Source of the DNA: a virus
Virus genome (UHGV): UHGV-1372970
Length of the DNA stretch: 64,000 bases
Strand: one strand, 5' to 3'
Shown here: piece after piece, positions 1-64,000 of the stretch
Position numbering within the stretch: position 1 is the first letter of the stretch
Layout of the letters: each line of letters starts with the position of its first letter
Notes under the pieces: model-generated
Told to the model about the DNA's origin: nothing
What the model saw: only the letters and a program-made list of their open reading frames with translations
Databases searched by the model: none
Position numbers and translations under genes: made by a program

Positions 1-438
1 GGCGCGTGCTGGGAGTCGAGGATCTCATCAGACTCAGGCGCAATTGGCATCGGGTCGGAAACCGGAATGAATTTCTGGATGAACTCTTCGACAGGTCGAG
101 CAAATACTTCACCAGTCTCTGAGTTGCGATAGACCACAACACGCTCAAACCCCTTTTTGGTAGTGCGCTCATTGGCTACACAGATCATGTCGTAGCGTAT
201 GCCGGTGTGATGCTGCCAGTTGATAGTGAAGTCAATCACCGGACGGAACACGAGGTCCACTTCAGCTTGATAGCGGTCAAACCAAATCGTTTTATGACCT
301 TCTTCAATGACATCCACACCCATCGCTACGCCTTCGTCTGAGATAGCCTTAATGGAGCAATTCACCCACTGAGGGTTGTCAGACGCATTGTGAATAAACT
401 GGCAGCGCATACCTGCGTGTAGCTCTAAATAGTTCATG
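1..438 (-). CDS. Hypothetical early protein, 5'-partial in window. Hand-translated N-terminus MNYLELHAGMRCQFIHNASDNPQW...; ORF continues past window start.
   Basis: Reverse-strand ORF read by hand from the sequence. cat start at about 436-438 is preceded by the conserved early leader gttttcctttg. Confidence 0.4.
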
Positions 439-889
439 TGTTTTCCTTTGTTTTGTTTACTTCTGCATTAACCGCTTCGGCGTAAATGTCGACGAGGACG
501 GTGGGTTTCTTCGTTTCAGTTTTTGGCAAGAGTCTGGTTCCAAAAGAGGCGTTACGTTGATGACGCTCTGCGCTTTTCGAAGAAAATCTCTCGATCTCAT
601 CTCTCACTTTACGCATCTCTTCGAGGCCATTGATGTAGTAAATCCGCTCCCCTGACTTCACTTCTTCAAGCATCATTTTGACTGCCTGGCATTTGCCAGC
701 ACGGATGGCCGCGGCACAGTCTGCGAATGAGCCTGGCGGCAGTCGTTTCTCTTTAAACGCCAGAACAGTGTGCTGGCATACTGAGTAAGAGACGCGAGCC
801 GCGCTCTTACTAACGCGCACTTCTTCGCATGACATTGAATAGCTGTTACTGCCGCCGATAGACGGGAATTTACTGAAATCAGTTTTCAT
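434..889 (-). CDS. Hypothetical protein, 151 aa
   Basis: ORF track. TAAGTA-type palindrome (agtaaatgtttact, about 903-916) lies just upstream of its start. Confidence 0.45.
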   Translation of the reverse strand: MKTDFSKFPSIGGSNSYSMSCEEVRVSKSAARVSYSVCQHTVLAFKEKRLPPGSFADCAAAIRAGKCQAVKMMLEEVKSGERIYYINGLEEMRKVRDEIERFSSKSAERHQRNASFGTRLLPKTETKKPTVLVDIYAEAVNAEVNKTKENT

Positions 890-975
890 GGCGTTTCTTA
901 TAGTAAATGTTTACTTATTATTGCGCCAGTTTAAAGCTCTGGCGCAGGCATGAAAGTTTTTTTTAGCGGGAGTTG

Positions 976-1953
976 TTACCAGGAACCCCAGAGAGGGTTT
1001 TTTGCGATGAGGGCGTTGACCTCTGCGTTTCTAATGGCTTCACGGACGTGAGCAAGGGCATAGCTCTTACCTTCCGCAATCGCAGAAGATTTATTGTAAC
1101 CTTGGCGTGTGATGATATTGCTCGGCTTCGTAAAAAGACCACCGAAGCTCTTGGACACTGCCTTAACAGCTTCCAGCTCGACCATGTCGCCATCGACTTC
1201 CCACAGTAGCTGCCGGTCGATGCTTTCGTTGAAACGCGTCTTCGCTGAAGCACTATTATTGGCGAATATCAAATCGACAATCCCAGGTGGCGAATTGAGA
1301 CTGAATGACCGTGAGTAAGTTGGGGCCTCGAACACGCTCATTGTCGATGCGGTTGTGGCTTTTAATTCTTCGTCACTAACGACAGGCGGTATTTCAGGCA
1401 TCACAGCCACGACTCTCGTCAGCGACATTTCCACCGACCGAAGAATCTCTGCATGGTCTGGTGATGACAGCGCACTAGATACGCTCATGAATTTTGCGAA
1501 GTTCTTTACCGCGTTGCTGCCCACGTATTGCTCATAATCTTCTGCCTTAATCATCACTGATCGCTCATAGACAGAGATTGCTGGTCGTGGTCTGCTCATC
1601 AGAAATACGCCCTGATACACCTTCGCCTTGAGATAGTCCTCGGACACGTCGGACAAATCGACGATCACATAAATCTCAAAATTGCGGTCGATAGTAACGG
1701 TCGATGAAACGTAAATCCACGGCTCGTCTTTCGTCGCGATGGTTACGGGCATTTTGAGGTCGATGCGCTTTGCACCTTCCTCACACGCCTTTTGGATTAT
1801 CTTCTCGATGTCCTGACCGTTAAATACATCCCCCGCATCAGCTACCGCCTTTCTGACAGCATCATCAATGCTCTTGATTAACATGTGCTCTCCTTTGTTT
1901 TTTGTGGATCTTATACAAAATAATAAGTAAATGCTTATCTTTTTGTCGGTCAA
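976..1953 (-). CDS. Hypothetical protein in the replication module, 325 aa
   Basis: ORF track. Start is translationally coupled with the primase stop (overlap 1950-1953). Confidence 0.45.
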   Translation of the reverse strand: MTDKKISIYLLFCIRSTKNKGEHMLIKSIDDAVRKAVADAGDVFNGQDIEKIIQKACEEGAKRIDLKMPVTIATKDEPWIYVSSTVTIDRNFEIYVIVDLSDVSEDYLKAKVYQGVFLMSRPRPAISVYERSVMIKAEDYEQYVGSNAVKNFAKFMSVSSALSSPDHAEILRSVEMSLTRVVAVMPEIPPVVSDEELKATTASTMSVFEAPTYSRSFSLNSPPGIVDLIFANNSASAKTRFNESIDRQLLWEVDGDMVELEAVKAVSKSFGGLFTKPSNIITRQGYNKSSAIAEGKSYALAHVREAIRNAEVNALIAKNPLWGSW

Positions 1954-3065
1954 AGCAGTGCTTTAATCCCGTGGAGTTTCGCCATCATTTCGAGCATTTT
2001 GGTGTATGGCTTCGCTCGATAGTACGCTTTGAGAACCTGCTCAACCGTTGCGTCGCCTGGGTCCAGTCCTTCCTCCCCAAGACACGCGATCTTCACCCGC
2101 AATCCGATACCAACCAATCGCCTGGCTGCTCCGAATGTGTTGTGTATTGCCTGCTTCTCGGAGTCCCACATCATGACGACGGTTTCAAGCCCCTGCTGCT
2201 TCAGCTTGAGGAATGCACCCAGCTGATCGTCAGCATCCCCATCGAGCGTGCCGGATAAGTGCATACCGAACGTTCCTACCGGCTCTACAAACTCTCTCAG
2301 CGTCTCTTCCTCAAAAAGCGCACGCTTGATACCCATAACGTCGAAAGCCCCCTCAGAAACGATTACAGTGCGTTTCCCGATGGCGTTGTGTCCGTTGTAG
2401 AGGAACTTGCCCGATGCTGGTAGCGATATTGGGAAGAGATAGCGTCGATCTGACTCGCCAGTGATGTCACGTCCCTGGTACGTGCGCATCTTCCCGTCCA
2501 GATCATAAATTGGTATCAGGATACGCATATCGAAGGATTGAATGTGCGGCCGGCCATTACGTTCATCGAGATAGACGTGTGTGCCTTCCACGCAGTATCG
2601 CAGGTCAAAATAGCTGGCCAACTCCGGGGAAATGACACGCTCAACGAGGTATGTGGGTAACTGGCCTTCGATTGGCAGCTGGTAATGCGGCGGAAGGATT
2701 ACTTCAGAAGTCAGTTCGACATCGGACTTCAGCTCGACCTCTTCCTCTTTCGGGCGCCAGCCCTGCTGCATCAGCTCGTTCCGAATGTAACGCTCAACGC
2801 CGCGCCACGTTTCGCCGGTGTGGTATTTGATAAAGCTCAGCTTGTTAAACTGGACTTCCTCGGGATGATCACCCGCGAAGCACTTTCCCAGACCGGTTGT
2901 CAGATTGAAGTAAACCTTCCACTTACTGCTTTTACAGCATGGGCATTCACGGATGTTAACTTCCCGGCCTTTGGCTGTCCTTGAGCCACGTCGATATGAG
3001 ATGCCTTCAGTATCAAGCCACTGCTCAAAGTCGAACTCTTCTAATAGCTCTTTTAAATCTGACAT
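1950..3065 (-). CDS. DNA primase (N-terminal zinc-ribbon plus TOPRIM domain)
   Basis: N-terminal CPCCKSSKW...GKCFAGDH zinc-binding motif. TOPRIM-like acidic motif TVIVSEGAFDVMG and later DSEKQ. Sits directly downstream of the DnaB-type helicase gene. Confidence 0.7.
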   Translation of the reverse strand: MSDLKELLEEFDFEQWLDTEGISYRRGSRTAKGREVNIRECPCCKSSKWKVYFNLTTGLGKCFAGDHPEEVQFNKLSFIKYHTGETWRGVERYIRNELMQQGWRPKEEEVELKSDVELTSEVILPPHYQLPIEGQLPTYLVERVISPELASYFDLRYCVEGTHVYLDERNGRPHIQSFDMRILIPIYDLDGKMRTYQGRDITGESDRRYLFPISLPASGKFLYNGHNAIGKRTVIVSEGAFDVMGIKRALFEEETLREFVEPVGTFGMHLSGTLDGDADDQLGAFLKLKQQGLETVVMMWDSEKQAIHNTFGAARRLVGIGLRVKIACLGEEGLDPGDATVEQVLKAYYRAKPYTKMLEMMAKLHGIKALL

Positions 3066-3200
3066 GTGATAAACCTTGCATTTGACCGGCCATCAATTAA
3101 TATGGCCGTACATGTGTTTTCTTTTGTTGTTTTAACAACAAAGAAAACTTGAATTTCTGATTTGAAATTAAGGCGGTCCGTTTTGGAACGCCTTTATTTT

Positions 3201-4562
3201 TTAAAGCACGTCAATAATCCGCTTGATAAACCGCATCTGCTCCAGATCCTGAAGAACCCGTAGACTTATCCCGCCTTTCTGGTTACGTGAACCAGCAAAG
3301 AACAAACGAGCTTCGCCTTTAGCCTCTTCCTCTTCGGTTTTGTTGATAGAGATAATCAGGTCACAGATACGCACTTTCTCGATGTTATCCGCGGCGTGCA
3401 TCATCGTTGCTACTTCCGCCGCACCACCTTCGCGGTTGGTCTGGGATGCTGTCATACCGGCTACATCGTGCTTATCCATAACAGCACGCAAATCGGTATA
3501 GATGTCCTTCACATCAGTCCGAGGGTCTTTAGTCGGTGTAGTGGCTCGCATCAGGTCGGCGTAATCGACGATGACCATGTCTGGTATCATGCCGTTTGCT
3601 TTCATGTTGTTTAACAGGCGATCCAGGTCTGCAGGTGAGAATGTGTTGGCGCGACGCTCAACAATCCACATATCACCAATTTTTCCATCAGCACCAACGG
3701 CACGCAGCTTTTCCGCAATGTCATCACGACGCTCGATCAGCTTTGACATTTCCGTTTCAGAGATACGGGCGTCCCAGCGATCTGAAAGGATGTCTTTATG
3801 TACCTCCAGTGAGACATACAGGACGTTATGACCTTTCAGCGTGGCATTGATGCCGAACTCACCCATGGCCGTCGATTTACCAGACTTCGCGAAGCCCATA
3901 AACAGCACCAGCTCTTTACGCCCCCAGCCTTTCTGGTGGAGCATTTTATCCAGCAATGGGATGCCGGTTGTGATGCTATTCGGGATGTAGTCGTCTGACG
4001 CTTCATACTCACGACGCTCGTGACGTTCACCTGAGCGCTCATAGAAGCTGTAAACATCATCCATATCGGACGCGCCAACCAGATCCACCTTCTGCATGAC
4101 CTGCATCGCTCGTTCGAACTCGCCTTTCTCCTTCAGCTCTGCTGCCTTGATAAACGCATCATCGAAAGCAACCGAACGCGCGAATGTCACAACACGGTCA
4201 ATCATATAGCCTGTGTCTTCCAGCTTTTCGCCAAGGATTCGCTTTATCGCATCGACGATTTCAGGCACGAACTCTTCCCGGATTTTCCCGCGCTTTTTCG
4301 CTTCCTTAATCATGTCGATGATGTACTCCTTCGACGGCGAACTTTTGTACGAACGGAAATAGCCGGCGACGACGTTAACCAGATACCCGTTTGCTTTGTT
4401 GGAGAATTGCTCAGGCAGGACGAGATCCCCGGCACGCATCAGGAACTCTCTGTCGCGGCAGTAGTACGCAGCCAGGCGGTCTTCAAACCCAGCGTCGAAC
4501 TCTTCAGAAAGCGCTCGACCTGTGTGGACAGGAGTTTCAAGCGCTGAAGAGGTAGTGGTCAT
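3201..4562 (-). CDS. DnaB-family replicative DNA helicase
   Basis: Walker A GFAKSGKST. RecA-like C-terminal domain with Walker B MVIVDYADLM and a DnaB-like N-terminal domain. 453 aa. Confidence 0.85.
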   Translation of the reverse strand: MTTTSSALETPVHTGRALSEEFDAGFEDRLAAYYCRDREFLMRAGDLVLPEQFSNKANGYLVNVVAGYFRSYKSSPSKEYIIDMIKEAKKRGKIREEFVPEIVDAIKRILGEKLEDTGYMIDRVVTFARSVAFDDAFIKAAELKEKGEFERAMQVMQKVDLVGASDMDDVYSFYERSGERHERREYEASDDYIPNSITTGIPLLDKMLHQKGWGRKELVLFMGFAKSGKSTAMGEFGINATLKGHNVLYVSLEVHKDILSDRWDARISETEMSKLIERRDDIAEKLRAVGADGKIGDMWIVERRANTFSPADLDRLLNNMKANGMIPDMVIVDYADLMRATTPTKDPRTDVKDIYTDLRAVMDKHDVAGMTASQTNREGGAAEVATMMHAADNIEKVRICDLIISINKTEEEEAKGEARLFFAGSRNQKGGISLRVLQDLEQMRFIKRIIDVL

Positions 4563-4600
4563 GTGCTTTCCTTATTGTTTTAAACAACTTGTTTTCTAAA

Positions 4601-5347
4601 TTATGATTCGTCTTCGTAGGCGCTCAAATACAGATCTCTCGCGTCTTCAATCAGGCTGGGATAGCGTTTCGCGGCCACTACTTCAGGTATCAGCTTTCGT
4701 AGGTATACGGCTGACAGGAGGCCATTCACGCGAGAGGATGGTTTCATCGCATCGATGTGCCGGATAACCCACATGCAGTAATCTTTCTGCATTTCCGGGG
4801 CCACCAGCTGCGGCATGTTGTGATAGCTGAAGATACTATCGTCGATGCGGATCTGTGAGCGACGGGCCAGTTTCTGCTCGAATATCTCGACAAGGTCGTC
4901 TTGCCAAAGATGCTGGGGTCGTGGGAGATTCGCCCATAGACGCTGCGCCGCGATGCTGAGTACCGTTGAGATGTAATAGTCATACGAACAGCAATACTTA
5001 TCCGCAAACTGACGAGCACGCCAAAGGGACGTCTTAACGCCCATTCCGTGATCCTGATACGCAACACGCTTCAGACCAATGCGGTATGGTGCTCGCTGGA
5101 AGTCTTCGCGGCCGTGCGTGAGCATGATGCGTGCGTACTCGACCTTATAGATTTCAGAGAACAGGCAGGTAGCGACCAGTGGGTGCATGTTGCGGTAGTC
5201 GAACCACTTCGTCGCAAACAGTTCAGTCTCACCGGCGCAGCGGGACAGTCCAATGTTCTCGGATACCCACCTGTCCATGTCGGAGGTCGACATCTCTCGC
5301 ATGAACTTGTACTTCTCGCCGTCTGGTGTGTTTAATAATCGCTCCAT
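4601..5347 (-). CDS. Hypothetical protein, 248 aa (possibly a helicase loader or replication accessory protein)
   Basis: ORF track; no recognisable motif. Position is immediately downstream of the helicase. Confidence 0.4.
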   Translation of the reverse strand: MERLLNTPDGEKYKFMREMSTSDMDRWVSENIGLSRCAGETELFATKWFDYRNMHPLVATCLFSEIYKVEYARIMLTHGREDFQRAPYRIGLKRVAYQDHGMGVKTSLWRARQFADKYCCSYDYYISTVLSIAAQRLWANLPRPQHLWQDDLVEIFEQKLARRSQIRIDDSIFSYHNMPQLVAPEMQKDYCMWVIRHIDAMKPSSRVNGLLSAVYLRKLIPEVVAAKRYPSLIEDARDLYLSAYEDES

Positions 5348-5675
5348 GTCTAAATAAGCTCTTACTTACTACTTGACACAGATGATAAACGCTGGCGTGG
5401 GGTTTTGAAAGCGGAAAAGACAGGTTGTTTAGGGGGTTGGGTGAGGCTTGAACCGGAACCTTATAGAGATTCCTTCGTACCCCATAATATTTAAAAACAA
5501 AAGAGAGATATATAATAACTACCAGAGCAAGGTCTTTTAATAACACCCCAGACACAAAGAATAAGGCGCCAAAAGCGCCTTATTCTGTTGGTATTCTGGT
5601 GCTTTAATTAACCTGGCTCCAGATAGTATTTAAAGCTCTTTTTAAAATCTTTTAATTAAGGGGTACAAGCCGATG

Positions 5676-6050
5676 TTACTGCTCCAGCTCACGGCGAATT
5701 TGTTCGCCGCGCATCTCAGCTTCAGAGGCTGGTGTTTCGCGAAGTACGGCGATGGTTTCCGCGATCTGCTTAGGTGACTCGCTTGCCAGATTCATGATGG
5801 CGGCGCGAATGACGTCAGAGCGAGTAAAGCGGTTCCAGCGGTCGACGTTCTCCATGACAGAGATAAGGCTGATGAACTCGTCTTCGATGCTCATTGTGCG
5901 GCTTTTGATGCTGGACTTCCCGCGGGTAGGCCGACCCTGCGGGCGTACAGGTGAACGCATTGGCGAATTAGAGGCTTTTGCTTCAGTATCCTGAACTGGT
6001 TGCTCTTCAACAGTACGCTTGGCGAGATCGCCCATTTTTCCCATTTTCAT
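5676..6050 (-). CDS. Small ParA partner protein (ParG/RHH-like putative centromere-binding protein). Basic disordered N-terminus, helical C-terminus.
   Basis: 124 aa. Begins 5 nt after the ParA stop. N-terminus is rich in P/R/K. C-terminal segment ...FTRSDVIRAAIMNLA... resembles ribbon-helix-helix partners of type Ib ParA proteins. Confidence 0.35.
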   Translation of the reverse strand: MKMGKMGDLAKRTVEEQPVQDTEAKASNSPMRSPVRPQGRPTRGKSSIKSRTMSIEDEFISLISVMENVDRWNRFTRSDVIRAAIMNLASESPKQIAETIAVLRETPASEAEMRGEQIRRELEQ

Positions 6051-6054
6051 GACA

Positions 6055-6756
6055 CTAACCCTCTAAACTAATAAGATAATCAACTAACTCTTCAATTTCG
6101 TCTTCAGCTTTCTTGTCTCGTTCTTTGCCTTTCATTTCAAAAACAGAGCGACCAGCCTCTTCCGCATCGTCGTAGATATTTCGGTTGTAGATGTTAACTG
6201 GCACTGGCTCGATACCAAACGACTCGATAATTTCTTTTGATGCGAGTATGCGAGACACCTGGGATGGAAGCGATGGACATTGGTTCATCACTACGCGGAT
6301 CTGAACCTCTGGGTTCTCGGCTTTAACGCTCTCAAGGACCGGGTCGATGTCGCGCAAGGACTTCAGGTCCCTGCGTTTAGGCCGAAGAGGTATCAGTATG
6401 GCGTCAGCTATCAGCATGGCCTCACGCTGTATTTCAGAATCGAAACCGCCGGCGTCAACTACGATGTATTCATAACGACCGTTGAGCGATTGAAGGTGTT
6501 TGATTATTTCGTTGCCGACGAAGGCAAAAGGGAGCAGTTCGAGTTTCTTGTTGCCGCGACGATCCTCACACCAGGTTGTCGTAGTACGCTGGATGTCGAT
6601 ATCGGTGACGTGAACCTTCTTCTTCTTTTTGAGCTGCAAACAGGCTGCTACCTGCTGGGCGATGGTGGACTTACCCGGTCCGCCCTTCGTCCCACCAACT
6701 ATGATGAGTCTGGTATCCATTGTTTCGCCTTGTACTGTTTGTAGTTTTGAAAACAA
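6055..6756 (-). CDS. ParA/MinD-family ATPase (type Ib partition-like). True start is probably the internal Met at about 6720 (MDTRLIIVGGTKGG...).
   Basis: Deviant Walker A GGTKGGPGKST. The first codon of the tracked ORF is TTG inside the upstream operator palindrome. An internal ATG with SD AAGG lies at about 6718-6720. Confidence 0.8.
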   Translation of the reverse strand: MFSKLQTVQGETMDTRLIIVGGTKGGPGKSTIAQQVAACLQLKKKKKVHVTDIDIQRTTTTWCEDRRGNKKLELLPFAFVGNEIIKHLQSLNGRYEYIVVDAGGFDSEIQREAMLIADAILIPLRPKRRDLKSLRDIDPVLESVKAENPEVQIRVVMNQCPSLPSQVSRILASKEIIESFGIEPVPVNIYNRNIYDDAEEAGRSVFEMKGKERDKKAEDEIEELVDYLISLEG

Positions 6757-6767
6757 AATGTTTTCTT
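6747..6767. promoter_or_regulatory. Early-type palindromic operator TTGAAAACAAAATGTTTTCTT upstream of parA
   Basis: Perfect 7+3+7 inverted repeat GAAAACA-AAA-TGTTTTC. Member of the dispersed AAACAAnTTGTTT family. Confidence 0.5.
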
Positions 6768-7027
6768 ATATGCCTTATAGCCTAAAGCTCACCGCTCAAA
6801 TATTCAACCAAATGTTGAGTTTTAGTGGTGGCAAGTATATAGTAAGATTTGTACGGAGAACTCCCGTACAATTTACTAGTGCAAACCGTAGAGTTTGCTA
6901 AAAAAGGAGTTTATCCAGTCGGCGCTTGTCGACTTGGTAAGATTCTGTTTTTTTAGGTATTCCCTAACCAGAACATTATCCACTCGTTAGCCAAGATGCA
7001 TTAGAAGCGGCGAGTAACGAGGTTGTT

Positions 7028-7300
7028 ATGCCCACTTTGAAAAAAGAACGTATCGATATACGACTGACCGATGAAGCTAAGTCAGTCATTGAGGAAGCGG
7101 CGATCTTGTCCAATCTAAGCGTGAGCCAGTTTGTGATAAGTAGCGCAGCAGAAAGAGCCACAGAGGTGATTGAGCAGCATCGCAGAATCGTTTTGTGCGA
7201 AGATTCCTGGAAATTGGTGATGGATGCCATCAACAACCCAGATCAACCGAATGACAGAATGAAACGAGCTGCTGAGCGCCTTAAAAATTTAAGGACCTGA
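7028..7300 (+). CDS. DUF1778/RHH-type antitoxin (TacA-like)
   Basis: 90 aa. Characteristic ...DIRLTDEAKSVIEEAAILSNLSVSQFV... ribbon-helix-helix. Stop codon lies 4 nt before the GNAT toxin start. Confidence 0.75.
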   Translation: MPTLKKERIDIRLTDEAKSVIEEAAILSNLSVSQFVISSAAERATEVIEQHRRIVLCEDSWKLVMDAINNPDQPNDRMKRAAERLKNLRT

Positions 7301-7304
7301 TAGC

Positions 7305-7823
7305 GTGAACACGTATGATATTGAACCAATACAGAAAGATTTTCCATACGACATTAGCTCCTTCGACTGCGGTAACGAGGCGCTAAATTTATTCCTGTCA
7401 GAACATCTTCAAAGACAGGACGAAAAGCAGATTCTGCGTGGATACGTATATCTTGAGTATGGATCTGGCTTACCAAAAGTGCTTGGCTTCTTTACTTTGG
7501 CCGGTGGGTCGTTTGAGAGAAGCCGATTTCCGTCCAAAAGCCAGCAGAAGAAAATTCCTTACACTAATACCCCATGCATAATCTTAGGGCGACTGGCTGT
7601 TGACAAAACAATCCAGCGACAAGGTATCGGGGAAATGCTGGTAGTCAAGGCTGCTAAAATAGTTCTCCAATCCGCTAACGCAATAGGTCTTCACGGTATG
7701 TTTGTTGATGCGAAAAATGATGATGCCTGTAAATTTTATGAGAATTTAGGGTTTACTAGGTTGATTGGTGATAATGAAAACCTATTCTTTTACCCTACAT
7801 CCAAAATTGCACAGCTCCCATAA
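7305..7823 (+). CDS. GNAT acetyltransferase toxin (TacT/AtaT/KacT-like)
   Basis: GTG start. GNAT motif A (QRQGIGEMLV), ...KFYENLGF... and the size (172 aa) fit aminoacyl-tRNA-acetylating TA toxins. Adjacent to the DUF1778 antitoxin. Confidence 0.75.
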   Translation: MNTYDIEPIQKDFPYDISSFDCGNEALNLFLSEHLQRQDEKQILRGYVYLEYGSGLPKVLGFFTLAGGSFERSRFPSKSQQKKIPYTNTPCIILGRLAVDKTIQRQGIGEMLVVKAAKIVLQSANAIGLHGMFVDAKNDDACKFYENLGFTRLIGDNENLFFYPTSKIAQLP

Positions 7824-7953
7824 AGTCTTTTAATTTACGACGGCTCTGGTGGCTACGAGTGAACAGTTTTACAAAATAATGAATTTACATCAAATTTACG
7901 TGCATTTCTTTGAAAGTAAAATTATCTAAAAGTGTTACTGAAAGGGGGCAACT

Positions 7954-8163
7954 GTGGCAACAACGGTGTATTTTGAAGAAACTATCTTGGATCAGGGAGG
8001 CGACCTGTCAATGGAATTAGAAATTGGTCGCTCTTCATTCTACCCTGAAGACAGCATTTACATTATTGTCGATGGCAAAACCGTAATAATGGACAGAAGC
8101 ACGGCCAAGAGATTTGTTGAGTCCATTGTTTCTCTCGGCCACTATCATGGCATGATTGAGTAA
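7954..8163 (+). CDS. Hypothetical small protein, 69 aa
   Basis: ORF track only. Confidence 0.3.
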   Translation: MATTVYFEETILDQGGDLSMELEIGRSSFYPEDSIYIIVDGKTVIMDRSTAKRFVESIVSLGHYHGMIE

Positions 8164-8194
8164 AGATTAAACTTTCTATATTAATTCAATACAT

Positions 8195-8229
8195 AAAAAA
8201 CGCCCCTAAGCGATTTTGGGGCGTTTTTA
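8195..8229. terminator. Bidirectional rho-independent terminator (aaaacgcccc-taagcgatt-ttggggcgtttt)
   Basis: GC-rich hairpin flanked by A-run and T-run. Lies between convergent genes at 7954-8163(+) and 8232-8465(-). Confidence 0.55.
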
Positions 8230-8231
8230 CT

Positions 8232-8465
8232 TTAGCTGGTGCGATTACGTTGACCCCATCCACAAACACGCTCACCGATGACATCATGCGCCAGAATCTG
8301 TCGTTTACTTTCCTGAGTCAGTGAGTCCTCTCTTGAAACGTAAATAGGGCTGGCTAAATCACAAAATAGCAAACCTTCAGGTTGTCTAGTCTCGCATCCA
8401 GTGAGCGGCAAGCTCAGCGTCAACAACGCTATCACCCATGCGCCTAACCTTACTCGTCGCTTCAT
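8232..8465 (-). CDS. o-spanin-like outer-membrane lipoprotein, embedded in a different frame with the i-spanin
   Basis: Signal peptide plus lipobox LPLTGC. Overlaps 8386-8637 in another frame, the classic Rz/Rz1 arrangement. Confidence 0.5.
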   Translation of the reverse strand: MKRRVRLGAWVIALLTLSLPLTGCETRQPEGLLFCDLASPIYVSREDSLTQESKRQILAHDVIGERVCGWGQRNRTS

Positions 8466-8637
8466 TTTTCATCTCTACTGTCGCCTGAAGACGTTTATTT
8501 TCTTCACGCTGATTTTTAATTTCAGCCGCACGACGAGCAGAGCGACCGCCTAAAATGTATGCCCCAAGGAGTACCGCAATGACGGCCGTAGCCGTCATCA
8601 CGAACGCTTTGACATGGGCGATTAAGCCTTCAATCAT
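8386..8637 (-). CDS. i-spanin (Rz-like): N-terminal transmembrane helix plus coiled coil
   Basis: 83 aa. N-terminal hydrophobic helix ATAVIAVLLGAYILGG followed by a charged coiled-coil segment. Sits directly after the endolysin. Confidence 0.55.
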   Translation of the reverse strand: MIEGLIAHVKAFVMTATAVIAVLLGAYILGGRSARRAAEIKNQREENKRLQATVEMKNEATSKVRRMGDSVVDAELAAHWMRD

Positions 8638-9347
8638 TGCGCCACACCTCGCTGATACTTCCGAACCTGGGAAATAGCAATGAATACCGCCACCGCAATT
8701 GTGGCAATACCGAACACAATGCGGATCGTATCGCCACTGGTCATATTCCCTTGAGCCTTATCCATCGCCGCGCTGATCTGCGGAGCGGCGTCAGCCAGCT
8801 GCGCCAGGCCAATGCCTGCCGTCATCGTTGCGCCGGCTGTTTCCTTAGTGACAGGAATTGAGCCTGTTTTCTTAACCGGCTTCACGACACCAGCGCGACG
8901 GAGGCCTTCCTCGATCACATCCAGGTTGTACCAGGTGTTCTCAGTACGTAGTGGGCCTTTGCCGTTTTCATGGCGAATAATCGCCTCCACGGTCGGTCGC
9001 ATGATTTCGTACTGATGGAGGTCGATTTCCATATCCGGGGAGACGCCTACCGCTTTAGCGACAGCTTGAACATAGGCTTCGGTGTCGTTTTCACTCGGCG
9101 GCGCCCATCGTTCAACGACCTCGCGGATCGTGTCGATGCGAGAACCGTCCTTCGCCTTCCGCTTGTCGTGGTAGGTGATGAGTGTGACGGCCAGCGCACG
9201 CACACCCCACGTTGGATCTTTGAAGGTGGCAAAGCGAGGCTCTGCCGGGTTGTTAACCAGACCTTGCCACGGATTCGTGTTATCAAGGTTGCCTGGGTTG
9301 TTGTTGCGTATTCCTCTTGGAGTCATCCTTTTCCCCTTAGTTTCCAA
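8634..9347 (-). CDS. Putative endolysin/muramidase with a C-terminal transmembrane anchor
   Basis: 237 aa. N-terminal GIRNNNPGNL...W motif that I recall from phage lysozyme-like lysins (unverified recollection). C-terminal hydrophobic helix IVFGIATIAVAVFIAI. Position between holin and spanins. Confidence 0.45.
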   Translation of the reverse strand: METKGKRMTPRGIRNNNPGNLDNTNPWQGLVNNPAEPRFATFKDPTWGVRALAVTLITYHDKRKAKDGSRIDTIREVVERWAPPSENDTEAYVQAVAKAVGVSPDMEIDLHQYEIMRPTVEAIIRHENGKGPLRTENTWYNLDVIEEGLRRAGVVKPVKKTGSIPVTKETAGATMTAGIGLAQLADAAPQISAAMDKAQGNMTSGDTIRIVFGIATIAVAVFIAISQVRKYQRGVAQ

Positions 9348-9651
9348 TACCGCTTTTTACGCCATACGCTGCCAGTCCCAGCAGCAAGGCGGTGATCAGG
9401 AAAGAAGTGACCTTAGACACTACCCCACCGAAAAAGCCGCTTGAAATGGCATCCATTCGGTTCAGTAATTTGTCCAGGTTGGCGTGCTGAATGCTATGCT
9501 GGGTTGCGGTCATATCACCCAGGTATGCTTTCAGCCGCTTATCCACCTCTTCCCCAACCTCGTCGCGAAGCCCCTGCAGGACTTCTCGCGCGACAATTTG
9601 AGCGATGCGTTCCACTTCCTTGTGGCTCACACCGGGCGTTTCGTTTGACAT
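9337..9651 (-). CDS. Putative holin (small protein with a C-terminal transmembrane segment)
   Basis: 104 aa. Hydrophobic segment FLITALLLGLAAYGV. First gene of the lysis cassette; overlaps the endolysin start. Confidence 0.4.
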   Translation of the reverse strand: MSNETPGVSHKEVERIAQIVAREVLQGLRDEVGEEVDKRLKAYLGDMTATQHSIQHANLDKLLNRMDAISSGFFGGVVSKVTSFLITALLLGLAAYGVKSGIGN

Positions 9652-9713
9652 TGATAATCCTCCATGACTGTCAAACCCAAATCCACCCGGTTATACCATA
9701 TCCCTTGAATTAA

Positions 9714-9731
9714 AGTAAGTAAATACTTACT
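9714..9731. promoter_or_regulatory. Late-type palindrome AGTAAGTAAATACTTACT upstream of holin
   Basis: Perfect inverted repeat AGTAAGTA/TACTTACT. Member of the recurrent TAAGTA-n-TACTTA family. Confidence 0.45.
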
Positions 9732-9733
9732 AA

Positions 9734-11278
9734 CTACTCAAAATGAACAAATGTGCGTAAATCTCTGTTCTCAGCTCTGAGTTCGCTAATCTCCCGCGAC
9801 AATACCTGGATAGCACTTAAGGCGTCCATCAACAAAGGATTGGAGTCCAGCACAAGTTTTTCAATTATCTCCTGATGTTCTGATTCAATTTCATTACCTT
9901 CATCATCCTTTATGGCTGGGTGGTTTACCACACCTTTACTCACCTTCACGTAGCACGGGTCAATTTTCTGAAGCTGCTGAGCAATCACACCTCGACGCTG
10001 GCGCCCGCTCTCGTCATCGTTATAGATGAAAGTAACTAGTTTCATGGCATTGATATTACTCAACGACTTCATGCCATCTGTGGGCTTAATATCATGCTTG
10101 AGGTTTTTGTCTGAAGTTGCGGCCCACGCTACATCACCTCGCTGACTATTCCAGATCATTCCGTCGCTGCGATGATGCCAGTATTGTACGGGCGCACCAT
10201 ACCCTTTGACTTGGGTAACGAGACGGTGGTTGTTTCCGACATGCTCTTCAAACCAAAAATTCCCCCCTGCCTGACCGTTCGAGTCCGCCCCTATCGTAGC
10301 AAATTGAGTGGTTAATTGCGGAGCAACCCTTATTTCCCCTAAATTCGCAGAGGGATCATTGTCGTACTGTGCTATGATGCCGGCACGACTAGCGGCACGC
10401 ACATATAAATCGGCTTTAATACCCTGCTGAGAGCGAATATTTTTGGCAACTCGAATACTGCACTCGAACCCTAATGCGACCGGGTCATCCGCAATAATTC
10501 GGTGAGTATAGTCTGCCGTGCTATTCCCATAATGGAAGTCGATAAACGGTGTTGTATAGGAAAGCTCAATGCTTCTGGCGCTAACACCTCCATCCGTGAA
10601 GTTGGCGTTTTTCTTACCATTAATATTCCCCAAAATATCAACATCGCCAGAGCTATTAACACCAAATATTTCGGTCTGGACATCTGTAGCAGATATCCGG
10701 TCATTAGCGCTTTTGACAACAGAGAATCGCGTAGATTTCCCGACCATGAGTTTTCCCCATGTTCCGTTTTTCTTAACCAGCCCTATATCAGCGTTCTTGC
10801 CGAGAATAAAACCGGCGTCGTCGCTATCCACACTCTGTGTTCCAGTAAAATTATTCCCACCGGCAATGCTGGCCATCCCTTTAATCGCTGGTACAGTGAC
10901 AGACTTACCCGTCATGGGGTCTGTTAACGTTATATTTCCACTTCCCGTCAATGCCGCTGACCAGCCCTCAACGACACTACGCCAAAGAGAGAACACGCTG
11001 GCGAGTTGATTGGCAAAAGCTGACGTGCTGGCCGTCTCTGACGTGATAATGCCATAGGACGCCCCAGAGAACGCTGTCGTGATGTTTCGGGTAAGCGTCA
11101 GTTGCGTATCACTGTCGACGGATTTAATCGCGTACAAGTCCGCGCCCCCGCTCCGATACACGACAAGAATGGAACCCTGTTGAACGCCAAGAGCTGTCTG
11201 CGACCACTTAGTCGTTACACCGGTCACTTTCGCCTGATTTGCGGCGCCGGTTACGGTGCCTACTTCATACATACTCAT
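9734..11278 (-). CDS. Tail fibre/side fibre with C-terminal S74-type intramolecular chaperone (autoproteolytic) domain
   Basis: 514 aa, beta-rich. C-terminal ...TSDKNLKHDIKP...LVTFIYNDDESGRQRRGVIAQQL...SELRAENRDLR resembles the endosialidase / T5 pb1 C-terminal chaperone domain (Ser-Lys dyad). Lies immediately downstream of the J gene. Confidence 0.65.
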   Translation of the reverse strand: MSMYEVGTVTGAANQAKVTGVTTKWSQTALGVQQGSILVVYRSGGADLYAIKSVDSDTQLTLTRNITTAFSGASYGIITSETASTSAFANQLASVFSLWRSVVEGWSAALTGSGNITLTDPMTGKSVTVPAIKGMASIAGGNNFTGTQSVDSDDAGFILGKNADIGLVKKNGTWGKLMVGKSTRFSVVKSANDRISATDVQTEIFGVNSSGDVDILGNINGKKNANFTDGGVSARSIELSYTTPFIDFHYGNSTADYTHRIIADDPVALGFECSIRVAKNIRSQQGIKADLYVRAASRAGIIAQYDNDPSANLGEIRVAPQLTTQFATIGADSNGQAGGNFWFEEHVGNNHRLVTQVKGYGAPVQYWHHRSDGMIWNSQRGDVAWAATSDKNLKHDIKPTDGMKSLSNINAMKLVTFIYNDDESGRQRRGVIAQQLQKIDPCYVKVSKGVVNHPAIKDDEGNEIESEHQEIIEKLVLDSNPLLMDALSAIQVLSREISELRAENRDLRTFVHFE

Positions 11279-11325
11279 TATCTCTTCCTTGAGATGCCGC
11301 CCACTTCCTGTAGGCGGCTTTAGTT

Positions 11326-14300
11326 TTAGAAAATACCCATTCTCACTCGGAGACGGTTGTTCGAGTCGTAAACTTCAATCTTACCATTGGAGATGGTCGT
11401 TCTGGCACTTCCCGACCCGGTGCCGTTAATCTCCATCGTGCCGTTTTTACCGATCCTCCAACCAGACTGGCCGCTGGAGTAGTTGCTCGACTGAAGATCC
11501 CCTACCTTGGCGTTGGTAATAGAGCCGTCTTTGATGTAAGCCGCGTTCATATAGGTGACGCCATTATCGATAACAAACGGCGTCGTGGTGCTGCCATTCG
11601 CGGTATTGATTAAAGCGAACCTGTCAGCCTGAACTAAGAACTGGCTTTGCAGACTTTTGCCGTCGACACCGAGAGCAATGCCGGCCGCATACTTCTGTCC
11701 CGCGCTGTTCGTTTCCATCTTCACCATCCAGGTACTGTTCAGCGAGTCGTTATTTGAAACGGCTTCCTGAAGTACCTGGATAGATGCGGTCTGGTTATTC
11801 AGAGTCGCGGTCATGTCGGTCTGGCTCTTAGCAACGGCACTCAACTGAGTGGCCTGAGTGGCCTGAGTCGACTTTATGGTTGCCACACTGGTCATAGTGC
11901 TATTCAGATCAGCCTGATTTGCAATGTTGGCCGACGCCTGAGCACTGATCTGAGACTGAAGACTCGTGTTTAAAGACGCCTGTGTGCTCTGGCTGTCAGA
12001 TATGGTCTTAGACAGCTGATCAACCTTCGACGTTGCCCCATCAACCTTCGACTGCATGGAAGACAGTTGCGACGTTTGGGCTGTCACTTTTCCGTCGATG
12101 TCGCTGACCTTCGTCTGCAACGATGAGATTGCCGTTGCGTTTGCATCCGCCGTAGCCTGTGCATCCGCAGCATCAGTGATATCGGTAATGACGAAATCAT
12201 CAATGTACGCCGCGTATCCAGGTGTGTTGGAGCCATTCTGACCACGAGTAGAAACCCATACATGGCTACGGGTTACGCTCGGACCCAGCTTCAGCACGCC
12301 ACTGAACTTGACCCACTGATCGCGTGCGCCAAGGCCTGACTCGTTGAACGTAATGCCCTGCCAATCGTTCGCACCATCTTTGTTGATCGAGTGCAGACCA
12401 ACGGCCACAGACCAGCCAGACGGCGGGGCTTCACTTGCCGGCATCATAGCCCAAAACTCAACGCGATATTTCGCGCTCTGGCGCACCGCAGAATAGGAGC
12501 CGATCGTCTTGTCTGCATTCCCACCAGTATTGGCCGGACGAATAACTTTCAGACATTTGCTGCCGGTGCTCTTGAAGTCCGTCGTTACAACCGCAGTGCT
12601 GCCGCCCAACTGCTGATTGTTGTCATAGGTTTCGAAAGTACCGTCGATCCACGGGTTACTCTGGACCTTCAGCGTATTCAGGCTACTCTTCAGGTCAGTG
12701 ACACTGCCACTCGCAGAAGACAAGTCTTTACCTTGCTGAGTAACCGTGTTCTGCAGTGACTGAAGAGCCGAAGCGTCGGCCTTGCCAGAAACCTTGTTAT
12801 TCAACGAATTAAGGCTATTGCTCAGATTCGTGATACTCCCGGTGTGACTGGAAACAGTACCCTCCGCACTGGTAACTCGCGAAGTCAGACTAGCAACCGC
12901 ATTGCTCGTCGCGTCGATGTTCACTATGTCAGTGATATCGATGAAGTAAAAATCATCGAAATACTGATTACCTGATTTTAGGGACGAGTTGATAGAGACA
13001 CCAACACTGCCAGATACCGTCGCCTTCCAAGTCCCGGAAATCTCCTTCCAGGTCGAGTCAGTGGGAAGGTCTGCCGGCTTAAACTGGAAGTCAACGAGCA
13101 GAGACGAGTTGCCGATACGCAGTTTGTTATTGCCCTGATTATCGACAACGGAGCCAGACTGACAGCGAGCAAACACGCCGATTTTGTAGGTGCGATCTTT
13201 CGTCACTACGATGCTTTGGGAGACTGCCCCCGTACCGGTCCCACATGACAGGATCTTACTTCCCGAATTTGGAGACTGAGCATTAATAACCGTAATGAAT
13301 GAAGCGCCGCCACCGAAGCCTTCCAGACCGCGCTCAAACGATGAGTTGGTCAGAAGGTTTCCAATGATTTTTTTCGACGCGTCGCTGTCCGCAACCAGAT
13401 TGGCAAGTCCGGTATTCGTGGCACTCAGGCTGTTCTGCAGGTTGGTGACATTACCGCTCTGCGTGGAAATATCCTTACCTTGCTGCGTTACCGTGTTCTG
13501 CAGTGACTGAAGCGCAGTTGCGTCAGCTTTCTTGCCGATGTTGCTGTTCGCTGTTGCCAGTCCATTCTGGAGACTCGTGATTGCGCTACTGGACGAGGTA
13601 ATATCTTTACCTTGCTGCGTTACCGTGTTCTGGAGTGTGGTAATCGCCGATGCGTTTGCATCTGCTTTCATCATCACGCCACCAGCTGCCCCAAGCCCCA
13701 TCATTACGCCGTTCACGAACTCAACAGAGGTCGAGACAAATGCGCTCTGATCACTACCAGTAGGCGAACGAAGCTCCAGACCGTCACCTGCCTTCATGCC
13801 CTTACGGCCAAGCAGGATGTAGGCGCCGCGATAAGGCAGCGAGGCGAGAACCTCACTCGTTCCGCCGAGTAACTCAATAGCGGCATAAACACTTGAGCGA
13901 GATCCCGTAGGCTCATCGTATGTCATTACACACGCATAGACACCGTTGGCCAGCGCTGCAATGTCATCCGACATTGTTTTGCCGTTATTGGCAGAACCAA
14001 AAACGTCATACGTCTTGCTGGTGTCGATGGAAGTCGAACCATCGCTATTTGCTTTAAACGTTACCAGCGCATAGCTACGGCCAGGGGCAAACACTTTTAC
14101 CCCGGACTCGTCAAAAATCCCGTCCTTCGCGCTGGATCCATTCCCTCTAGAAGTAATGGTAAACACTGTGCGACGAGTCAGAGACGCCTGAAGAGATGTC
14201 ACATTGGCATTCGATGCAGTAATGTCTTTACCCTGCTGGGTTACGGTATTCTGCAGCGTTTGCAATGCGGAAGCATCCGCCTTTTTGCTTACGTTTGCGT

Positions 14301-17300
14301 TGGTCGTGTTCAGACTATTTTCGAGGCTGGTGGTCCTCGTTCCCTGCGAGGTAATATCCTTGCCTTGCTGCGTTACGGTATTTTGCAACGTCTGCAACGC
14401 GGAGGCATCAGCCTTTTTGGAAACGTTCGAGTTCGTTGTGTTCAGGCTATTTTGCAGACTGGTCAACGCCGTTCCCTGTGATGAAACAGTCCCTTCAACA
14501 TTACTCACTCGTGAAGTCACTGACTGAATCGAAGAGCTGTTTGCCGCAACAGTGGTCTGCAACGAAGACAGATCGGCAGAAGCAGCGAGGTCAGTCGGGG
14601 CCGGGGACCATTCAGTAGGCATGTTGCCTACTTCCATCTTCGGAGCGCTAACATAAACTGTCTGATCAGCCGTCGTCGATGCCTCTATACGAGCAATGAT
14701 CAGTCGTTTTGCGCCAGTGCCCGGTTTCTGCTTCCACTTGACCCAATAACGAACCCATTCAGTTGTCAGAGTGAATACAGCACGGCCATCAGTATTTGAA
14801 GCCTTAACGCCCTGGCTGGTTTCAGAGGATCCCGTCGTGTTCGGGTTATAGAAGAATGCCGTCATTGACTGTCCATCTACACCACCTTTTGCATAGAAGC
14901 TGTAGACATACTCTGCATTATCGACAGGCGCATCGATACTGACCTCCTTGAGATCTCTATATGAGCCGCCGGCTTTAATCGTCGCACCACTTACCGCATT
15001 GCCGCGGAAAGTCTCACTAATCTTACTGCCCCAACCATCCATGGTGCCAGACAGTGAAATAAGGTTTGTCCCGCCAACGGAAACATTGCTCAGCGAGTTG
15101 GAAAGATTGGTCAGACTGTCGCTTTGGGTCGACAGATCTTTCCCCTGCTGGGTTACGGTATTCTGTAACGTTTGCAATGCAGAAGCGTCAGCCTTTTTGC
15201 CGATATTGGTATTGGCGGTGCTTAACCCGTTTTCAAGAGCGGTCGCACGAGCACTAACGCTGCTAACGTCTTTACCCTGCTGCGTAACCGTTGATGTCAG
15301 CGAGTCGACGGCTTTCGATGTCGCGTCAGCGGTGCTTTGCGCTGCCGCAGCCGCAGTGATGTTGCGCATGTGCCAGTCAGTCACGTACCAGACTGTACCA
15401 AACGGGCTGGACTGGTTTATTTGCAGGAACGGACGGAGGTACCCTTTGTCCGCGGCAGACTGCGGGACAGTCACCTTCCATGTAACTCGTTTCCAGGTCG
15501 ATGTCGTCTTAGTATTCCCACCAGTGTAGAGAGGGCTTGCAATTCCACCTGTTGGCCCGTTGGCGGTACCAATGTAGAGGTTGAAGTCAGCTGAACCCGC
15601 TCCACATGCCACCAGCGCAGAAATTTCAAATACATCACCAACTGTCGCAACAATCGTGTTGAAATTCGGGTGGTGGTCGCGAGCAGCCAGTTTCGCCGCG
15701 TATTTGAATGGACATCCAGCTGGCACACCGTCAGAGTCCGTAGAAACGACAGTAAAGCCCATACTGTCATACTGAACATCAAACGTTGGGTTAGGGACCA
15801 GCTCGCCGCTTGTCGCGTTACCGGCGCGAATTGCAGCATTCAGAGATTTCACACTGCTGTTCGTCGCTGTGATATCGCTTTCGGTCTTAGTCACACGCCC
15901 TGTCAGAGAGTCGACGGCGGACTGTTCAGCTTTCTTCGCAACTTTGGCATCAGTAGAGCTGAGACTATTCTTCAGGCTTGTGATGCTATCGCCCTGGCTG
16001 GTTAGCGCGTTACCTTGTTGGGTCACTGTATTTTTCAGTGAGGTCATTGCGCTGGCCTGTGCGTCGATCGCTTTCTCGTTCGTGACATCGACAAGGAAAA
16101 CATCATCGAGATAGAGATATCCTGCACTCAGGCTCGCTCGCAGAGAAATTAGCAATGTGACATCTGCTGCAGGCGTGTACTCACTGCTGACCATCCCCCA
16201 ACCGGTACTAACGCCATTTACGGAGATAAACAGATCCTGAACCGGGCCAGAGTCAGTCCTGATGCTAATTTTGGTGTTGTTTGTATTGGAAATCGCCATA
16301 TCGCTAGATTTGCGAACCCACGCACCAAACCGGTATGTCTTTCCAGCTTTCAGAGAGATGGACTGATCGCAAGAGAGATCACCGGACGCCAACTTTGACG
16401 CCTGAATGATATAGCTCCCAGACTTCGGTGCTTGCGCGGCCAAAGTGGTCCACCCGGTGTTATTCCATCCATCAAACCAACGCTCAAAAGAGTTATTTTT
16501 GAGCATGTTACCCGGATTAACTTTCGAGGCGTCGGCATCAGCATTGGCGCTGTTCAGTGAATTATTAAGCTGAGTCAGGCTATCACTTTGGCTTAACACT
16601 TTGCCTTCAGTTGAGCTAACACGACTAGCCAGACTGCTTACTGTCGACGCATCGGCTTTCTTCGCAACATTGCTGTTTGTCGTATCGAGTGACGATTTCA
16701 GACTGGTGATATTGCTGTTGGCGGCAGTAATATCCTTGCCTTGCTGTGTAACCGTGTTTTGCAACGCCTGCAGCGCAGAGGACTCAGCCTTTTTACTCAC
16801 ATTGGCGTTGGTGGTGCTCAAGTCGTTTTGCAACTTGGTCACAGCAGCGCCCTGGGATGTGATATCAGTACCGTTCTTTTCAACGGTAGAGTTCAGTGTC
16901 TGAATCGCAGACGCGTTGGCGTCGGACAGCTCCTGAGTATTGTAGGCGTCGGTCACTTCCGTGAGCACAATGTTGTCAATCAGGAACGAATCACCGGCTT
17001 TAACCGTTGATACGTTCGGCACTGAAATTCGAGCCATAGCCTGCTTTACGCCGCTCTTGGTCAGCTTAAGATAGCCAGAGACTTTAGTCCATGATGTCGC
17101 GGAAAGGTCTTTTACTGCCTTTGTCAGCGATGGCCATTGCCAGGAGTCATCCTGATACTGAACAGACAGACCGACAGTGATTTGGGTGTTCGCGGCCATA
17201 TTCGCTTTATTCGCGTCAAGCTTCACCCAATATTCGAGATAGAAGACTGCATTATCTCTGACCTGGAAACTGCCGAAGATATGGTTGTCGCTGTTATCTG

Positions 17301-20300
17301 TAGAATTAGGGTTGTAGTCATTCGGGCGAGTAACTCGAATGCACTTGCCACCACCCTGCGCGTCATCCGTGGTGACGATTACGCGGTTGTTCGACAGATT
17401 ATAGCCATTGCTATAACTCTCAAATGTCCCATCAGGCAAAATGTTGGCGCCACGCTTTGACTGCTGATTCAGAGAGCTATTGAGAGATGTAATCGCGTCA
17501 CTATTGCTTGAGACCCCATTCTCCGTATTGGTCACGCGAGTGGTCAGCCCATTAAGCGCCGTCGTGTCCGCTTTCTTAGCAACGTCGCCTTTGACGGTAT
17601 TGACAGTATTATTCAGGGTTGTGAGTGAACTACCCTGGCTGGTCAGCGTCTTGCCCTGCTCTACGACCGTATTCTGCAACGTCTGCAACGCAGAAGCGTC
17701 TGCCTTCTTCGACACGTCGGTCTTCGTAGACGTCAGGTCGTTCTGTAGCTTAGTGATCGACGTTCCCTGAGAACTAATCGTGTCACCTTGCTTGGTCACT
17801 TTCGTGGACAGATCGCTCAACGCGCTGGCCGTCGCATCATTATTGACTGCGTCAGTAATATCGAACACTTGGAATGAATCGATCCAGATTTCCGCATTAC
17901 TTGGATGGCAGTAGATGCCAAAGGCCTGGCCATCCGCACCAGTGCTCGGGGAGAAGGGTGTATCCCATGTGATAGTCTGCCAGTCGCTCGTCAGCGTGAC
18001 GTTTTTATCTTCGTAATTACCCTCGACAGACCCGTTAAAGTTCCAGCGGCGCAGAAGCATGTTCATCGAGCCTGAAACACCCTTGGCGCGAACGATATAG
18101 CGGAATTTGCGAGAACCATTTACCGGGACAGGTTTTTTACGGTTAGCAAAAAGCCCCGGAGATGTAGAGTTCACTCTGACCATGCGGACGCCGGAGGAAT
18201 TTTCACCATAGGCGCCAAATTCTACGAGGCTTCCGGTCGGGACACTGTTCTTCTGAGTGCCAAATGCTGAGCCGTCACCGATGAGATCAGCATCCTGAAC
18301 CAGATTATCGCCCATGTTCAGCATGGCATTGACGTTGTTGTTCAGGCTAGTAATAGAATCGCCGGCTGAACTGATGTCCTTACCCTGCTGTGTAACGGTA
18401 TTTTGAAGCGATGACAGCGCGGCTGCGTCAGCCTTCTTAGCTACATTTGCGTCGGTCGTCTTGAGGCTGTTCTCAAGGCTAGTGGCACGGCTACCAACAC
18501 TGGTCAGATCCTTGCCTTGCTGGGTTACGGTATTCTGCAGCGATGATAAAGCTGTGGCATCCGCTTTCTTTGCAACGTTGGCATTGGTGGTGCTCAGGTT
18601 GTTCTGCAGGCTTGTAATGCTGCTTGAGGCTGAAGCAATGTCTTTGCCCTGCTGGGTAACCGTATTTTGCAGTGTCTGGAGAGCTGCGGCGTCCGCTTTT
18701 TTCGCGACGTTCGCGTTGGTCGTGTCCAGATTGTTTTTCAGATCCGTAATGCTGGTGGACTGCGACGCAATGTCTTTACCCTGCTGGGTTACGGTATTCT
18801 GAATAGATGACAACGCAGATGCATTGGCGTCGATATTGACGCTATCTGTCACATCGATGACATAGAAATCATCAAAGTAGCGGTTTCCTGCCGTCAGATA
18901 GTTGTTAAGCGTCACCGGCAAACTAGCCGTCTCGGTCGCCTTCCAGCGTCGGCTGAATTTAGTCCAGTCACCGGATACGCCGGTAAATGGCAACTCGAAC
19001 ACCGGATTGCCGGCGCTGCTGCCTACACGGAGTTTGTTATTTCCACTGCCATTATCCGTCGTGCCTGAAATCTGCTTAACCCATACCCCGATCTCATAAG
19101 TGCGGTCTTTGACGAAATCAATATTCTGACCCGGCGCGATGCTGCCCGGATCGATCTTCAATGCGCGAGTACCAGTATGCGGGGATTGAACCTCAACAAC
19201 CGTGCTCTTAGAGCCAACGCCGATATACCCATCAAATCCACGCTCAAAAGATGGGTTTACAATAAGGTTGTTTGGAGTCTTCGCAGAAGCATCAGAATCG
19301 GCAATTGCGTTACTCAGTGAGTTATTCAGCTGGACGATGCTGTCTGCCTGACTGGACACCTTGCCCTCGGTTGCGCTAACACGAGATGTCAGATCATTGA
19401 CCGCCGTCGCGTCGGCTTTCTTCGCAACATTGCTGTTTGTCGTATCAAGAGACGTTTTGAGGTTAGTGATACTGCTATTCGCGGCGGAAATATCTTTACC
19501 CTGTTGCGTCACTGTTCCCTGCAGTGCGGTCAGCGCTGTCTGGTCGGCCTTTTTACCAACATTGGCGTTGGTGGTGCTCAGGTCATTTTGCAGTTTGGTG
19601 ATCGACTGACCCTGGGTGGATATATTCGAACCCTGTTGATCCACTGACGTCTTCAGAGTCTGCAATGCAGAAGCGTCAGCTTTACCCTTCAGCGAAGATT
19701 TAAGACCAGTGATATCCGACGCCATCGCGCTGTCCTGAGTGTTCAGGGTGTCGAGCGACTTGTTGATGTTGGAAACGCTGTCGTTAACTTTCGTTTCAAG
19801 AGACTGACGGGCCGCTGCTTCTGCTTTATCAGCAGTCACGCGAGCCTGTTGCTCCTGGAAAATCAGACCAGAGCCGACTTTAGCCAGGTCACTCCCTTCG
19901 TAAGACCCGCGCATCTGGACAGCCAGAGTGTTTCGGCTCGCAGCTTCAGCAGCATCAGCGTCAACACGAGCGGCCTTTTCTTCCTGCAGAGCGGCCATGC
20001 CAGCGCCAGGGGTCGGGCGACCTACCGCAATCCAGTCAATCAGAAGATAGTTAGCATCATTCTGACCTTTCAAAAAATCGAGACGGAGACGGCGAATGGT
20101 CGTGGAGGAACGCCAGTCGATGTCGTGGAGAGACAGCGTGGCAATGCCATTTGCATCATACTCAGGCTCATCGAAAGAGATAGAACGCGAATCGGACCAC
20201 CCCTGCTCAGACGCACCAATCCAGTACAACTTACCAGCCCATACTGGATTACCGACCTTCTTAATACGCAGTTTGATGAAGCGATAAGCGTTAGCGTCAA

Positions 20301-23300
20301 TGGCCATGTTGTTCGGCGAACGGCACGAAGATGTGCTGTTCGCGGACTTCAGCCAGCCATCGCTGGTCACGTTCATCGGCACGCTACTGCCATCGTCTTC
20401 AGTCCAGCCTTCGTTATTGGTATCGAAATACCAGATGTTCAGACTATCAAATTGCTCACCGGTGCCGGCCGCGATCTGAGAGATCTGTTGCGCCATCGAC
20501 TCATTCGCTGTCTGCATTTGAGTGGAGAGATTACTAATCTCAGACTGGCGGTTGTTTTTCTCCTGCAACAACCCATCAGCTCGAGCGCGAGCCTCGCTTT
20601 CCATGTCCGCAATTCGACTTGATGTTTCAGCCGTGATGGCATTTGCCGTCTTCGTATCCAGAGTAGAAACGGCGGTCGCTCGGTCGCTGACTTCTTTCTC
20701 GATTTTGGCATTGAGAGAGGTAGCGGAGTCGCTAATAGCTTTAGCTCGGTTACTAGCCTCAACTGCTACAGAGTCAGAAATGGCAGAGGCGCGGGCAATG
20801 GCCTCATCAGACACCGCTTTAGCTCGCGCTGAGGCCTCGTCTGAAATTGCTTTGTTACGAGCGTCAGCCTCACCAGAGATTGCAGCAGCGCGGGCGGTTG
20901 CTTCGTCTGAAACAGCCTTAATCCTTGCAGACGTCTCATTAGAAACAGCCTGAGCACGTTTACTGGCCTCGTCCGCCACTGCACTTGCTCGATCCGTTAT
21001 CTCTTTGTTGATCGCGGAGTTCAGCGTTTTTTTCGCATCACTGATCGCATTGGCGGACTCAGTACGAGCGTCATTAACCTGGGAAGTTGCCTGGCTTTTG
21101 GCTTCGTCGATTGCGGCGTCAACCTCAACGGCAACAGCCTTGCTGTCTATGTCAGCAATCAGATCCTTGCCCAGCTCTGACTCCGTGATTTTGTTCTTCA
21201 GGAACGAAAGTACATCACGCGTCGTTGCGGTTGTTGCAAGAGACGAGTTTAGAGCGCTGAGCATCCCGCGTTTGTTGGCTGCGCGTACCCAATAATACCA
21301 GGTGGCAGAATCTTCAAGACCGTTATGGCTAAACGTCGTCCCGCTAACTTTTGCGATGACCTGAGCTTTTGCCTTATCGTTAATCTTGGACGCCAGCACC
21401 TCAATGTGGTCTAAGTCCACAGAAGACGGGTTGATCCAATTCAAAACGATTGAACGGTAGTCGCCTACAGCGGTCAAGCCAGTAGGTGCAGCTGGAGCTG
21501 ACAGTGTGCCAAGCACTTTGTAGGTGATGCTGATAGGATCAGTCTTCCTGCCCCCAACGGAAACAGCGTACACCTGAAAATCGTACTGCCCGTCTTCAGC
21601 GACATCACGGAGTTCGAATTGCTCTTCAGTGACGCGCTGGGATTGCCAGTTAGAAACGTTACCAGCGTCAGAGCGGCGCCAGCTGACATAATACTGTGCT
21701 GATTTCCCCTGCCACGCGGCAGTTAACGATACGGACAAGTTGCCCGGAGAAGACAGGTAAGTACCTTCTGTCACTGTCAGACCGGACGGCTTTGAGAAAG
21801 TCGGATCGAGGACAGTTGTATTTTGCGGGATCAGCTGTGCGCCGTTGTCGATGGCTTCGTATTTGGTCGGATTGTTCTGGATGGCCGTAATGTTAAACGA
21901 CGTCCCGTCCGTGCCTTCAGCAACGCTCACGACGCGTGCCTGAAGCGGAACCAGATCAGGTTGTGCGATTACCCATACAGCATCAGCAACGGGCGTTTCT
22001 GCCGATGTGAGGGCGGTTTTAAACGTCACAGTGGAAACATTCTTACCATTTTCCAGAATGTCACGCTCAACCATCTTACCCTCTGAACTCAGGAAGGTGA
22101 TGTGATTTCCGACGGACGTCAAATCTACAGGCGAATCCAGCTTAACGCTGTTAGCAGTATATCCAGTGATTCGGCCGCTGTTGCGTCTTCCAGCACGGAA
22201 TTTATCAGCGATAAGAACCACATCACCAGGCATCAGGAATACTGAATCCATGCCTACAGAGTAAGTGATAACATCGGACTCCATGCGGGACGTGTAAAGC
22301 GTCCAGAGACCAACACGGTGAGCCTGGCCCCGTGAAGTACAACCAAAGGCGACGGATTCGGTTTTACGGATGCCGTATCGCTTAATTGCCTCCTGGTCTT
22401 CAACGTACTCTACACTTTGCTTGTAGCCATCTTCCTTGTTGTTGTAGGTGATGAGTGCAACGGAATAGCGGTCTTTTCGGGCCGAGCCTTTGTAGACGAA
22501 AGAGCCGTTAACCACGTTGCTGTTAGAGAACAGCATCACCGGGTCAGCTGGGGAATCCTGCGTGACGTGAACCATGCCACCAGCCCAATAAACCATGCCA
22601 CGGAATGCCCCTGCGATGTCCTGCACGACGCGATAAGCATCTTGGCGACTGGTAATCTGGGTGTTGATAGCGAAACGCTTCTCTTGGCTACCGAAGCCAT
22701 CATCAACGAACGCATCACAGTAGCGGCCGATCTGATACAACTCGCCAATGTTTATCATTGACTCTTTAACGAACTCGCCTAAGCCATAACGGGTATTCGT
22801 TAACAGGTCAAAAAGGATCCATGCCGGGTTAGAAGTTGATGCCAGCTTAAACGTGCCATCCCAATTGCCGTCGTAGGTATTGGTGTCAGCGTTGTAGTTT
22901 GACGGTACGCGGATCTTCATACCTTTAATCAGGTATGAACGAGTCGGCATAGACGAGCCGAATTGCTCTGAGTTGATTTTCAGGCCAGCCAGAACAGAGT
23001 TCGGATAGTTCAGGCTGGTGTTGACGATTTCACCAATAGAATCGATGTAGGTGTCGTCGTACAAATAGCTGTCGTCTTTATGGTCTTCGGTCAGACGAAT
23101 TGCACGCAACGTGTAGGATTTGGCCGGCTTCGGCAAATCAAACACATAGCTGCGGTAATAAACGCCTGTCTTTTTGGCGGTCAAAGTAATGATCGACGCG
23201 TCTTCGCCTTCGGCTATCGCATCAACAAAACCTTTTCCATTTCCCGAATCAATCTGGAATTTGTACTGAACGGTTGTGCCGTTTGTATCTCCGTTTTTCT

Positions 23301-23760
23301 TGTCGATTTTGCGAAGTGACGGGAATTTCATAACAACGCGAACACGATCGCTGTCAGCGGAGTCCAGAGAAACGTTAACCTGGCTCGTTTGCTTCAGCTG
23401 CATCCCAACCGACTTTGGCGTCTCGATGAAGTCGAAGCCATCGATAACAGTCTGATCCTGAGAGCCGTCCCGGAACCACCAGGTCACACCGCTGAAGTTA
23501 TAGGAACCGTCAGCGTTCTGAAGCGGCGTGTCGTTCAGGAAAATGGATTTCGCACCATCAACCAGACCACCGACAACACCCTCCCCCAATAAATCCAGTA
23601 CAGAAGCCATAGCACGGCTATTTACCGTGTCATTGGCCTCTACTGGCGTTCTTGCGCTACCGCCTCCTTTACTTCCACCACGGCCTGAGATAATCAGACC
23701 ATGAGCGACGAGTTGAGAAAGACGGGATTTTTTAAAAACTGAAGCTTCCATGCATCCCAC
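11326..23760 (-). CDS. Giant lambda-J-like central tail fibre / host specificity protein (4144 aa) with inserted repeat array of coiled-coil plus CBM-like modules
   Basis: N-terminal approx 1000 aa and C-terminal approx 250 aa match lambda gpJ landmarks (e.g. ...KNKITESELGKDL..., ...QFLVQADRFALINTANG...) and an FN3 region. The middle contains at least 8 repeats of ...LQTLQNTVTQQGKDI...TTNANVAKKADA... alternating with roughly 200-aa modules NPSFERGFDG...YFDDFYVIDVTD (CBM4/9-like). Confidence 0.9.
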   Translation of the reverse strand: MGCMEASVFKKSRLSQLVAHGLIISGRGGSKGGGSARTPVEANDTVNSRAMASVLDLLGEGVVGGLVDGAKSIFLNDTPLQNADGSYNFSGVTWWFRDGSQDQTVIDGFDFIETPKSVGMQLKQTSQVNVSLDSADSDRVRVVMKFPSLRKIDKKNGDTNGTTVQYKFQIDSGNGKGFVDAIAEGEDASIITLTAKKTGVYYRSYVFDLPKPAKSYTLRAIRLTEDHKDDSYLYDDTYIDSIGEIVNTSLNYPNSVLAGLKINSEQFGSSMPTRSYLIKGMKIRVPSNYNADTNTYDGNWDGTFKLASTSNPAWILFDLLTNTRYGLGEFVKESMINIGELYQIGRYCDAFVDDGFGSQEKRFAINTQITSRQDAYRVVQDIAGAFRGMVYWAGGMVHVTQDSPADPVMLFSNSNVVNGSFVYKGSARKDRYSVALITYNNKEDGYKQSVEYVEDQEAIKRYGIRKTESVAFGCTSRGQAHRVGLWTLYTSRMESDVITYSVGMDSVFLMPGDVVLIADKFRAGRRNSGRITGYTANSVKLDSPVDLTSVGNHITFLSSEGKMVERDILENGKNVSTVTFKTALTSAETPVADAVWVIAQPDLVPLQARVVSVAEGTDGTSFNITAIQNNPTKYEAIDNGAQLIPQNTTVLDPTFSKPSGLTVTEGTYLSSPGNLSVSLTAAWQGKSAQYYVSWRRSDAGNVSNWQSQRVTEEQFELRDVAEDGQYDFQVYAVSVGGRKTDPISITYKVLGTLSAPAAPTGLTAVGDYRSIVLNWINPSSVDLDHIEVLASKINDKAKAQVIAKVSGTTFSHNGLEDSATWYYWVRAANKRGMLSALNSSLATTATTRDVLSFLKNKITESELGKDLIADIDSKAVAVEVDAAIDEAKSQATSQVNDARTESANAISDAKKTLNSAINKEITDRASAVADEASKRAQAVSNETSARIKAVSDEATARAAAISGEADARNKAISDEASARAKAVSDEAIARASAISDSVAVEASNRAKAISDSATSLNAKIEKEVSDRATAVSTLDTKTANAITAETSSRIADMESEARARADGLLQEKNNRQSEISNLSTQMQTANESMAQQISQIAAGTGEQFDSLNIWYFDTNNEGWTEDDGSSVPMNVTSDGWLKSANSTSSCRSPNNMAIDANAYRFIKLRIKKVGNPVWAGKLYWIGASEQGWSDSRSISFDEPEYDANGIATLSLHDIDWRSSTTIRRLRLDFLKGQNDANYLLIDWIAVGRPTPGAGMAALQEEKAARVDADAAEAASRNTLAVQMRGSYEGSDLAKVGSGLIFQEQQARVTADKAEAAARQSLETKVNDSVSNINKSLDTLNTQDSAMASDITGLKSSLKGKADASALQTLKTSVDQQGSNISTQGQSITKLQNDLSTTNANVGKKADQTALTALQGTVTQQGKDISAANSSITNLKTSLDTTNSNVAKKADATAVNDLTSRVSATEGKVSSQADSIVQLNNSLSNAIADSDASAKTPNNLIVNPSFERGFDGYIGVGSKSTVVEVQSPHTGTRALKIDPGSIAPGQNIDFVKDRTYEIGVWVKQISGTTDNGSGNNKLRVGSSAGNPVFELPFTGVSGDWTKFSRRWKATETASLPVTLNNYLTAGNRYFDDFYVIDVTDSVNIDANASALSSIQNTVTQQGKDIASQSTSITDLKNNLDTTNANVAKKADAAALQTLQNTVTQQGKDIASASSSITSLQNNLSTTNANVAKKADATALSSLQNTVTQQGKDLTSVGSRATSLENSLKTTDANVAKKADAAALSSLQNTVTQQGKDISSAGDSITSLNNNVNAMLNMGDNLVQDADLIGDGSAFGTQKNSVPTGSLVEFGAYGENSSGVRMVRVNSTSPGLFANRKKPVPVNGSRKFRYIVRAKGVSGSMNMLLRRWNFNGSVEGNYEDKNVTLTSDWQTITWDTPFSPSTGADGQAFGIYCHPSNAEIWIDSFQVFDITDAVNNDATASALSDLSTKVTKQGDTISSQGTSITKLQNDLTSTKTDVSKKADASALQTLQNTVVEQGKTLTSQGSSLTTLNNTVNTVKGDVAKKADTTALNGLTTRVTNTENGVSSNSDAITSLNSSLNQQSKRGANILPDGTFESYSNGYNLSNNRVIVTTDDAQGGGKCIRVTRPNDYNPNSTDNSDNHIFGSFQVRDNAVFYLEYWVKLDANKANMAANTQITVGLSVQYQDDSWQWPSLTKAVKDLSATSWTKVSGYLKLTKSGVKQAMARISVPNVSTVKAGDSFLIDNIVLTEVTDAYNTQELSDANASAIQTLNSTVEKNGTDITSQGAAVTKLQNDLSTTNANVSKKAESSALQALQNTVTQQGKDITAANSNITSLKSSLDTTNSNVAKKADASTVSSLASRVSSTEGKVLSQSDSLTQLNNSLNSANADADASKVNPGNMLKNNSFERWFDGWNNTGWTTLAAQAPKSGSYIIQASKLASGDLSCDQSISLKAGKTYRFGAWVRKSSDMAISNTNNTKISIRTDSGPVQDLFISVNGVSTGWGMVSSEYTPAADVTLLISLRASLSAGYLYLDDVFLVDVTNEKAIDAQASAMTSLKNTVTQQGNALTSQGDSITSLKNSLSSTDAKVAKKAEQSAVDSLTGRVTKTESDITATNSSVKSLNAAIRAGNATSGELVPNPTFDVQYDSMGFTVVSTDSDGVPAGCPFKYAAKLAARDHHPNFNTIVATVGDVFEISALVACGAGSADFNLYIGTANGPTGGIASPLYTGGNTKTTSTWKRVTWKVTVPQSAADKGYLRPFLQINQSSPFGTVWYVTDWHMRNITAAAAAQSTADATSKAVDSLTSTVTQQGKDVSSVSARATALENGLSTANTNIGKKADASALQTLQNTVTQQGKDLSTQSDSLTNLSNSLSNVSVGGTNLISLSGTMDGWGSKISETFRGNAVSGATIKAGGSYRDLKEVSIDAPVDNAEYVYSFYAKGGVDGQSMTAFFYNPNTTGSSETSQGVKASNTDGRAVFTLTTEWVRYWVKWKQKPGTGAKRLIIARIEASTTADQTVYVSAPKMEVGNMPTEWSPAPTDLAASADLSSLQTTVAANSSSIQSVTSRVSNVEGTVSSQGTALTSLQNSLNTTNSNVSKKADASALQTLQNTVTQQGKDITSQGTRTTSLENSLNTTNANVSKKADASALQTLQNTVTQQGKDITASNANVTSLQASLTRRTVFTITSRGNGSSAKDGIFDESGVKVFAPGRSYALVTFKANSDGSTSIDTSKTYDVFGSANNGKTMSDDIAALANGVYACVMTYDEPTGSRSSVYAAIELLGGTSEVLASLPYRGAYILLGRKGMKAGDGLELRSPTGSDQSAFVSTSVEFVNGVMMGLGAAGGVMMKADANASAITTLQNTVTQQGKDITSSSSAITSLQNGLATANSNIGKKADATALQSLQNTVTQQGKDISTQSGNVTNLQNSLSATNTGLANLVADSDASKKIIGNLLTNSSFERGLEGFGGGASFITVINAQSPNSGSKILSCGTGTGAVSQSIVVTKDRTYKIGVFARCQSGSVVDNQGNNKLRIGNSSLLVDFQFKPADLPTDSTWKEISGTWKATVSGSVGVSINSSLKSGNQYFDDFYFIDITDIVNIDATSNAVASLTSRVTSAEGTVSSHTGSITNLSNSLNSLNNKVSGKADASALQSLQNTVTQQGKDLSSASGSVTDLKSSLNTLKVQSNPWIDGTFETYDNNQQLGGSTAVVTTDFKSTGSKCLKVIRPANTGGNADKTIGSYSAVRQSAKYRVEFWAMMPASEAPPSGWSVAVGLHSINKDGANDWQGITFNESGLGARDQWVKFSGVLKLGPSVTRSHVWVSTRGQNGSNTPGYAAYIDDFVITDITDAADAQATADANATAISSLQTKVSDIDGKVTAQTSQLSSMQSKVDGATSKVDQLSKTISDSQSTQASLNTSLQSQISAQASANIANQADLNSTMTSVATIKSTQATQATQLSAVAKSQTDMTATLNNQTASIQVLQEAVSNNDSLNSTWMVKMETNSAGQKYAAGIALGVDGKSLQSQFLVQADRFALINTANGSTTTPFVIDNGVTYMNAAYIKDGSITNAKVGDLQSSNYSSGQSGWRIGKNGTMEINGTGSGSARTTISNGKIEVYDSNNRLRVRMGIF

Positions 23761-23762
23761 CG

Positions 23763-24374
23763 TTAAATCTGGTCAATCGTGATAGAGGAACTTGCGATCT
23801 GAGAACCAACGAGAATTTCTTCGCCGTAGTTCAGCTGGACCGGGTTTCCTTGGTTAGTTGTGTTTTGTGGCCCGTCGAAATAGAACGAGTCGGAGTTATC
23901 CGCCTGTCTTACTTCCGGGTTTTTGGCTTGAGGCGAGAGGATTTGGGCAAGGCCACCCATCATCAAACTCATACCGGCGCCGATTAGCGCTGTTGATGTG
24001 CCAGCAGTAATCCCCGAGGCTAATGCGCCAACGGCAACCATCACCGCGCCTACCACGACCTGCACATAGCCAAGAGCGTTCCCGCCTCGTCCTTTCGGGA
24101 TAGGTGTAATGCGGATCTTCTCAACGTCTTTACTCGCGCCGCGCATCATGTATTCGGTTTCGTCAACCGACCATGTGACGCCGCTTTTAGTGGTGATCTG
24201 AACGTGATAGCGGTCGTAGGCATTAGCGTTGCGACGAATCCAGGCGCCAAGGCCCGGCTTATTTGCGTCAATCAGATTGATGGCTTGCGCGGCATTGGAC
24301 GCGCGAAGATGCCAGTGACGGCCGAAACGCTTTGCCAGCGCTCCGCCGAGCTGAACATGAACTAATTCAGACAT
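23763..24374 (-). CDS. Tail assembly protein I-like
   Basis: Position between K and J. Size 203 aa, with a C-terminal hydrophobic/Gly-rich region as in lambda gpI. Confidence 0.65.
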   Translation of the reverse strand: MSELVHVQLGGALAKRFGRHWHLRASNAAQAINLIDANKPGLGAWIRRNANAYDRYHVQITTKSGVTWSVDETEYMMRGASKDVEKIRITPIPKGRGGNALGYVQVVVGAVMVAVGALASGITAGTSTALIGAGMSLMMGGLAQILSPQAKNPEVRQADNSDSFYFDGPQNTTNQGNPVQLNYGEEILVGSQIASSSITIDQI

Positions 24375-25195
24375 TTTTCATTCCCTGTTAATAACGCCTG
24401 ATGGCGCAAATGATGCGTCGTATTTTTCTGATACATGCCGCCGTAGGTGGCGTGGCCACTTAAACGGTCAATCTGGTGATGCAGGATCCGGTTGTCACCG
24501 ACATAAACAGCGCAGTGATCTGGCATCTTTCCGTACTGGATAAAGAAGATGTCGCCTTTCCGCGGCTCTTCCCTAGGCGCCAGGCGGACGAGATTTTCGT
24601 TGCGATAATTCAGATCGAGAATGTCTTCGTCGCCCAGATACCATGACGGAATATGCAGGTGGGCATTGGCATTAATCTCGACGTCGAACTCTCGCTTCAG
24701 GTAGTCACGACACAGCATCCAGCAATCGAAAATGCCAAAGACATAAGGGCGACCGGTGTACGGCATCTCGAAACCACCCGGCGTAATTACTTCCATCTCG
24801 CTTAAACGGAACTCGGCCTCAATGTCCGGGTTCAGGTTCTTTGTGACGGAAAGAATTAGCCATGGCAGTTCAGTCGCTTCGCAGCCGGCACGATCAGCGT
24901 CCGAGGGATTCGGGGAACGGTCAGTGTGGCTATGCCAGATTGCAACAACCTCACCTTCGTCTTCAGCAGCAATCACATCTTCGTGATGCATAACGAACTC
25001 ATTGACCGGGTCTTCAGAGACGTTTCTCGCTTCAATAAAGCGATACTTTTTCTCCGTCGTCTGGACAATGAAACCGCACGCTTCATTCGGGTAACGGGCA
25101 ATTGCGCACTGATACAGCGACTGCGTGAACAGTGAGCCGCCGATCGATTCAATATCACGAAACACGAGTGGCCCCCGGAAACCCGCCAAACGCAA
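24362..25195 (-). CDS. Tail tip assembly protein K-like (MPN/JAB plus NlpC/P60 domains)
   Basis: JAB/MPN motif ...VVAIWHSHTDRSPNPSDAD...; C-terminal NlpC/P60-like Cys/His region. Between L and I. Confidence 0.75.
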   Translation of the reverse strand: MRLAGFRGPLVFRDIESIGGSLFTQSLYQCAIARYPNEACGFIVQTTEKKYRFIEARNVSEDPVNEFVMHHEDVIAAEDEGEVVAIWHSHTDRSPNPSDADRAGCEATELPWLILSVTKNLNPDIEAEFRLSEMEVITPGGFEMPYTGRPYVFGIFDCWMLCRDYLKREFDVEINANAHLHIPSWYLGDEDILDLNYRNENLVRLAPREEPRKGDIFFIQYGKMPDHCAVYVGDNRILHHQIDRLSGHATYGGMYQKNTTHHLRHQALLTGNEKCLN

Positions 25196-25859
25196 TCACC
25201 CCGTTGGCAAAGAAGTTCTTCCTTGCCTTGCACGCATCCAGTCGCTTAGTGCAGTAGTCGTCGCTCAACTTAGAGGTTTGATTGTTGTCCTTGTCGAAAT
25301 ACGGACCGCTGTACCCACACTCCGCGCCACGATAATTCCACGGGCAGCTGTTTTTGATGATCTGACGCGCGGGCAGCTGAACCCCCATCAGGTCAAAAAC
25401 ACTGGATAGCTCAAATTCAACGCTCTCTTTGGTTTCTAACGTCTTCTGTTCCACGAACCATATTTCGTCCGGGAAGTGCTGAGAGGCGTCGGCGGTGGGG
25501 TTTCCAGCAGTAAAGTTAGAAGCATCAAGAAAACGCACCAGCGTGCGCCGGCGAGTGATGGTGCAACCAACCAGATCATCATTTGCGAGAACTTCGGCCG
25601 AGATTGCGCCCCCATAGTTAGAGACAACAAGCTTCGGTCGGGGCAATGTCCCGGAGCCTGTTTTATCGAAACCGCTGGCTTTAATCGGCCACGGCTTATA
25701 CTCGACCCCCTGCCAGATTACAGACGTGCCGAGTTTGTTCGTTCCTGCGTGGAAGAAGCTCTTCCCGCCTGAAGTTGTCACGGCCATATCAAGCTCAAAA
25801 AGCTCGATAACCGCGGAGGGTGACAACCCTTGAATTTCCGTGCGAATACTCATACTCAT
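25155..25859 (-). CDS. Minor tail protein L-like (tail tip)
   Basis: Strong similarity to the lambda gpL pattern ...VIWQGVEYKPWPIKASGFDKTGSGTLPRPKLVVSN..., plus Cys-rich C-terminus. Confidence 0.85.
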   Translation of the reverse strand: MSMSIRTEIQGLSPSAVIELFELDMAVTTSGGKSFFHAGTNKLGTSVIWQGVEYKPWPIKASGFDKTGSGTLPRPKLVVSNYGGAISAEVLANDDLVGCTITRRRTLVRFLDASNFTAGNPTADASQHFPDEIWFVEQKTLETKESVEFELSSVFDLMGVQLPARQIIKNSCPWNYRGAECGYSGPYFDKDNNQTSKLSDDYCTKRLDACKARKNFFANGVIAFGGFPGATRVS

Positions 25860-25888
25860 CCTTGAGTGCGAAACAAAACCTTATATTA

Positions 25889-25908
25889 ATAAGTAAACAC
25901 TTACTTAT
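25889..25908. promoter_or_regulatory. Late-type palindrome ATAAGTAAACACTTACTTAT between M stop and L start
   Basis: Inverted repeat ATAAGTAA/TTACTTAT. Overlaps the gpM stop codon, 30 nt upstream of the gpL start. Confidence 0.4.
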
Positions 25909-26243
25909 CAAGCCTCAAAAACTTGTCTAAGGGTACAAGTGATCTCCAAGTACCCTGGATACCGCTTAACAGTATGGGAATCACACACGCAGATAATTTT
26001 TTTATTGCGGGGTGTTGTCCAGAAGAACGACTCTACCGCCCCTCGCGCCATCAAGAAATCGTCAATGGCATTGCCGATCGCGTAAGGCTGTCGGAAGGTC
26101 AGAGACCATTCTTCTTTTATGCGGTTTAAACCCTGTGACTGGCGCTGCTCGTAGTCGTCGCCAAATTTCAGGACAGTAACTTCAGGCTTTATGGTTTTCT
26201 CAGACTCGAAGTCAGGGAACCAGGTGAATGTTTGTCTAGCCAT
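25908..26243 (-). CDS. Minor tail protein M-like
   Basis: 111 aa. Position between tape measure and L. Confidence 0.7.
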   Translation of the reverse strand: MARQTFTWFPDFESEKTIKPEVTVLKFGDDYEQRQSQGLNRIKEEWSLTFRQPYAIGNAIDDFLMARGAVESFFWTTPRNKKIICVCDSHTVKRYPGYLEITCTLRQVFEA

Positions 26244-26289
26244 TTCTCTTCCTTGAGAAACTGCCTACGTCCTGTAGGCAGTATTTTTG

Positions 26290-29200
26290 TTATCGGTTGC
26301 CGTTGGTGTTCTTATTGAGAGAACCACCGGGGCGCTTTTCTTGGGTGATCGTGTCGAGGACAATATTCTTAATCCTCTGAGCCGCATCATTCCAACCGCT
26401 ACTGTCGCTGTCTGAGCCAGACGTTGAGCTGGAACCATCAGAATTAACGCTGATATTGATAGCGACTGGCGCCACTGTTGAACCGCCTGTCATTCCGCCG
26501 GTCATAGTTACAGGAATAGAGCGACCGTCTGGCAGCGGAACATACGCCTCGTTCTGACGACCTTCACCAAACAGAGCGAGTTGAGGTGTGGTGGCAATAC
26601 CGCCCTTGGAGTAAGTTTTTAATGGAACCACTCCTTTTGGCCCAAAAATCCCTCCATTTGCGTGAGCCACTGCACCACCGCTGCCTCCGCTACCACCGCT
26701 GTCACTGCCACCACTATTGGCCATGCTGCCCGCCCAAACGGACGTTGCCGCCGAGACCATGGACATACCGAAGTTAAGCCAGCGCCCCTTTGTCGAGTTC
26801 GACCCTGCCCCCATCGACGCAAATACAGCGGCCAGGCCACCAGCTACCGACGACAGATTGTTCATGCTCAGGATATTTGAGCTGATCGCTTTCGTCTGAT
26901 TGCCGGTCGCAGTGCCGAGACCAAACAGTGACTTCGTTGAATCCCAGGCGCTGGAAACCATGCCAGACAATCCGCTGTTTGCGTTTTCCGTCGCCGTGCT
27001 CATTTGACTCATGCCGACGCTGGTCTCTTTCGCTGACTGACCGATCGACTTGTCGCCATTATTCACACTAGACTTGCCACCACCGGCCACAAGACTAACG
27101 CCCTGATTCAGCATTGCTCCCGCGACATTTCCGGTGCTGCCCGTACCGTTAGTCCCCATCCCCATCATGTTCATGATCGGCGCAGTAATCTGGGACTTCA
27201 CGATGATGCTTGCAATGTCTTTGACAATGGAACGAGCAAAATCACTGAAGCTAGCTTTCCCGTCCATAATGAAACTGGTGATAGTGTCCGTCATGCTGGA
27301 GAAGGCGTTACTCCAGACACCTTCGATCTGCCCTGCGACATCTTCATATTCCAGAGCCATCTTCTGTGTTTCAGTGCCAAACTGCTCAACGAATGCCCGG
27401 TTCCCGCCTTCCTGCATGGCCTTCAGGCTGCGCTGATACACGTCTTTCATTACATCAGACTGAGTTGTTGCAATGTAGCTCTGTAACGTATTGATATCGC
27501 GCTTATAGTCCTCCTGCCACTTCGCCATCGTCGCCTGGCGATTTGCGCCATCATACGAAGACATAATCCCGCTAGTGGTCGTGGTGAACTTGGACACCGT
27601 TTGCTCTGCAGAATCACGGTCAAGACGCTGAGAGTAGTCAGACGCATTGGCCTTGATGAAGTCGCGATCGCGGATCATCTGTTGCTTCTGATCAGCCGAG
27701 AACCGGGAACCTTCCGGTAACGACTTGCCGTTGATATCCTGATCTTTCAGCGCGTTGTCGATTTGAGTCAGCGTCTTTTTGACCGATTCATCAAACCCTG
27801 CGCTTGCCTTTGACGTAAGACCTAATTGCCCAGCCAATTCGTTTGCGCTAGAAACGACCTGCTGGTTCGCCTTTGCCACAATTGCATCAATACTTTGCTG
27901 CTTAGAGGCGGCGATATTGGCGCTCTGGAGACGCTTATTAGCGGCCGCTTGGTCTGCTTTAACAGCATCAGCAAGGCCTTTTTTAATCGACTTCTGCTCT
28001 GAATTACTCAGCTCTTCAAATTTCTTGCCACCAACAGCTGATAGATAACGCTGGTTAACGCTCATCTGGTTCTGGCCGGAAATAACATTCCCGAGTAGGT
28101 CGCGCAGCGCGGCGCCGGTGTCCGAGTTGACGAAGTCGCCGACTTTCTTACCTGCGTTATCAGTGATCAGCTTAATACGGTCGCCGGTTTTCGTCTGCGT
28201 GCTCAATTTTGGCGTGTCGCCAGTCATTGAACCTTTTGCACGGTCAACGTCCGCCTGTGCCATCTTGATCTGATTGTCGTTTAGATCGTTAATCTGGCGT
28301 GACAGAGCAACATTCTTAGTGTCGAGTGTTTTTTTCTGCTCGGCAGTAAGATTGCTGGCCTTTAGCTGGTCTTCGACAGACTTTTTCTGGTCTTGGAGAT
28401 TTTGCTCCAGAGTCTGATAACCCGCTAAACGCTTGTCCATTGCAGCAGCAAGCTTCTTCTGACGCTCGGCGTTCAGGTTCTCAAGTTTTGCAGCCCGCTG
28501 ATCAGCGCTTAATGACTTATCAGTCTCAATATCCTTGTAGCGATCTCGATAATCCTTGGCGGAATTGGAAAAAGACGCCGCGTCCTTGGTGAACTGATTA
28601 TCAATATCTCTCAACGACGACTGGATATTTCGGCTTATCTCTTTACTGGCTACGGCAACAACCGCTCCGCCCATCGCATTCTGAATATCCTGACGGTTCC
28701 CCTGGATATCTTTCAGCCCAGCATTGATATTGTCGATGTTGAATTTCTCACCCTTCGACATTTCTTTTTGCTGTTCTGGTGTAGCCGACATGTAAATGCT
28801 ACGACGACGCTTTAAATCGGCCTCGTCCTGATCCAGCTGATTCAGTCGAGCGTTAAGCGCAGCCTGTTCCTGCTTACCCATCGCTTCCGGGACGGCTTTG
28901 ATTTTCTCCAACGCATCCCCGGCTTTCTCTGCGACACTCTCAAACGTCGTCGCCAGAAGCGCTACAACCGCAACAACTGCAGTAATCCCGATAATGATTG
29001 GGTTGAACTGCAATGTTGCTGTGAAAGCCAGCCATGCTGTTTTTGCGCCACGAATCGCTTCAGTCACATTAATGACTGCAGCCGCAAACAATCCAATGTT
29101 ACGGATATCCTGAACAATTCGTCCAGTGACAGAAAGAAAGCCACCAACCGCTTTGGTTGCAATACCCAAGGATTTATTCAGCGAAGAGAACATCCCCAGA

Positions 29201-30813
29201 GCTGTGCCGAGAGTTCCGGTAATGACCGTGCTAAGCAGTTTAAAACCTAACCCCATCCCCACGATTGACGCGATAGTTTTTACCAGGCCAATGTTTTCCC
29301 CGAGCCATGAAGCCATATCCGTCAACGTTTTCACGATTGACGTCATACCCTGCCCGAAGTTGTAGGCAAACAACTGGCCCTCTGTCGTGTTCAGATAGGT
29401 CGACAATTGCTTGAGACTATCGGTCAGCGCATCGAGATAACCGCCTTTGGCCATGTTGTCAGAGAAGCGCATAAACGCCGTCTGCATCTGCGCCATCGCA
29501 CCCGTAAAGGTGTGAGAAAGACGATCAGCCGCACCCGCGCTATCAACCTCCATTCCGATGAAGAGCATGTCCAGTGCTGATTTCGCCTCAACGCTTCCAA
29601 GAGAAACGTCTTTAACGAGCTTCGCCATGCTGACACCCATCATATCTGCCATGGACTGCATTGCAGTTGGCACGGCTTCGCCCAACTGTTGACGCAACTC
29701 TTCCATAGAGATAACGCCCTTGCCGGACATCTGCTGGATGGCAACCGCTGCACGCTTCAGGATCTCGGAATCTCCGCCAAACTGAGCCACAGAGTTAACA
29801 AGCGCATTTAGCGAGCCGGTTGTCGGATCAATCCCACCAGCTTTCAATTTGACGAAGGCATCGGACACAGCATCTAGCGATACGTGGACCTTTTCGGAAA
29901 GCCCCATGATGTAATTCATGTCTCTTTCCGCGGCTTGTTGCGGGTTCTGCGCGTCCTTCTCCAGCCCCTGCAGCAAGATACGGGTATTCTGCATCTTGCT
30001 CATGGCCTGAATCAGCGGCTCTTGCCAGCTGAACAACACATCTTTAACTGTACGTGCCGCGTCACCAATTTCCCCTAAGAGGAAAATGTTGCCACGCAAC
30101 CCTTCGAATAGCCCTGATTCAGAGCGGCCACGGCCACCTGAATTACCTGAACCACCCCCTCCACCGGGTCCACCACCACCGCTACCGCCTACACGACCGC
30201 CGCCCAGGATCCTCCCATTAAGCGCTTTTTGACGATCGATAACTGCATCCATCTGGTCGCGAACGTTTTTAAGACCATCTGCGGCCTTGTCAGTCGTCCC
30301 TTTCCATCGATCTAACACCTTGCTGGTATTTGACAGGCGGCGGTTTAGTGACGATGTCGTGCTGCCCATCTCTGAGGCATCGGAGGAAAATCTCTTCGCG
30401 GATTTGCCAGCGTGATCCGCAAAGTCGGAAAAGTCCATGAGTTCGGACTGCGCCTTCTTCAGCGCGGAAGTGAGCGTACCAACCTTTGCACTCGTCTGTT
30501 CTACTCGTGTAGAAAAGACAGATAAGCTTCGGTTGATAGCTGCAATGTTTTCACGGATAGTGCGAAGACTTTGACCTGCCAGCTCGGTACCGGCAGCAAA
30601 GTCCTCCATTTTGTCGGCGCCTTTGCCAAGGGCGACACTTAGAACGGAAAACGAACGACCTGTCGCATTGACAGCTCGTTCGAGTGATGACATTTTTTTA
30701 GAGTTGTTAGAGGCCGTTTTACCAAATGTCTCTAACAGATTTCCCGCATTTTTAATTGACATTGAAAACTCCTTGTCATTCAACGTCAACTTAAAATCTA
30801 CAATATCGGACAT
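26290..30813 (-). CDS. Tail tape measure protein (1507 aa)
   Basis: Very long, alpha-helical/coiled-coil-rich. Gly-rich linker GGGRVGGSGGGGPGGGGGSGNSGG. Hydrophobic central segments. Located between the chaperones and gpM. Confidence 0.9.
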   Translation of the reverse strand: MSDIVDFKLTLNDKEFSMSIKNAGNLLETFGKTASNNSKKMSSLERAVNATGRSFSVLSVALGKGADKMEDFAAGTELAGQSLRTIRENIAAINRSLSVFSTRVEQTSAKVGTLTSALKKAQSELMDFSDFADHAGKSAKRFSSDASEMGSTTSSLNRRLSNTSKVLDRWKGTTDKAADGLKNVRDQMDAVIDRQKALNGRILGGGRVGGSGGGGPGGGGGSGNSGGRGRSESGLFEGLRGNIFLLGEIGDAARTVKDVLFSWQEPLIQAMSKMQNTRILLQGLEKDAQNPQQAAERDMNYIMGLSEKVHVSLDAVSDAFVKLKAGGIDPTTGSLNALVNSVAQFGGDSEILKRAAVAIQQMSGKGVISMEELRQQLGEAVPTAMQSMADMMGVSMAKLVKDVSLGSVEAKSALDMLFIGMEVDSAGAADRLSHTFTGAMAQMQTAFMRFSDNMAKGGYLDALTDSLKQLSTYLNTTEGQLFAYNFGQGMTSIVKTLTDMASWLGENIGLVKTIASIVGMGLGFKLLSTVITGTLGTALGMFSSLNKSLGIATKAVGGFLSVTGRIVQDIRNIGLFAAAVINVTEAIRGAKTAWLAFTATLQFNPIIIGITAVVAVVALLATTFESVAEKAGDALEKIKAVPEAMGKQEQAALNARLNQLDQDEADLKRRRSIYMSATPEQQKEMSKGEKFNIDNINAGLKDIQGNRQDIQNAMGGAVVAVASKEISRNIQSSLRDIDNQFTKDAASFSNSAKDYRDRYKDIETDKSLSADQRAAKLENLNAERQKKLAAAMDKRLAGYQTLEQNLQDQKKSVEDQLKASNLTAEQKKTLDTKNVALSRQINDLNDNQIKMAQADVDRAKGSMTGDTPKLSTQTKTGDRIKLITDNAGKKVGDFVNSDTGAALRDLLGNVISGQNQMSVNQRYLSAVGGKKFEELSNSEQKSIKKGLADAVKADQAAANKRLQSANIAASKQQSIDAIVAKANQQVVSSANELAGQLGLTSKASAGFDESVKKTLTQIDNALKDQDINGKSLPEGSRFSADQKQQMIRDRDFIKANASDYSQRLDRDSAEQTVSKFTTTTSGIMSSYDGANRQATMAKWQEDYKRDINTLQSYIATTQSDVMKDVYQRSLKAMQEGGNRAFVEQFGTETQKMALEYEDVAGQIEGVWSNAFSSMTDTITSFIMDGKASFSDFARSIVKDIASIIVKSQITAPIMNMMGMGTNGTGSTGNVAGAMLNQGVSLVAGGGKSSVNNGDKSIGQSAKETSVGMSQMSTATENANSGLSGMVSSAWDSTKSLFGLGTATGNQTKAISSNILSMNNLSSVAGGLAAVFASMGAGSNSTKGRWLNFGMSMVSAATSVWAGSMANSGGSDSGGSGGSGGAVAHANGGIFGPKGVVPLKTYSKGGIATTPQLALFGEGRQNEAYVPLPDGRSIPVTMTGGMTGGSTVAPVAINISVNSDGSSSTSGSDSDSSGWNDAAQRIKNIVLDTITQEKRPGGSLNKNTNGNR

Positions 30814-30817
30814 TCCC

Positions 30818-31069
30818 TTATCCTATTCTTCCAAAGATTTCCATTAATTGCTCTTTGGCGTCAGGGTCTGCTTTCACTTTCGATGGATCGTAGACTTTAT
30901 CGGTTACGACTGGTCTTCCTACCCGGTATTGCAAACCCTCCATGAACGCCGTAGCGTCTTCCGCCCCCGCCTGTGCTACTCGTGACACCTGGAAACCTCT
31001 CAGGTCGTCTTCTGCTTTTAGACGGTCGATGTTGCGGCTTAGCATCCAGAAGGTTGCCAGTGGCAGCAT
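30818..31069 (-). CDS. Tail assembly chaperone T-like segment, probably expressed as a G-T fusion by -1 frameshift. The -1 frame is open up to about 31183.
   Basis: ORF lies in the -1 frame relative to the upstream G-like ORF. I translated the -1 frame by hand and it stays open through the last 4 codons of G (...RSKVISREESGVV...). Canonical G/GT arrangement upstream of the tape measure. Confidence 0.5.
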   Translation of the reverse strand: MLPLATFWMLSRNIDRLKAEDDLRGFQVSRVAQAGAEDATAFMEGLQYRVGRPVVTDKVYDPSKVKADPDAKEQLMEIFGRIG

Positions 31070-31170
31070 CAGAACTTCTCGCGGCGAAATGGCGTAATAA
31101 GCAATAACTCGGCTGAAGTAGAATCCGAAGTCGATAGAGATCGTAACGACACCGGATTCTTCGCGGGAAA

Positions 31171-31488
31171 TTACTTTACTTCTTCACCGGCAGCGGCTTC
31201 GTTCTCTTCATCTGCCTGTTCCATGGCAAAGGTGAAGATCTGCTGAAGCTGCGGAATACTCAGACGATTGATAACTTCCTGCGGAACGTCTGGCATAACC
31301 TCAGCCACCAGGCCAGCGTATGCCTCAACCTGATCCAGCATGGACATCGACTCGATGTCTTTACCTTCGAAGGCTTTGACTTTGGCAAACAAACCAACGG
31401 TCATTTCGGCAATGGCATAGGTTTTACCAGCCAGTTTGATTTCTTTTTTAGGTGGAAGGATGGAATCCAGATCCAGTAACTTAGTCAT
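31171..31488 (-). CDS. Tail assembly chaperone G-like
   Basis: 105 aa, acidic C-terminus ...EENEAAAGEEVK. Immediately upstream of T-like ORF and tape measure. Confidence 0.6.
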   Translation of the reverse strand: MTKLLDLDSILPPKKEIKLAGKTYAIAEMTVGLFAKVKAFEGKDIESMSMLDQVEAYAGLVAEVMPDVPQEVINRLSIPQLQQIFTFAMEQADEENEAAAGEEVK

Positions 31489-31539
31489 TTAAAAATCCTT
31501 TTAAAACAGAGGGCCGTCCTGACCCTCTAAAATCTGCAA

Positions 31540-31791
31540 TTAAGCGGTTACAGTTACGGTGACTTGCGAGGACACAATCGCACCGTCTTTCGTGGTAAAC
31601 GTAATCTTCGCAGTACCCGTTGCCACACCCTTCACAACGCCATTGGCGTCTACAGTTGCAATCGCTGGGTTACTTGAAGTCCATGTACCACCTTTTTCAT
31701 CTGCGGTTGACGGGGCAATCGTCTTAGTCAGCGTCGTTGTTGCTCCAACTCTGACTGACGCCGAAGCTGGCGACACAGTCACTCCCGTCAC
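31540..31791 (-). CDS. Ig-like (Big_2-type) domain ORF, possibly appended to the major tail protein by programmed frameshift
   Basis: 83 aa. ...VTVSPASASVRVGATTTLTKT...SSNPAIATVDANGVVKGVATGTAKIT... is a bacterial Ig-like group 2 signature. Begins 3 nt after the major tail stop, in a different frame. Confidence 0.5.
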   Translation of the reverse strand: MTGVTVSPASASVRVGATTTLTKTIAPSTADEKGGTWTSSNPAIATVDANGVVKGVATGTAKITFTTKDGAIVSSQVTVTVTA

Positions 31792-31793
31792 TT

Positions 31794-32285
31794 TTACTTT
31801 GGGGCCGAGAGAGTCCCCAACACGCCGGTGTCATCCGGGTACGCATTGAACTCAACAGAGAACACGCGAACATCATCTGACTTATAAGCCATGGTGAAGT
31901 TACCACCGGTAGCGGCATTCGGTAGAGTCAGAATGAAGTCAGTACCATCTTGCGGGGTCAGTACCAATTCCTGAGCAACATCAACGAGGTTGACGCCCTG
32001 CGCCGATTTGATGCTCAGCGTTTTGCTGTCGGTTGACATACTAGAACCAGGCATCAGGTTAACCATGTTCGCAAGCACGCTTTCGGCCAGCGGTACGGTT
32101 ACTTTGATGTTACGACCCTGAATCAGCTCAGAGATGGTGGTTTGGCCTAACTGGTCAACGGTCACTTTCAGGGTTTCGGTAGAAACTTCCACCTCTACAC
32201 CGCCCTTTGTGTAACCCAGATCAGCACCTGCAAAGGTCACTGCACAGGCACCTAGTTTGATATTTTTTACATGGGTATTAGCCAT
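31794..32285 (-). CDS. Major tail protein (tube)
   Basis: 163 aa. Position directly upstream of the G/T chaperones. Strong SD (AAAGGAG). Beta-rich. Confidence 0.7.
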   Translation of the reverse strand: MANTHVKNIKLGACAVTFAGADLGYTKGGVEVEVSTETLKVTVDQLGQTTISELIQGRNIKVTVPLAESVLANMVNLMPGSSMSTDSKTLSIKSAQGVNLVDVAQELVLTPQDGTDFILTLPNAATGGNFTMAYKSDDVRVFSVEFNAYPDDTGVLGTLSAPK

Positions 32286-32325
32286 TCTTGGTAAACTCCT
32301 TTTACCGGTTTCGTCATCTTGACAG

Positions 32326-32347
32326 TAAGTAAGTATATACTTACTTA
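32326..32347. promoter_or_regulatory. Late-type palindrome TAAGTAAGTATATACTTACTTA upstream of major tail gene
   Basis: Perfect 22-bp palindrome roughly 40-60 nt upstream of the major tail start. Confidence 0.45.
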
Positions 32348-32435
32348 TTTAAGCATTGCAATATCATAAGTGCGCTTGGTATAAACTTAGAAGGGAAATG
32401 GGGGCCATCACCCCCGTAGCCAACTGCCTGCTTTT

Positions 32436-32876
32436 TTAATCTTTTTTATTCATTTTCTTCTGGTACGCCTCGACCCCATCGGAGCAGGCGGTTGCGTAAT
32501 TGTAATACTCTCGATTAATCATACCGGTCACGAAGTCATAGCGCGGGTATATATCGGTAAGAAAATCTTTTTCCTGATCGTTGAATTTTTTTGTCTCAAG
32601 GATTAGATCAGAAGCAAATTCAGTTTCAAAATCATTGCCATGGGCGTCCCTGCCTTTAACCTTGCCGCACACGATATACTCGCCAAACGGGAGCTTGTTC
32701 TCTGCATGAAGATCAACGAACTTCATATCTGAAAATGTCGCCGACTCTGGGTCTGCCAGACGGGTCTTGACCTTCATCTTCGCAAATTCAATCGCTTCGG
32801 TTTCCATCTTATTATCGTCACAACCCGTAATAACGACCGATAAACCAACAACCAACCCAATCAACGTTTTCTTCAT
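32436..32876 (-). CDS. Lipoprotein moron (146 aa) inserted between tail-completion genes and major tail gene. Candidate superinfection-exclusion protein.
   Basis: Signal peptide with lipobox VITGC. Flanked downstream by a terminator-like hairpin (ggggg-ccatca-ccccc, about 32405-32425). AT-richer than its neighbours. Confidence 0.5.
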   Translation of the reverse strand: MKKTLIGLVVGLSVVITGCDDNKMETEAIEFAKMKVKTRLADPESATFSDMKFVDLHAENKLPFGEYIVCGKVKGRDAHGNDFETEFASDLILETKKFNDQEKDFLTDIYPRYDFVTGMINREYYNYATACSDGVEAYQKKMNKKD

Positions 32877-32968
32877 TTTTTAATCCGACCATTCCATTTT
32901 TATCTACTAATATTCAAAAGGTTCGAGCGGCCATGCAAACGAAAAAGCCGCACGAAGCGGCCAGGAAA

Positions 32969-33349
32969 CTACAACATATACCCGGCAAATTCCACCGGTA
33001 ACCCTATTTCGAACATTGCACCATCATTTCTTGGGTAAACGACTGGCAGGGTCATTGGTCTAACCATCTTAAAAAAGACCCCATTTGACGTAATATCTTC
33101 CGCAGGAAGCAGATCACTAATTGCTCGCATCTTCTTTTGTGCGGTGGAAAGAGAAACGTCGCGCACCACAATCAGCATAGAGTCCATATAAAAATCTCGT
33201 AACTCATGATCTACGGAGATACCACTGGTCGGCGATGTCACCATCACCGCACTTTTGACATCCTGCGGCATGGCGTCGGCAAAGACATTCGACCCGGCCT
33301 TCCCAATCCCCATTTTTGCCAGGTGCATTGCTAATCCCTCAACAAACAT
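32969..33349 (-). CDS. Putative tail terminator / tail completion protein
   Basis: 126 aa; positional call (last head-tail gene before the major tail). Confidence 0.35.
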   Translation of the reverse strand: MFVEGLAMHLAKMGIGKAGSNVFADAMPQDVKSAVMVTSPTSGISVDHELRDFYMDSMLIVVRDVSLSTAQKKMRAISDLLPAEDITSNGVFFKMVRPMTLPVVYPRNDGAMFEIGLPVEFAGYML

Positions 33350-33843
33350 TATCGTCTCCTTATGAAACCAGCTTTTCTCGCTGAATCTTCAACTATTTCA
33401 GGGAACCGCTTTCGGATGTATTCGACGGCTCTTTCCATGTACCGACGCCCGACGTTAACCCGCCGATTATCTACCGGCCCCTGTGTCATCTGCTTCAAAA
33501 TAGAACCGGCACCGAGGCTGTATTTGTGCTTTTCCATATAGAGCGCATAATCACCAACCGTAGTGCCGGGCTTAACCTTCACAGTCCCATTACTCTGTCT
33601 TGGCCGGCTTTCATCAACCTTCATTTCGATGTGCAAGCTGTCGTAACCGGTCTTTACCACGCGAGCAAAAATGGCGCTTTCAAGCGATCCGGTTTCCATC
33701 GGGGCCATTGCTCTTGCCATTCTCTGAGCGACATTAGCCAGCTTCGCCATCTCAGAGACAAGCACGCGTTTATAGGCTTTCTGGCTGTTGCTGAGACGAC
33801 TCTGGGCCTTCTTCAGATTCAGCGTGTTGATGTTTAAACCCAT
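33349..33843 (-). CDS. HK97 gp10-like head-tail / neck protein
   Basis: ...APMETGSLESAIFARV... matches the DTG(R/S)L motif of the HK97 gp10 family. 164 aa. Confidence 0.5.
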   Translation of the reverse strand: MGLNINTLNLKKAQSRLSNSQKAYKRVLVSEMAKLANVAQRMARAMAPMETGSLESAIFARVVKTGYDSLHIEMKVDESRPRQSNGTVKVKPGTTVGDYALYMEKHKYSLGAGSILKQMTQGPVDNRRVNVGRRYMERAVEYIRKRFPEIVEDSARKAGFIRRR

Positions 33844-34178
33844 ATATTCGCCCCGACTTCATAATGCCCCGGACGGCCGCGTAACCCCCATCGCTGGTGG
33901 ATGCTTTCGACTCGCATTTTTTTGCCGCTAACGATAAGCACATCCTCCTTGGCGATCGGCGCTGACAGTGGCACGATGAAGACTGCATCAAACAGCGCAA
34001 TCTCCGCCTTACCACGGCTTGCAGAACTATCCGCACGAACAGACGTTTTATCGATACTGTCAACGAACGAAACGGCGCCCATCTTTATCTGAGCAGCGAA
34101 CTCGTATTTCGCCTCTCCGTACAAGTCCATACCACCTTTCTTGTACAGAGCGCCCTCAACCTGCCAGGCAATATCCAT
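33834..34178 (-). CDS. Putative head-tail adaptor/joining protein
   Basis: 114 aa; position. Confidence 0.35.
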   Translation of the reverse strand: MDIAWQVEGALYKKGGMDLYGEAKYEFAAQIKMGAVSFVDSIDKTSVRADSSASRGKAEIALFDAVFIVPLSAPIAKEDVLIVSGKKMRVESIHQRWGLRGRPGHYEVGANIWV

Positions 34179-34188
34179 TTGACCCGCC

Positions 34189-35022
34189 TTACTGTCTGCG
34201 CACGATGACGCGGTTATCCATGTACTTCAGCAACATTCTCCACGTCGTTTTGGCGACAATAGAGACAGCACCTTTACCCTGGCGGTAAGCCATGGTCGTT
34301 TCGCCAATCGATTCAGAGACGATCCCATCCTCACGCGCACGCTGAATATCACTGCCACCGGCAATCTCACTGGCTTCATTCACAACGGCCAGTGCAAGTG
34401 CGTTTCGGAAGACTTCTGGAAACTCCATAAAGTCATCGTCGGTCAGCTTATCCCAATCAACAATGTCGGAGGTGTACTGACCTGCCCAGCGGAAAGGCAG
34501 AGTCGACGTCTGAAGCATATTCTGAGGGCGATCATAATCATCCCAATCCATGCCATAGATCCGACGAATTGAAAACGACATCGACTTAATGCGCTTCGTT
34601 GCCTCAATCAGCTGACGCCGCAGGTCCCCTTCGCCACCGGTTAGTAAACTTCCGCCGTTAAGCATGTCGATCGCCTGTAGCTGCGCTTCGCCAATGGAGA
34701 TAAACGACTGCTTCGGGACAGACAGCTCAAAACTGCGTAAAACGATGTACTGCTGCTCTTTGGTAATGAAAGCGCCACCTGCATCAACTGATAGCGTAAC
34801 GCGTCGCAAATCGCGTTCACGCTCACCCAGAGCGTTAATCGCCCCAGGGACAGTGATAGTGACAAACATCTGCCCATCAGAGACAGGGACATCGACGCCG
34901 GACGTGACGATATTTCCGCTGGCGTCTTTCACAGAGTAACTGGCTGAGGTAGCGCTCATCACATCGAGAGAAAAGCGCAGCGTGACATCATCCCCGTCTT
35001 TATAAACGCCAAGCTGCCCCAT
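34189..35022 (-). CDS. Hypothetical head-tail connector / structural protein, 277 aa
   Basis: ORF track; located in the head completion region. Confidence 0.3.
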   Translation of the reverse strand: MGQLGVYKDGDDVTLRFSLDVMSATSASYSVKDASGNIVTSGVDVPVSDGQMFVTITVPGAINALGERERDLRRVTLSVDAGGAFITKEQQYIVLRSFELSVPKQSFISIGEAQLQAIDMLNGGSLLTGGEGDLRRQLIEATKRIKSMSFSIRRIYGMDWDDYDRPQNMLQTSTLPFRWAGQYTSDIVDWDKLTDDDFMEFPEVFRNALALAVVNEASEIAGGSDIQRAREDGIVSESIGETTMAYRQGKGAVSIVAKTTWRMLLKYMDNRVIVRRQ

Positions 35023-35447
35023 TACACGCCGCCTTGCGCTTTCAGAATGCCGTCAATCATCTCTACGATGCCTTTGGCCTTCACGCCTACTACCCCACCA
35101 ATCAAACGCAGACCCGCGATCCCTTCAATATCAGCGACAGCCTCAAGCTCTTCACGCGTGTAGATCTGAACACCCGGCTCGACAGTACCGCGAGCGAGAT
35201 TGGTCACTGGCTCTGCGACATGTTCCTTAACGGCCTCAGCATTAACGGAGTATCGCTCGCTATAAGCGCCAGCTGCCGAAACATTGCGGCCATCAACGGT
35301 TTCCGCACGCATCGACGCGCAGATACGCTGCTGATCCACAAACGGTAGCTCTTCGACAGAAACACCATCTTCGAACTGAACGCCACAAAGCAGACCGGTG
35401 TATCCCTTAAAGGTCGATTCCAGCAACTTCACTTTTGCACTTTTCAT
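35022..35447 (-). CDS. Hypothetical structural protein, 141 aa
   Basis: ORF track; start overlaps the next gene's stop (coupled). Confidence 0.3.
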   Translation of the reverse strand: MKSAKVKLLESTFKGYTGLLCGVQFEDGVSVEELPFVDQQRICASMRAETVDGRNVSAAGAYSERYSVNAEAVKEHVAEPVTNLARGTVEPGVQIYTREELEAVADIEGIAGLRLIGGVVGVKAKGIVEMIDGILKAQGGV

Positions 35448-35488
35448 TTTCTATCCCTGAATGTGGGCGCCATATGACGCCCTTTTGG

Positions 35489-35932
35489 TTAAACTTGGAC
35501 TGTCTCTGGATTGTTTACGGTGATAGCCGCTTCGTCGAATACAGAGCCATCATTAGCAACCAGACGAATCTTCACACTGCCTTCGGCTACACCTTTCACC
35601 AGACCAGACGCATCGACGGTCGCAATGCCGGAATCGTCAGTCACCCAATGGTAAGAGCGGTCAGTGGCGTTATCAGGCTTGATAGTGCCTCCCAACTGAA
35701 CCGTCTCACCCACCAGCACCGTCGCCGTCTTCGGGGAAACCGTTACGCTCTGGACGTGAATGATAGCGGCCGCATCTTTGTGCGGTTCAGACTTGAAACA
35801 TGCGGCCAGGCGATTCTGGCGGTACTCAGTCATCGGCGCGTCAGAAACTGATTTGGTAAACGGCGTGTTAAACATCGTTCCGGTGAAATCAGTGAACTGC
35901 TCGTCCGTGATTTTCATTTTTTGCTCAGGCAT
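35489..35932 (-). CDS. Ig-like (Big_2) domain protein, probable capsid decoration / head fibre
   Basis: ...VTVSPKTATVLVGETVQLGGTIKPDNATDRSYHWVTDDSGIATVDASGLVKGVAEGSVKI... Directly after the MCP gene. Confidence 0.55.
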   Translation of the reverse strand: MPEQKMKITDEQFTDFTGTMFNTPFTKSVSDAPMTEYRQNRLAACFKSEPHKDAAAIIHVQSVTVSPKTATVLVGETVQLGGTIKPDNATDRSYHWVTDDSGIATVDASGLVKGVAEGSVKIRLVANDGSVFDEAAITVNNPETVQV

Positions 35933-35944
35933 ATCTTTCCCTCA

Positions 35945-35998
35945 AAAAAAAAGGGCGGGCGCAAGCCCACCCGTTAATTAAGTAAGTATTTACTTACT
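35945..35998 (-). terminator. Rho-independent terminator/attenuator immediately after the major capsid gene, adjacent to a late-type palindrome (35979-35998)
   Basis: On the mRNA: CGGGUGGGC-UUGC-GCCCGCCC followed by U9, preceded by TAAGTAAGTATTTACTTACT. Lies between the MCP stop (36006) and the decoration gene start (35932). Confidence 0.55.
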
Positions 35999-36005
35999 AA
36001 TCTAA

Positions 36006-36878
36006 TTAAATCTTAACGCCGCCCAGAGCTGCAATGGCTTTGTCATGCTTGTTAACCAGACCGGTGTACCACTTAACGCGGGTACGGGTTGCGTCTTTAT
36101 CCTGAACGGTGCCGATGGACTCGACAACGATACCGGCATTGTCACCGCCGTAGATACCGGACAGGCCGTTCTCTTCGGACATGTGCAGACAGTAAATCGG
36201 AGCCGCGCCGTCAGTAACCGGGATAAAGTCGTTCACGATGAACGGAATGCCGTTGTGGGTCAGCATCGGTCGACCGAAGTTCTCCACCATGATTTCGCTC
36301 GGGCCAGCGTTTACGGTACGCAGCAGCGCACGATAAGCACGCAGGTGCTCGGAGCGAACCATCAGGCAGTCAGCGCCCAGATCTTTAACCGCATCCACCA
36401 GCTCATCGAGCATGGAGAAGGTCATAGAGGCGTTAGCCGCGATGTTCTGGTCCGCAGCCATCAGCTTCGCGATACCGTTGAAGGACTTCGGATTCAGAGT
36501 TTCGTCACCCTGGATCAGATTGCGGCGGAACGCACGCGCCAGACCTTTCACTTTCGCGCGGATCTGAATCGCCAGCTGGCTGTTGGTGTCATCCATGGTG
36601 GTAGCCAGGAATTTATCAACATCCACATCACCGGCCATAATACGCAGCTTCGCGGTATGTTCGGAGAAGGTTGCAGCGCCTTCAGGGATCACATCGTTCA
36701 CGTCGATGAAACCGGCTTCAGACAGGGTCGCTTCGCGGTTGTACAGATAGGCTTTGCTGTTCACTTTGAAGAACGGCAGGATTGCAAACAGGTCATCACG
36801 GTCGATAATCGTTTCGATTACGCCCTGCTCCAGTTCGTTATTACTCAGCTTTTCAGCTTCTTCACGCAGTAAAGGCAT
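36006..36878 (-). CDS. Major capsid protein (HK97-fold)
   Basis: 290 aa. Position after the scaffold. Followed by a strong terminator (consistent with high expression). Typical MCP size and composition. Confidence 0.7.
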   Translation of the reverse strand: MPLLREEAEKLSNNELEQGVIETIIDRDDLFAILPFFKVNSKAYLYNREATLSEAGFIDVNDVIPEGAATFSEHTAKLRIMAGDVDVDKFLATTMDDTNSQLAIQIRAKVKGLARAFRRNLIQGDETLNPKSFNGIAKLMAADQNIAANASMTFSMLDELVDAVKDLGADCLMVRSEHLRAYRALLRTVNAGPSEIMVENFGRPMLTHNGIPFIVNDFIPVTDGAAPIYCLHMSEENGLSGIYGGDNAGIVVESIGTVQDKDATRTRVKWYTGLVNKHDKAIAALGGVKI

Positions 36879-36907
36879 CTTTCATTTCCTTATGATTAAG
36901 ATGTTTG

Positions 36908-37780
36908 TTACTTGTTCAATTTACCAATGCCAGCGGTCAACTTATCCAGTGTCGACATCTTGGTTTCGGTATTCAGTTTCGGTTTGGTGGTGGTCTTAGA
37001 GTGAGCACCTTGCTTAGCTTCACTGCGCAGCAAAGCGTCAGCTTCAGGGTCAGCACGCAGAATGCGCTCAATAGCACTTTCAAACGCCAGTGGACTACCT
37101 TGTCCATCAACCATAACCGTGCGATCTTTTGCGCCAGCTGGTTTGTCAAAACCAACGACGCGGCCGTCTTCGCCAATCTCAAAGTGAGCGCCGTAAATGA
37201 CACGAGCCTTTGCTGGGGTCATCAGGACTTTCTCACGCAGGAAGTTGGACTCGCTAAAAGAGGTTCCGATGGTTTTCTCAACCAGCTCACCTTTCATGCC
37301 AGCGATAACCGCTTCGAGTTCAGCGATGCGAGTGTCACGACCTTCCAGATCTTTGCCGTGCGCTTCGACCATCTGCTTTTTAACAGCGTCAAATTCGCCG
37401 CGGCGTTCTAGCTCCAGACGCTCCGCGTCTTCACGAGCTTTTTGAGCAGCGGACTCAGCTTGGACTAACTCGATGGCGCGTTCCGGTGCAATATCACCGT
37501 ACTGAGCCAGCTTTTCCTTCAGAGATTGCTCGTTGCCTTTTCGCTTCATGCTTTCTTTCAGCAAAGTCGCGGAGGTTTTACGCTCTTCACGGACTTTAGC
37601 AATCAGCTCTTCAGCACTCAGACCATCCAGATCGTCAATTTGGGCAGCGCCCTTCTCAACGTCTGAAACTTCTGCGCCGGATTCACCACCGCCACCGCCA
37701 CCGCCACCGCCTAACTCTTCTTTGCCCGCAACGTCCATGTACCCGGTATGGGCCAACTGCATCCACTGCCATAACTTCAT
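36908..37780 (-). CDS. Scaffolding protein
   Basis: Highly charged coiled-coil protein with poly-Gly tract (GGGGGGGGG). Between portal and MCP. Confidence 0.55.
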   Translation of the reverse strand: MKLWQWMQLAHTGYMDVAGKEELGGGGGGGGGESGAEVSDVEKGAAQIDDLDGLSAEELIAKVREERKTSATLLKESMKRKGNEQSLKEKLAQYGDIAPERAIELVQAESAAQKAREDAERLELERRGEFDAVKKQMVEAHGKDLEGRDTRIAELEAVIAGMKGELVEKTIGTSFSESNFLREKVLMTPAKARVIYGAHFEIGEDGRVVGFDKPAGAKDRTVMVDGQGSPLAFESAIERILRADPEADALLRSEAKQGAHSKTTTKPKLNTETKMSTLDKLTAGIGKLNK

Positions 37781-37792
37781 TCAAAAATCCTT

Positions 37793-39367
37793 TTATTCGT
37801 CATTACCCGGTTTCTTGGGTGATGTTTTCCCTGTTCCTTGGGACTTCTCTTGCCCAGTTTCTCGGGCTGTACCTTTATCATAAGTAAGTGCTAACTTACT
37901 TTCAACCCCCATAGGTTCATTTTTTGGAGGAAATTGCAATAAATCTTTCTCAATCTCCTTCATTTTCTCTTTCGGGAGGTTCGGGAAGATTTTATCAATC
38001 AGGATCTCCATCTGATAACGACGCACAGAATCCGGTGCCTGGAGCAATTGCAGGTTCTGGGCAACACTGAACTCGTCAGTCAGACCACGAATGTCGAAGC
38101 TCTCAGGGTACGCCACCAGCTCGTCATCTTCTGGCAGTTTGTCACCCATCCATGCAGTCACCAGCTTCATCAGCATTTCCTCGGCTCGCTGCAGGCGGCT
38201 TGATTTGTTGATAAGCAGACTATTCACTCGCTGGAAGTCATACAGCTTGGCCGCGCCGCTGGAGTTGTCGATACCCTTAGCGTTGTCCTGCTTCGTCCGC
38301 TCACCAGCCACGCCGACAGAGTGATAGATCTCATTGATGATCTGCTGAACGGTCGAAATAATCATGCTCGCCTGTTTCGGGTCCGGCGACAGGTAGAATG
38401 GTTGCGCTCCGTTTTCGCCGTCGTAGGTGAAGACGCGCTTCGTACCAAACTCCAGCACTTTTTTGTGGTTCTCGTCGCCAGGCAACAGCGACTGAACAGG
38501 GATGGCCAGCTGGGAAAATGTCTGATCCTGGATGATGGCATCGAGGTTAGACAGATAGTTCGCCACGGCACGGTCGAGGTAAGCGATGTCATCAATAAGC
38601 GACGGGCTGAAATACTGCGACTCACTCTGCCCCATACAATCGACCGGGAATACCGGAACCATGCCGAGGCCATGCGAACCGTAATCTTCCAGAATCACCT
38701 TCGCTCGATTGCCGGCGCGTGAGCCCTTTTTCTCTTCACGGAACAGATACCAGTCGGTCTTTGTCCATAAACGGTAACGAAGGAACTCTTTGCCGGAGGA
38801 TTTGAAAGGGTCAGAGTCATCACGACCGATTTCGCAGATCAGAATCCAGCTCAGATTACCCTCTTCATCCCACGCGCAATCCAGCATCTGCTGTGGCGAT
38901 ACCCAATAGGCGTAAGCGCGGCCGTCAGATTTCTTCTGATCCTCTTTCGACTCAATTTCACCCGATACAGTGCTATCCACGACAACCCAGATACGACCGT
39001 AAATTGATGACTGCAGGTCGACTTCGGCCATGAAGTCATCGATATTCATGTTCTGGCGTGTTGCACGTTTCCAAAAGTCTTTTACAGATTGCGGCGCGTC
39101 GTCCTCGCAGCGGTGAATATCCTCTTTAAACAGGTATTTGTTGATGAGGTTCACTACTTCGCGAGTGTGGTTAAACCGGTAAGCACGCTCCAGTCGCTCT
39201 TTAAATTCAGCATCCCCCTCTTTGAAGTAGCGGAAGATGTTGTCTTTAAACCATGTACGGCCACCAGCGTAAGTGGCCGCGATGAAGTCCCAATGCGCTT
39301 TGCGCGTTTCGTAATCAGGATGGCGACGGTTCACCAGATCCTGAATCATTTTAGTAGACAATTCCAT
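37793..39367 (-). CDS. Portal protein
   Basis: 524 aa, immediately downstream of terL. Acidic/basic disordered C-terminus. Confidence 0.75.
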   Translation of the reverse strand: MELSTKMIQDLVNRRHPDYETRKAHWDFIAATYAGGRTWFKDNIFRYFKEGDAEFKERLERAYRFNHTREVVNLINKYLFKEDIHRCEDDAPQSVKDFWKRATRQNMNIDDFMAEVDLQSSIYGRIWVVVDSTVSGEIESKEDQKKSDGRAYAYWVSPQQMLDCAWDEEGNLSWILICEIGRDDSDPFKSSGKEFLRYRLWTKTDWYLFREEKKGSRAGNRAKVILEDYGSHGLGMVPVFPVDCMGQSESQYFSPSLIDDIAYLDRAVANYLSNLDAIIQDQTFSQLAIPVQSLLPGDENHKKVLEFGTKRVFTYDGENGAQPFYLSPDPKQASMIISTVQQIINEIYHSVGVAGERTKQDNAKGIDNSSGAAKLYDFQRVNSLLINKSSRLQRAEEMLMKLVTAWMGDKLPEDDELVAYPESFDIRGLTDEFSVAQNLQLLQAPDSVRRYQMEILIDKIFPNLPKEKMKEIEKDLLQFPPKNEPMGVESKLALTYDKGTARETGQEKSQGTGKTSPKKPGNDE

Positions 39368-39385
39368 TTGTCATATCCTTACGTT

Positions 39386-39401
39386 AGTAAATACTTACTT
39401 A
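39386..39401. promoter_or_regulatory. Late-type (imperfect) palindrome AGTAAATACTTACTTA between terL stop and portal start
   Basis: Family motif with one mismatch. Overlaps the terL stop codon. Confidence 0.35.
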
Positions 39402-40655
39402 TCTCGATCCACCAAGAATAACACGAGTCTTGACCGGGAATCGACGATGAATTGGATAACCCAGGGCATCGGCGCTGTGCTCGACGTTTCCAGTTTTATC
39501 AATGTCACGGCCACCTGGCTTATAAACCACCTTCTCCAGTGAATCGATCAGATGCTTACATTTCGGGTCGATGTACATGCGCACGTCGCCTGAAGCGGTC
39601 AGTAGCAGTCGGTTTACTGCGTTCACACGGTCAGCGATCGGCGGGTGCTTCTTCGGATGGTCAATTCGCATAAACCCCTTCTCCTTGAAGATGTCCACAT
39701 CCGATTCACCTCGCGCGTGCTGTCGGTATGCACCAGCGGGGTCAGGGAAAACTGTCACCTGGCTTTTCTGGCGCCAATACCGTCTCTCCAACTCATCACA
39801 CACTTCTGACGTGTTGGAAGAGAACAGGACAACCTCATCAATCGCCCAAACTTCGCCGTTAGGCTGCGGCTGCAGGATCACCGATGACATTGGGTCGATG
39901 TTGAAGTCCTGCCCCACCCAGATAGGTAAGCGTGGATTGAATTGCAGAGGCTTTACATGCACACCACGTTCAAACGGGTAATACACACGACCGGACATAT
40001 TTTCGAACGAAGCAAGATACTCCTGCGCGAACGATTTAGGGTCCATGTCGTTTTTGGCCGCTTCGATCTCGCTATCTGGGACGAATGGAGAATCTGCCGT
40101 CACAAACTGCCAGCTCTTCCACAACCCTTTTGCTTGCATCTCTGGGTTCTGGCCGATCATGAATAGCTTATGGAACTCTGAGAAGCCCTTTGGCGTACCG
40201 ATGATCAGCGCACCACCGCGGGTAGACGACAGCGTCGGTCGAAGCACCTTGTACCAGGTGTCCGGCTTCATATCCTGAAACTCATCCAGTACGACAAAGT
40301 TCAGAGCAACACCACGAAGCGTATCCGGCTTATCCGCCCCTTTTAGCGCGATCTCACTGCCGTTCTTCAGGATGATTGTCATCGTGGTATCGTTTTTCTT
40401 CGCGATCCACTTACGAGGCAATACTTCCTGAAGGTCATCCCACAGAATTTGTCGTGCCATCTGATACGTTGGTGCGATGTACCAGACACGCTGTTTGCGG
40501 TCAGCTGCGGCCGCTTTGATGATTTTAGAAATCGACAGTCGTGACTTGCCCCAGCGTCGACCGGCGCACACCACCTTGAAGCGGTGCGGTGACTTGAAGA
40601 CCCTCATCTGCCCCGAATGCAACTGAACCAAGCTCAGGGAGGATGGCATAGCCAT
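39399..40655 (-). CDS. Terminase large subunit
   Basis: Walker A VVCAGRRWGKS. Walker B/acidic NFVVLDEF. C-terminal RNase H-like nuclease region. 418 aa. Confidence 0.85.
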   Translation of the reverse strand: MAMPSSLSLVQLHSGQMRVFKSPHRFKVVCAGRRWGKSRLSISKIIKAAAADRKQRVWYIAPTYQMARQILWDDLQEVLPRKWIAKKNDTTMTIILKNGSEIALKGADKPDTLRGVALNFVVLDEFQDMKPDTWYKVLRPTLSSTRGGALIIGTPKGFSEFHKLFMIGQNPEMQAKGLWKSWQFVTADSPFVPDSEIEAAKNDMDPKSFAQEYLASFENMSGRVYYPFERGVHVKPLQFNPRLPIWVGQDFNIDPMSSVILQPQPNGEVWAIDEVVLFSSNTSEVCDELERRYWRQKSQVTVFPDPAGAYRQHARGESDVDIFKEKGFMRIDHPKKHPPIADRVNAVNRLLLTASGDVRMYIDPKCKHLIDSLEKVVYKPGGRDIDKTGNVEHSADALGYPIHRRFPVKTRVILGGSR

Positions 40656-41245
40656 TAGTCATCCCCCTCGTCGTCTTCATCGAACGCATCCAGCATCTCA
40701 ACGTCATCGACCAGATTATCCTCGTCCATTTTCTTGAGTTCGCTAACCTGGGCTGATGTCAGCTCACCGAAGACCAAATTCGGGATCTCGTCACTGATGT
40801 CATCGTCTTTTTCCAGACCTAACGCACGACTGGTCACGTCAAAGCATTTCTGAATGACCGCACTGGCTCGCTGAAGCGATTTGATGTTGTCCTCAATGAG
40901 CGCCAATGGCTTACCCTCTCGGGTGGCACTCAGAACCTCTTTCATGGTCAAGCGGCCGATGTTTTGCGCCCAGGTATCGTAGGATTCTTTTCGTTCTTCG
41001 ATTTTCTGCGCACGTGCACGTGCACGGATTTCTGCATCCGATTTAAGCGACTCGCGGATCATCTCACCGACACTGTCTGAGCCTTTGGCGATACCCTTCT
41101 TTTTGAAGTACCGCGAGAAGGTTTCAGAGCGCGTGCCGTACTCTTCTTCGAGCATTGATAAGGTGTATTCGCCGGAGCGCCACTTAGCCTCAATCTCTGC
41201 CCACTGCGCCGGAGACAGGCGCGGTTTTTTGGCGGTTTCTGTCAT
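40655..41245 (-). CDS. Terminase small subunit (HTH DNA-binding N-terminus, acidic C-terminus)
   Basis: 196 aa, immediately upstream of terL with overlapping stop/start. N-terminal ...LSPAQWAEIEAKWRSGEYTLSMLEEEYG... HTH. Confidence 0.6.
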   Translation of the reverse strand: MTETAKKPRLSPAQWAEIEAKWRSGEYTLSMLEEEYGTRSETFSRYFKKKGIAKGSDSVGEMIRESLKSDAEIRARARAQKIEERKESYDTWAQNIGRLTMKEVLSATREGKPLALIEDNIKSLQRASAVIQKCFDVTSRALGLEKDDDISDEIPNLVFGELTSAQVSELKKMDEDNLVDDVEMLDAFDEDDEGDD

Positions 41246-41280
41246 AGTTCCCTCTAATTCCGCTCGGCATCTTCCTGACG

Positions 41281-41303
41281 CCTTAAAACAAATTGTTTTC
41301 TGG
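41281..41303. promoter_or_regulatory. Early-type operator element CCTTAAAACAAATTGTTTTCTGG upstream of terS
   Basis: Member of the dispersed AAACAAnTTGTTT element family. 36-58 nt upstream of the terS start codon. Confidence 0.45.
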
Positions 41304-41414
41304 TGGTAGTTGTTTACTAAGCAACCAAAAAACTAAAAAAACAGAGCCGTGCTCTGGATATTTATATATCTGGCAGTTCTTCTTTTAAAAACATACAGAA
41401 TCAGGCTCTTTCAA

Positions 41415-41681
41415 CTACACCAGCAGCATTTTTGCTTTTGCTCTGCCCAAGATAGTCAGCCCCAGCGTCCGACGATGATGCAGCGTTTCGCCCCGCGGCC
41501 GACAGTCGTGCTTTTCAACCAGTCCCTTTTTGATGAGCGCACGTAGAGAAAACTGCATACTCTGCTTGGAGGTTCGGTATGGCAGGATCTCCAGCAACTC
41601 ATCCAGATCGAGAAGATGCCCACGCTCATAACCGAGACTGATTGTTTTGATGATGTCTTTTTGCTTTGATGTCAGGTTCAT
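41415..41681 (-). CDS. Small winged-helix DNA-binding protein (putative regulator)
   Basis: 88 aa. ...KQKDIIKTISLGYERGHLLDLDELLEILPYRTSKQSMQFSLRALIKKGLVEK... wHTH (MarR/TrmB-like) pattern. Confidence 0.4.
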   Translation of the reverse strand: MNLTSKQKDIIKTISLGYERGHLLDLDELLEILPYRTSKQSMQFSLRALIKKGLVEKHDCRPRGETLHHRRTLGLTILGRAKAKMLLV

Positions 41682-41690
41682 TTTGTATCC

Positions 41691-42581
41691 TTACAAAATT
41701 TTCGTTAAATCCAGCGGCGCATCCAGCGGCTGGTTATCAAATGCCAGAAGCGGTAAAACGTCCGGCAGCTGGCGACCGAAGTCTGGGTTCCGATACACGC
41801 CATACAGAGGGCTGGTGAAGCTCAGTGTGTGAATATCCTTCAGCAGCTTCACAATACTGCTCTCGTCAGTCAGCGAGTCAGCAATGTCCTGTACTGTCGT
41901 TCCGCGGTTTCGGCCAGCTTTAGCCAGACTTGAATTTTTGTGGTAGTTCGCAACCAGATCATGCAATGCACGTTTCCTGCGCCCCTCCGCCATTTTAAGC
42001 AGCTCTTTCACCACAGACTCGTTATCGCCAGGGTCAGCTCTGAAATGGCGCTGGAAGACTTTTAGAGCGCTTTCGTAGGAGCGTGGTCGTTCTGGTTTGA
42101 TAAACTGGAACCCTGCTTTCATAGCGAACGGGTTGTATTTGCTCATCGACGACTGAACTTCCAGAATTGGCTTGTCGTGCATACGACTGGCAATATTCAT
42201 GAACCGGTACGAAAGCCCCAGCCCACGGTACTGCGTATCGGCCACCAGACGACTGACAACGGCGAACTCCTGATTCACGCGCTTACCCCAGATCTGATTA
42301 GCCTCTTTCGTGTTCGACGTTGGCTTAATGTCTGGGAACATGCGGTGGCGCGGCGCCAGCAGCAGCTTCGGATAGGCCATAACCAAAACACCGATAAGAC
42401 GGCCGTCAAGTTCGGCGCGATAGTAGGATGGTGCGAACGGCTTGCCGTCTGTTTTGTAGTGCAACCCTTTCAGCGCGTTCCAATCCTCAACCGTCCCTCT
42501 CTTCACCACGATGCGCTCCATGAAATCCAGATGGCGCGGGAACTCTTCAGGCTGGTGGTGCGTGATAACTACATCGTTCAT
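41691..42581 (-). CDS. GNAT-fold acetyltransferase-like protein (296 aa)
   Basis: GNAT motif A ...VSRLVADTQYRGLGLSYRFMN... preceded by hVLVMAYP beta strand. Long C-terminal helical extension. Confidence 0.4.
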   Translation of the reverse strand: MNDVVITHHQPEEFPRHLDFMERIVVKRGTVEDWNALKGLHYKTDGKPFAPSYYRAELDGRLIGVLVMAYPKLLLAPRHRMFPDIKPTSNTKEANQIWGKRVNQEFAVVSRLVADTQYRGLGLSYRFMNIASRMHDKPILEVQSSMSKYNPFAMKAGFQFIKPERPRSYESALKVFQRHFRADPGDNESVVKELLKMAEGRRKRALHDLVANYHKNSSLAKAGRNRGTTVQDIADSLTDESSIVKLLKDIHTLSFTSPLYGVYRNPDFGRQLPDVLPLLAFDNQPLDAPLDLTKIL

Positions 42582-43135
42582 CGCTTCATCACCTTTCTGA
42601 CACTCTCGAACCCACCCTGGCGAATCGTATGAGGATCTCGTGTTACGATTGAGGCGATCGGGGGCAAGCCACCGGCTTTCTTATCAGCCTTAAACTGACG
42701 AAATGCCGCATCGAGCATTTCCGCGACGTAGCCCTGTAGATAGGTGATGGCTTCCTGATCGGACAGATGTACACCGTGAGATTCAGCCGTCGACATCGCG
42801 ACGTGCAATGCTTCATGCCACAGTGTTTTCTCGTCCTGACTGTCTGGCAGGAACACACCATGCACAGAGCGATCGGCTTCGAAGTAACCCATATCAGTGA
42901 CCCAGCCGCCCACGTCATCAATGAACTGGCTGTCATCCACTCCGTATAGCTGTTTCATGGTTTCGACATAACGAGCGGCGCCGAAGACAACCACGCAGCG
43001 ACTGTAATAAGGCGCCACGCGGAAACCGTATGCACCGTGCGCTCTCAGCCATTCACGCCATTCGCCTTCAGTGGTGAAGCGGCGCCGCAGCTGGGCGCCC
43101 TCGAAGATTGGAAAAACCTTGCTATCAATGCTCAT
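42578..43135 (-). CDS. HExxH zinc-metallopeptidase-like protein (SprT/ImmA-like, 185 aa)
   Basis: ...TLWHEALHVAMSTAESHG... HExxH motif with downstream acidic residue. Overlapping start/stop with neighbours. Confidence 0.45.
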   Translation of the reverse strand: MSIDSKVFPIFEGAQLRRRFTTEGEWREWLRAHGAYGFRVAPYYSRCVVVFGAARYVETMKQLYGVDDSQFIDDVGGWVTDMGYFEADRSVHGVFLPDSQDEKTLWHEALHVAMSTAESHGVHLSDQEAITYLQGYVAEMLDAAFRQFKADKKAGGLPPIASIVTRDPHTIRQGGFESVRKVMKR

Positions 43136-43766
43136 AGTCCACCTTCACACGTTCTTTGTAGTGCTTGGTGATCTGCACAGACGGACGCAGCGCGTTCTTT
43201 AAATCTTCGTGCGTGGTAGCGACGATAACCGTTGCGCCGGCAGCGCGGGCGGCACGCTGTAGGTTCGACGCAACAACCTGCGCCGTGACACGGTCAAGAA
43301 CGGCTCCAAATTCGTCAGCTACCCAGACATCAGCCCCGGACTCAATCAGCTTGGCGATTTTGAGACGGTACTTTTGACCGTCCGACATCTCAGACGGCTT
43401 CCGCACAAACAGATAGGCATCATTCAAGCCGGCCATGGACAACAGGCCCAGCGCGTCGCTGGTGGTTTTCCCCAACTGGTCTATTACGTTGGTATCGTCC
43501 CGAAAGACGAAGTCATCAATGGACGCAACAGTTTGACCGTTTTTCGCCATCAAACTCTGTAGCTCACGCAAAATAACGGACTTACCGGAACCAGACTGAC
43601 CTGTCACGTAAACGACGTCGCCGCCTGCAATATCCAGCTCAAGGTTGTCATAGAGAGTCCACTCTTTTTCCTCCAGACCCAGGCCAAACGACTCTGCAAT
43701 CTCCAACGTGCGGATCGTTTTATTGACCCGCGTGTTAAAGGCAACGTTGATAAGGTACTTACCCAT
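43125..43766 (-). CDS. Small ABC-type ATPase (about 214 aa). The tracked ORF 43125-44000 is probably N-terminally over-extended.
   Basis: Walker A GQSGSGKS. ABC signature MSDGQKYRL. Walker B VWVADEFGAVLD. H-loop TTHEDL. Internal ATG at about 43764-43766 (MGKYLINVAF...) gives an 8-nt overlap with the upstream ParB-like stop. Confidence 0.6.
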   Translation of the reverse strand: MGKYLINVAFNTRVNKTIRTLEIAESFGLGLEEKEWTLYDNLELDIAGGDVVYVTGQSGSGKSVILRELQSLMAKNGQTVASIDDFVFRDDTNVIDQLGKTTSDALGLLSMAGLNDAYLFVRKPSEMSDGQKYRLKIAKLIESGADVWVADEFGAVLDRVTAQVVASNLQRAARAAGATVIVATTHEDLKNALRPSVQITKHYKERVKVDYEH

Positions 43767-44439
43767 GCTCCGTCGCTCCTTCGGAGATTTTCGCAGCATA
43801 AGCGAGGAAGGCAGCTTCACCCATAAGACCGGTTTCGTCTTCCATCCACGCCAGCAAATCACCCACCACGATTGCATCGCTGGTCGGGACATCTTTAAAG
43901 CCCAGAATATCGACGATACGAGTGCGGCCACCTGCGACCTCTTCCGTAATCGACTTGTGCTCTTCGCGCTGGCGCTCTGCCTCTTCGTTGAGATCGTCAA
44001 TCAGCGTGTCATCGGCCATCTTTTCAGTGAGATCTTCGATAAACACCTTCAGCTCGCGATCCTCAAAACCGTAAATATCGACACCATCATCCTGAAGCAG
44101 CTCGGTCAGCTCTTCCTGCATACGAACTGCGTCATAATCGATACTGGCGAGTCGGTTGTCTTCGAGGCGCTTAGCGCGTACAGCGCTTTCTGACAGGTCA
44201 TCACGAACGATGACGGGAACAGTAGCAAGCCCCGCCAGCAGTGCGGCTTCACGTCGGCCGTGACCGGTGATGATCACTCGATGCTTATCAACGGTGATAG
44301 GCTGGTCGAACCCGCGGCTTTTGATGGCAGCGGCCAGGTCTTTGATCTGGCGTTCATCATGTTTTTTCGCGTTTTTCTCATACGGGATGAGCGTGCGCGG
44401 GTCTAAATATTTAATTTTAAACGACTTTTCCATCGACAA
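43759..44439 (-). CDS. ParB-N (ParB/Srx nuclease-like) domain protein with acidic C-terminus
   Basis: ...ITVDKHRVIITGHGRREAALLAGLATVPV... ParB box II-like GxxRxxA motif. Confidence 0.65.
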   Translation of the reverse strand: MSMEKSFKIKYLDPRTLIPYEKNAKKHDERQIKDLAAAIKSRGFDQPITVDKHRVIITGHGRREAALLAGLATVPVIVRDDLSESAVRAKRLEDNRLASIDYDAVRMQEELTELLQDDGVDIYGFEDRELKVFIEDLTEKMADDTLIDDLNEEAERQREEHKSITEEVAGGRTRIVDILGFKDVPTSDAIVVGDLLAWMEDETGLMGEAAFLAYAAKISEGATEHG

Positions 44440-45130
44440 CGTCCTTGTAATATTGAGTCAGCCATACCAGGGCCTCGCCAGCGTCTTCCATGTCGCTGCC
44501 TGTCTTAATACCCTGTTCACGGATAATGGTTTTTACGATTTCAGTGACACCTTCAGCGGTATCAAAAGAAACCTTAAAACGCATGGTCTGGTGCTCCACG
44601 CCGAGGCGCTCTTTCGTTTCACGGGGGTCTGCCTCCGCTACACTGTCACCTTCCTCACCCAGCAATCCCAGCTCTTCGAGGTCGATCCGGGACTCACGCG
44701 CCAGCGTTGCCGTCAATTCCTCGTCATATGGGGCGATTTCAGCCAGCGAGTAGTCGATTTCAGCCTGAATACTCTCAATCAGACGCTGAAGCTCGACCGC
44801 ATCGTCCTCACCGTAACGCTCGTTATCGACCAGAGACATTTGCTTAGCGACGTTGTCCTCAACGACGCCCACTGATGTCACCGGCACTGAAGCCATGCCC
44901 TGCTCAATAGCAGCACGCCAGCGGTGTTCTCCGCCGAGGATCTGATAGGTGCCATCTTCCATATCGCGAACGAGGATCGGCTTGAAGAAACCGAGACGGT
45001 CGATTGAGTTTTTCAGCTTGTCGAAGTTTTGCGCACCGACAACATTCGTATTCCAGGGGTTAGGCCGCAGCTGGGCTGTCTCCACCGTCAAAATACTAAT
45101 TTTAACGTCCATATTTTTGATACAATCCAT
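44417..45130 (-). CDS. ParB-N domain protein (paralogous to downstream gene)
   Basis: ...ILVRDMEDGTYQILGGEHRWRAAIEQGMASVPV... ParB N-terminal domain motif; acidic middle region. Confidence 0.65.
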   Translation of the reverse strand: MDCIKNMDVKISILTVETAQLRPNPWNTNVVGAQNFDKLKNSIDRLGFFKPILVRDMEDGTYQILGGEHRWRAAIEQGMASVPVTSVGVVEDNVAKQMSLVDNERYGEDDAVELQRLIESIQAEIDYSLAEIAPYDEELTATLARESRIDLEELGLLGEEGDSVAEADPRETKERLGVEHQTMRFKVSFDTAEGVTEIVKTIIREQGIKTGSDMEDAGEALVWLTQYYKDVVDGKVV

Positions 45131-45135
45131 TTAGT

Positions 45136-45152
45136 AAGTAGTTACTTATATA
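45136..45152. promoter_or_regulatory. Late-type palindrome TAAGTAGTTACTTA in the divergent ParB-cluster/helicase promoter region
   Basis: Perfect TAAGTA-GT-TACTTA. Lies in the 65-bp gap between divergent genes. Confidence 0.4.
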
Positions 45153-45195
45153 GAATACCCAATTAGCATAAATAAGGCACGAAGGAAATTAAAAA

Positions 45196-46773
45196 ATGAC
45201 AGTCAGGATTGTTTTTGACGCAGTCAACGCCATCGTCAAAGGGGCAGATGACGACGTTAATCTAAAAATACAGAAAATGCTTAGTTACGACGTGGATGGC
45301 GGTCGATACAGTGGCGGCGATAGTGGCTGGAATGGTCAGAGCACCATGTTCAGTTGGGCTAACGGTGTGTTTCCCGCGGGATTTGCGCGAGCCGTCGCTG
45401 CAGATCTTGGTCGGTCTGGAGTTAAGTGCGCTCTTGTCAGGAAAGAACTCACTAAGCCTCTCGGTAAGCCAAACCCTGTAGTAAGCCCATTCCCATACAA
45501 CCCAGATTACGCTTACCAAGATGAAACGTGCGAGCGTCTGGTTCGTTTTGGCGGAATGATCGCGCAAGTGGCTACCGGTGGCGGGAAATCTCAAATAGCG
45601 TGTAAGGCGGCTGCGCGGATTGGTCGCATGACGCTGTTTATCACCACGCGGTCTATGCTCATGTACCAGATGCAGGAAAATTTTCAGGAATCAATGGATT
45701 ACCGCGCCTCACATGGTGAGCCATGGCTGGAGAATGAAAAGGTTGGTGTCATCGGCTCTGGTGAACTGAAGTTCTCTCGCTTCATTAACGTGGCGACTGT
45801 TCAGACGCTCTCCAGCTTTCTGAGTGAGCCTGGCCGGGATTTAAGTAAAGAGAAGCGCGACTTCCATCTTCGTCGTCGCGAACTCATCAAAAAGATGCTG
45901 GCCAACGTATCTCTACTGATTCTCGAAGAGGCGCACGAGGCATCAGGCGAAAGCTTCTATGAAATAGCCCGGCTCTGTAAAAATGCGGATTATCGTTTAG
46001 CGCTGACAGCAACGCCCTTCATGAAGGACAGCACCGAAGCGAACATGCGACTGATGGCCGTATCTGGTCGAATAGAGATCAAAGTGTCTGAAAAATATCT
46101 GATTGATAAAGGTATTTTGGCAAAACCCTTTTTCCTTTATCGTAAAATCGGTTACGTTCCTGATACTGAACGGCTTAACAAGGAATTAACAGGCAAACAT
46201 GTAAACTTCCGCGTAAGCATGACGACAGCGTATCAGAAGGCATATCAGCTCGGCATCACATATAATCTGGCTCGAAATAGCGCGATTGTTGACACCGCCG
46301 TGACCTTTAAGCAATTTGGTTTAAGCTGCATGACGCTGGTTAGGCATGAAAGACACGGGCAGATACTGAAAGAAATGCTGGAGCAAAGAGGTTTAGTAGC
46401 GAGTTTTATCAATGGGAAATCTTCAGCAGCAACGCGATCGGCCAAGCTGATTGAACTTGCTACAGGAAAGATTGACGTACTGATAGGCTCAACGATTCTG
46501 GATGTGGGTGTAGACGTCCCGAGCGTAGGATCGGTAATCATGGCTGGTGGCGGAAAAGCGGAAGTGGAGCTTAGACAGCGTGTGGGGCGAGGTCTTCGCA
46601 AAAAGAAAAACCAGGCTAACGTCTGCTTCGTTGCAGATTTTCTGGACACATCCAACAAGCACCTCATGTCACACTCCTACGAGCGGAAAAACATCATCGA
46701 GACGACGCCCGGGTTTGCGGAAGGTCTTCTTGGGATTGATGGTAAATTCGACTTCTCGATTCTCGCGTCTTAA
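45196..46773 (+). CDS. Superfamily-2 (DEAD/DEAH-like) helicase
   Basis: Motif I TGGGKS. DEAH-like LILEEAHE. Helicase C motifs ...VLIGSTILDVGVDVP... and ...QRVGRGLR... Confidence 0.8.
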   Translation: MTVRIVFDAVNAIVKGADDDVNLKIQKMLSYDVDGGRYSGGDSGWNGQSTMFSWANGVFPAGFARAVAADLGRSGVKCALVRKELTKPLGKPNPVVSPFPYNPDYAYQDETCERLVRFGGMIAQVATGGGKSQIACKAAARIGRMTLFITTRSMLMYQMQENFQESMDYRASHGEPWLENEKVGVIGSGELKFSRFINVATVQTLSSFLSEPGRDLSKEKRDFHLRRRELIKKMLANVSLLILEEAHEASGESFYEIARLCKNADYRLALTATPFMKDSTEANMRLMAVSGRIEIKVSEKYLIDKGILAKPFFLYRKIGYVPDTERLNKELTGKHVNFRVSMTTAYQKAYQLGITYNLARNSAIVDTAVTFKQFGLSCMTLVRHERHGQILKEMLEQRGLVASFINGKSSAATRSAKLIELATGKIDVLIGSTILDVGVDVPSVGSVIMAGGGKAEVELRQRVGRGLRKKKNQANVCFVADFLDTSNKHLMSHSYERKNIIETTPGFAEGLLGIDGKFDFSILAS

Positions 46774-46803
46774 AGTTTATGGCCGGTCTTTTGACCGGCA
46801 CTT

Positions 46804-47172
46804 ATGGGGGGAAAGACCATGAAAGAGCAATCTCAGCACAACTCAGACGTAGCTATCACGAAGCAACGCGGAGACGTGCACAAGCAAGATGACACGAAGT
46901 TCATAAGTTGCCATCTTAAGCTATCACCGGTTGCTGACAAACAATTGATTAAGATTCAGCAACTGTTGCGAAACGACAACATAAAATTATCAAAAACCGG
47001 TGTTATAAATCTCCTTCTTGAAAATTTAAATGCAGAACTTTTCCTTAACGATTTGTCTACAATACTCGGCAATCGTCTTCAAAATAAAATAGCCCAAGTT
47101 TTTCTCAATTCAGATATGAACGACGAAGATTTAGAGATATTGAAGAGAATGGAAAGAAACAAGAAGAAATAA
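46804..47172 (+). CDS. Hypothetical protein, AT-rich moron gene (true start possibly ATGAAAGAG at about 46819)
   Basis: ORF track; low GC relative to flanking genes. Confidence 0.4.
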   Translation: MGGKTMKEQSQHNSDVAITKQRGDVHKQDDTKFISCHLKLSPVADKQLIKIQQLLRNDNIKLSKTGVINLLLENLNAELFLNDLSTILGNRLQNKIAQVFLNSDMNDEDLEILKRMERNKKK

Positions 47173-47236
47173 AGAAGATTACTATTAACACAAAGGCGTC
47201 AACAAGACGTCTTTTGATTTAACAAGTCGGGCTATT

Positions 47237-47770
47237 ATGAACAAGACAGATTTCACATACGGAATTAATGCAGAGAAGGAAAGAGATCTCTCATTAACTA
47301 TGGGGTATTTTAAACATCTCCAGAGCAAAAGATTACCTGTAAGGGTCGTGGCAGCTGATGGGCAGGCTTTCTCAATGCGAGTGACTGGGTTCGACCTACG
47401 GTCAAGTCGCATCTACTTCTCACCCTTTACTGATGACGCCAAGGCGAATCGCGTCATCATACCAGCCGAGTATATAATCTCCGCAGAGGTGATTGACGCC
47501 TCAGAAGTAGACACAATCCATAAAGGCCAGCTGACGTTGAGGCGTGGTGATTTTGAAGACAATGGCTACATTCGCTCAGGCAGAGACTTCTTTCAGGTAA
47601 TTCGTTACGCATACCAGCAGGGCAAGCCTATAAGGGTCTATCTGTCCGATAACCGAGTATTGGAAGGTGTATCAACCGGCATGAATGAGCAATCAGTCGG
47701 CTTAAGGCTTTCTAACAACAAAACCATCCAGCTATACTATGATTGGGTCGACCGTATTGTCCCCCTTTAA
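47237..47770 (+). CDS. Hypothetical protein with an internal tandem duplication of a roughly 60-aa beta-rich unit
   Basis: Two similar segments: ...LPVRVVAADGQAFSMRVTGFDLRSSRIYFSP... and ...KPIRVYLSDNRVLEGVSTGMNEQSVGLRLSNN... Confidence 0.4.
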   Translation: MNKTDFTYGINAEKERDLSLTMGYFKHLQSKRLPVRVVAADGQAFSMRVTGFDLRSSRIYFSPFTDDAKANRVIIPAEYIISAEVIDASEVDTIHKGQLTLRRGDFEDNGYIRSGRDFFQVIRYAYQQGKPIRVYLSDNRVLEGVSTGMNEQSVGLRLSNNKTIQLYYDWVDRIVPL

Positions 47771-48093
47771 GCAATCAAGTAGAGATGAAGATGATTTATA
47801 AAGCTGTCGCAGTACCTCTTACTCTTTCCTGCCTCATGTTCGCCGCAACCTCATTCGCAAAGGAAGGTCCAAAAATGGCGCAGGTCCTCACGAATGTGTC
47901 CGCCACCATTTGCACGTCACCAGAGAAAAGAGAAGAGTGCTATGCGATGATCGCGGCCGTTGCGGAAATGTCGAGAGTGGTTGGGGAGACAGCAGCCAAC
48001 TGCGGGGATGATGTAAGTAGTAAGGTTTGCATCTACAACAAGACGGACTCTGTAATAATACAGAACTGGTACGATGGCAGCGCGAAAAAATAA
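47743..48093 (+). CDS. Small secreted/periplasmic protein (signal peptide; true start probably MKMIYK at about 47785)
   Basis: N-terminal MKMIYKAVAVPLTLSCLMFAATSFA signal peptide. Cys-containing mature part. Confidence 0.45.
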   Translation: MGRPYCPPLSNQVEMKMIYKAVAVPLTLSCLMFAATSFAKEGPKMAQVLTNVSATICTSPEKREECYAMIAAVAEMSRVVGETAANCGDDVSSKVCIYNKTDSVIIQNWYDGSAKK

Positions 48094-48401
48094 TATATAA
48101 GGTAATAATGCCGGCCTAGTGTCGGTATTATTATATGCATCAGTTTTGACTAATTTAATTTAACCCCGACCGCACCACAGCTCATTATATATAAGGGTAA
48201 AAGCCCTAGCCTGTTATTTATTTAGGGAACACCTTCCACGTAAACGCGTTTATTTCTAGGACTTTACTTTTTTGCGTTTTATTAAAAATAACGCTTGCGT
48301 AAATTTTCCGTATGTCGATAATGGAACCCAACGAAACGACACGAACAAATAAACGTTTCGATTATGGCGAAAGCCAATACATTTAAATAAAGGAAAAAAT
48401 T

Positions 48402-49046
48402 ATGTCACAGATTAAAAAAATCGACGTTCTGAATGCTGCAATCATTGTATCAAAAGAATTGAGCGCAAACGCTGAAGCAATGGCTATCAAGTTTAACGAG
48501 CGTCTGAACGCTGGCATGGATACCAAAAAGGACAAAGCGGATCTCCGTGCAGCACAGACCAAAAGCGCTTACTTTGACAATAACATCCTTTCAGCGATGA
48601 ATGATGACAAACAGTGTGGCGTTTTCTACTTCTCTATTAAGATTGCTAAGAAAGATCCAGAGTTGTTTTTCCGCGAAACATTAGCGAATAGCTATGCACT
48701 CGAAAAGCTGGCGTATCTCATGTCCTCAATGGCTTCTGGTAAATGTGTGTTTAATAGTTCGCTTTCTACTAACTCTCGCGTTTTTGCAATGGTCGAGATT
48801 ATCAAGAAAGATCCGACCACGTTTAGCAATGGGGAAGTATTTAAGTTAATGAATAAAGCTAAACAAGATAACGAGATGAAACCAGATGCGACATATACTC
48901 AAGCAAATCAGTTAATCAAATTGTTCCGTGATCTGGGGATCGTAGAAGCAATCAAAGATGGCGGAAAATCTGAATTTGGAATGGCAAAATTTAAATTTAT
49001 TAAAAATGATTTGTTTAATCATATAGCTACCAGCTTCAGCAAGTAA
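48402..49046 (+). CDS. Hypothetical protein, 214 aa (moron island)
   Basis: ORF track. Own AT-rich promoter region at 48100-48400. Strong SD AAAGGAAAAAATTATG. Confidence 0.45.
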   Translation: MSQIKKIDVLNAAIIVSKELSANAEAMAIKFNERLNAGMDTKKDKADLRAAQTKSAYFDNNILSAMNDDKQCGVFYFSIKIAKKDPELFFRETLANSYALEKLAYLMSSMASGKCVFNSSLSTNSRVFAMVEIIKKDPTTFSNGEVFKLMNKAKQDNEMKPDATYTQANQLIKLFRDLGIVEAIKDGGKSEFGMAKFKFIKNDLFNHIATSFSK

Positions 49047-49053
49047 CAAGACA

Positions 49054-49180
49054 AGCGCCCACTATGGGCGCTTTTTTGTTTCCGCTATAAAGCCACCAGC
49101 GCCCACTATGGGCGCTTTTTGCATTTCCAGTGATCCAGACATGCCAGACCAAAGAAAAGCGCCCATAGTGGCGCTATTTT
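49054..49180. terminator. Three tandem near-identical terminator hairpins (GCGCCCACTATGGGCGC + T-run): two direct copies and one inverted copy
   Basis: Copies at about 49054-49076, 49098-49120 and (inverted) 49155-49180. Lie between the convergent plus-strand moron island and the minus-strand early genes. Confidence 0.6.
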
Positions 49181-49643
49181 CGTTATACGTTAACCATTAT
49201 CAGACACGACACAAAACAGGATGCGTCAGAGCGATTCTAAGCGCTCTTTTAATCCATTGGCAAGCAATCATATTACCAACATTAAAAATCGCTTAGGATG
49301 CGTTACAGAGCGTTTTAAAGTTTGTTAAGGCGAAAAATTTTTTCCCGTCACTAGTGCCATATAATAGCGATCTGTCTGAAGTGGTTTTCTGGCTATCTAG
49401 TGGTAAAGCGCTCCAGTGGTAAAGATGGCTTGAGACATTATCTCCCCATCCCTAAAATCGACGCCTTCCGAATACCTGACATGTACTAAGCCGGGACACC
49501 GGAGCGCCCCCGACGGTTCTGTATATGCAAACCCAGCCGTATCCCGAAAAATTCACCTATATCGGCTTTTGACCGTTTCCCTTCGGTGAAGATGCAAACG
49601 CCGAAAGGGAGAAGACACAGCCCCCTCCCCTCTTCTTCTCGGT

Positions 49644-50132
49644 TTACTTTCCGGCAAGAATGATGATGTCGGACTTGAGCCGCGTTTTCCCCAGGACGCG
49701 CCCATTAAGGATGATTTTAAATTGGTCGTGACCTGCTTCGTAAATAACGTTGGTGTACCTTTCGCTGTTCTCCACTGCGCGGACAGCTGCGCTTACCTGA
49801 TAATCGCTATCCTGATGCGGTCTTGTCTCGGCCATCCAGCTTGCGATCTGGACAGCCATTTCAAAGCGGCGGCTCTCGCAGTCTCTGCCGTGTAATGGGA
49901 AGATGAAAGTACCGAACCCGGCTGACACGACGCGAGCGGCTTTAAAGGTTTGGGCATAACCATGTCCGTTTGCAAGATCCTGACGCAGAGACTCTCTTTC
50001 CCATTCCTGCAGTTGGCTTGTCACATCATCTTCGCCGTGCATTACGGTAATAAGTCGGTTGTGGATAGTATTGAACAGCGCGGTTGATTCCCCAAAACGA
50101 GTATTTACGGTCAGTAACTGGTTCATGTGCAT
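49644..50132 (-). CDS. Hypothetical protein, 162 aa
   Basis: ORF track. Confidence 0.45.
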   Translation of the reverse strand: MHMNQLLTVNTRFGESTALFNTIHNRLITVMHGEDDVTSQLQEWERESLRQDLANGHGYAQTFKAARVVSAGFGTFIFPLHGRDCESRRFEMAVQIASWMAETRPHQDSDYQVSAAVRAVENSERYTNVIYEAGHDQFKIILNGRVLGKTRLKSDIIILAGK

Positions 50133-50184
50133 TCCTTAATTTGTTGTTTTGTTTTGATGGAATGATTATCGCAGTAGTGCCAAG

Positions 50185-50207
50185 GCAGAAAACAAATTGT
50201 TTAAGGC
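50185..50207. promoter_or_regulatory. Early operator/promoter element GCAGAAAACAAATTGTTTAAGGC with -10 GATAAT about 11 nt downstream on the transcribed strand
   Basis: Identical 23-mer recurs at 52125-52147. Downstream (mRNA sense) ...CTGCC-N11-GCGATAAT... is the same in both copies. Confidence 0.55.
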
Positions 50208-50313
50208 CATTATAAAACAACAAAGGTGTTATGCGGCAGCCGAAGAATAGCCGGAGGGTGACTAAGTGGTGTTTATACCGTGCGGTAGCCGAAGGATGGT
50301 TGAAGGGTACCTG

Positions 50314-50544
50314 TTATCGCAATAGCCAGTTAAGGCGCTTATTGAACTCTAAAATTTGCCTGGTCGTTAACTTTTTGGCCAGCATCCATTCATCTATCTC
50401 TTTCTGAATGGCTCGCTGGGCGTCAATTCGCTCGTCACTGAGGGACGGAAAAGAGAAAACAGATAGTCTGAAGCGTCCGGCGATGTACTGACAAAATTCT
50501 TCTTGCTCAGGTCGTGCGATTGGAGATGCGTTGTGAAAAATCAT
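50314..50544 (-). CDS. Hypothetical small early protein, 76 aa
   Basis: ORF track. Confidence 0.4.
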   Translation of the reverse strand: MIFHNASPIARPEQEEFCQYIAGRFRLSVFSFPSLSDERIDAQRAIQKEIDEWMLAKKLTTRQILEFNKRLNWLLR

Positions 50545-50643
50545 CTTTGTTGCCGAAAATTAGTGATGAAGTCCGCAAATATTATAACTGTTTAAAAAAT
50601 GTAAAAGCCACCAATACTGGTGGCTCAATAAATAGCCTCTAGG

Positions 50644-51111
50644 TTAAGCGGCCGGCTCGGTGGCGGTTTCGGTGCCGTCGGCTTTCAGAACGTCTTCAGG
50701 TAACAGCTCGGTCAGCGCTTCGCCGGAATAAATCTTCATACCGTAGACACCCATCCAGGTGCTGCCGGCAGCAAGGTTCCCATCGATGAAGTCCAGGACC
50801 TCAGAAATCAGGCTTTCGGTCAGAGTAACGGTGTCTTTGCGGAAGAATGCTTCTGCGGCCACCAGCAGCGCGTCGCCGCCGTCGTTAATCATCTGCTGCC
50901 CTACGGTGTAGACTTTCTGCTTATTGGAACGCAGAACGGTACGAGACAGCTGGGTAGACAGTTGAGTCGCCCCGGATTCATCACGCAACTGAATAGTCAG
51001 CGTAGCGATGCGATCGGCAGTCATAGGGTCAGTGTTAGATGCATAGAACAGGTCGTATACCAGATCGGTACGTTTTAGGCTCATAATTACCTCCATGTAG
51101 TTGAGCGGCAC
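50644..51111 (-). CDS. Hypothetical early protein (true start probably at about 51084, MSLKRTDLVYDL..., preceded by GGAGGT)
   Basis: ORF track. Strong SD before the internal ATG. Late-type palindrome GTAAGTAAACACTTAC at about 51126-51142 upstream. Confidence 0.45.
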   Translation of the reverse strand: MPLNYMEVIMSLKRTDLVYDLFYASNTDPMTADRIATLTIQLRDESGATQLSTQLSRTVLRSNKQKVYTVGQQMINDGGDALLVAAEAFFRKDTVTLTESLISEVLDFIDGNLAAGSTWMGVYGMKIYSGEALTELLPEDVLKADGTETATEPAA

Positions 51112-51210
51112 TAATCATATACTGGTAAGTAAACACTTACAATACAGGCACAAAAAAGCCCCAAAAGGATGAAGGGGCTGTAGAAATTTTTGTGACTACT
51201 AAGCACATGA

Positions 51211-51630
51211 TTATGCGATAGCAGCAAGGGACTCTCTTGAAATCTCTTTCTGAGCCATTTTGTTTGCATACAAGATGGCTGTCTCAAGCTGCGAAATTGG
51301 AAAGATACGCTGCACCGCTGACCATCCAGACTTCAGACCACTGCGACGCACGCTAACGACTACGCGATGAGATGAACCACTATCAAAGCTGACCGAGCAC
51401 TCTTTAAATACGCGAATAGCAGTGCCATTTGCCAGGATGTCCAAAAGGGTCAAGCTCGACGTGTTTGTCTTGCGTGTTTCCTTGAACTCCGCGCGCTTGG
51501 CAATGTGATAAGCAGAGAATAAACGATCAGTGTTGTTCATGGCTTCAATCTCGTTCCGTGTTTCGTTGAGAAGAATATTAACAGTGCTGATGAGGGTGAA
51601 AACAACTTGTTTAAGGCGATAAGAAAACAA
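51211..51630 (-). CDS. Hypothetical early protein (true start probably at about 51540, MNNTDRLF...)
   Basis: The tracked N-terminal extension overlaps the conserved promoter/operator element (51596-51617). An internal Met is followed by in-frame protein. Confidence 0.4.
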   Translation of the reverse strand: MFSYRLKQVVFTLISTVNILLNETRNEIEAMNNTDRLFSAYHIAKRAEFKETRKTNTSSLTLLDILANGTAIRVFKECSVSFDSGSSHRVVVSVRRSGLKSGWSAVQRIFPISQLETAILYANKMAQKEISRESLAAIA

Positions 51631-51708
51631 TAAAGGCGACTGAGCGTAGTAATTCGCCGCAGGTCTGGTGGGCTGAAAAGATAACGGATTGCTCCGCTAT
51701 CTTTCTTA

Positions 51709-52071
51709 TTAGGCTGGGTCTAAATCCATGTAGAACGTCACGTCTTCCTCTTCGACCAGGCGAGCATCGTCTGGCAGTTTGTAAGCGAAATCACCAGATG
51801 CGCCATTGTCGTACTCTTCCGACATTCTCACGGCGTCCTTCGCTAGATAGTCAATGCTGGTGTCGAAGTCCACCAGGGCGAGCTTCTCTGTATTGAGTAC
51901 GTGGACAGTGCCAAAATCGCCAGCGCCATACGTGTTGACCATCGCCAGCACGTTGGAAAGATCTGGTGCCACGTAAAATTCGTTCTGCCCTTCTACTGGC
52001 TCAGCGATGATCGCAGTAAAAGAAGTTTTGGCAGCGTTGCGAGTGGTGAAGTAGTGAAATCGTGTTGTCAT
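51709..52071 (-). CDS. Hypothetical early protein, 120 aa (acidic)
   Basis: ORF track. Operator element at 52125-52147 upstream. Confidence 0.45.
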   Translation of the reverse strand: MTTRFHYFTTRNAAKTSFTAIIAEPVEGQNEFYVAPDLSNVLAMVNTYGAGDFGTVHVLNTEKLALVDFDTSIDYLAKDAVRMSEEYDNGASGDFAYKLPDDARLVEEEDVTFYMDLDPA

Positions 52072-52223
52072 TTTGTGTATTCCGTTGATTGTTCCGATGG
52101 ATGTATTATCGCATCGTGAATCAGGCAGAAAACAAATTGTTTAAGGCGTTAAGAAAACAAACAAGGCGAGAAAACTGCCGTAGGGAACTTTCACACAAAA
52201 GCCACCGTAGCTGGTGGCATGTC

Positions 52224-52592
52224 TTACCTGATAATCACAAAGTTGTGCCGGTGATTGCTTCCGCCGCAGTTGTCGCCGGTATAGCTCACCATCTCTTCGC
52301 CGGTCGTCATAATCATGATCTTCGCCTCAACAGATTTGTACCGGCCACAGAAGCGATCGAAGAAAGACAGGCTATTGGCCATATCAAGGCGAATGTCCGT
52401 TCGCAAGCGGCCGTTCTTTTTCAGCACTTCCCACCCAGCGTCACTATTCCACCAGCTACAGAGTTTACGGGCCATCTCCGTCTTCTTATCCGCCGTCAGA
52501 TTGCCGGTGTACGGAAACACGAACCGCAAATCGTTACAGGCGCCCATAACTGCCTTCGTTGGTTCCATAAGGGGCTTAATTTCCAGGCTCAT
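52224..52592 (-). CDS. Hypothetical early protein, 122 aa
   Basis: ORF track. Start overlaps the stop of 52592-52816 (ATGA coupling). Confidence 0.45.
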   Translation of the reverse strand: MSLEIKPLMEPTKAVMGACNDLRFVFPYTGNLTADKKTEMARKLCSWWNSDAGWEVLKKNGRLRTDIRLDMANSLSFFDRFCGRYKSVEAKIMIMTTGEEMVSYTGDNCGGSNHRHNFVIIR

Positions 52593-52816
52593 TAGTCCTC
52601 CGGGAACTCTTTCGCGATTGCGGCGGCAACTTTTATCTTCTCTTCGTCAGTAAACGTCTCCCAGGCTACTTTGGCCAGAGGCGCGTTTTCTCCATCAGTT
52701 TCCGGTGTGATGAATGACCACAATTTACGGTAAAGATCCTCACCCACGCCGTCGATGCACTCGGCGACCTCATCGACAGTCCAGTAATTCAATAAATCAG
52801 GCATTTGGACGCTCAT
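52592..52816 (-). CDS. Hypothetical small acidic protein, 74 aa
   Basis: ORF track. Confidence 0.4.
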   Translation of the reverse strand: MSVQMPDLLNYWTVDEVAECIDGVGEDLYRKLWSFITPETDGENAPLAKVAWETFTDEEKIKVAAAIAKEFPED

Positions 52817-52824
52817 ATCTCCCC

Positions 52825-53043
52825 CTATACAATCGACTCAGAAACAGAGCAGTTCCAGGCTAGTTCAAAACTCTCAGTCCCCACAGGCACCCCAAAGGCA
52901 CCGGAGCAGTGGCCTTTGGCCAACATATCTGACACCTTGGTAATAACTTCTGCCGAGCGAATCAAATTGCCTAGCGCCTCATCGTTGCGAAGGGTCATGC
53001 TATTGTCAGATAGCGTAATGCTGATATTTAAATGCTTGTACAT
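52825..53043 (-). CDS. Hypothetical small protein, 72 aa
   Basis: ORF track. Hairpin TGGTTATT-ATTGC-AATAACCA just upstream (about 53069-53089). Confidence 0.35.
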   Translation of the reverse strand: MYKHLNISITLSDNSMTLRNDEALGNLIRSAEVITKVSDMLAKGHCSGAFGVPVGTESFELAWNCSVSESIV

Positions 53044-53289
53044 GTGCTTTACTCAGTTGTTTTCTTATGTTGGTTATTATTGCAATAACCAGTAGGCGAA
53101 AAAGCACATTTAAAAGAGAAACGCGATAAAATGGCCGGACTTAACTCATTGACACCCGTCGTTTTCCTGACAGAATGAATATCGCTGGTGGTATGACCGT
53201 ATTTATACGAACCTATGCCTGGGTCGCCTCATGCCACCAGCCGCCCAACTCCCGCGACCGCTCGGTTGACCTTTCATCAAGCAGCCTCG

Positions 53290-53640
53290 TCTATACGGCA
53301 ACCTCCCCGTTTCCCGACCGCAGGCTGTATCTGGCCGTTCCCCGTTTTGCCGCGGCTAAAGGCGACCGACCCGTTTCCTGGCCGTAGGGAGTTTGTGCGG
53401 CGCCAACGTTTTTGTAGGGCTGGGAAATTACAGCTTGAATTTATGCGAAGACGGAAGCGCGACTTTTTTTCTGACCCTACTTACACAAACACCTAAACAC
53501 CCAAACCTCTTCCCTCTATAACGCCTTAATCCCAATACCCCAGAACTCTCTTAACGCTACCTTCCCAAAACGGTAAATGACCTTCCCAAACTGTCCCTTT
53601 CCTATTCCCAAACTGTTCTGGGTATCTTCCCAAATTTCTT
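53290..53640. repeat. Direct-repeat (iteron-like) region: three degenerate CCCGTTT(C/T)C... repeats, then four TTCCCAAA repeats phased at 20-22 bp
   Basis: TTCCCAAA at about 53563, 53583, 53605 and 53627. CCCCGTTTCCCGACCGCAGG, CCCCGTTTTGCCGCGG and CCCGTTTCCTGGCCGTAGGG at 53303-53390. Region is non-coding. Confidence 0.4.
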
Positions 53641-54543
53641 CTGACCTTCTCTATGGTGGATGTGTATCTGGGAGTGTTCTTCTCTACGGGATTTCCTTCT
53701 ATCGCTTCCTATGGTGTGGTTGTTCTTTCTTGGTGGTTTCCTCTGGGTTGTTCTCTTATCCGGGATTCGTTCTACCTTGTGTAATGGCATATAGGCGAAG
53801 AGATTGTTTCGTCGTTTTGTTCTGGGAGATGGCAGGTAACCGACTGCTTGTTTTCTTGTGCTCTTAAACAAGTTGTTATCTGGGTGAATGTGTCGTTAAG
53901 CCTTGTCCTGGCTGCTTTCCGCAATTCTGGGGATTTGAGGTTGCATTGCTATTGGGTGATGGCAGGTATGGGATTATCTCTTTATCGTTTCTCTCGTGTG
54001 CCTGGGGAACGCTGGATGTGTTTCCGTGACTGTTGGGGTTTGGCGGGTGCCCCAATGCCTGTGATAAGTCGAGTGGTGTTCTTGGGATTTTTGAGCCTCG
54101 CTTCCTTTGGTTGGTGGTATGCCGGTTCCGCTCTTTCAGTTATGATAGTGGGTTTTGCCTGAATGTATTGTTGGTGGTTCTTCCTCCCGATTTCGAGTTG
54201 ATTGGCTTATCCTCGTATACGCTCTGTAATGCTCTCTAAGCAAATCTGATTTGTGGTGATGTGTTGGTGTGGCGTTTCCTGTTTAATCGAAGCCTGGGCG
54301 TTCTGGTGTAGTGTCGAGCGGGTATAAGAGTGGTTATGCTCAAATGTCAAAAAATGAGGGTAAAAATGGGTTTTGGTTTGACGTTACGTTGATCTGCAAA
54401 CAAGTTGTTTTCTTATGGGTGTTATTGCTTTGTTTACAGCGGCGTTGCGGGTTGATGAGTGGTTGATTAGGTGGAAAAGTGATGATCAACCTCTCCTTAT
54501 AGAAACTGCGAGAGGTTGACTGGTTACGTCAGTGAAAGGTCAA

Positions 54544-54849
54544 TCACTCTTTTGTGTCTGGGTACAGCCTATTTAATTCCTCTCTGACGTTCCCGAAACA
54601 CTTCTGATCATTTGGTAGAGCTGCATCATCCACGTTAGGGTCAGGTTTGAATTTTTCCTTGTACGCTTTATAAGCCTCTTGAACTTTTTGAGAAACTACA
54701 GCACCAGGGGCATGGGCGCATACATTCGTTATCTGATCAGCGATTGAGCTTTCAGCCGCTGAAGCACTGAAGTTCGCCATAAATGCCAAAACAAGAATGC
54801 CTACTTTCTTCATTACTAACTCCATTAGTGTGATTCGAAGTGAGTGCAA
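54544..54849 (-). CDS. Small secreted protein (signal peptide; start probably MKKVGIL at about 54813)
   Basis: MKKVGILVLAFMANFSASAAES signal peptide, with GGAG SD before the internal ATG. Confidence 0.45.
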   Translation of the reverse strand: MHSLRITLMELVMKKVGILVLAFMANFSASAAESSIADQITNVCAHAPGAVVSQKVQEAYKAYKEKFKPDPNVDDAALPNDQKCFGNVREELNRLYPDTKE

Positions 54850-54864
54850 ATCGTCCCTTCAATG

Positions 54865-55332
54865 TTACTGCTTAACGATAGCAGAGGTGCAATCAAATAC
54901 TGAAACCTTGTTCTCTTTTATCATATGAACGAGGTACGTTTTAGAAAATTCACCTAATCCCTTGGAGAAAACCAGCCCACCTGAAGGCTCGCTAGTAATC
55001 ATCTTCTCACTGCGAAAAACAAGATCCCCACTGTAGAAATCTCCTGCGCTGCCTCGCACAATGAAACTACTTCCTTGGTCAACAATTGTGGCCTTATTTT
55101 GCATTACAGCACCATCGCCGAATTTAGCATTGCATCCAACATATGTAATGTGCTGGGTGTCTGACGGTCTTGTGCTACGACTTTCACTTGAACATCCCAT
55201 TACTGAAAAACAGCATATGGACAAAAACAAAAGCTTACTTCTCATCGCCAACCCCTTTGTTCTGCATTCACCAATCCCAAACTTGCAAGCCGTCAATCGT
55301 ATCTGCGTCGCAGTCGAAATGCACGACCTCAA
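54865..55332 (-). CDS. Lipoprotein (start probably MRSKLLF at about 55245)
   Basis: Lipobox ...CCFSVMGCSS. Roughly 126 aa mature-size protein. Confidence 0.45.
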   Translation of the reverse strand: MRSCISTATQIRLTACKFGIGECRTKGLAMRSKLLFLSICCFSVMGCSSESRSTRPSDTQHITYVGCNAKFGDGAVMQNKATIVDQGSSFIVRGSAGDFYSGDLVFRSEKMITSEPSGGLVFSKGLGEFSKTYLVHMIKENKVSVFDCTSAIVKQ

Positions 55333-55588
55333 AATCAGCGTTCAGGACTTTCTCGATGTTCTCGATCGCCGACCAGCTAATACCTTCCTCGCGCAAAGAC
55401 TCTTTCCATGCTTCAGCGTGAAGTCCGGCCCGGACAATCCAGCCATACTCTGTGCCGTGTACCCAATTCAGACCGCGATCTGTCAGTGGGTCAAAACTGA
55501 TTTGAGGCAGTATCTCGGAGTCCGCTTGAGTAACGTGGGCGGTGCTGATAACGGCGACTTTGTATGATTCAGTAATATTCAGGCTCAT
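55268..55588 (-). CDS. Hypothetical early protein, 106 aa (acidic, W-rich)
   Basis: ORF track. Confidence 0.4.
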   Translation of the reverse strand: MSLNITESYKVAVISTAHVTQADSEILPQISFDPLTDRGLNWVHGTEYGWIVRAGLHAEAWKESLREEGISWSAIENIEKVLNADFEVVHFDCDADTIDGLQVWDW

Positions 55589-55658
55589 GTGTTTTCTCTT
55601 TGTTGTTTTCTTAATGGTTTTATTATCTCAACTTGCTATAGGCAGAAAACAAGTTGTT

Positions 55659-55922
55659 TTAGGCTTTGTTAAACTCTTTCAACCACTCGGCGGCTGCTTC
55701 GTGAACCATGCGTCCTTTTGCGATGGTCAATTCTGCCTGGGCCACTGTGATGCCGTAATCCTCTGCGAACGCAGCGACGGAAAGGTAGTTGTTCATCCAG
55801 TCACGGTAAAGTTCAGCGAGGTTCTCTGAGGTTACTTTTTCTGGGTGGGTCAAGCTGACTGTCAGGTATGTGTTGGAAGGGGTCATGTTGGGTTCTCCTT
55901 TTCTGGTTGGCGTTATTATCAC
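55659..55922 (-). CDS. Hypothetical early protein, 87 aa
   Basis: ORF track. Operator elements on both sides (55642-55664 and 55935-55957). Confidence 0.4.
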   Translation of the reverse strand: MIITPTRKGEPNMTPSNTYLTVSLTHPEKVTSENLAELYRDWMNNYLSVAAFAEDYGITVAQAELTIAKGRMVHEAAAEWLKEFNKA

Positions 55923-55959
55923 AAACCAGAAAAGGTAGAAAACAAATTGTTTAAGGTGA

Positions 55960-56571
55960 TTACTTAATGCTGTCCTCGTAGTTTTTTGCGTCTCTGGTTA
56001 TTCCTGCCACTATCAACTTCTCAGGGCCGTTAGCGTAGATGCTCTTAGCCTTAACCAGCACATATACCTCATCTACATTGCCGTAAATTTCGTAATAGTC
56101 CATAGGGCAGTGGTTCTGTTCTAACCCTGCTTCTGGATTGTACGCTTTGCAGAAGCCTGGACTTGACTCGAAAGCGGCTTGATCTCTCACGCCAGCGCGA
56201 GTCGCCAGAGCTGGGCCATATTTACTTTTCAGCACATCCTGCACCTTCTTCATCTCATTCACACTCACATTGACGATGGAGTACGCAATTTTCCCGTCTA
56301 ATGTGCTAAAGATGACTAAATCTGCGTCTTTCTCTTCCTTGAGGACTTTGCCTACGTATTCTGATGGTGCGTATAGATACTGAGAAAAACGATCCTTGGC
56401 TTTGACTGGTTTGTCCGTTGCCTTCCCGTCCTGATCAACCATCGTATAACCTGCCATATCTACCTGAGATGGTGTTTTGTTGAGCACCATCTCATATGGT
56501 TTAACGGCAACATCATTACAACCTGAAGCCAGAAAAAGTATTGCAACGATGCCAATGTTTTTAATTTTCAT
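55960..56571 (-). CDS. Lipoprotein, 203 aa
   Basis: MKIKNIGIVAILFLASGCND signal peptide plus lipobox. Confidence 0.5.
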   Translation of the reverse strand: MKIKNIGIVAILFLASGCNDVAVKPYEMVLNKTPSQVDMAGYTMVDQDGKATDKPVKAKDRFSQYLYAPSEYVGKVLKEEKDADLVIFSTLDGKIAYSIVNVSVNEMKKVQDVLKSKYGPALATRAGVRDQAAFESSPGFCKAYNPEAGLEQNHCPMDYYEIYGNVDEVYVLVKAKSIYANGPEKLIVAGITRDAKNYEDSIK

Positions 56572-56612
56572 TTCAATCTCTGATTAGTGGATTTTTTACA
56601 AGCCGTTTCATT

Positions 56613-56792
56613 CTAAACAATACGAAAGTGAAGATCTTCAATCAGCAGGCCACCGTGCTTCATCATGGTTCGTTTGCCCATGTATTGCTCTCTCACGCTT
56701 TCCCAATCGGGCCAGTCGGTTCGCTCCGTTGACCATACGCCCCGATAGTCTGTGTGGATGGCGTTGTACTCCTTCAACGTTAACTCAATCAT
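56613..56792 (-). CDS. Possible small ORF (59 aa, MIELTLKEYNAIHTDYRGVWSTERTDW...), below the ORF-track length cutoff
   Basis: Hand translation of the reverse strand. It fills the otherwise empty gap between the lipoprotein and the MTase gene, 8 nt after the MTase stop. Confidence 0.25.
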   Translation of the reverse strand: MIELTLKEYNAIHTDYRGVWSTERTDWPDWESVREQYMGKRTMMKHGGLLIEDLHFRIV

Positions 56793-56800
56793 CTGCGCCT

Positions 56801-58486
56801 CTATGCTCTTTTGAAAACGAATACTGCGACTGTGATGCCGGTGTCCTCGAACTCACCTGAGAACTCTCGGCCTGATTTAGCGCAAACGAACTGATTACCT
56901 ATCCATTCTTCCGGCTTGTAACCGGCTGGCAGGACTGCGGCCATAATTCCTTTTTCGTTGAGATGGTTAAGCGCGGTTAGCGTGTGCTCTTTTGCTCGAC
57001 CTTCCGAATACGGTGGGTTGATGGCGATCTTGTCGTAGTCGTAAGGCAGCTGCTTTGACCAGTCGATAAAGTCTTTATTGTGAACGCTGTACCCTTTGGC
57101 CGAGAGGATGTCGCAGAACAATGGCGACACTTCTACGCAGGTCACATTCTCCGGTGTCGCGTTGAGAAATGTCAGCAAATCACCACGGCCGGCTGACGGC
57201 TCAAGTACGCGGTCAGTGGGTGTGCATTTCAGGATCTGCGCTACGTATTGAGCGATTGATTCCGGTGTCGGGTAGAACTGGTGTGACTTAACCTCTGGAA
57301 TGAGGCCCATTGACACGATACTGTCGAATGTCGCGGTTGGCTCATACGGGAACAACCAGCTGCCTCTCTCCTTCACACCACCGATAAATCTCAGAGTGCG
57401 TTCAAGGTCTTCTATTTGAGCCTTTTGCAGTGACGAATCGGAGAAGTACCACGTACCGTCTTTACTACTATGGCGACGATCACGAATGACGCCTCTGGTT
57501 CTTTCCGATACGGTCTTCTGGATGTAGCCGAACTCTTTTGGTGCCTTAGTTGTTGGCGCCTTGCGACATGGTGCCGGTATTGCTGCAGGCATACTATGGG
57601 CCAGCACCTCATTCAGCTTCCAGGCGACGTCCGGGTGGATCTCAAAGTGTGCGTTTCCGTTTTTGAAGATTTTGACGCGCATTAAATTGCCATCGACATT
57701 CATCCATTTCCCGGTTTCGCAACCATGCGCTCTGTAAGCCGCTGAGAGCATCTCAGAGCAACGATTAAGGGTAATGAACTCCTTGTGGGCAAAAAAGTGC
57801 AGCATGACGCGCAGGTCGTCAATGACGTCCGATTTGTGGTAATTCAGGGAAACACTTTCGTTCCAAAAGTCAGTGACACAGTAAGAGATGATCAGCTTCT
57901 CGCTAAAGCCGTATGTTTTATTGGTCTTGTGGGTCGGGCTTAATGCCTTAAACAGACCATAGACACGCTCTGCCAGATATTTATGGCGGTCATTGAGTAA
58001 CGTCGTCATCGTTGGGATAACAGTGTCCGCGGTGAACTCGGGAACGCCAACGAACTCCTCAACTCTACGCTCAAAGCCGCCGCGGTCTTTTTTTACCGTC
58101 TTTTGCACGCCTAACGTGAACTGACTGCGCCACTGATCTCGGCGCTCAGCTGGCATGATTAACAGTGCGCCTGTCATATCCGTCACCTTATGCCAGTATT
58201 CCGCCCAAATGTTCTGCTTCACGAAATCAAGGTTAACGGCGTTCAGCTGAGAGACGTTACGGAAGTTTTCATCATTCGGGCGGCGGCTCAGTACCTGCAG
58301 ACGATTAATCATCGAGACACGGTCGCTAGAGTAAACAAAATCATGCACCTGGTTCATCAGGGATATTTCGTTTTCACACTCAGCGACAATATCGTGAATG
58401 ACATTCATTTCCTTACGGAAGTCGACAGCGCCGGTTGTGCTACTGATGGTTGCTACGGCAGTTGACATGGTCATTTCCTTAAACAA
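56801..58486 (-). CDS. Two-domain protein: large N-terminal domain of unknown function plus C-terminal N6-adenine DNA methyltransferase (probable start MSTAVAT at about 58465)
   Basis: C-terminus has SAM motif I VLEPSAGRGDLL, ...QFYPTPESIA... and catalytic motif IV NPPY (INPPYSEG). The N-terminal roughly 370 aa has no catalytic motif I can name. Confidence 0.6.
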   Translation of the reverse strand: MFKEMTMSTAVATISSTTGAVDFRKEMNVIHDIVAECENEISLMNQVHDFVYSSDRVSMINRLQVLSRRPNDENFRNVSQLNAVNLDFVKQNIWAEYWHKVTDMTGALLIMPAERRDQWRSQFTLGVQKTVKKDRGGFERRVEEFVGVPEFTADTVIPTMTTLLNDRHKYLAERVYGLFKALSPTHKTNKTYGFSEKLIISYCVTDFWNESVSLNYHKSDVIDDLRVMLHFFAHKEFITLNRCSEMLSAAYRAHGCETGKWMNVDGNLMRVKIFKNGNAHFEIHPDVAWKLNEVLAHSMPAAIPAPCRKAPTTKAPKEFGYIQKTVSERTRGVIRDRRHSSKDGTWYFSDSSLQKAQIEDLERTLRFIGGVKERGSWLFPYEPTATFDSIVSMGLIPEVKSHQFYPTPESIAQYVAQILKCTPTDRVLEPSAGRGDLLTFLNATPENVTCVEVSPLFCDILSAKGYSVHNKDFIDWSKQLPYDYDKIAINPPYSEGRAKEHTLTALNHLNEKGIMAAVLPAGYKPEEWIGNQFVCAKSGREFSGEFEDTGITVAVFVFKRA

Positions 58487-58499
58487 TTTGTTTTCTTAT
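58476..58499. promoter_or_regulatory. Early operator element (reverse orientation) CCTTAAACAATTTGTTTTCTTATG in the MTase 5' leader. A second copy lies at 58526-58548.
   Basis: Family element located between the SD/start codon of the MTase gene and the upstream promoter. Confidence 0.5.
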
Positions 58500-58571
58500 G
58501 CTAGTTATTATCTCAAACAATAAAAGGCGATAAACAAATTATTTAAGGCAATGAAAAGACCGCCTAGGCGG

Positions 58572-59222
58572 TCATGGGATAGATTGTTTATTGAGGCTAT
58601 TCCACTTATTCATCAACTCGGCATTGCGCTGATCTGACTTGCTAAAGAGCTTTTCTGGCAGTTGGGAAAGGCTGGTTGCTATCGTTTTCTCGGCTTCAAT
58701 CAGAAGAGGGTGATCTCCGCTTCTGTTTTCGATCTCTTCGACTGATGCACCTATGTCCTTGCCGACGAACAGCACTCTCAATATAAATGCCTTTTCAGCC
58801 AGATATTGCGCCGCAAATTTTTGGTCATGCTTAACAATTGACCGAGTATTGTGGACAATATCTGCCAGCTTAATAACTCGACTTTGCATGTCCAGGCGCT
58901 CCTGCAGAGCGGTGACGTTGATGAAGAATCTCGCCTCACGATTACCGTCTTCTGACTTTGCCTTGTTGCTTAGTGCATCTATCATCTCAGCAACGCGCTC
59001 CCCGAACAGCTCGAAAAGGTGGCCGAATGTTACGTCCGTGTCTTCGATAGTGTCATGTAGTAGCGCTGCGGCGATCATTTCCTCCGTGCCGCCGTGGTTG
59101 CGAACAATCTCTGCTACAGCCGCTGGGTGCGAGATATAGTCCTCTCCGGTGTATTTGCGCTTTTGGCCTACCCCTGCATGAGCGCCGGCCGCAAACATAT
59201 AGGCTTTATCGACAATGTTCAT
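58572..59222 (-). CDS. HD-domain hydrolase of the RelA/SpoT (p)ppGpp-hydrolase type (small alarmone hydrolase-like)
   Basis: ...YISHPAAVAEIV...EMIAAALLHDTIEDTDVT... matches the His-Asp / HDxxED motifs of Rel/SpoT/Mesh1 hydrolase domains. 216 aa with no synthetase domain. Confidence 0.55.
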   Translation of the reverse strand: MNIVDKAYMFAAGAHAGVGQKRKYTGEDYISHPAAVAEIVRNHGGTEEMIAAALLHDTIEDTDVTFGHLFELFGERVAEMIDALSNKAKSEDGNREARFFINVTALQERLDMQSRVIKLADIVHNTRSIVKHDQKFAAQYLAEKAFILRVLFVGKDIGASVEEIENRSGDHPLLIEAEKTIATSLSQLPEKLFSKSDQRNAELMNKWNSLNKQSIP

Positions 59223-59479
59223 ACCAGCTTCTCTCTGATGGCGGCTTTAATCTGGTCGCCGCTCAAAATATTCAGTTTTTGGTCATAGAAAACAGCCTCG
59301 CCAGTTTTGGACTCATGCTGTGAAATAACACCGTAACCATACTTTTCTAACGAGTCCAGTCCGCTCTGGGCTATACGGTAGGAGTAATCGCGCCCCCATG
59401 TTGCATCATTACGTCCTTCAAACCGGGCGTGCTTGTAGTGTTCACGGATGAACAGATAGTGTTTCTGTCTGAATATCAT
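59219..59479 (-). CDS. Hypothetical small early protein, 86 aa
   Basis: ORF track. Start overlaps the HD hydrolase stop. Confidence 0.4.
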   Translation of the reverse strand: MIFRQKHYLFIREHYKHARFEGRNDATWGRDYSYRIAQSGLDSLEKYGYGVISQHESKTGEAVFYDQKLNILSGDQIKAAIREKLV

Positions 59480-59596
59480 GCGTATTGTTCCATTGTTTTC
59501 TTATGCTTATTATTTTCACACACAAGAAAAGGCAGTAAACAAGTTGTTTGGTTATTTTATTAGGCTGTAAAATGCTTTAGGACTGAAACCGGGCGA

Positions 59597-59914
59597 TTGC
59601 AAAGGGATTATGCAATGGGATTCGGTCTCCAATGCTGGGACGAAAACGGCAATCTTGTCGTGGATACCAGCGATTACAACTGCCGGTACATCGGCACGTA
59701 CAGTGTGAAAATGAATGGGAGCGATAGCTCTGTTACCCAAGGGGTCTCTGGCATTAGCTCAGGAAACTCCTTTGCTGTTGTTGTTGCAGGCTCGTGGGGT
59801 TCCGGGTTTAACGAGGTTTACTGCGTCACCAGCGACAATGCCTTTACGCTCTTCTCGGCCTCCGGCAATCACACTGAACAGACGTTCACGGTAGAAGTTT
59901 ATCGATATGCTTAG
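59597..59914 (+). CDS. Hypothetical beta-rich small protein, plus strand. Paralogous N-terminus to the next gene.
   Basis: MGFGLQCWDENGNLVVDTSDY... versus YGFEVYNDAGALQLDSENKT... in the downstream ORF. Opposite strand to all neighbouring genes. Confidence 0.4.
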   Translation: MQRDYAMGFGLQCWDENGNLVVDTSDYNCRYIGTYSVKMNGSDSSVTQGVSGISSGNSFAVVVAGSWGSGFNEVYCVTSDNAFTLFSASGNHTEQTFTVEVYRYA

Positions 59915-59923
59915 GGATAATGC

Positions 59924-60574
59924 ATGACATACGGATTTGAAGTTTACAACGATGCGGGGGCGCTGCAACTCGACTCCGAAAACAAGACGACGCTCTTCTC
60001 TGACATCAGAGACATCTCTGGCCTGACGGATATCGGCTATTACGCGATAGATAACCCTTTTGGGGGGAAATACCCGTTTGGTTTTTTGAAGCCGGCAGAC
60101 ATGCCGACATCCGGCTACCTGCATTGGTTTAGATTAAATGCCGGCGCCTTCGCTATGCCTGGGGCCTGGAGCTTTCAAAACAACAGCGGTCAGATAATCA
60201 GAACAACGCGCAACCTCAGTGTTGAAAGCGGATATCTCGACGTGAGGAACGGTAATGGGGATCTCATCTGGAGTGCCAAAAGCGCCAACCGTGTGCCAAG
60301 AATAAGAGGGTTCATAGACCTTCCGGCAAACTCGCCCGTTGATAGCCAGGTCATATCTTTCACGCCGGGCTTCAATCCGTGGATCCTGTTAAATGCGACA
60401 CCGGGCAACATATCTGACGACGGAGAGACCGTCGGCTATTCCGGTCTACTCATTCGATGGACAGGTTCACAAATACAGGTGAAGTATGCCCGCCAGAGAC
60501 AAAAGAGCTTCTCAGAGTCATTTGGTGGTAGGGGAGGGCTGCGTATCCCTTATGCTCTCTTTCCGGGATACTAA
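59924..60574 (+). CDS. Hypothetical beta-rich protein, 216 aa, plus strand
   Basis: ORF track. Followed by the terminator hairpin at 60576-60604. Confidence 0.45.
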   Translation: MTYGFEVYNDAGALQLDSENKTTLFSDIRDISGLTDIGYYAIDNPFGGKYPFGFLKPADMPTSGYLHWFRLNAGAFAMPGAWSFQNNSGQIIRTTRNLSVESGYLDVRNGNGDLIWSAKSANRVPRIRGFIDLPANSPVDSQVISFTPGFNPWILLNATPGNISDDGETVGYSGLLIRWTGSQIQVKYARQRQKSFSESFGGRGGLRIPYALFPGY

Positions 60575-60575
60575 T

Positions 60576-60604
60576 GAAAAGGGGCATCAGCCCCTTTTCA
60601 TTTC
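60576..60604. terminator. Bidirectional terminator hairpin GAAAAGGGGC-ATCA-GCCCCTTTTC
   Basis: Perfect 10-bp GC-rich stem flanked by A-run and T-run. Lies between convergent plus-strand and minus-strand genes. Confidence 0.6.
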
Positions 60605-60798
60605 TTCGAGTGATCTGGTTCGACATAGCGAGAAAGCACGTAACTTAGTGACTCACGCATGGACCCGGCGCCACAGTGCTTCTTTGCCACATCAGCAAGC
60701 TCAGAAACCAGTTCGCGATAGACGTGGGGCGGTAACTTCACCATAGGCTCTTTCATCAACTCAATTTTCCCGCATAGTAATATGGGACGATAACCCAC
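60598..60798 (-). CDS. Hypothetical small protein, 66 aa
   Basis: ORF track. Confidence 0.35.
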   Translation of the reverse strand: MGYRPILLCGKIELMKEPMVKLPPHVYRELVSELADVAKKHCGAGSMRESLSYVLSRYVEPDHSKK

Positions 60799-61049
60799 TC
60801 CGCATTCCAGTCGTTCACAACCTGCTGCGCTTCAGAAAGTGTTTTACGGTCTGCGGTAACTTCACCAGCTTTGTTCATGATGTGATAGCCGGCCGGGTTT
60901 GCCGAGGATGTGCTGAGTGACTCTTCCCGTAAACAGACTTCTCGAACGGGTATGCCGTTCTCTTTGGCCCGGTTGAAGGCTTCCAATGAGCAGTCTATCC
61001 AGGTATTTCCGCCATCATTTGCTTGACGAATTACTTTATTTTTAACCAT
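60756..61049 (-). CDS. Hypothetical small protein, 97 aa
   Basis: ORF track. Confidence 0.4.
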   Translation of the reverse strand: MVKNKVIRQANDGGNTWIDCSLEAFNRAKENGIPVREVCLREESLSTSSANPAGYHIMNKAGEVTADRKTLSEAQQVVNDWNAEWVIVPYYYAGKLS

Positions 61050-61201
61050 TTTCAGATCTCCACCACCAATAAATATTCAGATGCCACAGACAGAACGAGT
61101 AAAACGGCCCATCGTTCCAGAATCGGCCAAACCCCCATCGCGCCACGCGGCGTGGAATCCAGCTAATAGCAAGCCACCAGCCACCATGACGACCGGGGAG
61201 T

Positions 61202-61591
61202 TTAATTTTCAAGGAAATCTCCCTCATCTCGATCATGACGACGCTCGAAAGCGATAGTAAGACGCTCGCCTTTCTTCGGCTTCCCCGCATCAAGTCGCCA
61301 ATGCTTCATGTCACTGACGATTTGCTTTGTGAAATAGCCGTCTTTGTCGTCCTCTACAACAACATTCTCGACGCGACCGACTCGATTAACATCGTATTTC
61401 ACATGAACAGTACCGTACACACCGTGCTGATATGCGCGAACAGGGAATTTAACGGTGTTATCTGGTTTTATGCTGCATCCTGTCAGGGCGATCGCCAACA
61501 GGAGGTATGAAAACTTCATGAGGTCCTCCGTGACAAGAAGCGCAACCTTATCGCTGCGCCAATTGTTTATTTGTTTATTTGTTAAGGCCAA
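61202..61591 (-). CDS. Lipoprotein with TonB-C-like beta-rich domain (start probably MKFSYLL at about 61519, preceded by GGAGG)
   Basis: Lipobox LTGCS. ...GTVHVKYDVNRVGRVENVVVE... resembles the TonB C-terminal / energy-transducer fold pattern. Confidence 0.45.
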   Translation of the reverse strand: MALTNKQINNWRSDKVALLVTEDLMKFSYLLLAIALTGCSIKPDNTVKFPVRAYQHGVYGTVHVKYDVNRVGRVENVVVEDDKDGYFTKQIVSDMKHWRLDAGKPKKGERLTIAFERRHDRDEGDFLEN

Positions 61592-62075
61592 AGCGATTCT
61601 TCAGCTCGCGGATCTGAGCATTCGCGCCGGCCATTGCTCGCGTCTGGGCCAACTCAAAGGTATTCACGATGGTTTCGACGATGCGAAGAGCCTCTTCATG
61701 AGACATTTTATTAGCGTCTGCCTCGGGGGCTTTTTCTTTAACAGGCATCCAGCTCAGTGTCTCGTGCAGACGCTTGTTGTCTGCTTCAAGCTCTTTATTC
61801 TGGCTGGCGAAGTGAGCGATCAGAAGAAGCATGTTCGCGGGGTCAAGCAGACCAGCCTCGCCATAATGATCCAGTTGCAGCTTTAGCTTCAGTGCATCAG
61901 TTACAGAGTCAATTTCACCGGTTGCTAGAATCGCCAGCTCAGCAATTTCGTTTGCGTGAGACAGGGTTTGTTGGCGTTGAGCTTTAATTCGTTCACAGTT
62001 CTGGCACATGTATTTTCCTTTTTTTGTTTTGATAACAATTTGTTTTCTGATGTGGTTAATTATGGGCTGACCCAA
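61575..62075 (-). CDS. Hypothetical coiled-coil protein (start probably MCQNCERIK at about 62010)
   Basis: ORF track. Conserved leader catgtattttcc at about 62008. Confidence 0.4.
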   Translation of the reverse strand: MGQPIINHIRKQIVIKTKKGKYMCQNCERIKAQRQQTLSHANEIAELAILATGEIDSVTDALKLKLQLDHYGEAGLLDPANMLLLIAHFASQNKELEADNKRLHETLSWMPVKEKAPEADANKMSHEEALRIVETIVNTFELAQTRAMAGANAQIRELKNRFGLNK

Positions 62076-62096
62076 AAGGGGTCAGCCCATGTTTAA

Positions 62097-62876
62097 TCAG
62101 GCGATAGCTTTCTCTGCGGTCATCTCTTTTACGCTATCTCGACAGACGTCATGAGAGATTGAATCGACACGGATAATCCCGCGCTTGATAAGGAGTAGGG
62201 CGATAAAGCACAGACCTTTAAACGTAAATTTGGCCTGAGTATGGCCACCGACAACACTGGTTACGTTACGGCCCAGGCCGCGGTCAATGAACGTCTTCAA
62301 CAGCTGGCGTGGGGTCGTGGTGTATTTGCGCTTAACGAACACACCTCCTGCCATTTCCATGCACGATGCCATTACTGCGCCAGAAGTACCTAGGATGCGG
62401 CCAGGTTCATTAACGCCGTACAGCTGATCTGCAGTGCCGGCCAGTCGGTCCATAAGAACAGCCTTCGGACTCGCTACGCTGAGTGCCTCACCCAAAGCGA
62501 CATTCTCATCAGTCAGCCGCTCATTTTCTTCAACCTGAGCAACAAGGTGGATCAGCGCCTCTTTATAGGTACGTGGCAGAGCCGGTTCTTTTACAGCCTT
62601 CTCAAGCTCAAGCCAGCGGTCTACCAGACGCGCCGTGAACTCTGGACTTAGCTGGGCTACAACGATAATGCTGTCTCGCTTCCCCATCTCCCCGGAGAAC
62701 ACGAAAAACGTCGCGGAGCGGCCTGCCGTGGGCTTTTCCCCCATTGGGGGAGAAGTTATAACGCCGCGTTTTACAAGTCTTTCGATGGACTGCTTGACCT
62801 TGTCATGGCGATTTCCGATCAGCTCGGCAATATCCATGCTGGTCATCGTTGCTGTGGTGATGCTTAATTCTTTCAT
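62097..62876 (-). CDS. Rha-family phage regulatory protein (N-terminal Rha/Bro-like DNA-binding domain plus C-terminal KilA-C/ORF6C-like domain)
   Basis: ...TSMDIAELIGNRHDKVKQSIERLVKRGV... matches the Phage_pRha N-terminal motif. Confidence 0.55.
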   Translation of the reverse strand: MKELSITTATMTSMDIAELIGNRHDKVKQSIERLVKRGVITSPPMGEKPTAGRSATFFVFSGEMGKRDSIIVVAQLSPEFTARLVDRWLELEKAVKEPALPRTYKEALIHLVAQVEENERLTDENVALGEALSVASPKAVLMDRLAGTADQLYGVNEPGRILGTSGAVMASCMEMAGGVFVKRKYTTTPRQLLKTFIDRGLGRNVTSVVGGHTQAKFTFKGLCFIALLLIKRGIIRVDSISHDVCRDSVKEMTAEKAIA

Positions 62877-63064
62877 TCGTTCTCTTCAACAAAAAGGAGC
62901 CGAAGCTCCTTATATTGTTTTGGCGCCTTTAATCAGCAAAGGCAGTAATAAAGTGATGCCAGTAATAACCAGCACCCCATCCGCAGCCACTGATAAAATC
63001 CGGCTGGTGAAGTCCACCAGCACAGACAGAACCAGCAGCGCCAGCGCGACGCTGACGCGGACCA

Positions 63065-63490
63065 TCACAGGTACTGATCCAGAGACAGTTGCAGTGCCTG
63101 GGCAATTTTCTTCAGCATCAGTTCTTCTTTCTCATCGATGCCGTCGTTATCAGCGATGTCCAGGCACAGGCACAGAACATCGACCGCATCAGTGGTTCCA
63201 GCTACATCGGCCAGCTGACGCATAGCTTCAGCGTTAGCGGAGCGCGGGGAAGCTTCGTAGCGTGAACGAATATTTGAACTCATTTGGGCGATTTCGCCGG
63301 CAAACGGAGAGAAAGAGGGCAGTGCGGAGATGGTCTTCTCCAGAACGCTAATTTCTTTAGCATCGCAGGTGCCGTCGGCATATGCGATCGCATAGGCGCC
63401 CCACACGGTGGCTTCTACTGCATCGCGGTTTTCCATCTTTTTGACTTCAACAGCGGCTTTACGAACTTTCTTTTTAAAAATACCGAACAT
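63065..63490 (-). CDS. TerB-like (tellurite-resistance TerB domain) protein
   Basis: ...AYAIAYADGTCDAKEISVLEKTI...LCLCLDIADNDGIDEKEELMLKKIAQALQLS fits the TerB helical-bundle pattern (paired acidic metal-binding motifs). Confidence 0.5.
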   Translation of the reverse strand: MFGIFKKKVRKAAVEVKKMENRDAVEATVWGAYAIAYADGTCDAKEISVLEKTISALPSFSPFAGEIAQMSSNIRSRYEASPRSANAEAMRQLADVAGTTDAVDVLCLCLDIADNDGIDEKEELMLKKIAQALQLSLDQYL

Positions 63491-63547
63491 GTGATTTCCT
63501 TTGTTTTCTTATTTTAGAAAATAATTTGTTTTCTACTTCAGGCTGTG

Positions 63548-63994
63548 TCAGTCACAACCGAAGAAGCTGGACGACGAATCGGAGCATCCAGAGTCATACC
63601 CTCCAGTGTCGCCGCCGGAGTAGTGGTGGTGATGTCCGTGGCTGTGGTGATATGACGGGGCCGGATCGTCTGCAATGGTGTTGATGGGCGAACTGTAGTG
63701 CTGGGTGCGGGACTCAGAGCCTGACTTACTGGAACCAGAACGAAAGGAGCTAACACCAGAACGCAAATCGCCAGGGCGAGAGGCTGAAGCCGCTTTCTCT
63801 GGTACTTTTCCACGAATAGGGTCCTTGATAGATTGCGCGCTCTCTAGGCCTGCAGTCAGCTGAGAGATCGTAGCTGCTTGATTGCTAACGACGCGCTCAA
63901 GCATCTCGATACGCAGATTTTGGGCATCCAGGCCTCTGGCAATCAGCCTAATCTGCTGTTCGAAACGCTTGCTTGGGAATAGGAGACTGAACAT
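63548..63994 (-). CDS. Hypothetical protein with coiled-coil N-terminus and His/Ser/Gly-rich C-terminus (HHSHGHHHHY)
   Basis: ORF track. Low-complexity, metal-binding-like tail. Confidence 0.35.
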   Translation of the reverse strand: MFSLLFPSKRFEQQIRLIARGLDAQNLRIEMLERVVSNQAATISQLTAGLESAQSIKDPIRGKVPEKAASASRPGDLRSGVSSFRSGSSKSGSESRTQHYSSPINTIADDPAPSYHHSHGHHHHYSGGDTGGYDSGCSDSSSSFFGCD

Positions 63995-64000
63995 AAAGCC

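Follow-up and report, generated by a model that had tools for sequence, protein, structure and literature searches.

A dispersed palindrome family in predicted sigma-70 promoter cores of an SSU5-like phage-plasmid, with an XRE-family lysogeny repressor as its most plausible binder

The 64,000-nt stretch of virus genome UHGV-1372970 analysed here (the window) is about 98.7% identical to the Klebsiella oxytoca plasmid pCAV1099-111, an SSU5-like phage-plasmid. Among its holin-like, tail, capsid, scaffold, portal and terminase genes, and in front of a ParB-like operon, lie short dispersed palindromes (Table 1). A preliminary description had listed nine of them under the pattern TAAGTA-N(2-5)-TACTTA, and all nine were recovered where it had placed them. 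The family it had recognised is real, but the pattern taken literally has only four exact matches in the window (0.01 expected) and is better replaced by the consensus AGTAAGT-N4-ACTTACT. The palindrome measures 18-22 bp; its arms are often longer than the consensus (TAAGTAAGT-N4-ACTTACTTA), and its centre also tends to symmetry (AAWT).

The consensus occurs in the window four times perfectly, once with one mismatch and in eight matches with two mismatches, against 0, 0 and 0.1 expected for these classes in second-order Markov simulations; since the two-mismatch matches include 4-nt-shifted shadows of the same sites, the number of distinct sites with at most two mismatches is 10. A weight-matrix scan of the window returned 11 sites; since AGTA-AGTA has a 4-bp periodicity, the matrix can place a site 4 bp out of register. 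Eleven copies compare with about 0.1 by chance, and the repeat family is not a chance product. Two of the copies, at 1922-1939 and 5353-5370, were absent from the earlier list. Nine of the 11 are intergenic and the other two overlap gene 3' ends (portal and terL). The distance from palindrome to next start codon is 2-102 nt, which departs from the 20-110 nt first proposed.

Table 1. Palindromes of the family in the window, with associated promoters, neighbouring features and counterparts in related elements
Feature	Position	Strand	Sequence	Context	Promoter elements	Counterparts (record position)
Palindrome	902..919	-	AATAAGT-AAAC-ATTTACT	12 nt upstream of ATG of ORF 434-889; just downstream of hairpin cgccagagctttaaactggcg	TATAAG, -10-like, overlaps 3' edge	pCAV1099-111 (61008)
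Palindrome	1922..1939	-	GATAAGC-ATTT-ACTTATT	37 nt upstream of ORF 976-1884	TATAAG 7 nt downstream	pCAV1099-111 (59988)
Palindrome	5353..5370	-	AGTAAGT-AAGA-GCTTATT	5 nt upstream of annotated start of ORF 4601-5347	none by promoter prediction	pCAV1099-111 (56557)
Perfect palindrome	9714..9731	-	AGTAAGT-ATTT-ACTTACT	62 nt upstream of holin-like ORF 9337-9651	right arm as -35 (TTACTT), 17 nt, TGG-TATAAC	Cyrano (26660), orthologous
Promoter	25883..25911	-	spacer = palindrome 25888-25905, AGTAAGT-GTTT-ACTTATT	34 nt upstream of minor tail protein L gene	TTGATA-N17-TAATAT; also found by a second, independent scan	Cyrano (15528), L019 (10109), Acinetobacter (95758), orthologous
Perfect palindrome	32328..32345	-	extended: TAAGTAAGT-ATAT-ACTTACTTA (32326-32347)	42 nt upstream of ORF 31794-32285 (tail-region gene)	overlaps promoter-like TTGCAA-N18-TATACT (32361-32332)	Cyrano (9021)
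Terminator, intrinsic	35953..35972	-	GGGTGGGC-TTGC-GCCCGCCC + T-run	begins 8 nt past palindrome 35981..35998; best terminator match in region		conserved in relatives
Perfect palindrome	35981..35998	-		between major capsid gene stop (36006) and strong terminator	weak -10 (TAATTA) follows	same arrangement in Cyrano (5446), L065 (8649), L056 (3296), Acinetobacter (85552)
Promoter	37877..37905	-	spacer = palindrome 37883-37900, AGTAAGT-TAGC-ACTTACT	within portal gene 3' end, 102 nt upstream of scaffold (DUF6651) gene	TTGAAA-N17-TATGAT; top match of independent scan over 20 kb, 10/12 matches	Cyrano (3526), identical geometry
Palindrome, degenerate 3' arm	39382..39399	-	AGTAAGT-ATTT-ACTAACG	terL stop/portal start junction, 14 nt upstream of portal ATG	no clear promoter by prediction	L115 (10583), TTGCAA-N17-TACAAT; L065 (4926), TTGTAA-N17-TATCAT; Acinetobacter (81842)
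88-aa winged-helix protein gene	41415..41681	-		just upstream of terS; rival candidate binder (possible activator)		position conserved in L115, L065, Acinetobacter
Palindrome	45133..45150	.		65-bp divergent region between ParB-like operon (minus, ATG 45130) and DEAD-box helicase gene (plus, 45196)	TAGAAT (45151-45156) directly after, plus strand	Cyrano (105110), L115 (3961), Acinetobacter (75204)
Palindrome	51124..51141	-	TGTAAGT-GTTT-ACTTACC	promoter 39 nt upstream of ORF 50644-51084	left arm as -35 of TTGTAA-N17-TATGAT

The 111-kb plasmid pCAV1099-111 as a whole carries 28-29 copies, against fewer than one in simulations. The motif scan with positional statistics that the preliminary description had suggested as a test bears out a non-random placement: 27 of 28 site centres in the plasmid fall outside annotated genes (binomial p = 3e-19). 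Besides structural genes, the palindrome precedes nrdA, thyA, dam, sbcD, cobT/cobS, primase/helicase-region and recombination genes. The label "late" given to the family is therefore not supported, as the motif also fronts replication and nucleotide-metabolism genes. Of the 15 window copies of a second palindrome family, AAACAA-N-TTGTTT, 12 lie between 50 and 64 kb; within the window the two families are roughly complementary in distribution, as had been noted.

The architecture is conserved well beyond close relatives. E. coli phage Cyrano has the same arrangement at orthologous gene junctions, and so do relatives of 57-64% GC with protein identities of 24-55%, whose promoters read TTGCAA-N17-TACAAT. 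The terL/portal junction, where the degenerate copy of the window shows no clear promoter, has clean promoters in relatives (Table 1). XRE homologues occur in Rhizobiales replicons of about 115-120 kb, which suggests a Rhizobiales origin of the GC-rich contigs. In an Acinetobacter relative the half-site is TCAGT instead of TAAGT, and 24 copies of TCAGT-N4-ACTGA (0.13 expected) occupy the same junctions. Clustered matches in three further viral contigs, none of them syntenic, were set aside: those in L095 belong to a low-complexity block of AGTA repeats, and no link to any regulator emerged for L104 or L111.

Promoter scores of at least 9 occur on the gene strand at 19 of 51 sites and on the opposite strand at none (Wilcoxon p = 1e-4); the median is 8.6 at the palindromes and 4.5 in other upstream intergenic regions (p = 2e-4). 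The association with promoters that the preliminary description had proposed thus holds, the palindromes overlapping gene-oriented sigma-70-like promoters far more often than is seen on the opposite strand or in other intergenic regions. The promoter geometry splits into two or more classes. In one, a TTGAnA -35 and a TAnnnT -10 stand 17 bp apart and the 18-bp site takes up this spacer; in another, the 3' arm of the palindrome itself serves as the -35. The sequence ahead of the holin-like gene had already been read in the latter way, correctly: the minus strand gives TTACTT, 17 nt and TATAAC, with TGG just before TATAAC. The spacers, 17 bp long with an occasional 16 or 18, fall short of the over-long 19-20 bp of a MerR-type spacer operator. 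The flanks contain little information and are close to symmetric, for which reason a -10 at fixed distance directly after the palindrome was rejected as a general rule. At about half of the sites no convincing promoter is predicted. Taken together, the palindromes are predicted to sit in the cores of host-type sigma-70 promoters that head most lytic gene blocks. Behind the capsid gene, a transcript from the -10 beside the palindrome would have its first nucleotide within the 5' arm of the terminator hairpin.

Palindromes ahead of genes might also act in the transcript, as hairpins for RNase processing (one of the roles first proposed for the family), mRNA stabilisation or translational control. 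Such a role would suit the palindromic sequence and the several copies that lie just upstream of Shine-Dalgarno sequences or start codons, and the window encodes a FljA-like protein, a member of an mRNA-binding repressor family. The arms, however, pair no better than expected for independent arms and show no covariation; mismatches between them are G:U in 41 cases and A:C in 42. Predicted RNA stems reach only -1.6 to -7.8 kcal/mol, several being no better than shuffled sequence, and an Rfam scan of the whole window gave no family match. Across relatives at 24-55% protein identity it is the sequence that is conserved and not the pairing. We therefore regard a role at the RNA level as very improbable. 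With arms that vary independently and weak stems, the palindrome is, as far as its sequence tells, a duplex-DNA site made of two independent half-sites for a dimeric protein.

Which protein this would be is suggested by a gene outside the window. A conserved XRE-family repressor (WP_047719694.1) is encoded beside the integrase (pCAV1099-111 71394-71699; Cyrano homologue CYRAN_45; Acinetobacter XRE protein WP_001107553.1), and its control region carries palindromes of this family, or closely related GTAAG/CTTAC palindromes, in every lineage examined. In most enterobacterial relatives the palindrome beside the XRE gene has a GTAAG-to-CTTAC spacing of N2, not N6. Helix 3 of the XRE protein is strongly conserved, reading K/E-N-x-N in seven lineages with TAAGT sites and K-R-P-N or D-K-P-N in two with TCAG sites. 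A simple rule by which Asn to Arg/Lys in the helix accompanies A to C in the half-site was abandoned, being broken by contig L218, which has Lys at the key position and TAAG-type sites. Expression values from Cyrano lysogens (S1 table, PMC9928086) are about 96 for the XRE gene and 9.8 for the background, at which scaffold, capsid, cobT and nrdA, all with strong promoters of the family, remain. This silence in lysogeny is equally expected of activator-dependent promoters. Comparison of the XRE protein with solved structures gave no match, Pfam searches with lysogeny-expressed Cyrano proteins (CYRAN_43, 46, 40, 81, 102, 109, 117 and others) were uninformative, and an XRE homologue in a non-SSU5 context (L219) has no such palindromes upstream.

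We propose that the palindromes, placed in sigma-70 promoter cores, are operators of a dimeric phage-encoded regulator of about 30 promoters, most plausibly the XRE-family lysogeny repressor, and give this reading a probability of roughly 0.55. We infer both the repressive sign of the control and the identity of the protein. A dimer on the operator would exclude RNA polymerase from the promoter, replication, structural and lysis genes would stay silent in the plasmid (lysogenic) state, and all units would fire directly once the repressor was lost. The several sites only 2-15 nt from start codons suit a repressor or roadblock and not an activator. Against this reading, a single repressor for some 30 promoters would not account for the timing of the lytic programme, and the AAACAA-N-TTGTTT family also needs a binder and could itself be the XRE target instead.

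The same promoters might instead be switched on by a phage-encoded activator of middle and late genes, analogous to P1 Lpa at its -22 box. The candidate for this role is the 88-aa winged-helix protein of Table 1, which matches Pfam LexA_DNA_bind weakly (E = 1.5e-4, short of the curated cut-off) and has only marginal LexA-domain matches among solved structures. P1 late promoters carry AAGTnACTT, 4 nt and TAnnnT; like the sites here, they are dispersed palindromic elements with AAGT/ACTT half-sites at a similar distance directly upstream of the -10, fronting morphogenesis and lysis modules, and P1 has 11 of them (PMC10695390). The P1 lpa gene lies just upstream of the packaging genes, as does the winged-helix gene here. 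In Cyrano lysogens the winged-helix gene, like the target genes, is at background (S1 table, PMC9928086), and the palindromes punctuate the late region at module boundaries. Several features argue the other way. The P1 element is a 9-bp inverted repeat near -22 with no -35 and with half-sites separated by N1, whereas here the separation is N4 and a -35 is usually present; an activator would be superfluous at the many sites whose -35 and -10 hexamers are near-consensus and 17 bp apart. A site 2-15 nt from a start codon cannot serve to activate that gene, and the family is not restricted to morphogenesis and lysis genes, unlike the P1 late promoters. The recognition helix of the winged-helix protein hardly differs between enterobacterial and Acinetobacter elements despite their different operators, and is different in the GC-rich relatives despite the same operator. 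A tblastn search with P1 Lpa against the window, pCAV1099-111 and Cyrano found no homologue (best E = 0.56), a result compatible with remote homology. Mainly because of the many near-consensus promoters at 17 bp and the sites close to start codons, we consider a late-activator site less likely than a repressor operator, and unlikely in itself. Other binders appear improbable. Two ParB_N-domain genes head the packaging operon with a palindrome right at their start in every lineage, and some sites stand without a promoter at gene junctions or ahead of a terminator, as might suit a KorB-like role of the two proteins as global silencer or roadblock; placement inside promoter cores better suits a classical operator. 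A half-site that is constant across hosts as different as the Enterobacteriaceae and those of the GC-rich relatives, yet altered in Acinetobacter, argues for a phage factor and not a host factor.

A repressor operator would also have precedents. In P22 Arc at Pant and in RK2 KorA/KorB, a palindromic, dimer-sized operator covers the -35 and -10 or the stretch between them, and in their regulons, as here, a single mobile element uses one type of site at many of its promoters; these descriptions resemble our sites, although Arc and KorA/KorB belong to protein families different from the present candidate. The C1 network of P1, likewise a phage-plasmid, has a comparable layout: one repressor acts through many dispersed operators that overlap the sigma-70 promoters of separate lytic units, and the operators annotated in the P1 record lie in or beside -35/-10 hexamers. 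C1 operators are asymmetric. They are 17-bp features in the P1 record, whereas the palindrome here has 18-22 bp, and the candidate repressor is a small XRE-type helix-turn-helix protein, unlike C1. P1 has 45 transcription units (PMC10695390). Its late genes are activated by Lpa and not controlled by C1, whereas here the same site also fronts structural and lysis genes.

A bolder form of the repressor reading, which we regard as doubtful and put forward tentatively, places essentially all lytic units of SSU5-like phage-plasmids under the direct control of a single small XRE repressor. The promoters concerned, about 30, would include those within the late operon and the one joined to the capsid-gene terminator, and these genes would have no early-to-late regulatory cascade. 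Heteroimmunity between lineages would then arise when one base of the half-site changes (TAAGT to TCAGT) and the recognition helix changes with it.

A literature search on SSU5 regulation or on this motif found no relevant description of either; a paper on a Roseobacter phage-plasmid repressor concerns an unrelated 42-kb element. Antibiotic resistance genes are often found on phage-plasmids as a class (PMC9600943). SSU5-like phage-plasmids abound in Klebsiella, E. coli, Salmonella, Enterobacter and Yersinia, and our database searches matched 642 and 862 plasmid records. For these elements the palindromes offer a ready promoter map and a probable regulon, together with a specific candidate pair of protein and site. 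They also reveal a compact layout after the capsid gene, in which a terminator would be followed at once by a restart promoter. The change from TAAGT to TCAGT may represent a natural specificity switch, which could explain immunity groups.

On the strength of its identity to two known elements, the DNA is an SSU5-like phage-plasmid. The structural region of the window (30000-46000) is 98.7% identical to the Klebsiella oxytoca plasmid pCAV1099-111 (NZ_CP011594.1, 111,395 bp), and Salmonella phage SSU5 shows ~76% identity across aligned segments that make up 21% of the query. Relative to the plasmid record the window is reverse-complemented, and its structural genes therefore lie on the minus strand. 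A single 4144-aa ORF (11326-23760, minus strand), which the pCAV1099-111 record annotates as 'phage tail protein', aligns weakly to the J-like host-specificity protein of relatives and is some three times as large as the J protein of the E. coli phage-plasmid Cyrano (4728-bp gene, ~1575 aa). At window 7028-8163, the 395-aa HEPN-domain gene known from pCAV1099-111 (record 53871-55058) is represented by three shorter plus-strand ORFs (7028-7300, 7305-7823 and 7954-8163) and may be disrupted.

All nine copies of a dispersed palindrome listed in a preliminary description are present and the family is real. Its literal form, TAAGTA-N(2-5)-TACTTA, matches only four times (0.01 expected), and the core is better described as AGTAAGT-N4-ACTTACT (family 1). 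This core gave four perfect, one one-mismatch and eight two-mismatch hits, some of the latter being 4-nt-shifted shadows of other sites, and hence 10 distinct sites; second-order Markov simulations yielded 0, 0 and 0.1 hits in the respective classes. A weight matrix trained on the pCAV1099-111 sites places 11 sites in the window, two of them new, and 29 in the whole plasmid, against fewer than one in simulations. In the plasmid, 82% of which is annotated as coding, 27 of 28 site centres fall outside annotated genes (binomial p = 3e-19). An unbiased census of all 5-mer palindromes ranked TAAGT-N4-ACTTA first in both pCAV1099-111 and Cyrano, with AAACAA-N-TTGTTT, evidently the 'early operator family' of the preliminary description, in second place.

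Within the window, AAACAA-N-TTGTTT occurs 15 times against 0.29 expected, mostly in the small-gene block at 50-64 kb. In one context it is the upstream half of a ~50-bp block that is conserved, resembles a promoter and ends in GATAATAAC; in the other it lies ~7 nt past that -10, as cATAAGA-AAACAAnTTGTTT-aAGGA directly before the start codon. This second palindrome also precedes cobT in Yersinia, Salmonella, Enterobacter, K. pneumoniae and Cyrano relatives; at that place pCAV1099-111 carries a family-1 palindrome. A 177-aa homologue of CYRAN_114 (window 47237-47770, plus strand) matches Pfam Flag1_repress (FljA, repressor of phase-1 flagellin; E = 5.7e-29) and is a possible regulator, perhaps of this second family.

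Coordinates of palindromes and associated promoters in the window and in relatives
Feature	Sequence	Position	Strand	Motif or remark
Family-1 sites (weight matrix)	window	902, 1922, 5353, 9714, 25888, 32328, 35981, 37883, 39382, 45133, 51124		
Geometry A	window	37905-37877	minus	TTGAAA-N17-TATGAT
Geometry A	window	25911-25883	minus	TTGATA-N17-TAATAT
Geometry B	window	9714-9731		holin site, singled out in the preliminary description
Second-family 13-mers	window	4582, 6751, 41286, 50190, 51600, 52130, 53866, 54398, 55647, 55940, 58481, 58532, 59537, 62033, 63519		AAACAA-N-TTGTTT
Clean promoter	L115	10583		TTGCAA-N17-TACAAT
Clean promoter	L056	7081	reverse complement	TTGCAA-N17-TACAAT
Clean promoter	L065	4926		TTGTAA-N17-TATCAT
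Clean promoter	L019	10109		TTGCTG-N17-TACAAT
Conserved palindrome junctions	GC-rich contigs			helicase/ParB; terL/portal; scaffold/capsid; post-capsid; cobT/cobS; before minor tail protein L

Comparing the two arms across 52 sites of two genomes revealed no sign of RNA pairing. At the variable R/Y position the arm pairs were GC in 10, AT in 14, GT in 10 and AC in 17 cases, with 24 Watson-Crick pairs against 25.2 expected if independent, and sense-strand mismatches were G:U-type in 41 and A:C-type in 42 cases, with no excess of G:U. Folded as RNA, family-1 sites reach -1.6 to -7.8 kcal/mol, several being no better than shuffled sequence, and an Rfam search of the window returned nothing. With arms that vary independently, weak folds and no Rfam match, the earlier idea of an RNase-processing stem falls away. 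The pattern, in which the central four bases also tend to symmetry, fits a duplex-DNA site whose two half-sites are read by a dimer.

The proposed link to promoters is upheld. When -35 and -10 hexamers separated by 15-19 bp were scored in the surroundings of each site, a strong sigma-70-type promoter was predicted over the palindrome at 19 of 51 sites on the gene strand and at none of 51 on the opposite strand (pCAV1099-111 and Cyrano; Wilcoxon p = 1e-4). The median promoter score was 8.6 at sites versus 4.5 in motif-free upstream intergenic regions (p = 2e-4). In geometry A, the palindrome forms the 17-bp spacer between TTGAnA and TAnnnT; in geometry B, its 3' arm (TTTACT or TTACTT) doubles as the -35. 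An independent scanner ranked 37905-37877 as the top promoter in 20 kb, and its top terminator was a hairpin lying 8 nt past the downstream edge of site 35981-35998. At sites 39382, 5353, 902 and 45133 (ParB side), which show no clear promoter, the start codon is 2-14 nt away. The supposed specificity for late genes did not survive: in pCAV1099-111 the motif also precedes nrdA, thyA, dam, sbcD, cobT-like, cobS-like, recombination and replication genes, it likewise precedes non-structural genes in Cyrano, and the primase/helicase region of the window contains sites 902, 1922 and 5353.

Relatives of 57-64% GC, probably from Rhizobiales hosts, emerged when viral contigs were scanned for the pattern; they keep synteny, with protein identities to pCAV1099-111 of 24-55%. 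Their AT-rich palindromes match family 1, retain the TAAGT half-site and sit at the corresponding junctions. Among the dispersed palindromes of the syntenic Acinetobacter baumannii plasmid NZ_CP115646.1, TCAGT-N4-ACTGA dominates (24 copies, 0.13 expected); its consensus is AATCAGT-CAST-ACTGACT with a TAnnnT after it, and it occupies the junctions that carry family 1 elsewhere. This substitution of a single half-site base throughout a regulon speaks for a co-evolving protein encoded by the phage and argues against host polymerase or a host factor as binder. In distant relatives, the cobS-like gene and dnaE are separated by two additional genes (L221 14831-15487; Acinetobacter record 23964-25412; L217 4746-5914), one of which, in L221, has a faint Sigma70_r2 match. 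A phage sigma factor is an unlikely explanation of the motif, because enterobacterial members without these genes keep the palindrome family.

Downstream of the capsid stop, a stretch of no more than 50 nt (window 35953-35998, minus strand) holds first a palindrome, then a weak -10 and finally a strong intrinsic terminator. The order of palindrome, -10 and a terminator hairpin directly after it is kept in Cyrano, L065, L056 and the Acinetobacter plasmid, and in GC-rich relatives TATGAT or TACAAT hexamers abut the hairpin at this junction. From this recurrence we infer that transcripts from upstream stop here and that those begun at the local promoter are missing the hairpin's 5' arm, which suggests a stop-and-restart junction with the new transcript starting inside the terminator 5' arm.

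We predict that a phage-encoded dimer would bind the palindrome within the promoter core and thereby repress transcription, the sites being repressor operators (probability roughly 0.55). We are less confident that this repressor is specifically the XRE-family protein, the best candidate for the binder of family 1. Its gene adjoins the integrase in every lineage (pCAV1099-111 71394-71699, outside the window), and its control region in that plasmid holds two family-1-type sites. In K. pneumoniae, Yersinia, Salmonella, Enterobacter and Cyrano relatives, RGTAAG-YA-CTTACC lies there directly after the -10-like motif TGTAATAT (L009-L012 ~1425-1450; Cyrano 42606-42619); this element, found before the XRE gene in most enterobacterial relatives, has the family-1 half-sites 4 bp closer together. 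Comparable sites occur in the XRE control regions of L096, L070, L218, L221 and Acinetobacter. Many sites of GC-rich relatives read TAAGTAAG-YR-CTTACTTA, with both spacings in overlapping registers. Helix 3 of the XRE protein is strongly conserved, and the fourth position of G-[YF]-x-N-x-N is Asn in seven TAAGT lineages and Arg (Acinetobacter) or Lys (L217) in TCAG lineages; L218 has Lys despite TAAG-type sites, and the helix/half-site rule is therefore not strict. Nearly every lineage examined has both an XRE gene and a palindrome of family-1 type (TAAGT or TCAG variant), L222 being ambiguous, whereas AAACAA-N-TTGTTT did not show up as enriched in the Acinetobacter plasmid. On grounds of economy, family 1 rather than the second family would therefore be the better partner for the XRE protein.

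Ciprofloxacin induces Cyrano. Expression of the XRE gene in Cyrano lysogens is ~96 versus a background of 9.8; that of scaffold, capsid, cobT and nrdA does not rise above background, although their promoters are close to consensus (S1 table, PMC9928086). CYRAN_43, beside the integrase and repressor (Cyrano 40268-40822, minus strand; pCAV1099-111 homologue 69605-70096), has no Pfam match and is expressed ~700-fold above background in LF82 lysogens. The main alternative to the XRE protein as binder is an 88-aa winged-helix protein encoded upstream of terS (window 41415-41681), which has a weak LexA_DNA_bind match and a gene position recalling P1 lpa. Its recognition helix is nearly identical between enterobacterial and Acinetobacter members though their operators differ, and differs in GC-rich relatives though the operator is the same; its gene, too, is at background in the lysogens (S1 table, PMC9928086).

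Activation by an Lpa-like protein bound to the sites is the main rival to repression, and we regard it as less likely. P1 late promoters resemble family 1 in their AAGT/ACTT letters and closeness to the -10, but a P1-type late promoter fails on half-site spacing, on the -35 that family 1 often has, on the late specificity that family 1 lacks, and on the Lpa homologue, which a tblastn search of the window, pCAV1099-111 and Cyrano did not reveal. MerR-type activation does not fit the spacer length. The predicted repressor operators are closest in presumed working to the P1 C1 network, in which a phage-plasmid has many operators within or next to its sigma-70 promoters. We found no publication describing the family-1 motif; the element family is widespread, and the operator prediction is directly testable.

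Follow-up and report, generated by a model that had tools for sequence, protein, structure and literature searches.

A giant J-type tail attachment protein of a Klebsiella oxytoca phage-plasmid with an inserted array of 44-residue coiled-coil repeats and putative lectin-type modules

Why would a phage devote a 12.4-kb gene to a single tail protein, and what might the long repetitive array inside its product do? The window analysed here, the whole 64,000-nt stretch of virus genome UHGV-1372970, carries on its minus strand an open reading frame that runs unbroken over 11326..23760, as originally predicted, and encodes 4144 aa when counted from a GTG codon. RefSeq places the start at an ATG three codons in (4141 aa), and this ATG at 23749-23751 is the probable start. 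We report that the product, hereafter giant J, is the tip attachment protein, or central tail fibre, of an SSU5-like Klebsiella oxytoca phage-plasmid. The gene and its neighbourhood are laid out as follows.

9734..11278, minus strand: downstream side tail fibre, 514 aa; Peptidase_S74 / T5 pb1-type C-terminal intramolecular chaperone
11326..23760, minus strand: whole giant J (tip attachment / central tail fibre); open reading frame of 4144 aa (GTG) or 4141 aa (ATG)
11329..11778, minus strand: tail-tip fibre domain, aa 3995-4144; PF09327 at 3995-4124
21181..21810, minus strand: two fibronectin-III-type domains, aa 651-860; fn3 657-742, weak matches 688-838 and 749-836
21811..23760, minus strand: J hub region, aa 1-650; FNIII-A_GpJ 113-247, Phage-tail_3 370-532
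23763..30813, minus strand: upstream tail-tip cassette, whole; from gene order, Pfam and RefSeq
23763-24374, minus strand: 203-aa ORF in the gpI position; RefSeq 'tail assembly protein'
24362-25195, minus strand: K; JAB + NlpC/P60
25155-25859, minus strand: L; Phage_tail_L
25908-26243, minus strand: M; Phage_min_tail
26290-30813, minus strand: tape measure protein, 1507 aa; TMP_3, Tape_meas_lam_C

The protein is assigned to J because its hub and tip match gpJ, because its gene stands last in a TMP-M-L-K-I-J tail-tip cassette, and because short homologues exist that lack residues 1102-3851. The hub (aa 1-860) matches PF24801 (84.5 bits), PF13550 (105.9 bits) and fn3, and a profile search against the PDB aligns lambda gpJ chain 8iyk_J with residues 31-872 at E 9.6e-130, so that the predicted lambda-J-like N-terminal part is upheld (E ~1e-130 to lambda gpJ chains). 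The J-like C-terminal part is equally evident: within the tip (aa 3869-4144), PF09327 scores 135.2 bits over residues 3995-4124, and the region also matches 9ze4_N, 8xcj_Z and 8jvm_F. Wherever solved homologues were matched, the J hub and tip are trimeric. A lambda-type C-terminal LamB-binding domain is absent after PF09327, giant J ending 20 residues later, and the lambda fragment 8xcj_Z runs ~170 residues past the part aligned to giant J. Directly upstream, Pfam recognises TMP, Phage_min_tail (M), Phage_tail_L and JAB plus NlpC/P60 (K); the 203-aa ORF in the gpI position has no Pfam match. Between hub and tip lies an inserted rod of ~2750 aa (residues ~1102-3851) relative to the short J of SSU5 and Cyrano, or ~3100 extra aa relative to lambda J, in agreement with the ~3000-aa insertion originally proposed. 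From N- to C-terminus, the region between the fibronectin-III-type domains and the tail-tip fibre domain reads:

20479..21180, minus strand: CC1, aa 861-1094; Ala-rich coiled coil, 11-residue repeats, period 3.67
19996..20478, minus strand: M0, aa 1095-1255; first inserted module, homologue of the R4C megatron 'carbohydrate-binding domain'
19681..19995, minus strand: CC2, aa 1256-1360; helical segment before the first 44-aa repeat
19297..19680, minus strand: linker L1, aa 1361-1488; 3 copies, repeat HMM
18829..19296, minus strand: M1 (family A), aa 1489-1644; CBM_4_9 41.5 bits, pLDDT ~90
18304..18828, minus strand: linker L2, aa 1645-1819; 4 copies, repeat HMM and AF2 model
17836..18303, minus strand: M2 (family E), aa 1820-1975; beta-sandwich model, hhalign
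17449..17835, minus strand: linker L3, aa 1976-2104; 3 copies, repeat HMM
16921..17448, minus strand: M3 (family B), aa 2105-2280; CBM_4_9 18 bits (below cutoff), hhalign
16534..16920, minus strand: linker L4, aa 2281-2409; 3 copies, repeat HMM
16063..16533, minus strand: M4 (family A), aa 2410-2566; CBM_4_9 41.8 bits
15811..16062, minus strand: linker L5, aa 2567-2650; 2 copies, repeat HMM
15331..15810, minus strand: M5 (family F), aa 2651-2810; beta-sandwich model, hhalign
15064..15330, minus strand: linker L6, aa 2811-2899; 2 copies, repeat HMM, AF2 break at aa 2857-2858 on K-A-D
14545..15063, minus strand: M6 (family C), aa 2900-3072; confident beta-sandwich model
14158..14544, minus strand: linker L7, aa 3073-3201; 3 copies, repeat HMM
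13660..14157, minus strand: M7 (family D), aa 3202-3367; PF15711 38.1 bits
13399..13659, minus strand: linker L8, aa 3368-3454; 2 copies, repeat HMM
12904..13398, minus strand: M8 (family A), aa 3455-3619; CBM_4_9 31.1 bits
12655..12903, minus strand: linker L9, aa 3620-3702; 2 copies, repeat HMM
12157..12654, minus strand: M9 (family B), aa 3703-3868; CBM_4_9 24.6 bits, just below cutoff
11779..12156, minus strand: CC3, aa 3869-3994; heptad coiled coil, period 3.52, common to short J proteins

CC1 is likewise common to giant J and the short J of SSU5 and Cyrano. Along the rod, 24 HMM-defined copies of a 44-aa repeat fall into nine groups of 2-4, each group followed by one all-beta module of 155-175 aa, while the extra module M0 opens the rod. 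Each 44-mer consists of five heptads, with invariant core columns 6, 9, 13, 20, 27, 30, 34 and 41, and then a nine-residue V-x-K-K-A-D-x-x-A step (the K-A-D nonad). K44-A1-D/E2, in the motif (V/I)xKK followed across the boundary by A(D/E), occurs at 15/15 repeat-to-repeat junctions, and helices in AlphaFold2 (AF2) monomer models are broken on the K-A-D motif at 7/7 junctions. Hydrophobic periodicity at 44/12 stands ~20 SD above shuffles (z = 20.5). A repetitive array with heptad-like stretches, as first proposed, is thus present; the proposed ~380-aa units are in fact 244-331 aa (mean 279).

Hartmann et al. (2016, PMC4786415) described the abc-KAD-efg nonad as a motif of beta-layers in trimeric alpha/beta coiled coils, and by sequence the nonad of the 44-mer matches it. 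Together with the monomer models, this suggests that the rod of giant J is trimeric and punctuated by beta-layers. Trimeric autotransporter adhesins are built of coiled-coil stalks alternating with globular binding heads. The stalks of OMP100 and other such adhesins, as well as the S. pyogenes prophage tail-fibre hyaluronidase 2C3F, carry the same a-b-c-K-A-D-e-f-g nonad in heptads; giant J, where the motif is known from sequence, differs from these beta-layer coiled coils in being a phage J protein and in repeating the nonad 24 times at strict intervals of 44 residues.

The ten modules were expected to be copies of one repeated unit, but proved to be heterogeneous cassettes of six sequence families (A-F) plus M0, in the order M0, then A E B A F C D A B. 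An NPSFERGFDG-type start is found in only three modules and a YFDDFYVIDVTD-type end in only five, neither being common to all units. By type, there are seven CBM4/9/16/22-like modules, together with a single ILEI-like module, a megatron-CBD-like one and an orphan beta-sandwich. At the Pfam gathering cutoffs (CBM_4_9, PF02018, 25.9 bits; ILEI, PF15711, 27 bits), CBM_4_9 is recognised in M1, M4 and M8 (3/10 modules); M9 (24.6 bits) and M3 (18.0 bits) fall below it, and M0, M2, M5, M6 and M7 have no Pfam match to CBM_4_9. With hhalign, family B aligns to family A at 95-96%, F at 93-94% and E at 46-77%, and homologues of M2 (family E) carry PF02018. M0 matches residues 489-618 of the R4C megatron (8gtc_M) at E 2.5e-11. 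M7 passes the cutoff for PF15711 (ILEI/PANDER); its profile search against the PDB returned FAM3C and FAM3A weakly (E 0.16-0.45) and nothing significant. M6 has no Pfam match and found nothing significant among PDB sequences by profile search, and its family C is present in 47/48 relatives.

Structure prediction, which the original prediction had proposed as a check, gave CBM4/16/22-type beta-sandwiches in the confident models. AF2 model 1 (M5, M6; pLDDT 88.9) contains confident beta-sandwiches, as does model 2 (M1, M2) with M1 at pLDDT ~90; the model of M0 is of low confidence, with pLDDT 45-84. Foldseek, in results that leave the matched query domain unspecified, pairs model 1 with tandem CBM22 4xup (E 4e-8) and model 2 with CBM16 2zew (TM 0.73-0.76, 24-25% identity) and porphyran CBM 8xmz (TM 0.80); CBM4-2, CBM61 and CBM-like domains of Klebsiella phage fibres were also found. 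The CBM jelly-roll fold serves non-glycan roles too. Of the modules proposed to be CBM4/9/22-like, only three pass Pfam CBM_4_9.

Relatives of giant J (~50) range from 2,950 to at least 5,050 aa and have shuffled module strings. An exhaustive search with the linker recovered 231 representative clusters at E<=1e-10, most of them representing proteins 2000-4800 aa long; two distant members sampled both have J hub and tip domains, and the M-L-K-I-J context was confirmed for one. The 44-aa repeat occurs 24 times here, 21 times in phiKO2 gp21 and 26 times in NAR688, where the J frame runs for 4310 codons without a stop. Protein identity is mosaic along the gene, modules being 61-75% identical between backbones that are themselves 37% identical. 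A 1374-nt tract, 94.8% identical and with both ends in linkers, is common to an SSU5-like J and an N15-like J. These comparisons show that modules are swapped as cassettes by recombination inside linkers, including between SSU5-like and N15/phiKO2-like J backbones. No recent exchange tract (megablast, >=93%) was found between the gene in the window and three relatives, so its own mosaicism rests on protein identities. A family-C alignment scan with very strict patterns returned one partial relative, from Tatumella, and so says little on distribution, for which the linker search is the better measure; a broad alignment of relatives held no conserved stretch fit for a genome scan.

Taken as a whole, we read the protein as an SSU5-like J with an inserted trimeric rod whose exchangeable lectin-type tiers capture capsule, and assign this reading a probability of about 0.62. 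Three J chains would form one segmented trimeric coiled coil of ~220 nm (by arithmetic from residue counts), about the length of the tail, displaying ten tiers of three lectin-type domains each. Through reversible, multivalent binding to capsule or another surface polysaccharide, the tiers would enable a phage without a recognisable depolymerase to capture encapsulated Klebsiella while the tip is worked down to the outer membrane; the string of modules would set glycan or capsule specificity. The very long, beaded central fibre with lectin-like domains that was first envisaged is supported as a structure by J homology, coiled-coil periodicity and the module models. That the modules bind glycans is suggested by their fold and by precedents in the Douge central fibre and the R4C megatron. 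Pfam finds no depolymerase or glycanase domain in giant J, its modules or the downstream 514-aa fibre. A capsule depolymerase was considered and rejected, there being no catalytic beta-helix or glycanase by Pfam and the downstream fibre showing the S74 chaperone only.

Alternatively, the rod could be a passive spacer, taking the J tip or a receptor-binding protein bound to it through the capsule, with sugar-inert modules serving as knobs or hinges. Jelly-roll folds are generic, the non-lectin Cry and Vip3 protoxin domains being among the top fold matches to the module models; this, the small share of modules above the CBM_4_9 cutoff, and the change of linker length in whole repeats, as for a length-tuned rod, all fit such a spacer. 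We nevertheless consider it unlikely. Ten modules from at least seven families have been kept, and their higher identity on exchange than that of the backbones points to selection on modules and not on length; moreover, the best single-domain Foldseek matches are true CBMs (22-25% identity), and the domain matched by M0 belongs to a phage hub of solved structure and bears the label carbohydrate-binding.

A further alternative to a single trimeric rod is that the three chains, or J together with other fibres, part into several long arms. The virions of NAR688, a phage with a 4310-codon J frame and 26 repeats, are described as having a 'central tail spike' and 'multiple long tail fibers' (PMC12042878), which would suit such arms, but these micrographs are known here by description only. 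They are the only virion images of a giant-J phage, and the description is not obviously that of one very long central fibre. The K-A-D nonad makes beta-layers specifically in trimers (PMC4786415), a clean heptad core would lie exposed in single chains, and the matched hubs and tips are trimeric, all of which makes splayed arms decidedly improbable.

It is very improbable that the repeat array is mis-assembled or that the gene is a decaying pseudogene of a defective prophage locked into a plasmid. The majority of relatives in databases are 'partial' proteins from contigs of 1-2 kb, indicating that short-read assemblies break at this gene, and one K. oxytoca copy is cut off by a Tn3-family transposon, as a pseudogene might be. 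Yet two complete K. oxytoca plasmid records contain the gene in full (100% coverage) at 99.7-99.9% identity, and two further ones over 84-89% of its length, and this identity of at least 99.7% in independent complete plasmids shows that the array, whose assembly had been a stated concern, is not an artefact; that candidate was rejected. Intact length variants occur in dozens of complete plasmids and phages, the 231 clusters speak against decay, and NAR688 virions with giant J infect new hosts (PMC12042878). Copies within the array are 60-82% identical in nucleotides and share no exact match longer than 33 nt, as diverged as had been supposed (internal repeats were mapped with tiled queries, since whole-protein BLASTP against itself gave the self-match only). 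Megablast of giant J returned nothing beyond short 75% pieces from phages and no match from E. coli genomes. The suggestion that J is a molecular ruler fixing a virion dimension has next to no chance and was rejected, since, for all that the rod estimate (~222 nm) is near the ~226 nm that the tape measure protein predicts for the tail, this protein is a separate and canonical one (1507 aa, with domains TMP_3 and lambda TMP C-terminal) and lies upstream, Pfam finds no TMP domain in giant J, J length varies from 2,950 to at least 5,050 aa among close relatives, and the N15-like lineage pairs a ~1120-aa tape measure protein with J of 3400-4300 aa.

The giant J family is already on record but uncharacterised, and the present copy is a new member. 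The sequence record of phiKO2 gp21 dates from 2004, phrog_2589 also covers the family, and two papers of 2020 and 2025 note it briefly (PMC7784688, PMC12115436), under names such as '~4200-aa gp21 homologue' (PMC7784688) and '4234-aa baseplate hub protein'. Among the publications consulted, which exclude the 2004 phiKO2 paper, no description of the 44-aa repeat, the beta-layer motif or cassette exchange was found, and papers on phage-plasmids, pJN2-26 and a Yersinia telomere phage are silent on giant J. The proteins phiKO2 gp21, pJN2-26 gp75, KpLi5 gp20 and that of NAR688 share the hub, the 44-aa K-A-D repeats, the same module families and Phage_Tail_Tip. The window copy differs from phiKO2-type proteins in its J backbone (only 37% identical), from pJN2-26 in overall identity (only 45-54%), and from other giant J in having its own module string.

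Better-known devices share parts of this architecture. Lambda gpJ (PDB 8iyk, 8xcj) has a homologous hub, FNIII and tail-tip fibre domain and the same TMP-M-L-K-I-J cassette, but is 1132 aa long, whereas giant J has the long insertion and lacks the LamB-binding C-terminus. Douge gp20 (PDB 8zdp), a central fibre with carbohydrate-binding folds, matches both module models (E 1.7e-7 and 2.6e-9), and its CBM-fold domains bind host surface glycans experimentally (PMC13033339); unlike giant J, it has 763-878 aa and few domains, is separate from the hub, lacks the 44-aa repeat, and serves a phage whose host is of Gram-positive type, unlike Klebsiella. The 'carbohydrate-binding domain' of the R4C megatron (PDB 8gtc_M, aa 482-629), homologous to M0, is inserted in the hub periphery, whereas M0 heads a fibre insertion. 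Adhesion devices of Gram-positive siphophages (Tuc2009 BppA, PblB, 'evolved' Dit/Tal) append CBM-type modules to tail-tip proteins. Tuc2009 BppA is a PDB fold match to a giant J model, and a viral structure library matched the module-helix-module unit to PblB, the tail protein of Acinetobacter phage XC38 (28% identity over 458 columns) and a vB_AbaM_ME3 protein; these Gram-positive and Acinetobacter devices use other carriers and linkers and usually one to three modules, against ten on giant J.

Temperate Klebsiella phages are capsule-dependent and specific to capsule type without depolymerases, and some carry ~4200-aa gp21 homologues; what sets their specificity when depolymerases are rare is a published question (PMC7784688). 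It bears on temperate phages and phage-plasmids that rarely have recognisable depolymerases and of which some carry resistance genes, and it concerns a gene at which short-read assemblies routinely break, so that its diversity is under-sampled. A giant J with ten exchangeable lectin-type modules is a concrete and testable candidate for capsule specificity, its strict 44-residue repeat predicting a measurable 'bar code' of bead spacings along the fibre, and it may explain capsule recognition by depolymerase-poor temperate Klebsiella phages. We put forward only tentatively the stronger proposal that the module string is the missing determinant of capsule-type specificity in these phages, acting as a depolymerase-independent 'grappling line' across the capsule. 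If this were true, linker-mediated cassette exchange between unrelated phage-plasmid families, SSU5-like and N15-like, would constitute a general mechanism of host-range switching.

The reading frame of the giant tail protein runs uninterrupted on the minus strand from 23760 to 11326, counting 4144 codons from a GTG, and belongs to a lambda-type tail module:

23749-23760, minus strand: start region with the opening GTG and, three codons on, the in-frame ATG used as start by RefSeq (4141 aa; WP_053003253.1, "phage tail protein")
9734-11278, minus strand: downstream side fibre of 514 aa with an S74/T5 pb1-type intramolecular chaperone domain (aa 380-507)

By hub, tip and gene position the protein (hereafter giant J) is a member of the gpJ family, in line with the lambda-J-like N- and C-terminal parts of the original prediction. 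Its N-terminal 870 residues contain FNIII-A_GpJ, Phage-tail_3 and fn3 domains, the N-terminal part matches solved J-like chains, lambda gpJ and F2-pyocin among them, with E values from 1e-120 to 1e-144, and a Phage_Tail_Tip domain (PF09327) occupies residues 3995-4124. Unlike lambda J, giant J ends 20 residues past PF09327 and is devoid of a LamB-type receptor-binding domain. Upstream lie, in order, a 1507-aa tape measure protein, M, L, K (JAB + NlpC/P60) and a 203-aa ORF in the gpI position, named "tail assembly protein" in RefSeq and without a Pfam match; the stop codon of this I-like gene is 2 nt ahead of the giant J GTG. The first 380 residues of the side fibre, which found no match in Pfam or PDB sequences, are presumably its attachment and receptor-binding parts. 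A tape measure role for giant J was rejected given the separate protein upstream, as was a depolymerase role, since Pfam searches of the protein and of its separate modules found no catalytic domain.

An assembly artefact in the repeats, which would have refuted the original prediction, is discounted because two complete Klebsiella oxytoca plasmids (~111 kb) carry giant J at full length with 99.9% and 99.7% identity. Two more records cover 84-89% of it, one split by the record origin and one by a transposon. At locus 4010-18085 of K. oxytoca pCAV1335-118 (L005, NZ_CP011616.1), J is interrupted near residue 3700 by a Tn3-family ISPa38 transposon with other cargo; this phage-plasmid copy probably cannot make infectious virions, yet persists as a plasmid. 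Database relatives are for the most part "partial" proteins from contigs 1-2 kb long; those of the modules (P0001-P0097) are nearly all "partial", with contigs of 0.7-2 kb in draft genomes of Klebsiella as their source. Short-read assemblies therefore break systematically inside the gene, and its diversity is consequently under-represented in draft data. A 174-aa fragment 76% identical to the first module (P0101; 524-bp contig), labelled as the fusobacterium Caviibacter abscessus, is most likely Klebsiella phage-plasmid DNA contaminating that assembly.

The nearest phages to the window are SSU5-like phage-plasmids. The J proteins of SSU5 (1385 aa) and Cyrano (1575 aa) align to giant J residues 1-1101 and 3851-4144 only, which places the insertion at about 1102-3851 (2750 aa); compared with lambda J, some 3100 residues separate the matched hub and tip parts. 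Just ahead of the insertion lies a coiled coil also present in the short SSU5 and Cyrano J proteins:

20479-21180 (aa 861-1094), minus strand: CC1, an Ala-rich 11-residue repeat (AVSDEASARAK-like)

Its best hydrophobic period, 3.67, indicates a hendecad-type coiled coil, and it is very variable (26-72% identity between relatives). Two further loci lie elsewhere in the window:

7028-7823, plus strand: a 90-aa ORF and, after it, a 172-aa GNAT acetyltransferase, with the lysis genes on one side and parA on the other
56801-58486, minus strand: a 561-aa DUF4942-domain protein in the plasmid part, amid replication and accessory genes

The layout of the former resembles an acetyltransferase toxin-antitoxin pair. 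In pCAV1099-111 the corresponding site is occupied by a 395-aa HEPN-domain gene, so the window is not identical to that plasmid, and in Cyrano by a KacT-type toxin pair; the position looks like a variable accessory-gene slot.

Within the insertion, the heptad-like motif noticed at the outset (...LQNTVTQQGKDI...) is spaced at exact multiples of 44 residues. A linker HMM trained on 16 copies of this repeat detected 24 copies in nine groups (3, 4, 3, 3, 2, 2, 3, 2 and 2), each followed by one module of 155-176 aa (M1-M9); an extra module, M0 (aa 1095-1255), comes before the first of these groups. The linker-plus-module unit measures 244-331 aa (mean 279), and not the roughly 380 aa proposed. The expected divergence of the nucleotide repeats was borne out, the 132-nt units being 60-82% identical with longest exact matches of 33, 30 and 26 nt. 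In 38 distinct full copies, drawn from five proteins, aliphatic residues make up 100% of columns 6, 9, 13, 20, 30, 34 and 41 and 82% of column 27, a spacing that gives five clean heptads per repeat. K44 and A1 are invariant in these copies, and column 41 is separated from column 6 of the following copy by a nine-residue step (V-A-K, K-A-D, A-S-A, then L). In giant J, (V/I)-x-K-K is followed by A-(D/E) at all 15 repeat-to-repeat junctions, and a module-final D by A-(N/T/Q)-A-S-A at module-to-repeat junctions; hydrophobic power at a period of 44/12 = 3.67 is 20.5 SD above shuffles.

Hartmann et al. 2016 (PMC4786415) showed that when heptads gain two residues to give abc-KAD-efg, a trimer's three chains cross in a "beta-layer"; they cite OMP100 (IEN-KAD-KAD-V) and the tail fibre of a streptococcal prophage (LQQKADKETV). 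At the level of sequence, the giant J linker fits the definition of such coiled coils. In two AlphaFold models of monomers, the helix is broken exactly on A1-D2 at 7/7 covered junctions (residues 1360-62, 1405-06, 1449-50, 1689-90, 1733-34 and 1777-78 of the M0-M1-M2 model, and 2857-58 of the M5-linker-M6 model). The sequence pattern is plainly observed; from the K-A-D nonad match and the breaks in the models we infer that the linkers would adopt the trimeric state and beta conformation of an alpha/beta coiled coil containing 24 beta-layers.

Contrary to the original prediction, the modules are heterogeneous and not copies of one repeated unit.

Modules of the giant J insertion
M0: no family letter; profile match to roseophage R4C megatron residues 489-618 (E 2.5e-11)
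M1, M4, M8: family A; mutually 30-41% identical, above the CBM_4_9 threshold
M2: family E; marginal by hhalign (46-77%), homologues at 55% identity carry PF02018
M3, M9: family B; under the Pfam threshold, hhalign probability to family A 95-96%
M5: family F; hhalign probability to family A 93-94%
M6: family C; no sequence match of any kind
M7: family D; above the ILEI/PANDER threshold (38 bits vs 27)

The R4C megatron region 482-629 is labelled "carbohydrate-binding" (PMC10276861). In the M5-linker-M6 model (mean pLDDT 88.9) both modules are beta-sandwiches, with best fold matches to tandem CBM22, CBM4-2, CBM16, the CBM-like BppA of phage Tuc2009 and the mycobacteriophage Douge central fibre. 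The M0-M1-M2 model (mean pLDDT 71; M1 ~90, M2 70-89, M0 45-84) matches CBM16-1 (TM 0.73-0.76, 24-25% identity), CBM61, CBM4-2, a porphyran CBM (TM 0.80) and CBM-like domains of Klebsiella phage Kp7 gp52 and the K2 tailspike. The fold is thus established, as modelled, for M1, M2, M5 and M6. The predicted CBM4/9/22-like character holds by Pfam threshold for three modules and by profile or fold only for others, and not for the ILEI-type M7 or, by sequence, for M6; the original prediction described a real and striking feature, right in outline and wrong in details.

Across relatives, 358 modules cluster into ten families, and their order varies.

Module strings (the final B module stands after the last linker)
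Window: A E B A F C D A B
RHBSTW-00636: A E B H C F J D A B
N15-like locus L034: H F A H B C D

The relative at locus L014 is 70% identical to the window in the hub, but 97, 90, 98 and 89% in L8 (the eighth linker), M8, L9 and M9. The N15-like lineage shares 37% identity with the window in the hub, 38% in the tip and 61-75% in modules; its family-C module differs from that of SSU5-like RHB30-C05 at only 2/160 residues. The sole high-identity DNA tract between these latter two J genes (1374 nt, 94.8%) starts at a repeat boundary in one linker, takes in modules C and D and stops at residue 3 of a linker further on, demonstrating cassette exchange with linker endpoints in relatives. For the window copy, exchange is suggested by the protein mosaic only, because no DNA tract at least 93% identical was found between its J and those of the three compared relatives.

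Giant J belongs to a known but uncharacterised kind. The pJN2-26 homologue has 4045 aa, versions in complete Klebsiella plasmids have 3480, 4297 and 4494 aa, and 43 IMG/VR contigs hold open J frames of 2,954 to at least 5,050 aa. The longest seen (L027, IMGVR_UViG_3300045988_137065, locus 2-15152) has at least 5050 codons, 33 linker repeats and at least 11 modules, length and module count being lower bounds as the frame extends past the 5' end of the fetched locus. A second lineage occurs in N15/phiKO2-like telomere phage-plasmids (KpLi5 gp20, 3792 aa; phiKO2 gp21, 3433 aa; NAR688, frame open for 4310 codons). An exhaustive search with one linker returned 450 representative clusters, 231 at E<=1e-10, most of them proteins 2000-4800 aa long in which as many as 16 stretches matched; two sampled distant members both have J hub and tip domains, with M-L-K-I-J context confirmed for one. 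Giant tail proteins of Acinetobacter and Gram-positive phages have similar module-helix-module layouts. In the searchable literature, to which the 2004 phiKO2 paper did not belong, no account was found of the 44-residue repeat, of its K-A-D beta-layer motif, of the families into which the modules fall or of cassettes passing between lineages.

To the demonstrated domain order, repeat, folds and shuffling we add a proposal in which three J chains would form one segmented rod bearing ten tiers of three lectin-type domains. Arithmetically, 1498 residues (CC1, the nine linkers and the further coiled-coil segments CC2 and CC3) at 0.148 nm per residue give ~222 nm; the tail length predicted from the 1507-aa tape measure is ~226 nm. 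In Douge, CBM-fold domains of the central fibre have been shown by experiment to bind glycans of the host (PMC13033339); by analogy with Douge and R4C, the tiers may attach, reversibly and multivalently, to capsule or another polysaccharide of the cell surface. The published description of NAR688 virions, "a central tail spike and multiple long tail fibers" (PMC12042878), does not obviously fit a single rod. Glycan binding fits the finding that infection by temperate Klebsiella phages is capsule-type-specific and capsule-dependent without recognisable depolymerases, in a study that also reported gp21 homologues of ~4200 aa in two of its prophages (de Sousa et al. 2020, PMC7784688). The value of giant J is as a testable candidate for depolymerase-independent capsule recognition.

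Follow-up and report, generated by a model that had tools for sequence, protein, structure and literature searches.

The window, a stretch of 64,000 nucleotides from virus genome UHGV-1372970, is a Klebsiella phage-plasmid of the SSU5 type. Six tightly coupled minus-strand open reading frames at 41415-45130, directly upstream of its DNA-packaging genes, probably encode a single multi-subunit machine consisting of five conserved genes with an unrelated cargo gene inserted mid-way. The conserved gene products would assemble into one complex, and the machine probably modifies either DNA or a target of the packaging stage chemically. The explanation that we tentatively prefer is an ATP/NTP-gated, DNA-directed acyltransferase that would act around genome maturation.

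In gene order, the minus-strand cluster encodes two ParB-N paralogues, ParB1 (44417-45130, 237 aa) and ParB2 (43759-44439, 226 aa from the first start, TTG), an ABC-type ATPase (43125-43766, 213 aa), an HExxH protein that is cargo of a variable slot (42578-43135, 185 aa), a GNAT-like protein (41691-42581, 296 aa) and a small, probable wHTH protein (41415-41681, 88 aa). With ParB2 counted from TTG 44439 and the ABC gene from ATG 43766, consecutive genes overlap by 23 (ParB1/ParB2), 8 (ParB2/ABC), 11 (ABC/HExxH) and 4 nt (HExxH/GNAT), while 9 nt separate the GNAT and wHTH genes and a 169-nt spacer precedes terS. The likely start of ParB2 is ATG 44433, corresponding to about 224 aa. As in the initial annotation, the six genes are coupled on one strand, and their translational coupling is confirmed. 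All six of its domain guesses hold, with the wHTH and peptidase calls remaining weak, and its ATPase is indeed a compact ABC domain, the length of which has to be corrected from 214 to 213 aa (from ATG 43766). On the plus strand, an SF2 (ResIII/DEAD) helicase is encoded divergently at 45196-46773 (ResIII, E 4.3e-16; Helicase_C, E 6.7e-10). It adjoins the module in every split-type locus examined and occupies the same position in loci L002, L003 and L160-L170. Judging from this gene arrangement alone, the operon promoter or promoters presumably lie in the shared 65-bp intergenic region (45131-45195, no strand assigned), in which a sigma-70 consensus could not be recognized.

The ABC ATPase and the GNAT-like protein are well supported as the N- and C-terminal halves, respectively, of a split ABC-GNAT enzyme with COG2401 architecture. 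The ATPase matches ABC_tran (E 2.1e-11) with Walker A, LSDGQ signature, Walker B/D-loop and H-loop all intact, aligns to positions 117-350 of phrog_293 and has ABC nucleotide-binding domains as its nearest solved relatives; it is a complete transporter-class nucleotide-binding domain without a membrane partner. In the GNAT-like protein, a GNAT domain (residues ~20-165) is followed by a family-specific helical/beta C-terminal domain for which no fold partner was identified. A profile search with this protein yielded 891 relatives, many of them 440-500 aa long with the GNAT part at residues ~200-480 and ABC_tran at the N-terminus. Such ABC-GNAT fusions are common (e.g., P0282 and P0289) and form a single polypeptide in many other phages as well as in archaeal or bacterial elements. 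In addition, fusions of the type PolB-ABC-GNAT (family B DNA polymerase) were found within a phage replication module. A DnaA-like-ABC-GNAT fusion exists as well, and an intein is present in one ABC domain. P0323 and P0338 combine ParB-N, ABC and GNAT in a single chain, in the same order as the genes in the window. Because they are fused into one protein in other phages, the ParB-like, ABC ATPase and acetyltransferase-like proteins probably form one machine, and the earlier suggestion that ParB and the ABC ATPase cooperate, with the acetyltransferase as output, receives strong backing from these natural fusions.

The ATPase/GNAT pair is a catalogued architecture: annotators at JGI and GenBank use the name 'ABC-type ATPase with/fused to a predicted acetyltransferase domain, MK0520' for each of the halves. 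The initial annotation, which did not recognize the combination as a described system, needs revision as regards this pair; in its support, no functional description of the module was found in the searchable literature. COG2401/MK0520-like proteins share with the window the domain order of ABC followed by a GNAT-like domain with C-terminal extension; the fused members are matched by the window GNAT profile at E 1e-26 to 1e-15 and match both phrog_293 (ATPase) and phrog_886 (GNAT). In contrast to them, the enzyme in the window is encoded by two separate genes that flank an insertion slot, and it is accompanied by two ParB-N paralogues, a wHTH protein and an adjacent terminase, none of which is implied by the COG name. 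To our knowledge, no function has been experimentally established for this family.

Database product names reading 'ABC transporter' could suggest that the ATPase is an ABC transporter fragment and that the cluster arose as a chance assembly of unrelated morons. This is extremely improbable and is refuted by the full-length domain with its intact motifs, by the lack of a permease gene and by the fusions to GNAT, ParB and PolB. Synteny argues in the same direction, being retained in relatives from Rhizobium, Pseudomonas, Stenotrophomonas and marine sources in which the GNAT gene has dropped to 37-45% identity. Furthermore, in the more distant phage records, megablast still detects nothing of the operon except the ATPase stretch (query ~1719-2354), and plasmid records matched by the whole operon number 636 vs. 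168 for the terminase genes. Among public plasmids, the GNAT gene is present in 966 and this type of terminase (TerL) in 995, with near-identical counts per genus. The cluster thus occurs in about 97% of the plasmids with this terminase type and is core rather than accessory, in disagreement with its original designation as an accessory cluster; nor does the ATPase turn out to be a transporter fragment in a cluster missing from related phages. The module was also found in phages not known as plasmids.

The conserved unit comprises five genes and one variable slot, not six fixed genes. Among 93 related loci, the slot between the ABC and GNAT genes carries the HExxH gene in 23 and an ORF of 84-86 aa in 39, and is empty in 19. 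Small variable genes accumulate in this hotspot, among them those for gp49_66, RyR and HExxH PolyVal-like proteins. The HExxH protein, in which the sequence WHEALH is invariant among 15 homologues, looks like a minimal zincin. It is not an integral effector, as first proposed, but belongs to a set of alternative cargoes found in the slot that splits the ABC/GNAT pair, and is a separate, lineage-restricted accessory and possibly a counter-defence peptidase. The wHTH gene, on the other hand, is located directly downstream of the GNAT gene in 91 of 94 SSU5-type loci scanned. Its product matches LexA_DNA_bind (E 1.5e-4) with 21.9 bits, below the Pfam cutoff of 23.7, and TIGR lexA (E 1.5e-5); profile matches are limited to MarR/LexA/Lrs14 wHTH proteins and are non-significant (best E 0.035). 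Sequence-specific DNA binding or regulation is its probable role.

Identity between the two ParB-N paralogues amounts to 27%. ParB1 (Pfam ParB_N, E 4.9e-15; phrog_723, E 2.4e-68) has a near-canonical box II (GGEHRWRAA) that retains GExRxRAA. An acidic middle region and a short C-terminal domain follow, an HTH DNA-binding domain is lacking, and the alignment with Spo0J/ParB structures is limited to residues 13-134. ParB2 (Pfam ParB_N, E 5.1e-9; phrog_930, E 7.8e-87) also matches phrog_498 (ParB-MTase, E 2.3e-31) and PADLOC MTase_II (E 2.4e-18). In its box II, it follows the GHGRREAA pattern known from ParB-methyltransferase fusions, and it is this type of ParB domain that occurs fused to DNA methyltransferases of phages. 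It matches ParB proteins in the PDB over residues 8-95 only and likewise lacks an HTH domain. With an acidic linker joining the NTP-binding N-domain to a small C-domain, the paralogues are well supported as accessory NTP-gated DNA clamps or activators.

Two ParB_N proteins on an element that is a low-copy plasmid prophage could also serve partition or segregation, with the ABC ATPase replacing ParA or SMC. We consider this role, envisaged in the initial annotation, very improbable: a ParA-like gene is situated 38 kb away (6061-6714) next to small partner genes (5685-5960; SSU5_033/034), neither paralogue has an HTH domain and both match solved ParBs over the N-domain only. Moreover, integrated prophages and phage isolates for which no plasmid state is reported have the module in its place next to the terminase, and in other phages ParB is fused to the acyltransferase. 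Closer parallels are offered by ParB-dependent DNA-modifying clusters. The clade E phage thymine dioxygenase (5mYOX) depends on an experimentally required ParB-like activator without DNA-binding domain, and the ParB-like ATPase DpdB works with DpdA. In both cases, as would also apply to the window, a short HTH-less phage ParB-like protein, built from an NTP-binding N-domain, a linker and a C-domain, is encoded beside a DNA-acting enzyme, often near terminases. The window differs in having two ParB paralogues and, as candidate modifier, an ABC-gated GNAT instead of a dioxygenase or transglycosylase.

An ABC ATPase combined with a ParB-superfamily protein and an effector is also found in Menshen (NsnABC) and other ParB-ABC ATPase conflict systems. 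In Menshen, a ParB-DUF262 protein with a ParBDB domain and an OLD-type ABC protein with DUF3696 are combined with inPIN-nuclease effectors. By analogy, the module could be a conflict system for counter-defence or for defence/exclusion, with ParB sensing DNA, ABC transducing the signal and the GNAT effector inactivating a host defence factor or acetylating aminoacyl-tRNA or some different target in the host; the slot would hold additional cargo for counter-defence, for example the HExxH peptidase. The combination of ParB, ABC ATPase and an interchangeable effector in Menshen speaks for this possibility, as do weak PADLOC matches of the ABC protein to MADS mad3/mad8, the hotspot nature of the slot and the presence of tRNA-acetylating GNAT toxins on the same plasmids (e.g., KacT in Cyrano). 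Nevertheless, we regard it as quite unlikely. No PADLOC Nsn model is matched, and the window encodes ParB_N (PF02195) rather than DUF262 and a transporter-class ABC protein rather than OLD/AAA_15 with DUF3696, together with a GNAT. Instead of residing in a host defence island, the module belongs to a strictly syntenic phage core set in about 97% of relatives, whereas defence and anti-defence islands are usually patchy, and its GNAT gene, like the module, is missing from the list of genes expressed during lysogeny in the SSU5-like prophage Cyrano.

Downstream of the operon follow a putative small terminase gene, terS (40655-41245, minus strand; 196-aa protein, phrog_867 match), and directly thereafter a putative terL (39399-40655, minus strand). 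SSU5_002 is annotated as terminase large subunit, and the orthologues in L002 and L003 carry Terminase_6N. The spacer contains an element (41342-41409, no strand assigned) that is a candidate terminator or cos/terminase site. Two arms (41343-41366 and 41386-41409) form a degenerate inverted repeat, and a minus-strand hairpin (41356..41342) carries a T-run. Most relatives have in this spacer a near-perfect palindrome of 90-100 nt, inside which the linear SSU5 GenBank record is cut. Between the operon and terS there is thus a terminator-like hairpin or palindrome, so that co-transcription with the late genes cannot be taken for granted. The enzyme adjoins the large terminase in at least three phage lineages in differing order: module, terS and TerL in the SSU5 supergroup, ParB-ABC-GNAT, a 158-aa ORF and TerL in the triple-fusion phages, and TerL followed by ABC-GNAT in a sediment phage lineage.

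These three TerL-adjacent arrangements place the favoured acyltransferase in a packaging-stage context. They would also suit a packaging accessory acting on proteins, in which the ParB pair and the wHTH protein recognize the adjacent packaging site and recruit or regulate terminase, and the ABC-gated GNAT acetylates a protein such as TerS, TerL, portal, or a host nuclease or nucleoid protein instead of DNA. The operon ends 60-170 nt from the large palindrome, a candidate cos at which the linear SSU5 record terminates, and 24 of 80 viral contigs stop no more than 300 bp downstream of the gene, as opposed to 1 of 80 within 1 kb upstream, a bias that may also stem from provirus trimming or assembly breaks. 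We judge this alternative unlikely: a separate terS-like gene is already there, the PolB- and DnaA-like fusions and terminase-free loci do not fit a terminase-specific role, and the association with ASCH genes finds no obvious place.

This association concerns another subset of loci, in which the enzyme abuts YqfB-like ASCH genes (10 fused-type viral loci and the separately fetched L176). In at least six loci including L176, these genes converge directly on the 3' end of ABC-GNAT, and their products retain the Lys, Thr, Arg and Glu residues that are essential in the N4-acylcytosine amidohydrolase YqfB. The window itself lacks an ASCH gene, which speaks against the favoured explanation; in the related loci, these neighbours hint at N-acylation of bases. 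TmcA/NAT10 (Kre33) joins a P-loop NTPase to a GNAT, and nucleotide hydrolysis drives N4-acetylation of RNA cytidine. The same logic of an NTPase-coupled GNAT acting on a nucleic-acid base is proposed for the window enzyme, and the mark is removed by the family to which the ASCH neighbours belong. The GNAT-fold, adenine-modifying Mom of phage Mu, on the other hand, is no more similar than dozens of unrelated GNATs and lacks the ABC or ParB partners of the window.

Several observations weigh against the acyltransferase explanation. We know of no modification of SSU5-type DNA, and such a modification is not visible from sequence. ASCH-linked and most TerL-linked fused loci represent one or few related viral lineages, so that locus counts overstate independent events. 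No ParB lies within 7 kb in most fused-type loci, so that it is no universal requirement. Some loci have ABC-GNAT at the border of a module, following a tail gene or preceding a primase or integrase, where accessory genes likewise collect.

Speaking for a DNA-directed acyltransferase are the ABC motifs, conserved in split and fused forms alike, which together with GExRxRAA in ParB1 suggest catalytic competence, and the links to DNA provided by the PolB and DnaA-like fusions, the intein, the ParB2-type/methyltransferase fusions and the parallels with the ParB-dependent thymine dioxygenase and DpdA/DpdB. The core status of the GNAT gene and its absence from the Cyrano lysogeny list also count in favour. 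In the lytic cycle, at about the time of genome maturation and packaging, ParB1 and ParB2 would load onto phage DNA, and ATP-driven dimerization of the ABC heads would then position or gate the GNAT domains. These may transfer an acyl group from acyl-CoA to a DNA target, most likely an exocyclic base amine, for instance at the N4 position of cytosine.

A 111-kb plasmid of Klebsiella oxytoca matches the 3.7-kb operon region at 99% identity and Salmonella phage SSU5 matches it at 72.5%, which marks the window as part of a phage-plasmid of the SSU5 type. The operon opens the structural gene region and is followed on the minus strand by a terS-like gene and the genes for the large terminase and the portal protein. 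The six tightly coupled open reading frames that the initial annotation had placed at 41415-45130, encoding two ParB-like proteins (ParB1 and ParB2), an ABC ATPase, an HExxH protein, a GNAT-like protein and a small winged-helix (wHTH) protein, were all recovered there, with overlaps of 23, 8, 11 and 4 nt and then a 9-nt gap. ParB2 most likely starts at an ATG at 44433. The ABC ATPase gene was also recovered, but not the size of 214 aa that had been given for its product, as the ATG at 43766 yields 213 aa, identical to the database entry P0121. The frame of this gene stays open for 78 more codons upstream within the ParB2 gene, to a TTG at 44000 (43125-44000, minus strand), and a 291-aa entry in a mechanical ORF list is the same frame run back to this TTG; database homologues and a ribosome-binding site support 213 aa as the true product. 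On the opposite flank, a divergently transcribed SF2 helicase of the ResIII/DEAD type is encoded (45196-46773, plus strand). The helicase divergently adjoins the operon in every examined locus that carries the ATPase and the GNAT-like protein as separate genes (split type), a 65-bp intergenic region lies between them, and the helicase of one relative exhibits weak UvsW_N similarity. Helicase and operon may be co-regulated or functionally linked.

Assignment of the third protein as an ABC-type ATPase is borne out by Pfam (ABC_tran, E 2.1e-11), and the complete set of predicted motifs, i.e., Walker A, signature, Walker B/D-loop and H-loop, is present. The stretches GQSGSGKS, SDGQKYR, VWVADEFGAVLD and ATTHED are retained in fused relatives. 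The protein constitutes a complete nucleotide-binding domain of the transporter class with all catalytic motifs; a transporter fragment was rejected for this reason and because a membrane partner is not present. For the GNAT-like and HExxH proteins, profile searches against PDB sequences returned spurious matches only and fold comparison was used instead, while NCBIfam and PADLOC returned nothing specific for the GNAT, HExxH or wHTH proteins. The GNAT-like protein contains a GNAT-fold domain with an acyl-CoA binding loop, and this domain is homologous to the C-terminal part of fused proteins. The acetyl-CoA loop R119-x-x-G122-x-S/A and the block EIQSSMSKYN-FA-KAGF are invariant or almost so. 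Residues 165-296 are helical/beta and family-specific, and no relative was found for them.

The fused proteins surfaced through the GNAT-protein profile and not through the ATPase, for which the homologue search was saturated by near-identical Klebsiella sequences and returned no fusions. Among 1.84 billion representative proteins, the GNAT profile retrieved 891 relatives, many of them 440-500 aa long, matching at residues ~200-480 and starting with an ABC_tran domain (Pfam) at the N-terminus; phrog_293 (ATPase) and phrog_886 (GNAT) both match the fused relatives, in that order (PHROG). Homologues of both window proteins are labeled 'ABC-type ATPase with predicted acetyltransferase domain' by JGI and 'MK0520 protein, ABC-type ATPase fused to a predicted acyltransferase domain' in GenBank phage records. 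While this COG2401/MK0520-like fused family is known by name alone in catalogues, the window features a split form, in which the HExxH gene (185 aa) lies between the ABC and GNAT genes; in 19 of 93 related loci nothing separates the pair. We therefore treat the pair, on sequence grounds, as a probable split member of the ABC ATPase-GNAT group (COG2401 architecture) and not as a fusion. The ATPase and the GNAT protein would then be one split enzyme, of which ParB appears to be a part.

The latter notion stems from two natural triple fusions, P0323 (677 aa) and P0338 (666 aa), in which a ParB-N domain is added at the N-terminus of ABC-GNAT. Their domain order, ParB-ABC-GNAT, is the gene order of the window, and this Rosetta-stone evidence argues that the three activities act together. 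The fused ParB domain scores equally weakly against both paralogues, and its assignment to either of them was dropped; an 88-aa ORF upstream of one triple fusion (L089) has no detectable relation to the wHTH protein of the window. In searches for related loci, the ParB profile was built from N-domains only, since triple fusions otherwise pull in ABC-GNAT proteins. Other fusions join ABC-GNAT to a family B DNA polymerase (P0327 and P0295), to a DnaA-like domain (P0308) or to a TFIIB repeat (P0276), and in P0286 the ABC domain is interrupted by an intein. P0327 belongs to a phage replication module that also encodes Prim-Pol, RecA and a 5'-3' exonuclease. In fetched relative loci, such unusual fusions with family B DNA polymerase, with a DnaA-like domain or with an intein carrying a LAGLIDADG endonuclease in the ABC domain are seen in L085/L086/L150 (8001-11783 in L085), L175 (7001-9544) and L176 (2291-4984). 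The polymerase fusion has 1260 aa and occurs in 35 index blocks.

The presence of two paralogous ParB-N proteins was confirmed (PF02195, 55.8 and 36.5 bits at a cutoff of 26.3; mutual identity 27%), with ParB1 and ParB2 belonging to different PHROG families. ParB1 carries a near-canonical box II, GEHRWRAA, and ParB2 the variant GHGRREAA; ParB2 scores best with ParB domains fused to phage DNA methyltransferases. Alignments to solved ParB structures end at residue 134 in ParB1 and at residue 95 in ParB2, thus covering the N-terminal NTP-binding domain only, and TIGR00180 scores lie under the cutoff of that model. With 226-237 aa including an acidic linker, both proteins are too short for an HTH domain. 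The partition-like role once considered for them did not hold up: neither the central HTH domain nor the adjacent parA gene of canonical ParABS systems is found, and a ParA-like partition ATPase (6061-6714; 75% identical to the SSU5 ParA-like gene SSU5_033) with a small downstream partner (pair 5685-6714, minus strand) lies 38 kb away, such that partition is assigned to a separate locus. The reading as partition ParB was rejected on both counts.

Short ParB-like proteins without a DNA-binding domain, encoded beside an enzyme, are also a feature of the 5mYOX-ParB and DpdAB systems. Clade E 5mYOX dioxygenases oxidise thymine in vivo only when phage ParB-like proteins of reduced architecture are present (bioRxiv 10.1101/2025.08.14.668559); ParB1 and ParB2 have the same reduced architecture as these activators and parallel DpdB with DpdA (PMC12839542). 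A survey of the ParB-CTPase fold lists acetyltransferase fusions and varied NTP specificity, while the present module is not described there (PMC12704722). The juxtaposition of ParB and ABC proteins is also reminiscent of Menshen (NsnABC), and the module might accordingly encode the effector of a conflict system. Menshen, however, is defined by a ParB-DUF262 sensor, an OLD-type ABC ATPase with DUF3696 and an inPIN-nuclease effector, whereas the window proteins match ParB_N and ABC_tran only (Pfam) and none of these defining families, and no Nsn model is among their PADLOC matches. We deem a conflict-system effector, one of two main rivals to DNA acylation, quite unlikely.

The HExxH protein had been grouped with the ParB and ABC proteins in one machine, and this was not upheld, because it occupies the ABC|GNAT junction in only 23 of 93 SSU5-type loci. 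In the remainder this gap is filled by an 84-86-aa ORF (39 loci), is empty (19) or holds other small ORFs; the HExxH proteins themselves have 182-185 aa. The junction is an insertion hotspot. Its further occupants include gp49_66 and RyR-domain proteins (L003). Relatives whose proteins are only 42-45% identical, from Ectothiorhodospira and from a prophage integrated in a 3.3-Mb contig, keep the order throughout, from the divergent helicase via two ParB genes, ABC, between one and three small unrelated ORFs and GNAT to an 87-92-aa ORF, a spacer, terS, TerL and portal, and gene order is identical in 11 further viral contigs. We conclude that the unit consists of five genes (ParB1, ParB2, ABC, GNAT and wHTH) plus a slot, and that the HExxH protein stands outside the conserved machine as a lineage-restricted accessory. 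Only 24 homologues of the HExxH protein occur in a collection of 5.8 billion proteins, all in SSU5-type elements, and the HExxH motif is invariant in this 185-aa protein. The structural model (pLDDT 89) displays an alpha/beta domain in which the HExxH helix is followed by a helix with a conserved QEA. Foldseek relates it to small uncharacterised phage proteins among viral models (E 6.6e-6) and more weakly (E 3e-3 to 3e-2) to entries named PolyVal metallopeptidase, metalloprotease and SprT-like. The model is plausibly that of a minimal zincin.

To assess distribution, the GNAT protein and the large terminase served as queries in tblastn searches of a plasmid database (E of 1e-30 or better). The GNAT protein was found in 966 plasmid records as compared to 995 with this type of large terminase, and counts per genus are almost identical: 341 vs. 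342 in Klebsiella, 207 vs. 206 in Escherichia, 90 vs. 90 in Enterobacter, 62 vs. 62 in Yersinia, 49 vs. 50 in Salmonella, 25 vs. 25 in Citrobacter and 146 vs. 172 in Acinetobacter. In nucleotide searches, 636 plasmids match the operon and 168 match terS-terL, and in more distant phage records megablast still detects the ATPase stretch of the operon alone. The split module is furthermore present in isolated phages, namely Rhizobium RHEph10-like, Pseudomonas nickie-like, Stenotrophomonas and Xanthomonas siphoviruses of 105-120 kb. The near one-to-one relation to the terminase and the broad distribution therefore identify a core gene set, neither a moron nor a patchy defence island. None of the module genes is among the listed lysogeny-expressed genes of the SSU5-like prophage Cyrano (PMC9928086), and the module is apparently off in lysogeny.

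The last protein of the operon had been described as a small wHTH protein. Its matches are consistent with this, as the family profile finds only wHTH proteins of the MarR/LexA/Lrs14 types in the PDB, but they are weak (best E 0.035) and, for LexA_DNA_bind, sub-threshold (21.9 bits vs. a cutoff of 23.7, Pfam). The spacer between its gene and terS (41246-41414) contains a small G+C hairpin with a trailing T-run (41356..41342) inside a degenerate 24-nt inverted repeat with arms at 41343-41366 and 41386-41409 that are 71% complementary. Comparison of the wHTH-terS spacers of loci L004-L083 revealed a near-perfect palindrome of 90-100 nt in most relatives, centred on TAAGTGACTTA, with a predicted folding energy of about -43 to -53 kcal/mol; it also appears in L001 (1-62) with L171 (1-133). 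The linear GenBank record of SSU5 is cut inside this palindrome, which places the module at a genome end. The palindrome may be a cos/terminase site, a bidirectional terminator or both, and with such a structure in the spacer the operon and the late genes are not necessarily co-transcribed.

A first scan of viral contigs yielded close SSU5-type loci only and a second was seeded with fused proteins; neighborhoods were analyzed for 89 loci in total, 74 of them of the fused type. A large terminase (Pfam Terminase_6N) ends -96 to +515 bp upstream of ABC-GNAT in 39 of the 74 fused-type loci and lies just downstream in six, while wHTH-terS-TerL follows in all 12 split-type loci still having the GNAT gene. 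Unbiased clustering of neighbors assigned most of the 39 loci to one lineage with the fixed order tail gene, small ORFs, TerL and ABC-GNAT. As this single large lineage inflates the adjacency, arrangements were counted instead of loci, resulting in three or four independent ones: the module upstream of terS-TerL in the SSU5 supergroup; ParB-ABC-GNAT, a 158-aa ORF, TerL, a PF04860 portal and Mu-F in the triple-fusion phages; TerL and then ABC-GNAT in a sediment lineage; and ABC-GNAT, an 84-aa ORF and TerL in a variant of the latter. Elsewhere, ABC-GNAT is located directly after a tail gene, before a primase or integrase gene, or in early/replication regions. Among IMG/VR loci L092-L159, 24 of 80 contigs end within 300 bp downstream of ABC-GNAT, several of them only a few bases from its stop codon, and one of 80 ends within 1 kb upstream; this bias may reflect physical genome ends or, equally, provirus trimming or assembly breaks, and it was not relied upon.

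Vicinity to the terminase could indicate that a protein is acetylated in connection with packaging, the other main rival reading, which we consider unlikely. The ParB partners, the fusions to family B DNA polymerase and a DnaA-like domain and the terminase/genome-end context speak for DNA as the substrate, and the ABC-GNAT machine is tentatively viewed, at a little less than an even chance, as a DNA-directed acyltransferase. In this enzyme, ATP would bring the ABC heads together in a dimer gating the GNAT domains. The ParB pair would be a DNA clamp or activator under NTP control, site recognition or regulation would fall to the wHTH protein, and DNA would be acted upon at genome maturation.

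A possible mark is suggested by a second recurrent neighbor, an ASCH-domain gene (37.5 and 32 bits vs. a Pfam cutoff of 21.2), present in 10 fused-type viral loci and in the separately fetched L176; in six or more loci, L176 included, it converges directly on the ABC-GNAT 3' end. Loci with ASCH next to ABC-GNAT comprise L092, L093 (8398-8730, minus strand), L109, L113, L125, L134, L136, L158 and L176. No ASCH gene is found in the 64-kb window. YqfB requires Lys21, Thr24, Arg26 and Glu74 for its N4-acylcytosine amidohydrolase activity (PMC6972931), and the ASCH neighbors keep counterparts of all four. ASCH proteins have also been reported to erase tRNA ac4C (bioRxiv 10.64898/2026.02.27.708502). 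These neighbors thus hint at N4-acylcytosine chemistry. A further parallel is offered by TmcA/NAT10, in which a helicase-type P-loop ATPase (PF05127) is combined with GNAT_acetyltr_2 and a tRNA-binding domain; these Pfam families are absent from all six window proteins and the resemblance would be a likeness of logic only. TmcA/NAT10 enzymes, uniting P-loop ATPase and GNAT, acetylate cytidine at N4. On the basis of the ASCH link and this analogy, N-acylation of bases is the most specific hypothesis: ParB-ABC-GNAT might represent a class of DNA writer not recognised before, an ATP/NTP-gated enzyme that installs an acyl mark, e.g., N4-acetyl- or N4-acyl-deoxycytidine, with ASCH as eraser or reader in related phages, and marking would coincide with maturation and packaging of replicated genomes. 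We regard this proposal as conceivable, albeit doubtful.

The combination had originally been noted as unrecognised, and in agreement with this we found no literature description of a split ABC-GNAT pair with paired ParB-N and wHTH proteins at a terminase; earlier computational mention is possible. Known kinds already include ParB plus ABC conflict systems and DNA-modifying enzymes with a ParB activator, and we classify the module as putative NTPase-gated, ParB-assisted nucleic-acid-modifying machinery. SSU5-type phage-plasmids are common in clinical Klebsiella, Escherichia, Salmonella, Yersinia, Enterobacter and Acinetobacter, and around a thousand sequenced plasmids have the module in their core. 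An operon of five strictly conserved genes that heads the packaging genes and has no assigned function therefore leaves a true gap in the understanding of phages. Through the fusions, three proteins named 'hypothetical' or misnamed 'ABC transporter' and 'partition protein' become one testable machine, and the slot within the operon offers a well-delimited hotspot for the search for counter-defence genes. DNA acylation, if it occurs, would add a new enzyme-based way of modifying phage DNA, with bearing on restriction evasion, sequencing-based detection and biotechnology, and would extend the emerging theme of ParB-fold NTPases activating DNA-modifying enzymes. If a packaging or host protein is acetylated instead, a new regulatory layer for genome packaging would emerge. 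Should the module indeed write an acyl mark, an unrecognised DNA modification would be borne by many environmental phages and, among sequenced enterobacterial phage-plasmids, by around a thousand, relatives of Yersinia pestis and Salmonella Typhi plasmids among them.
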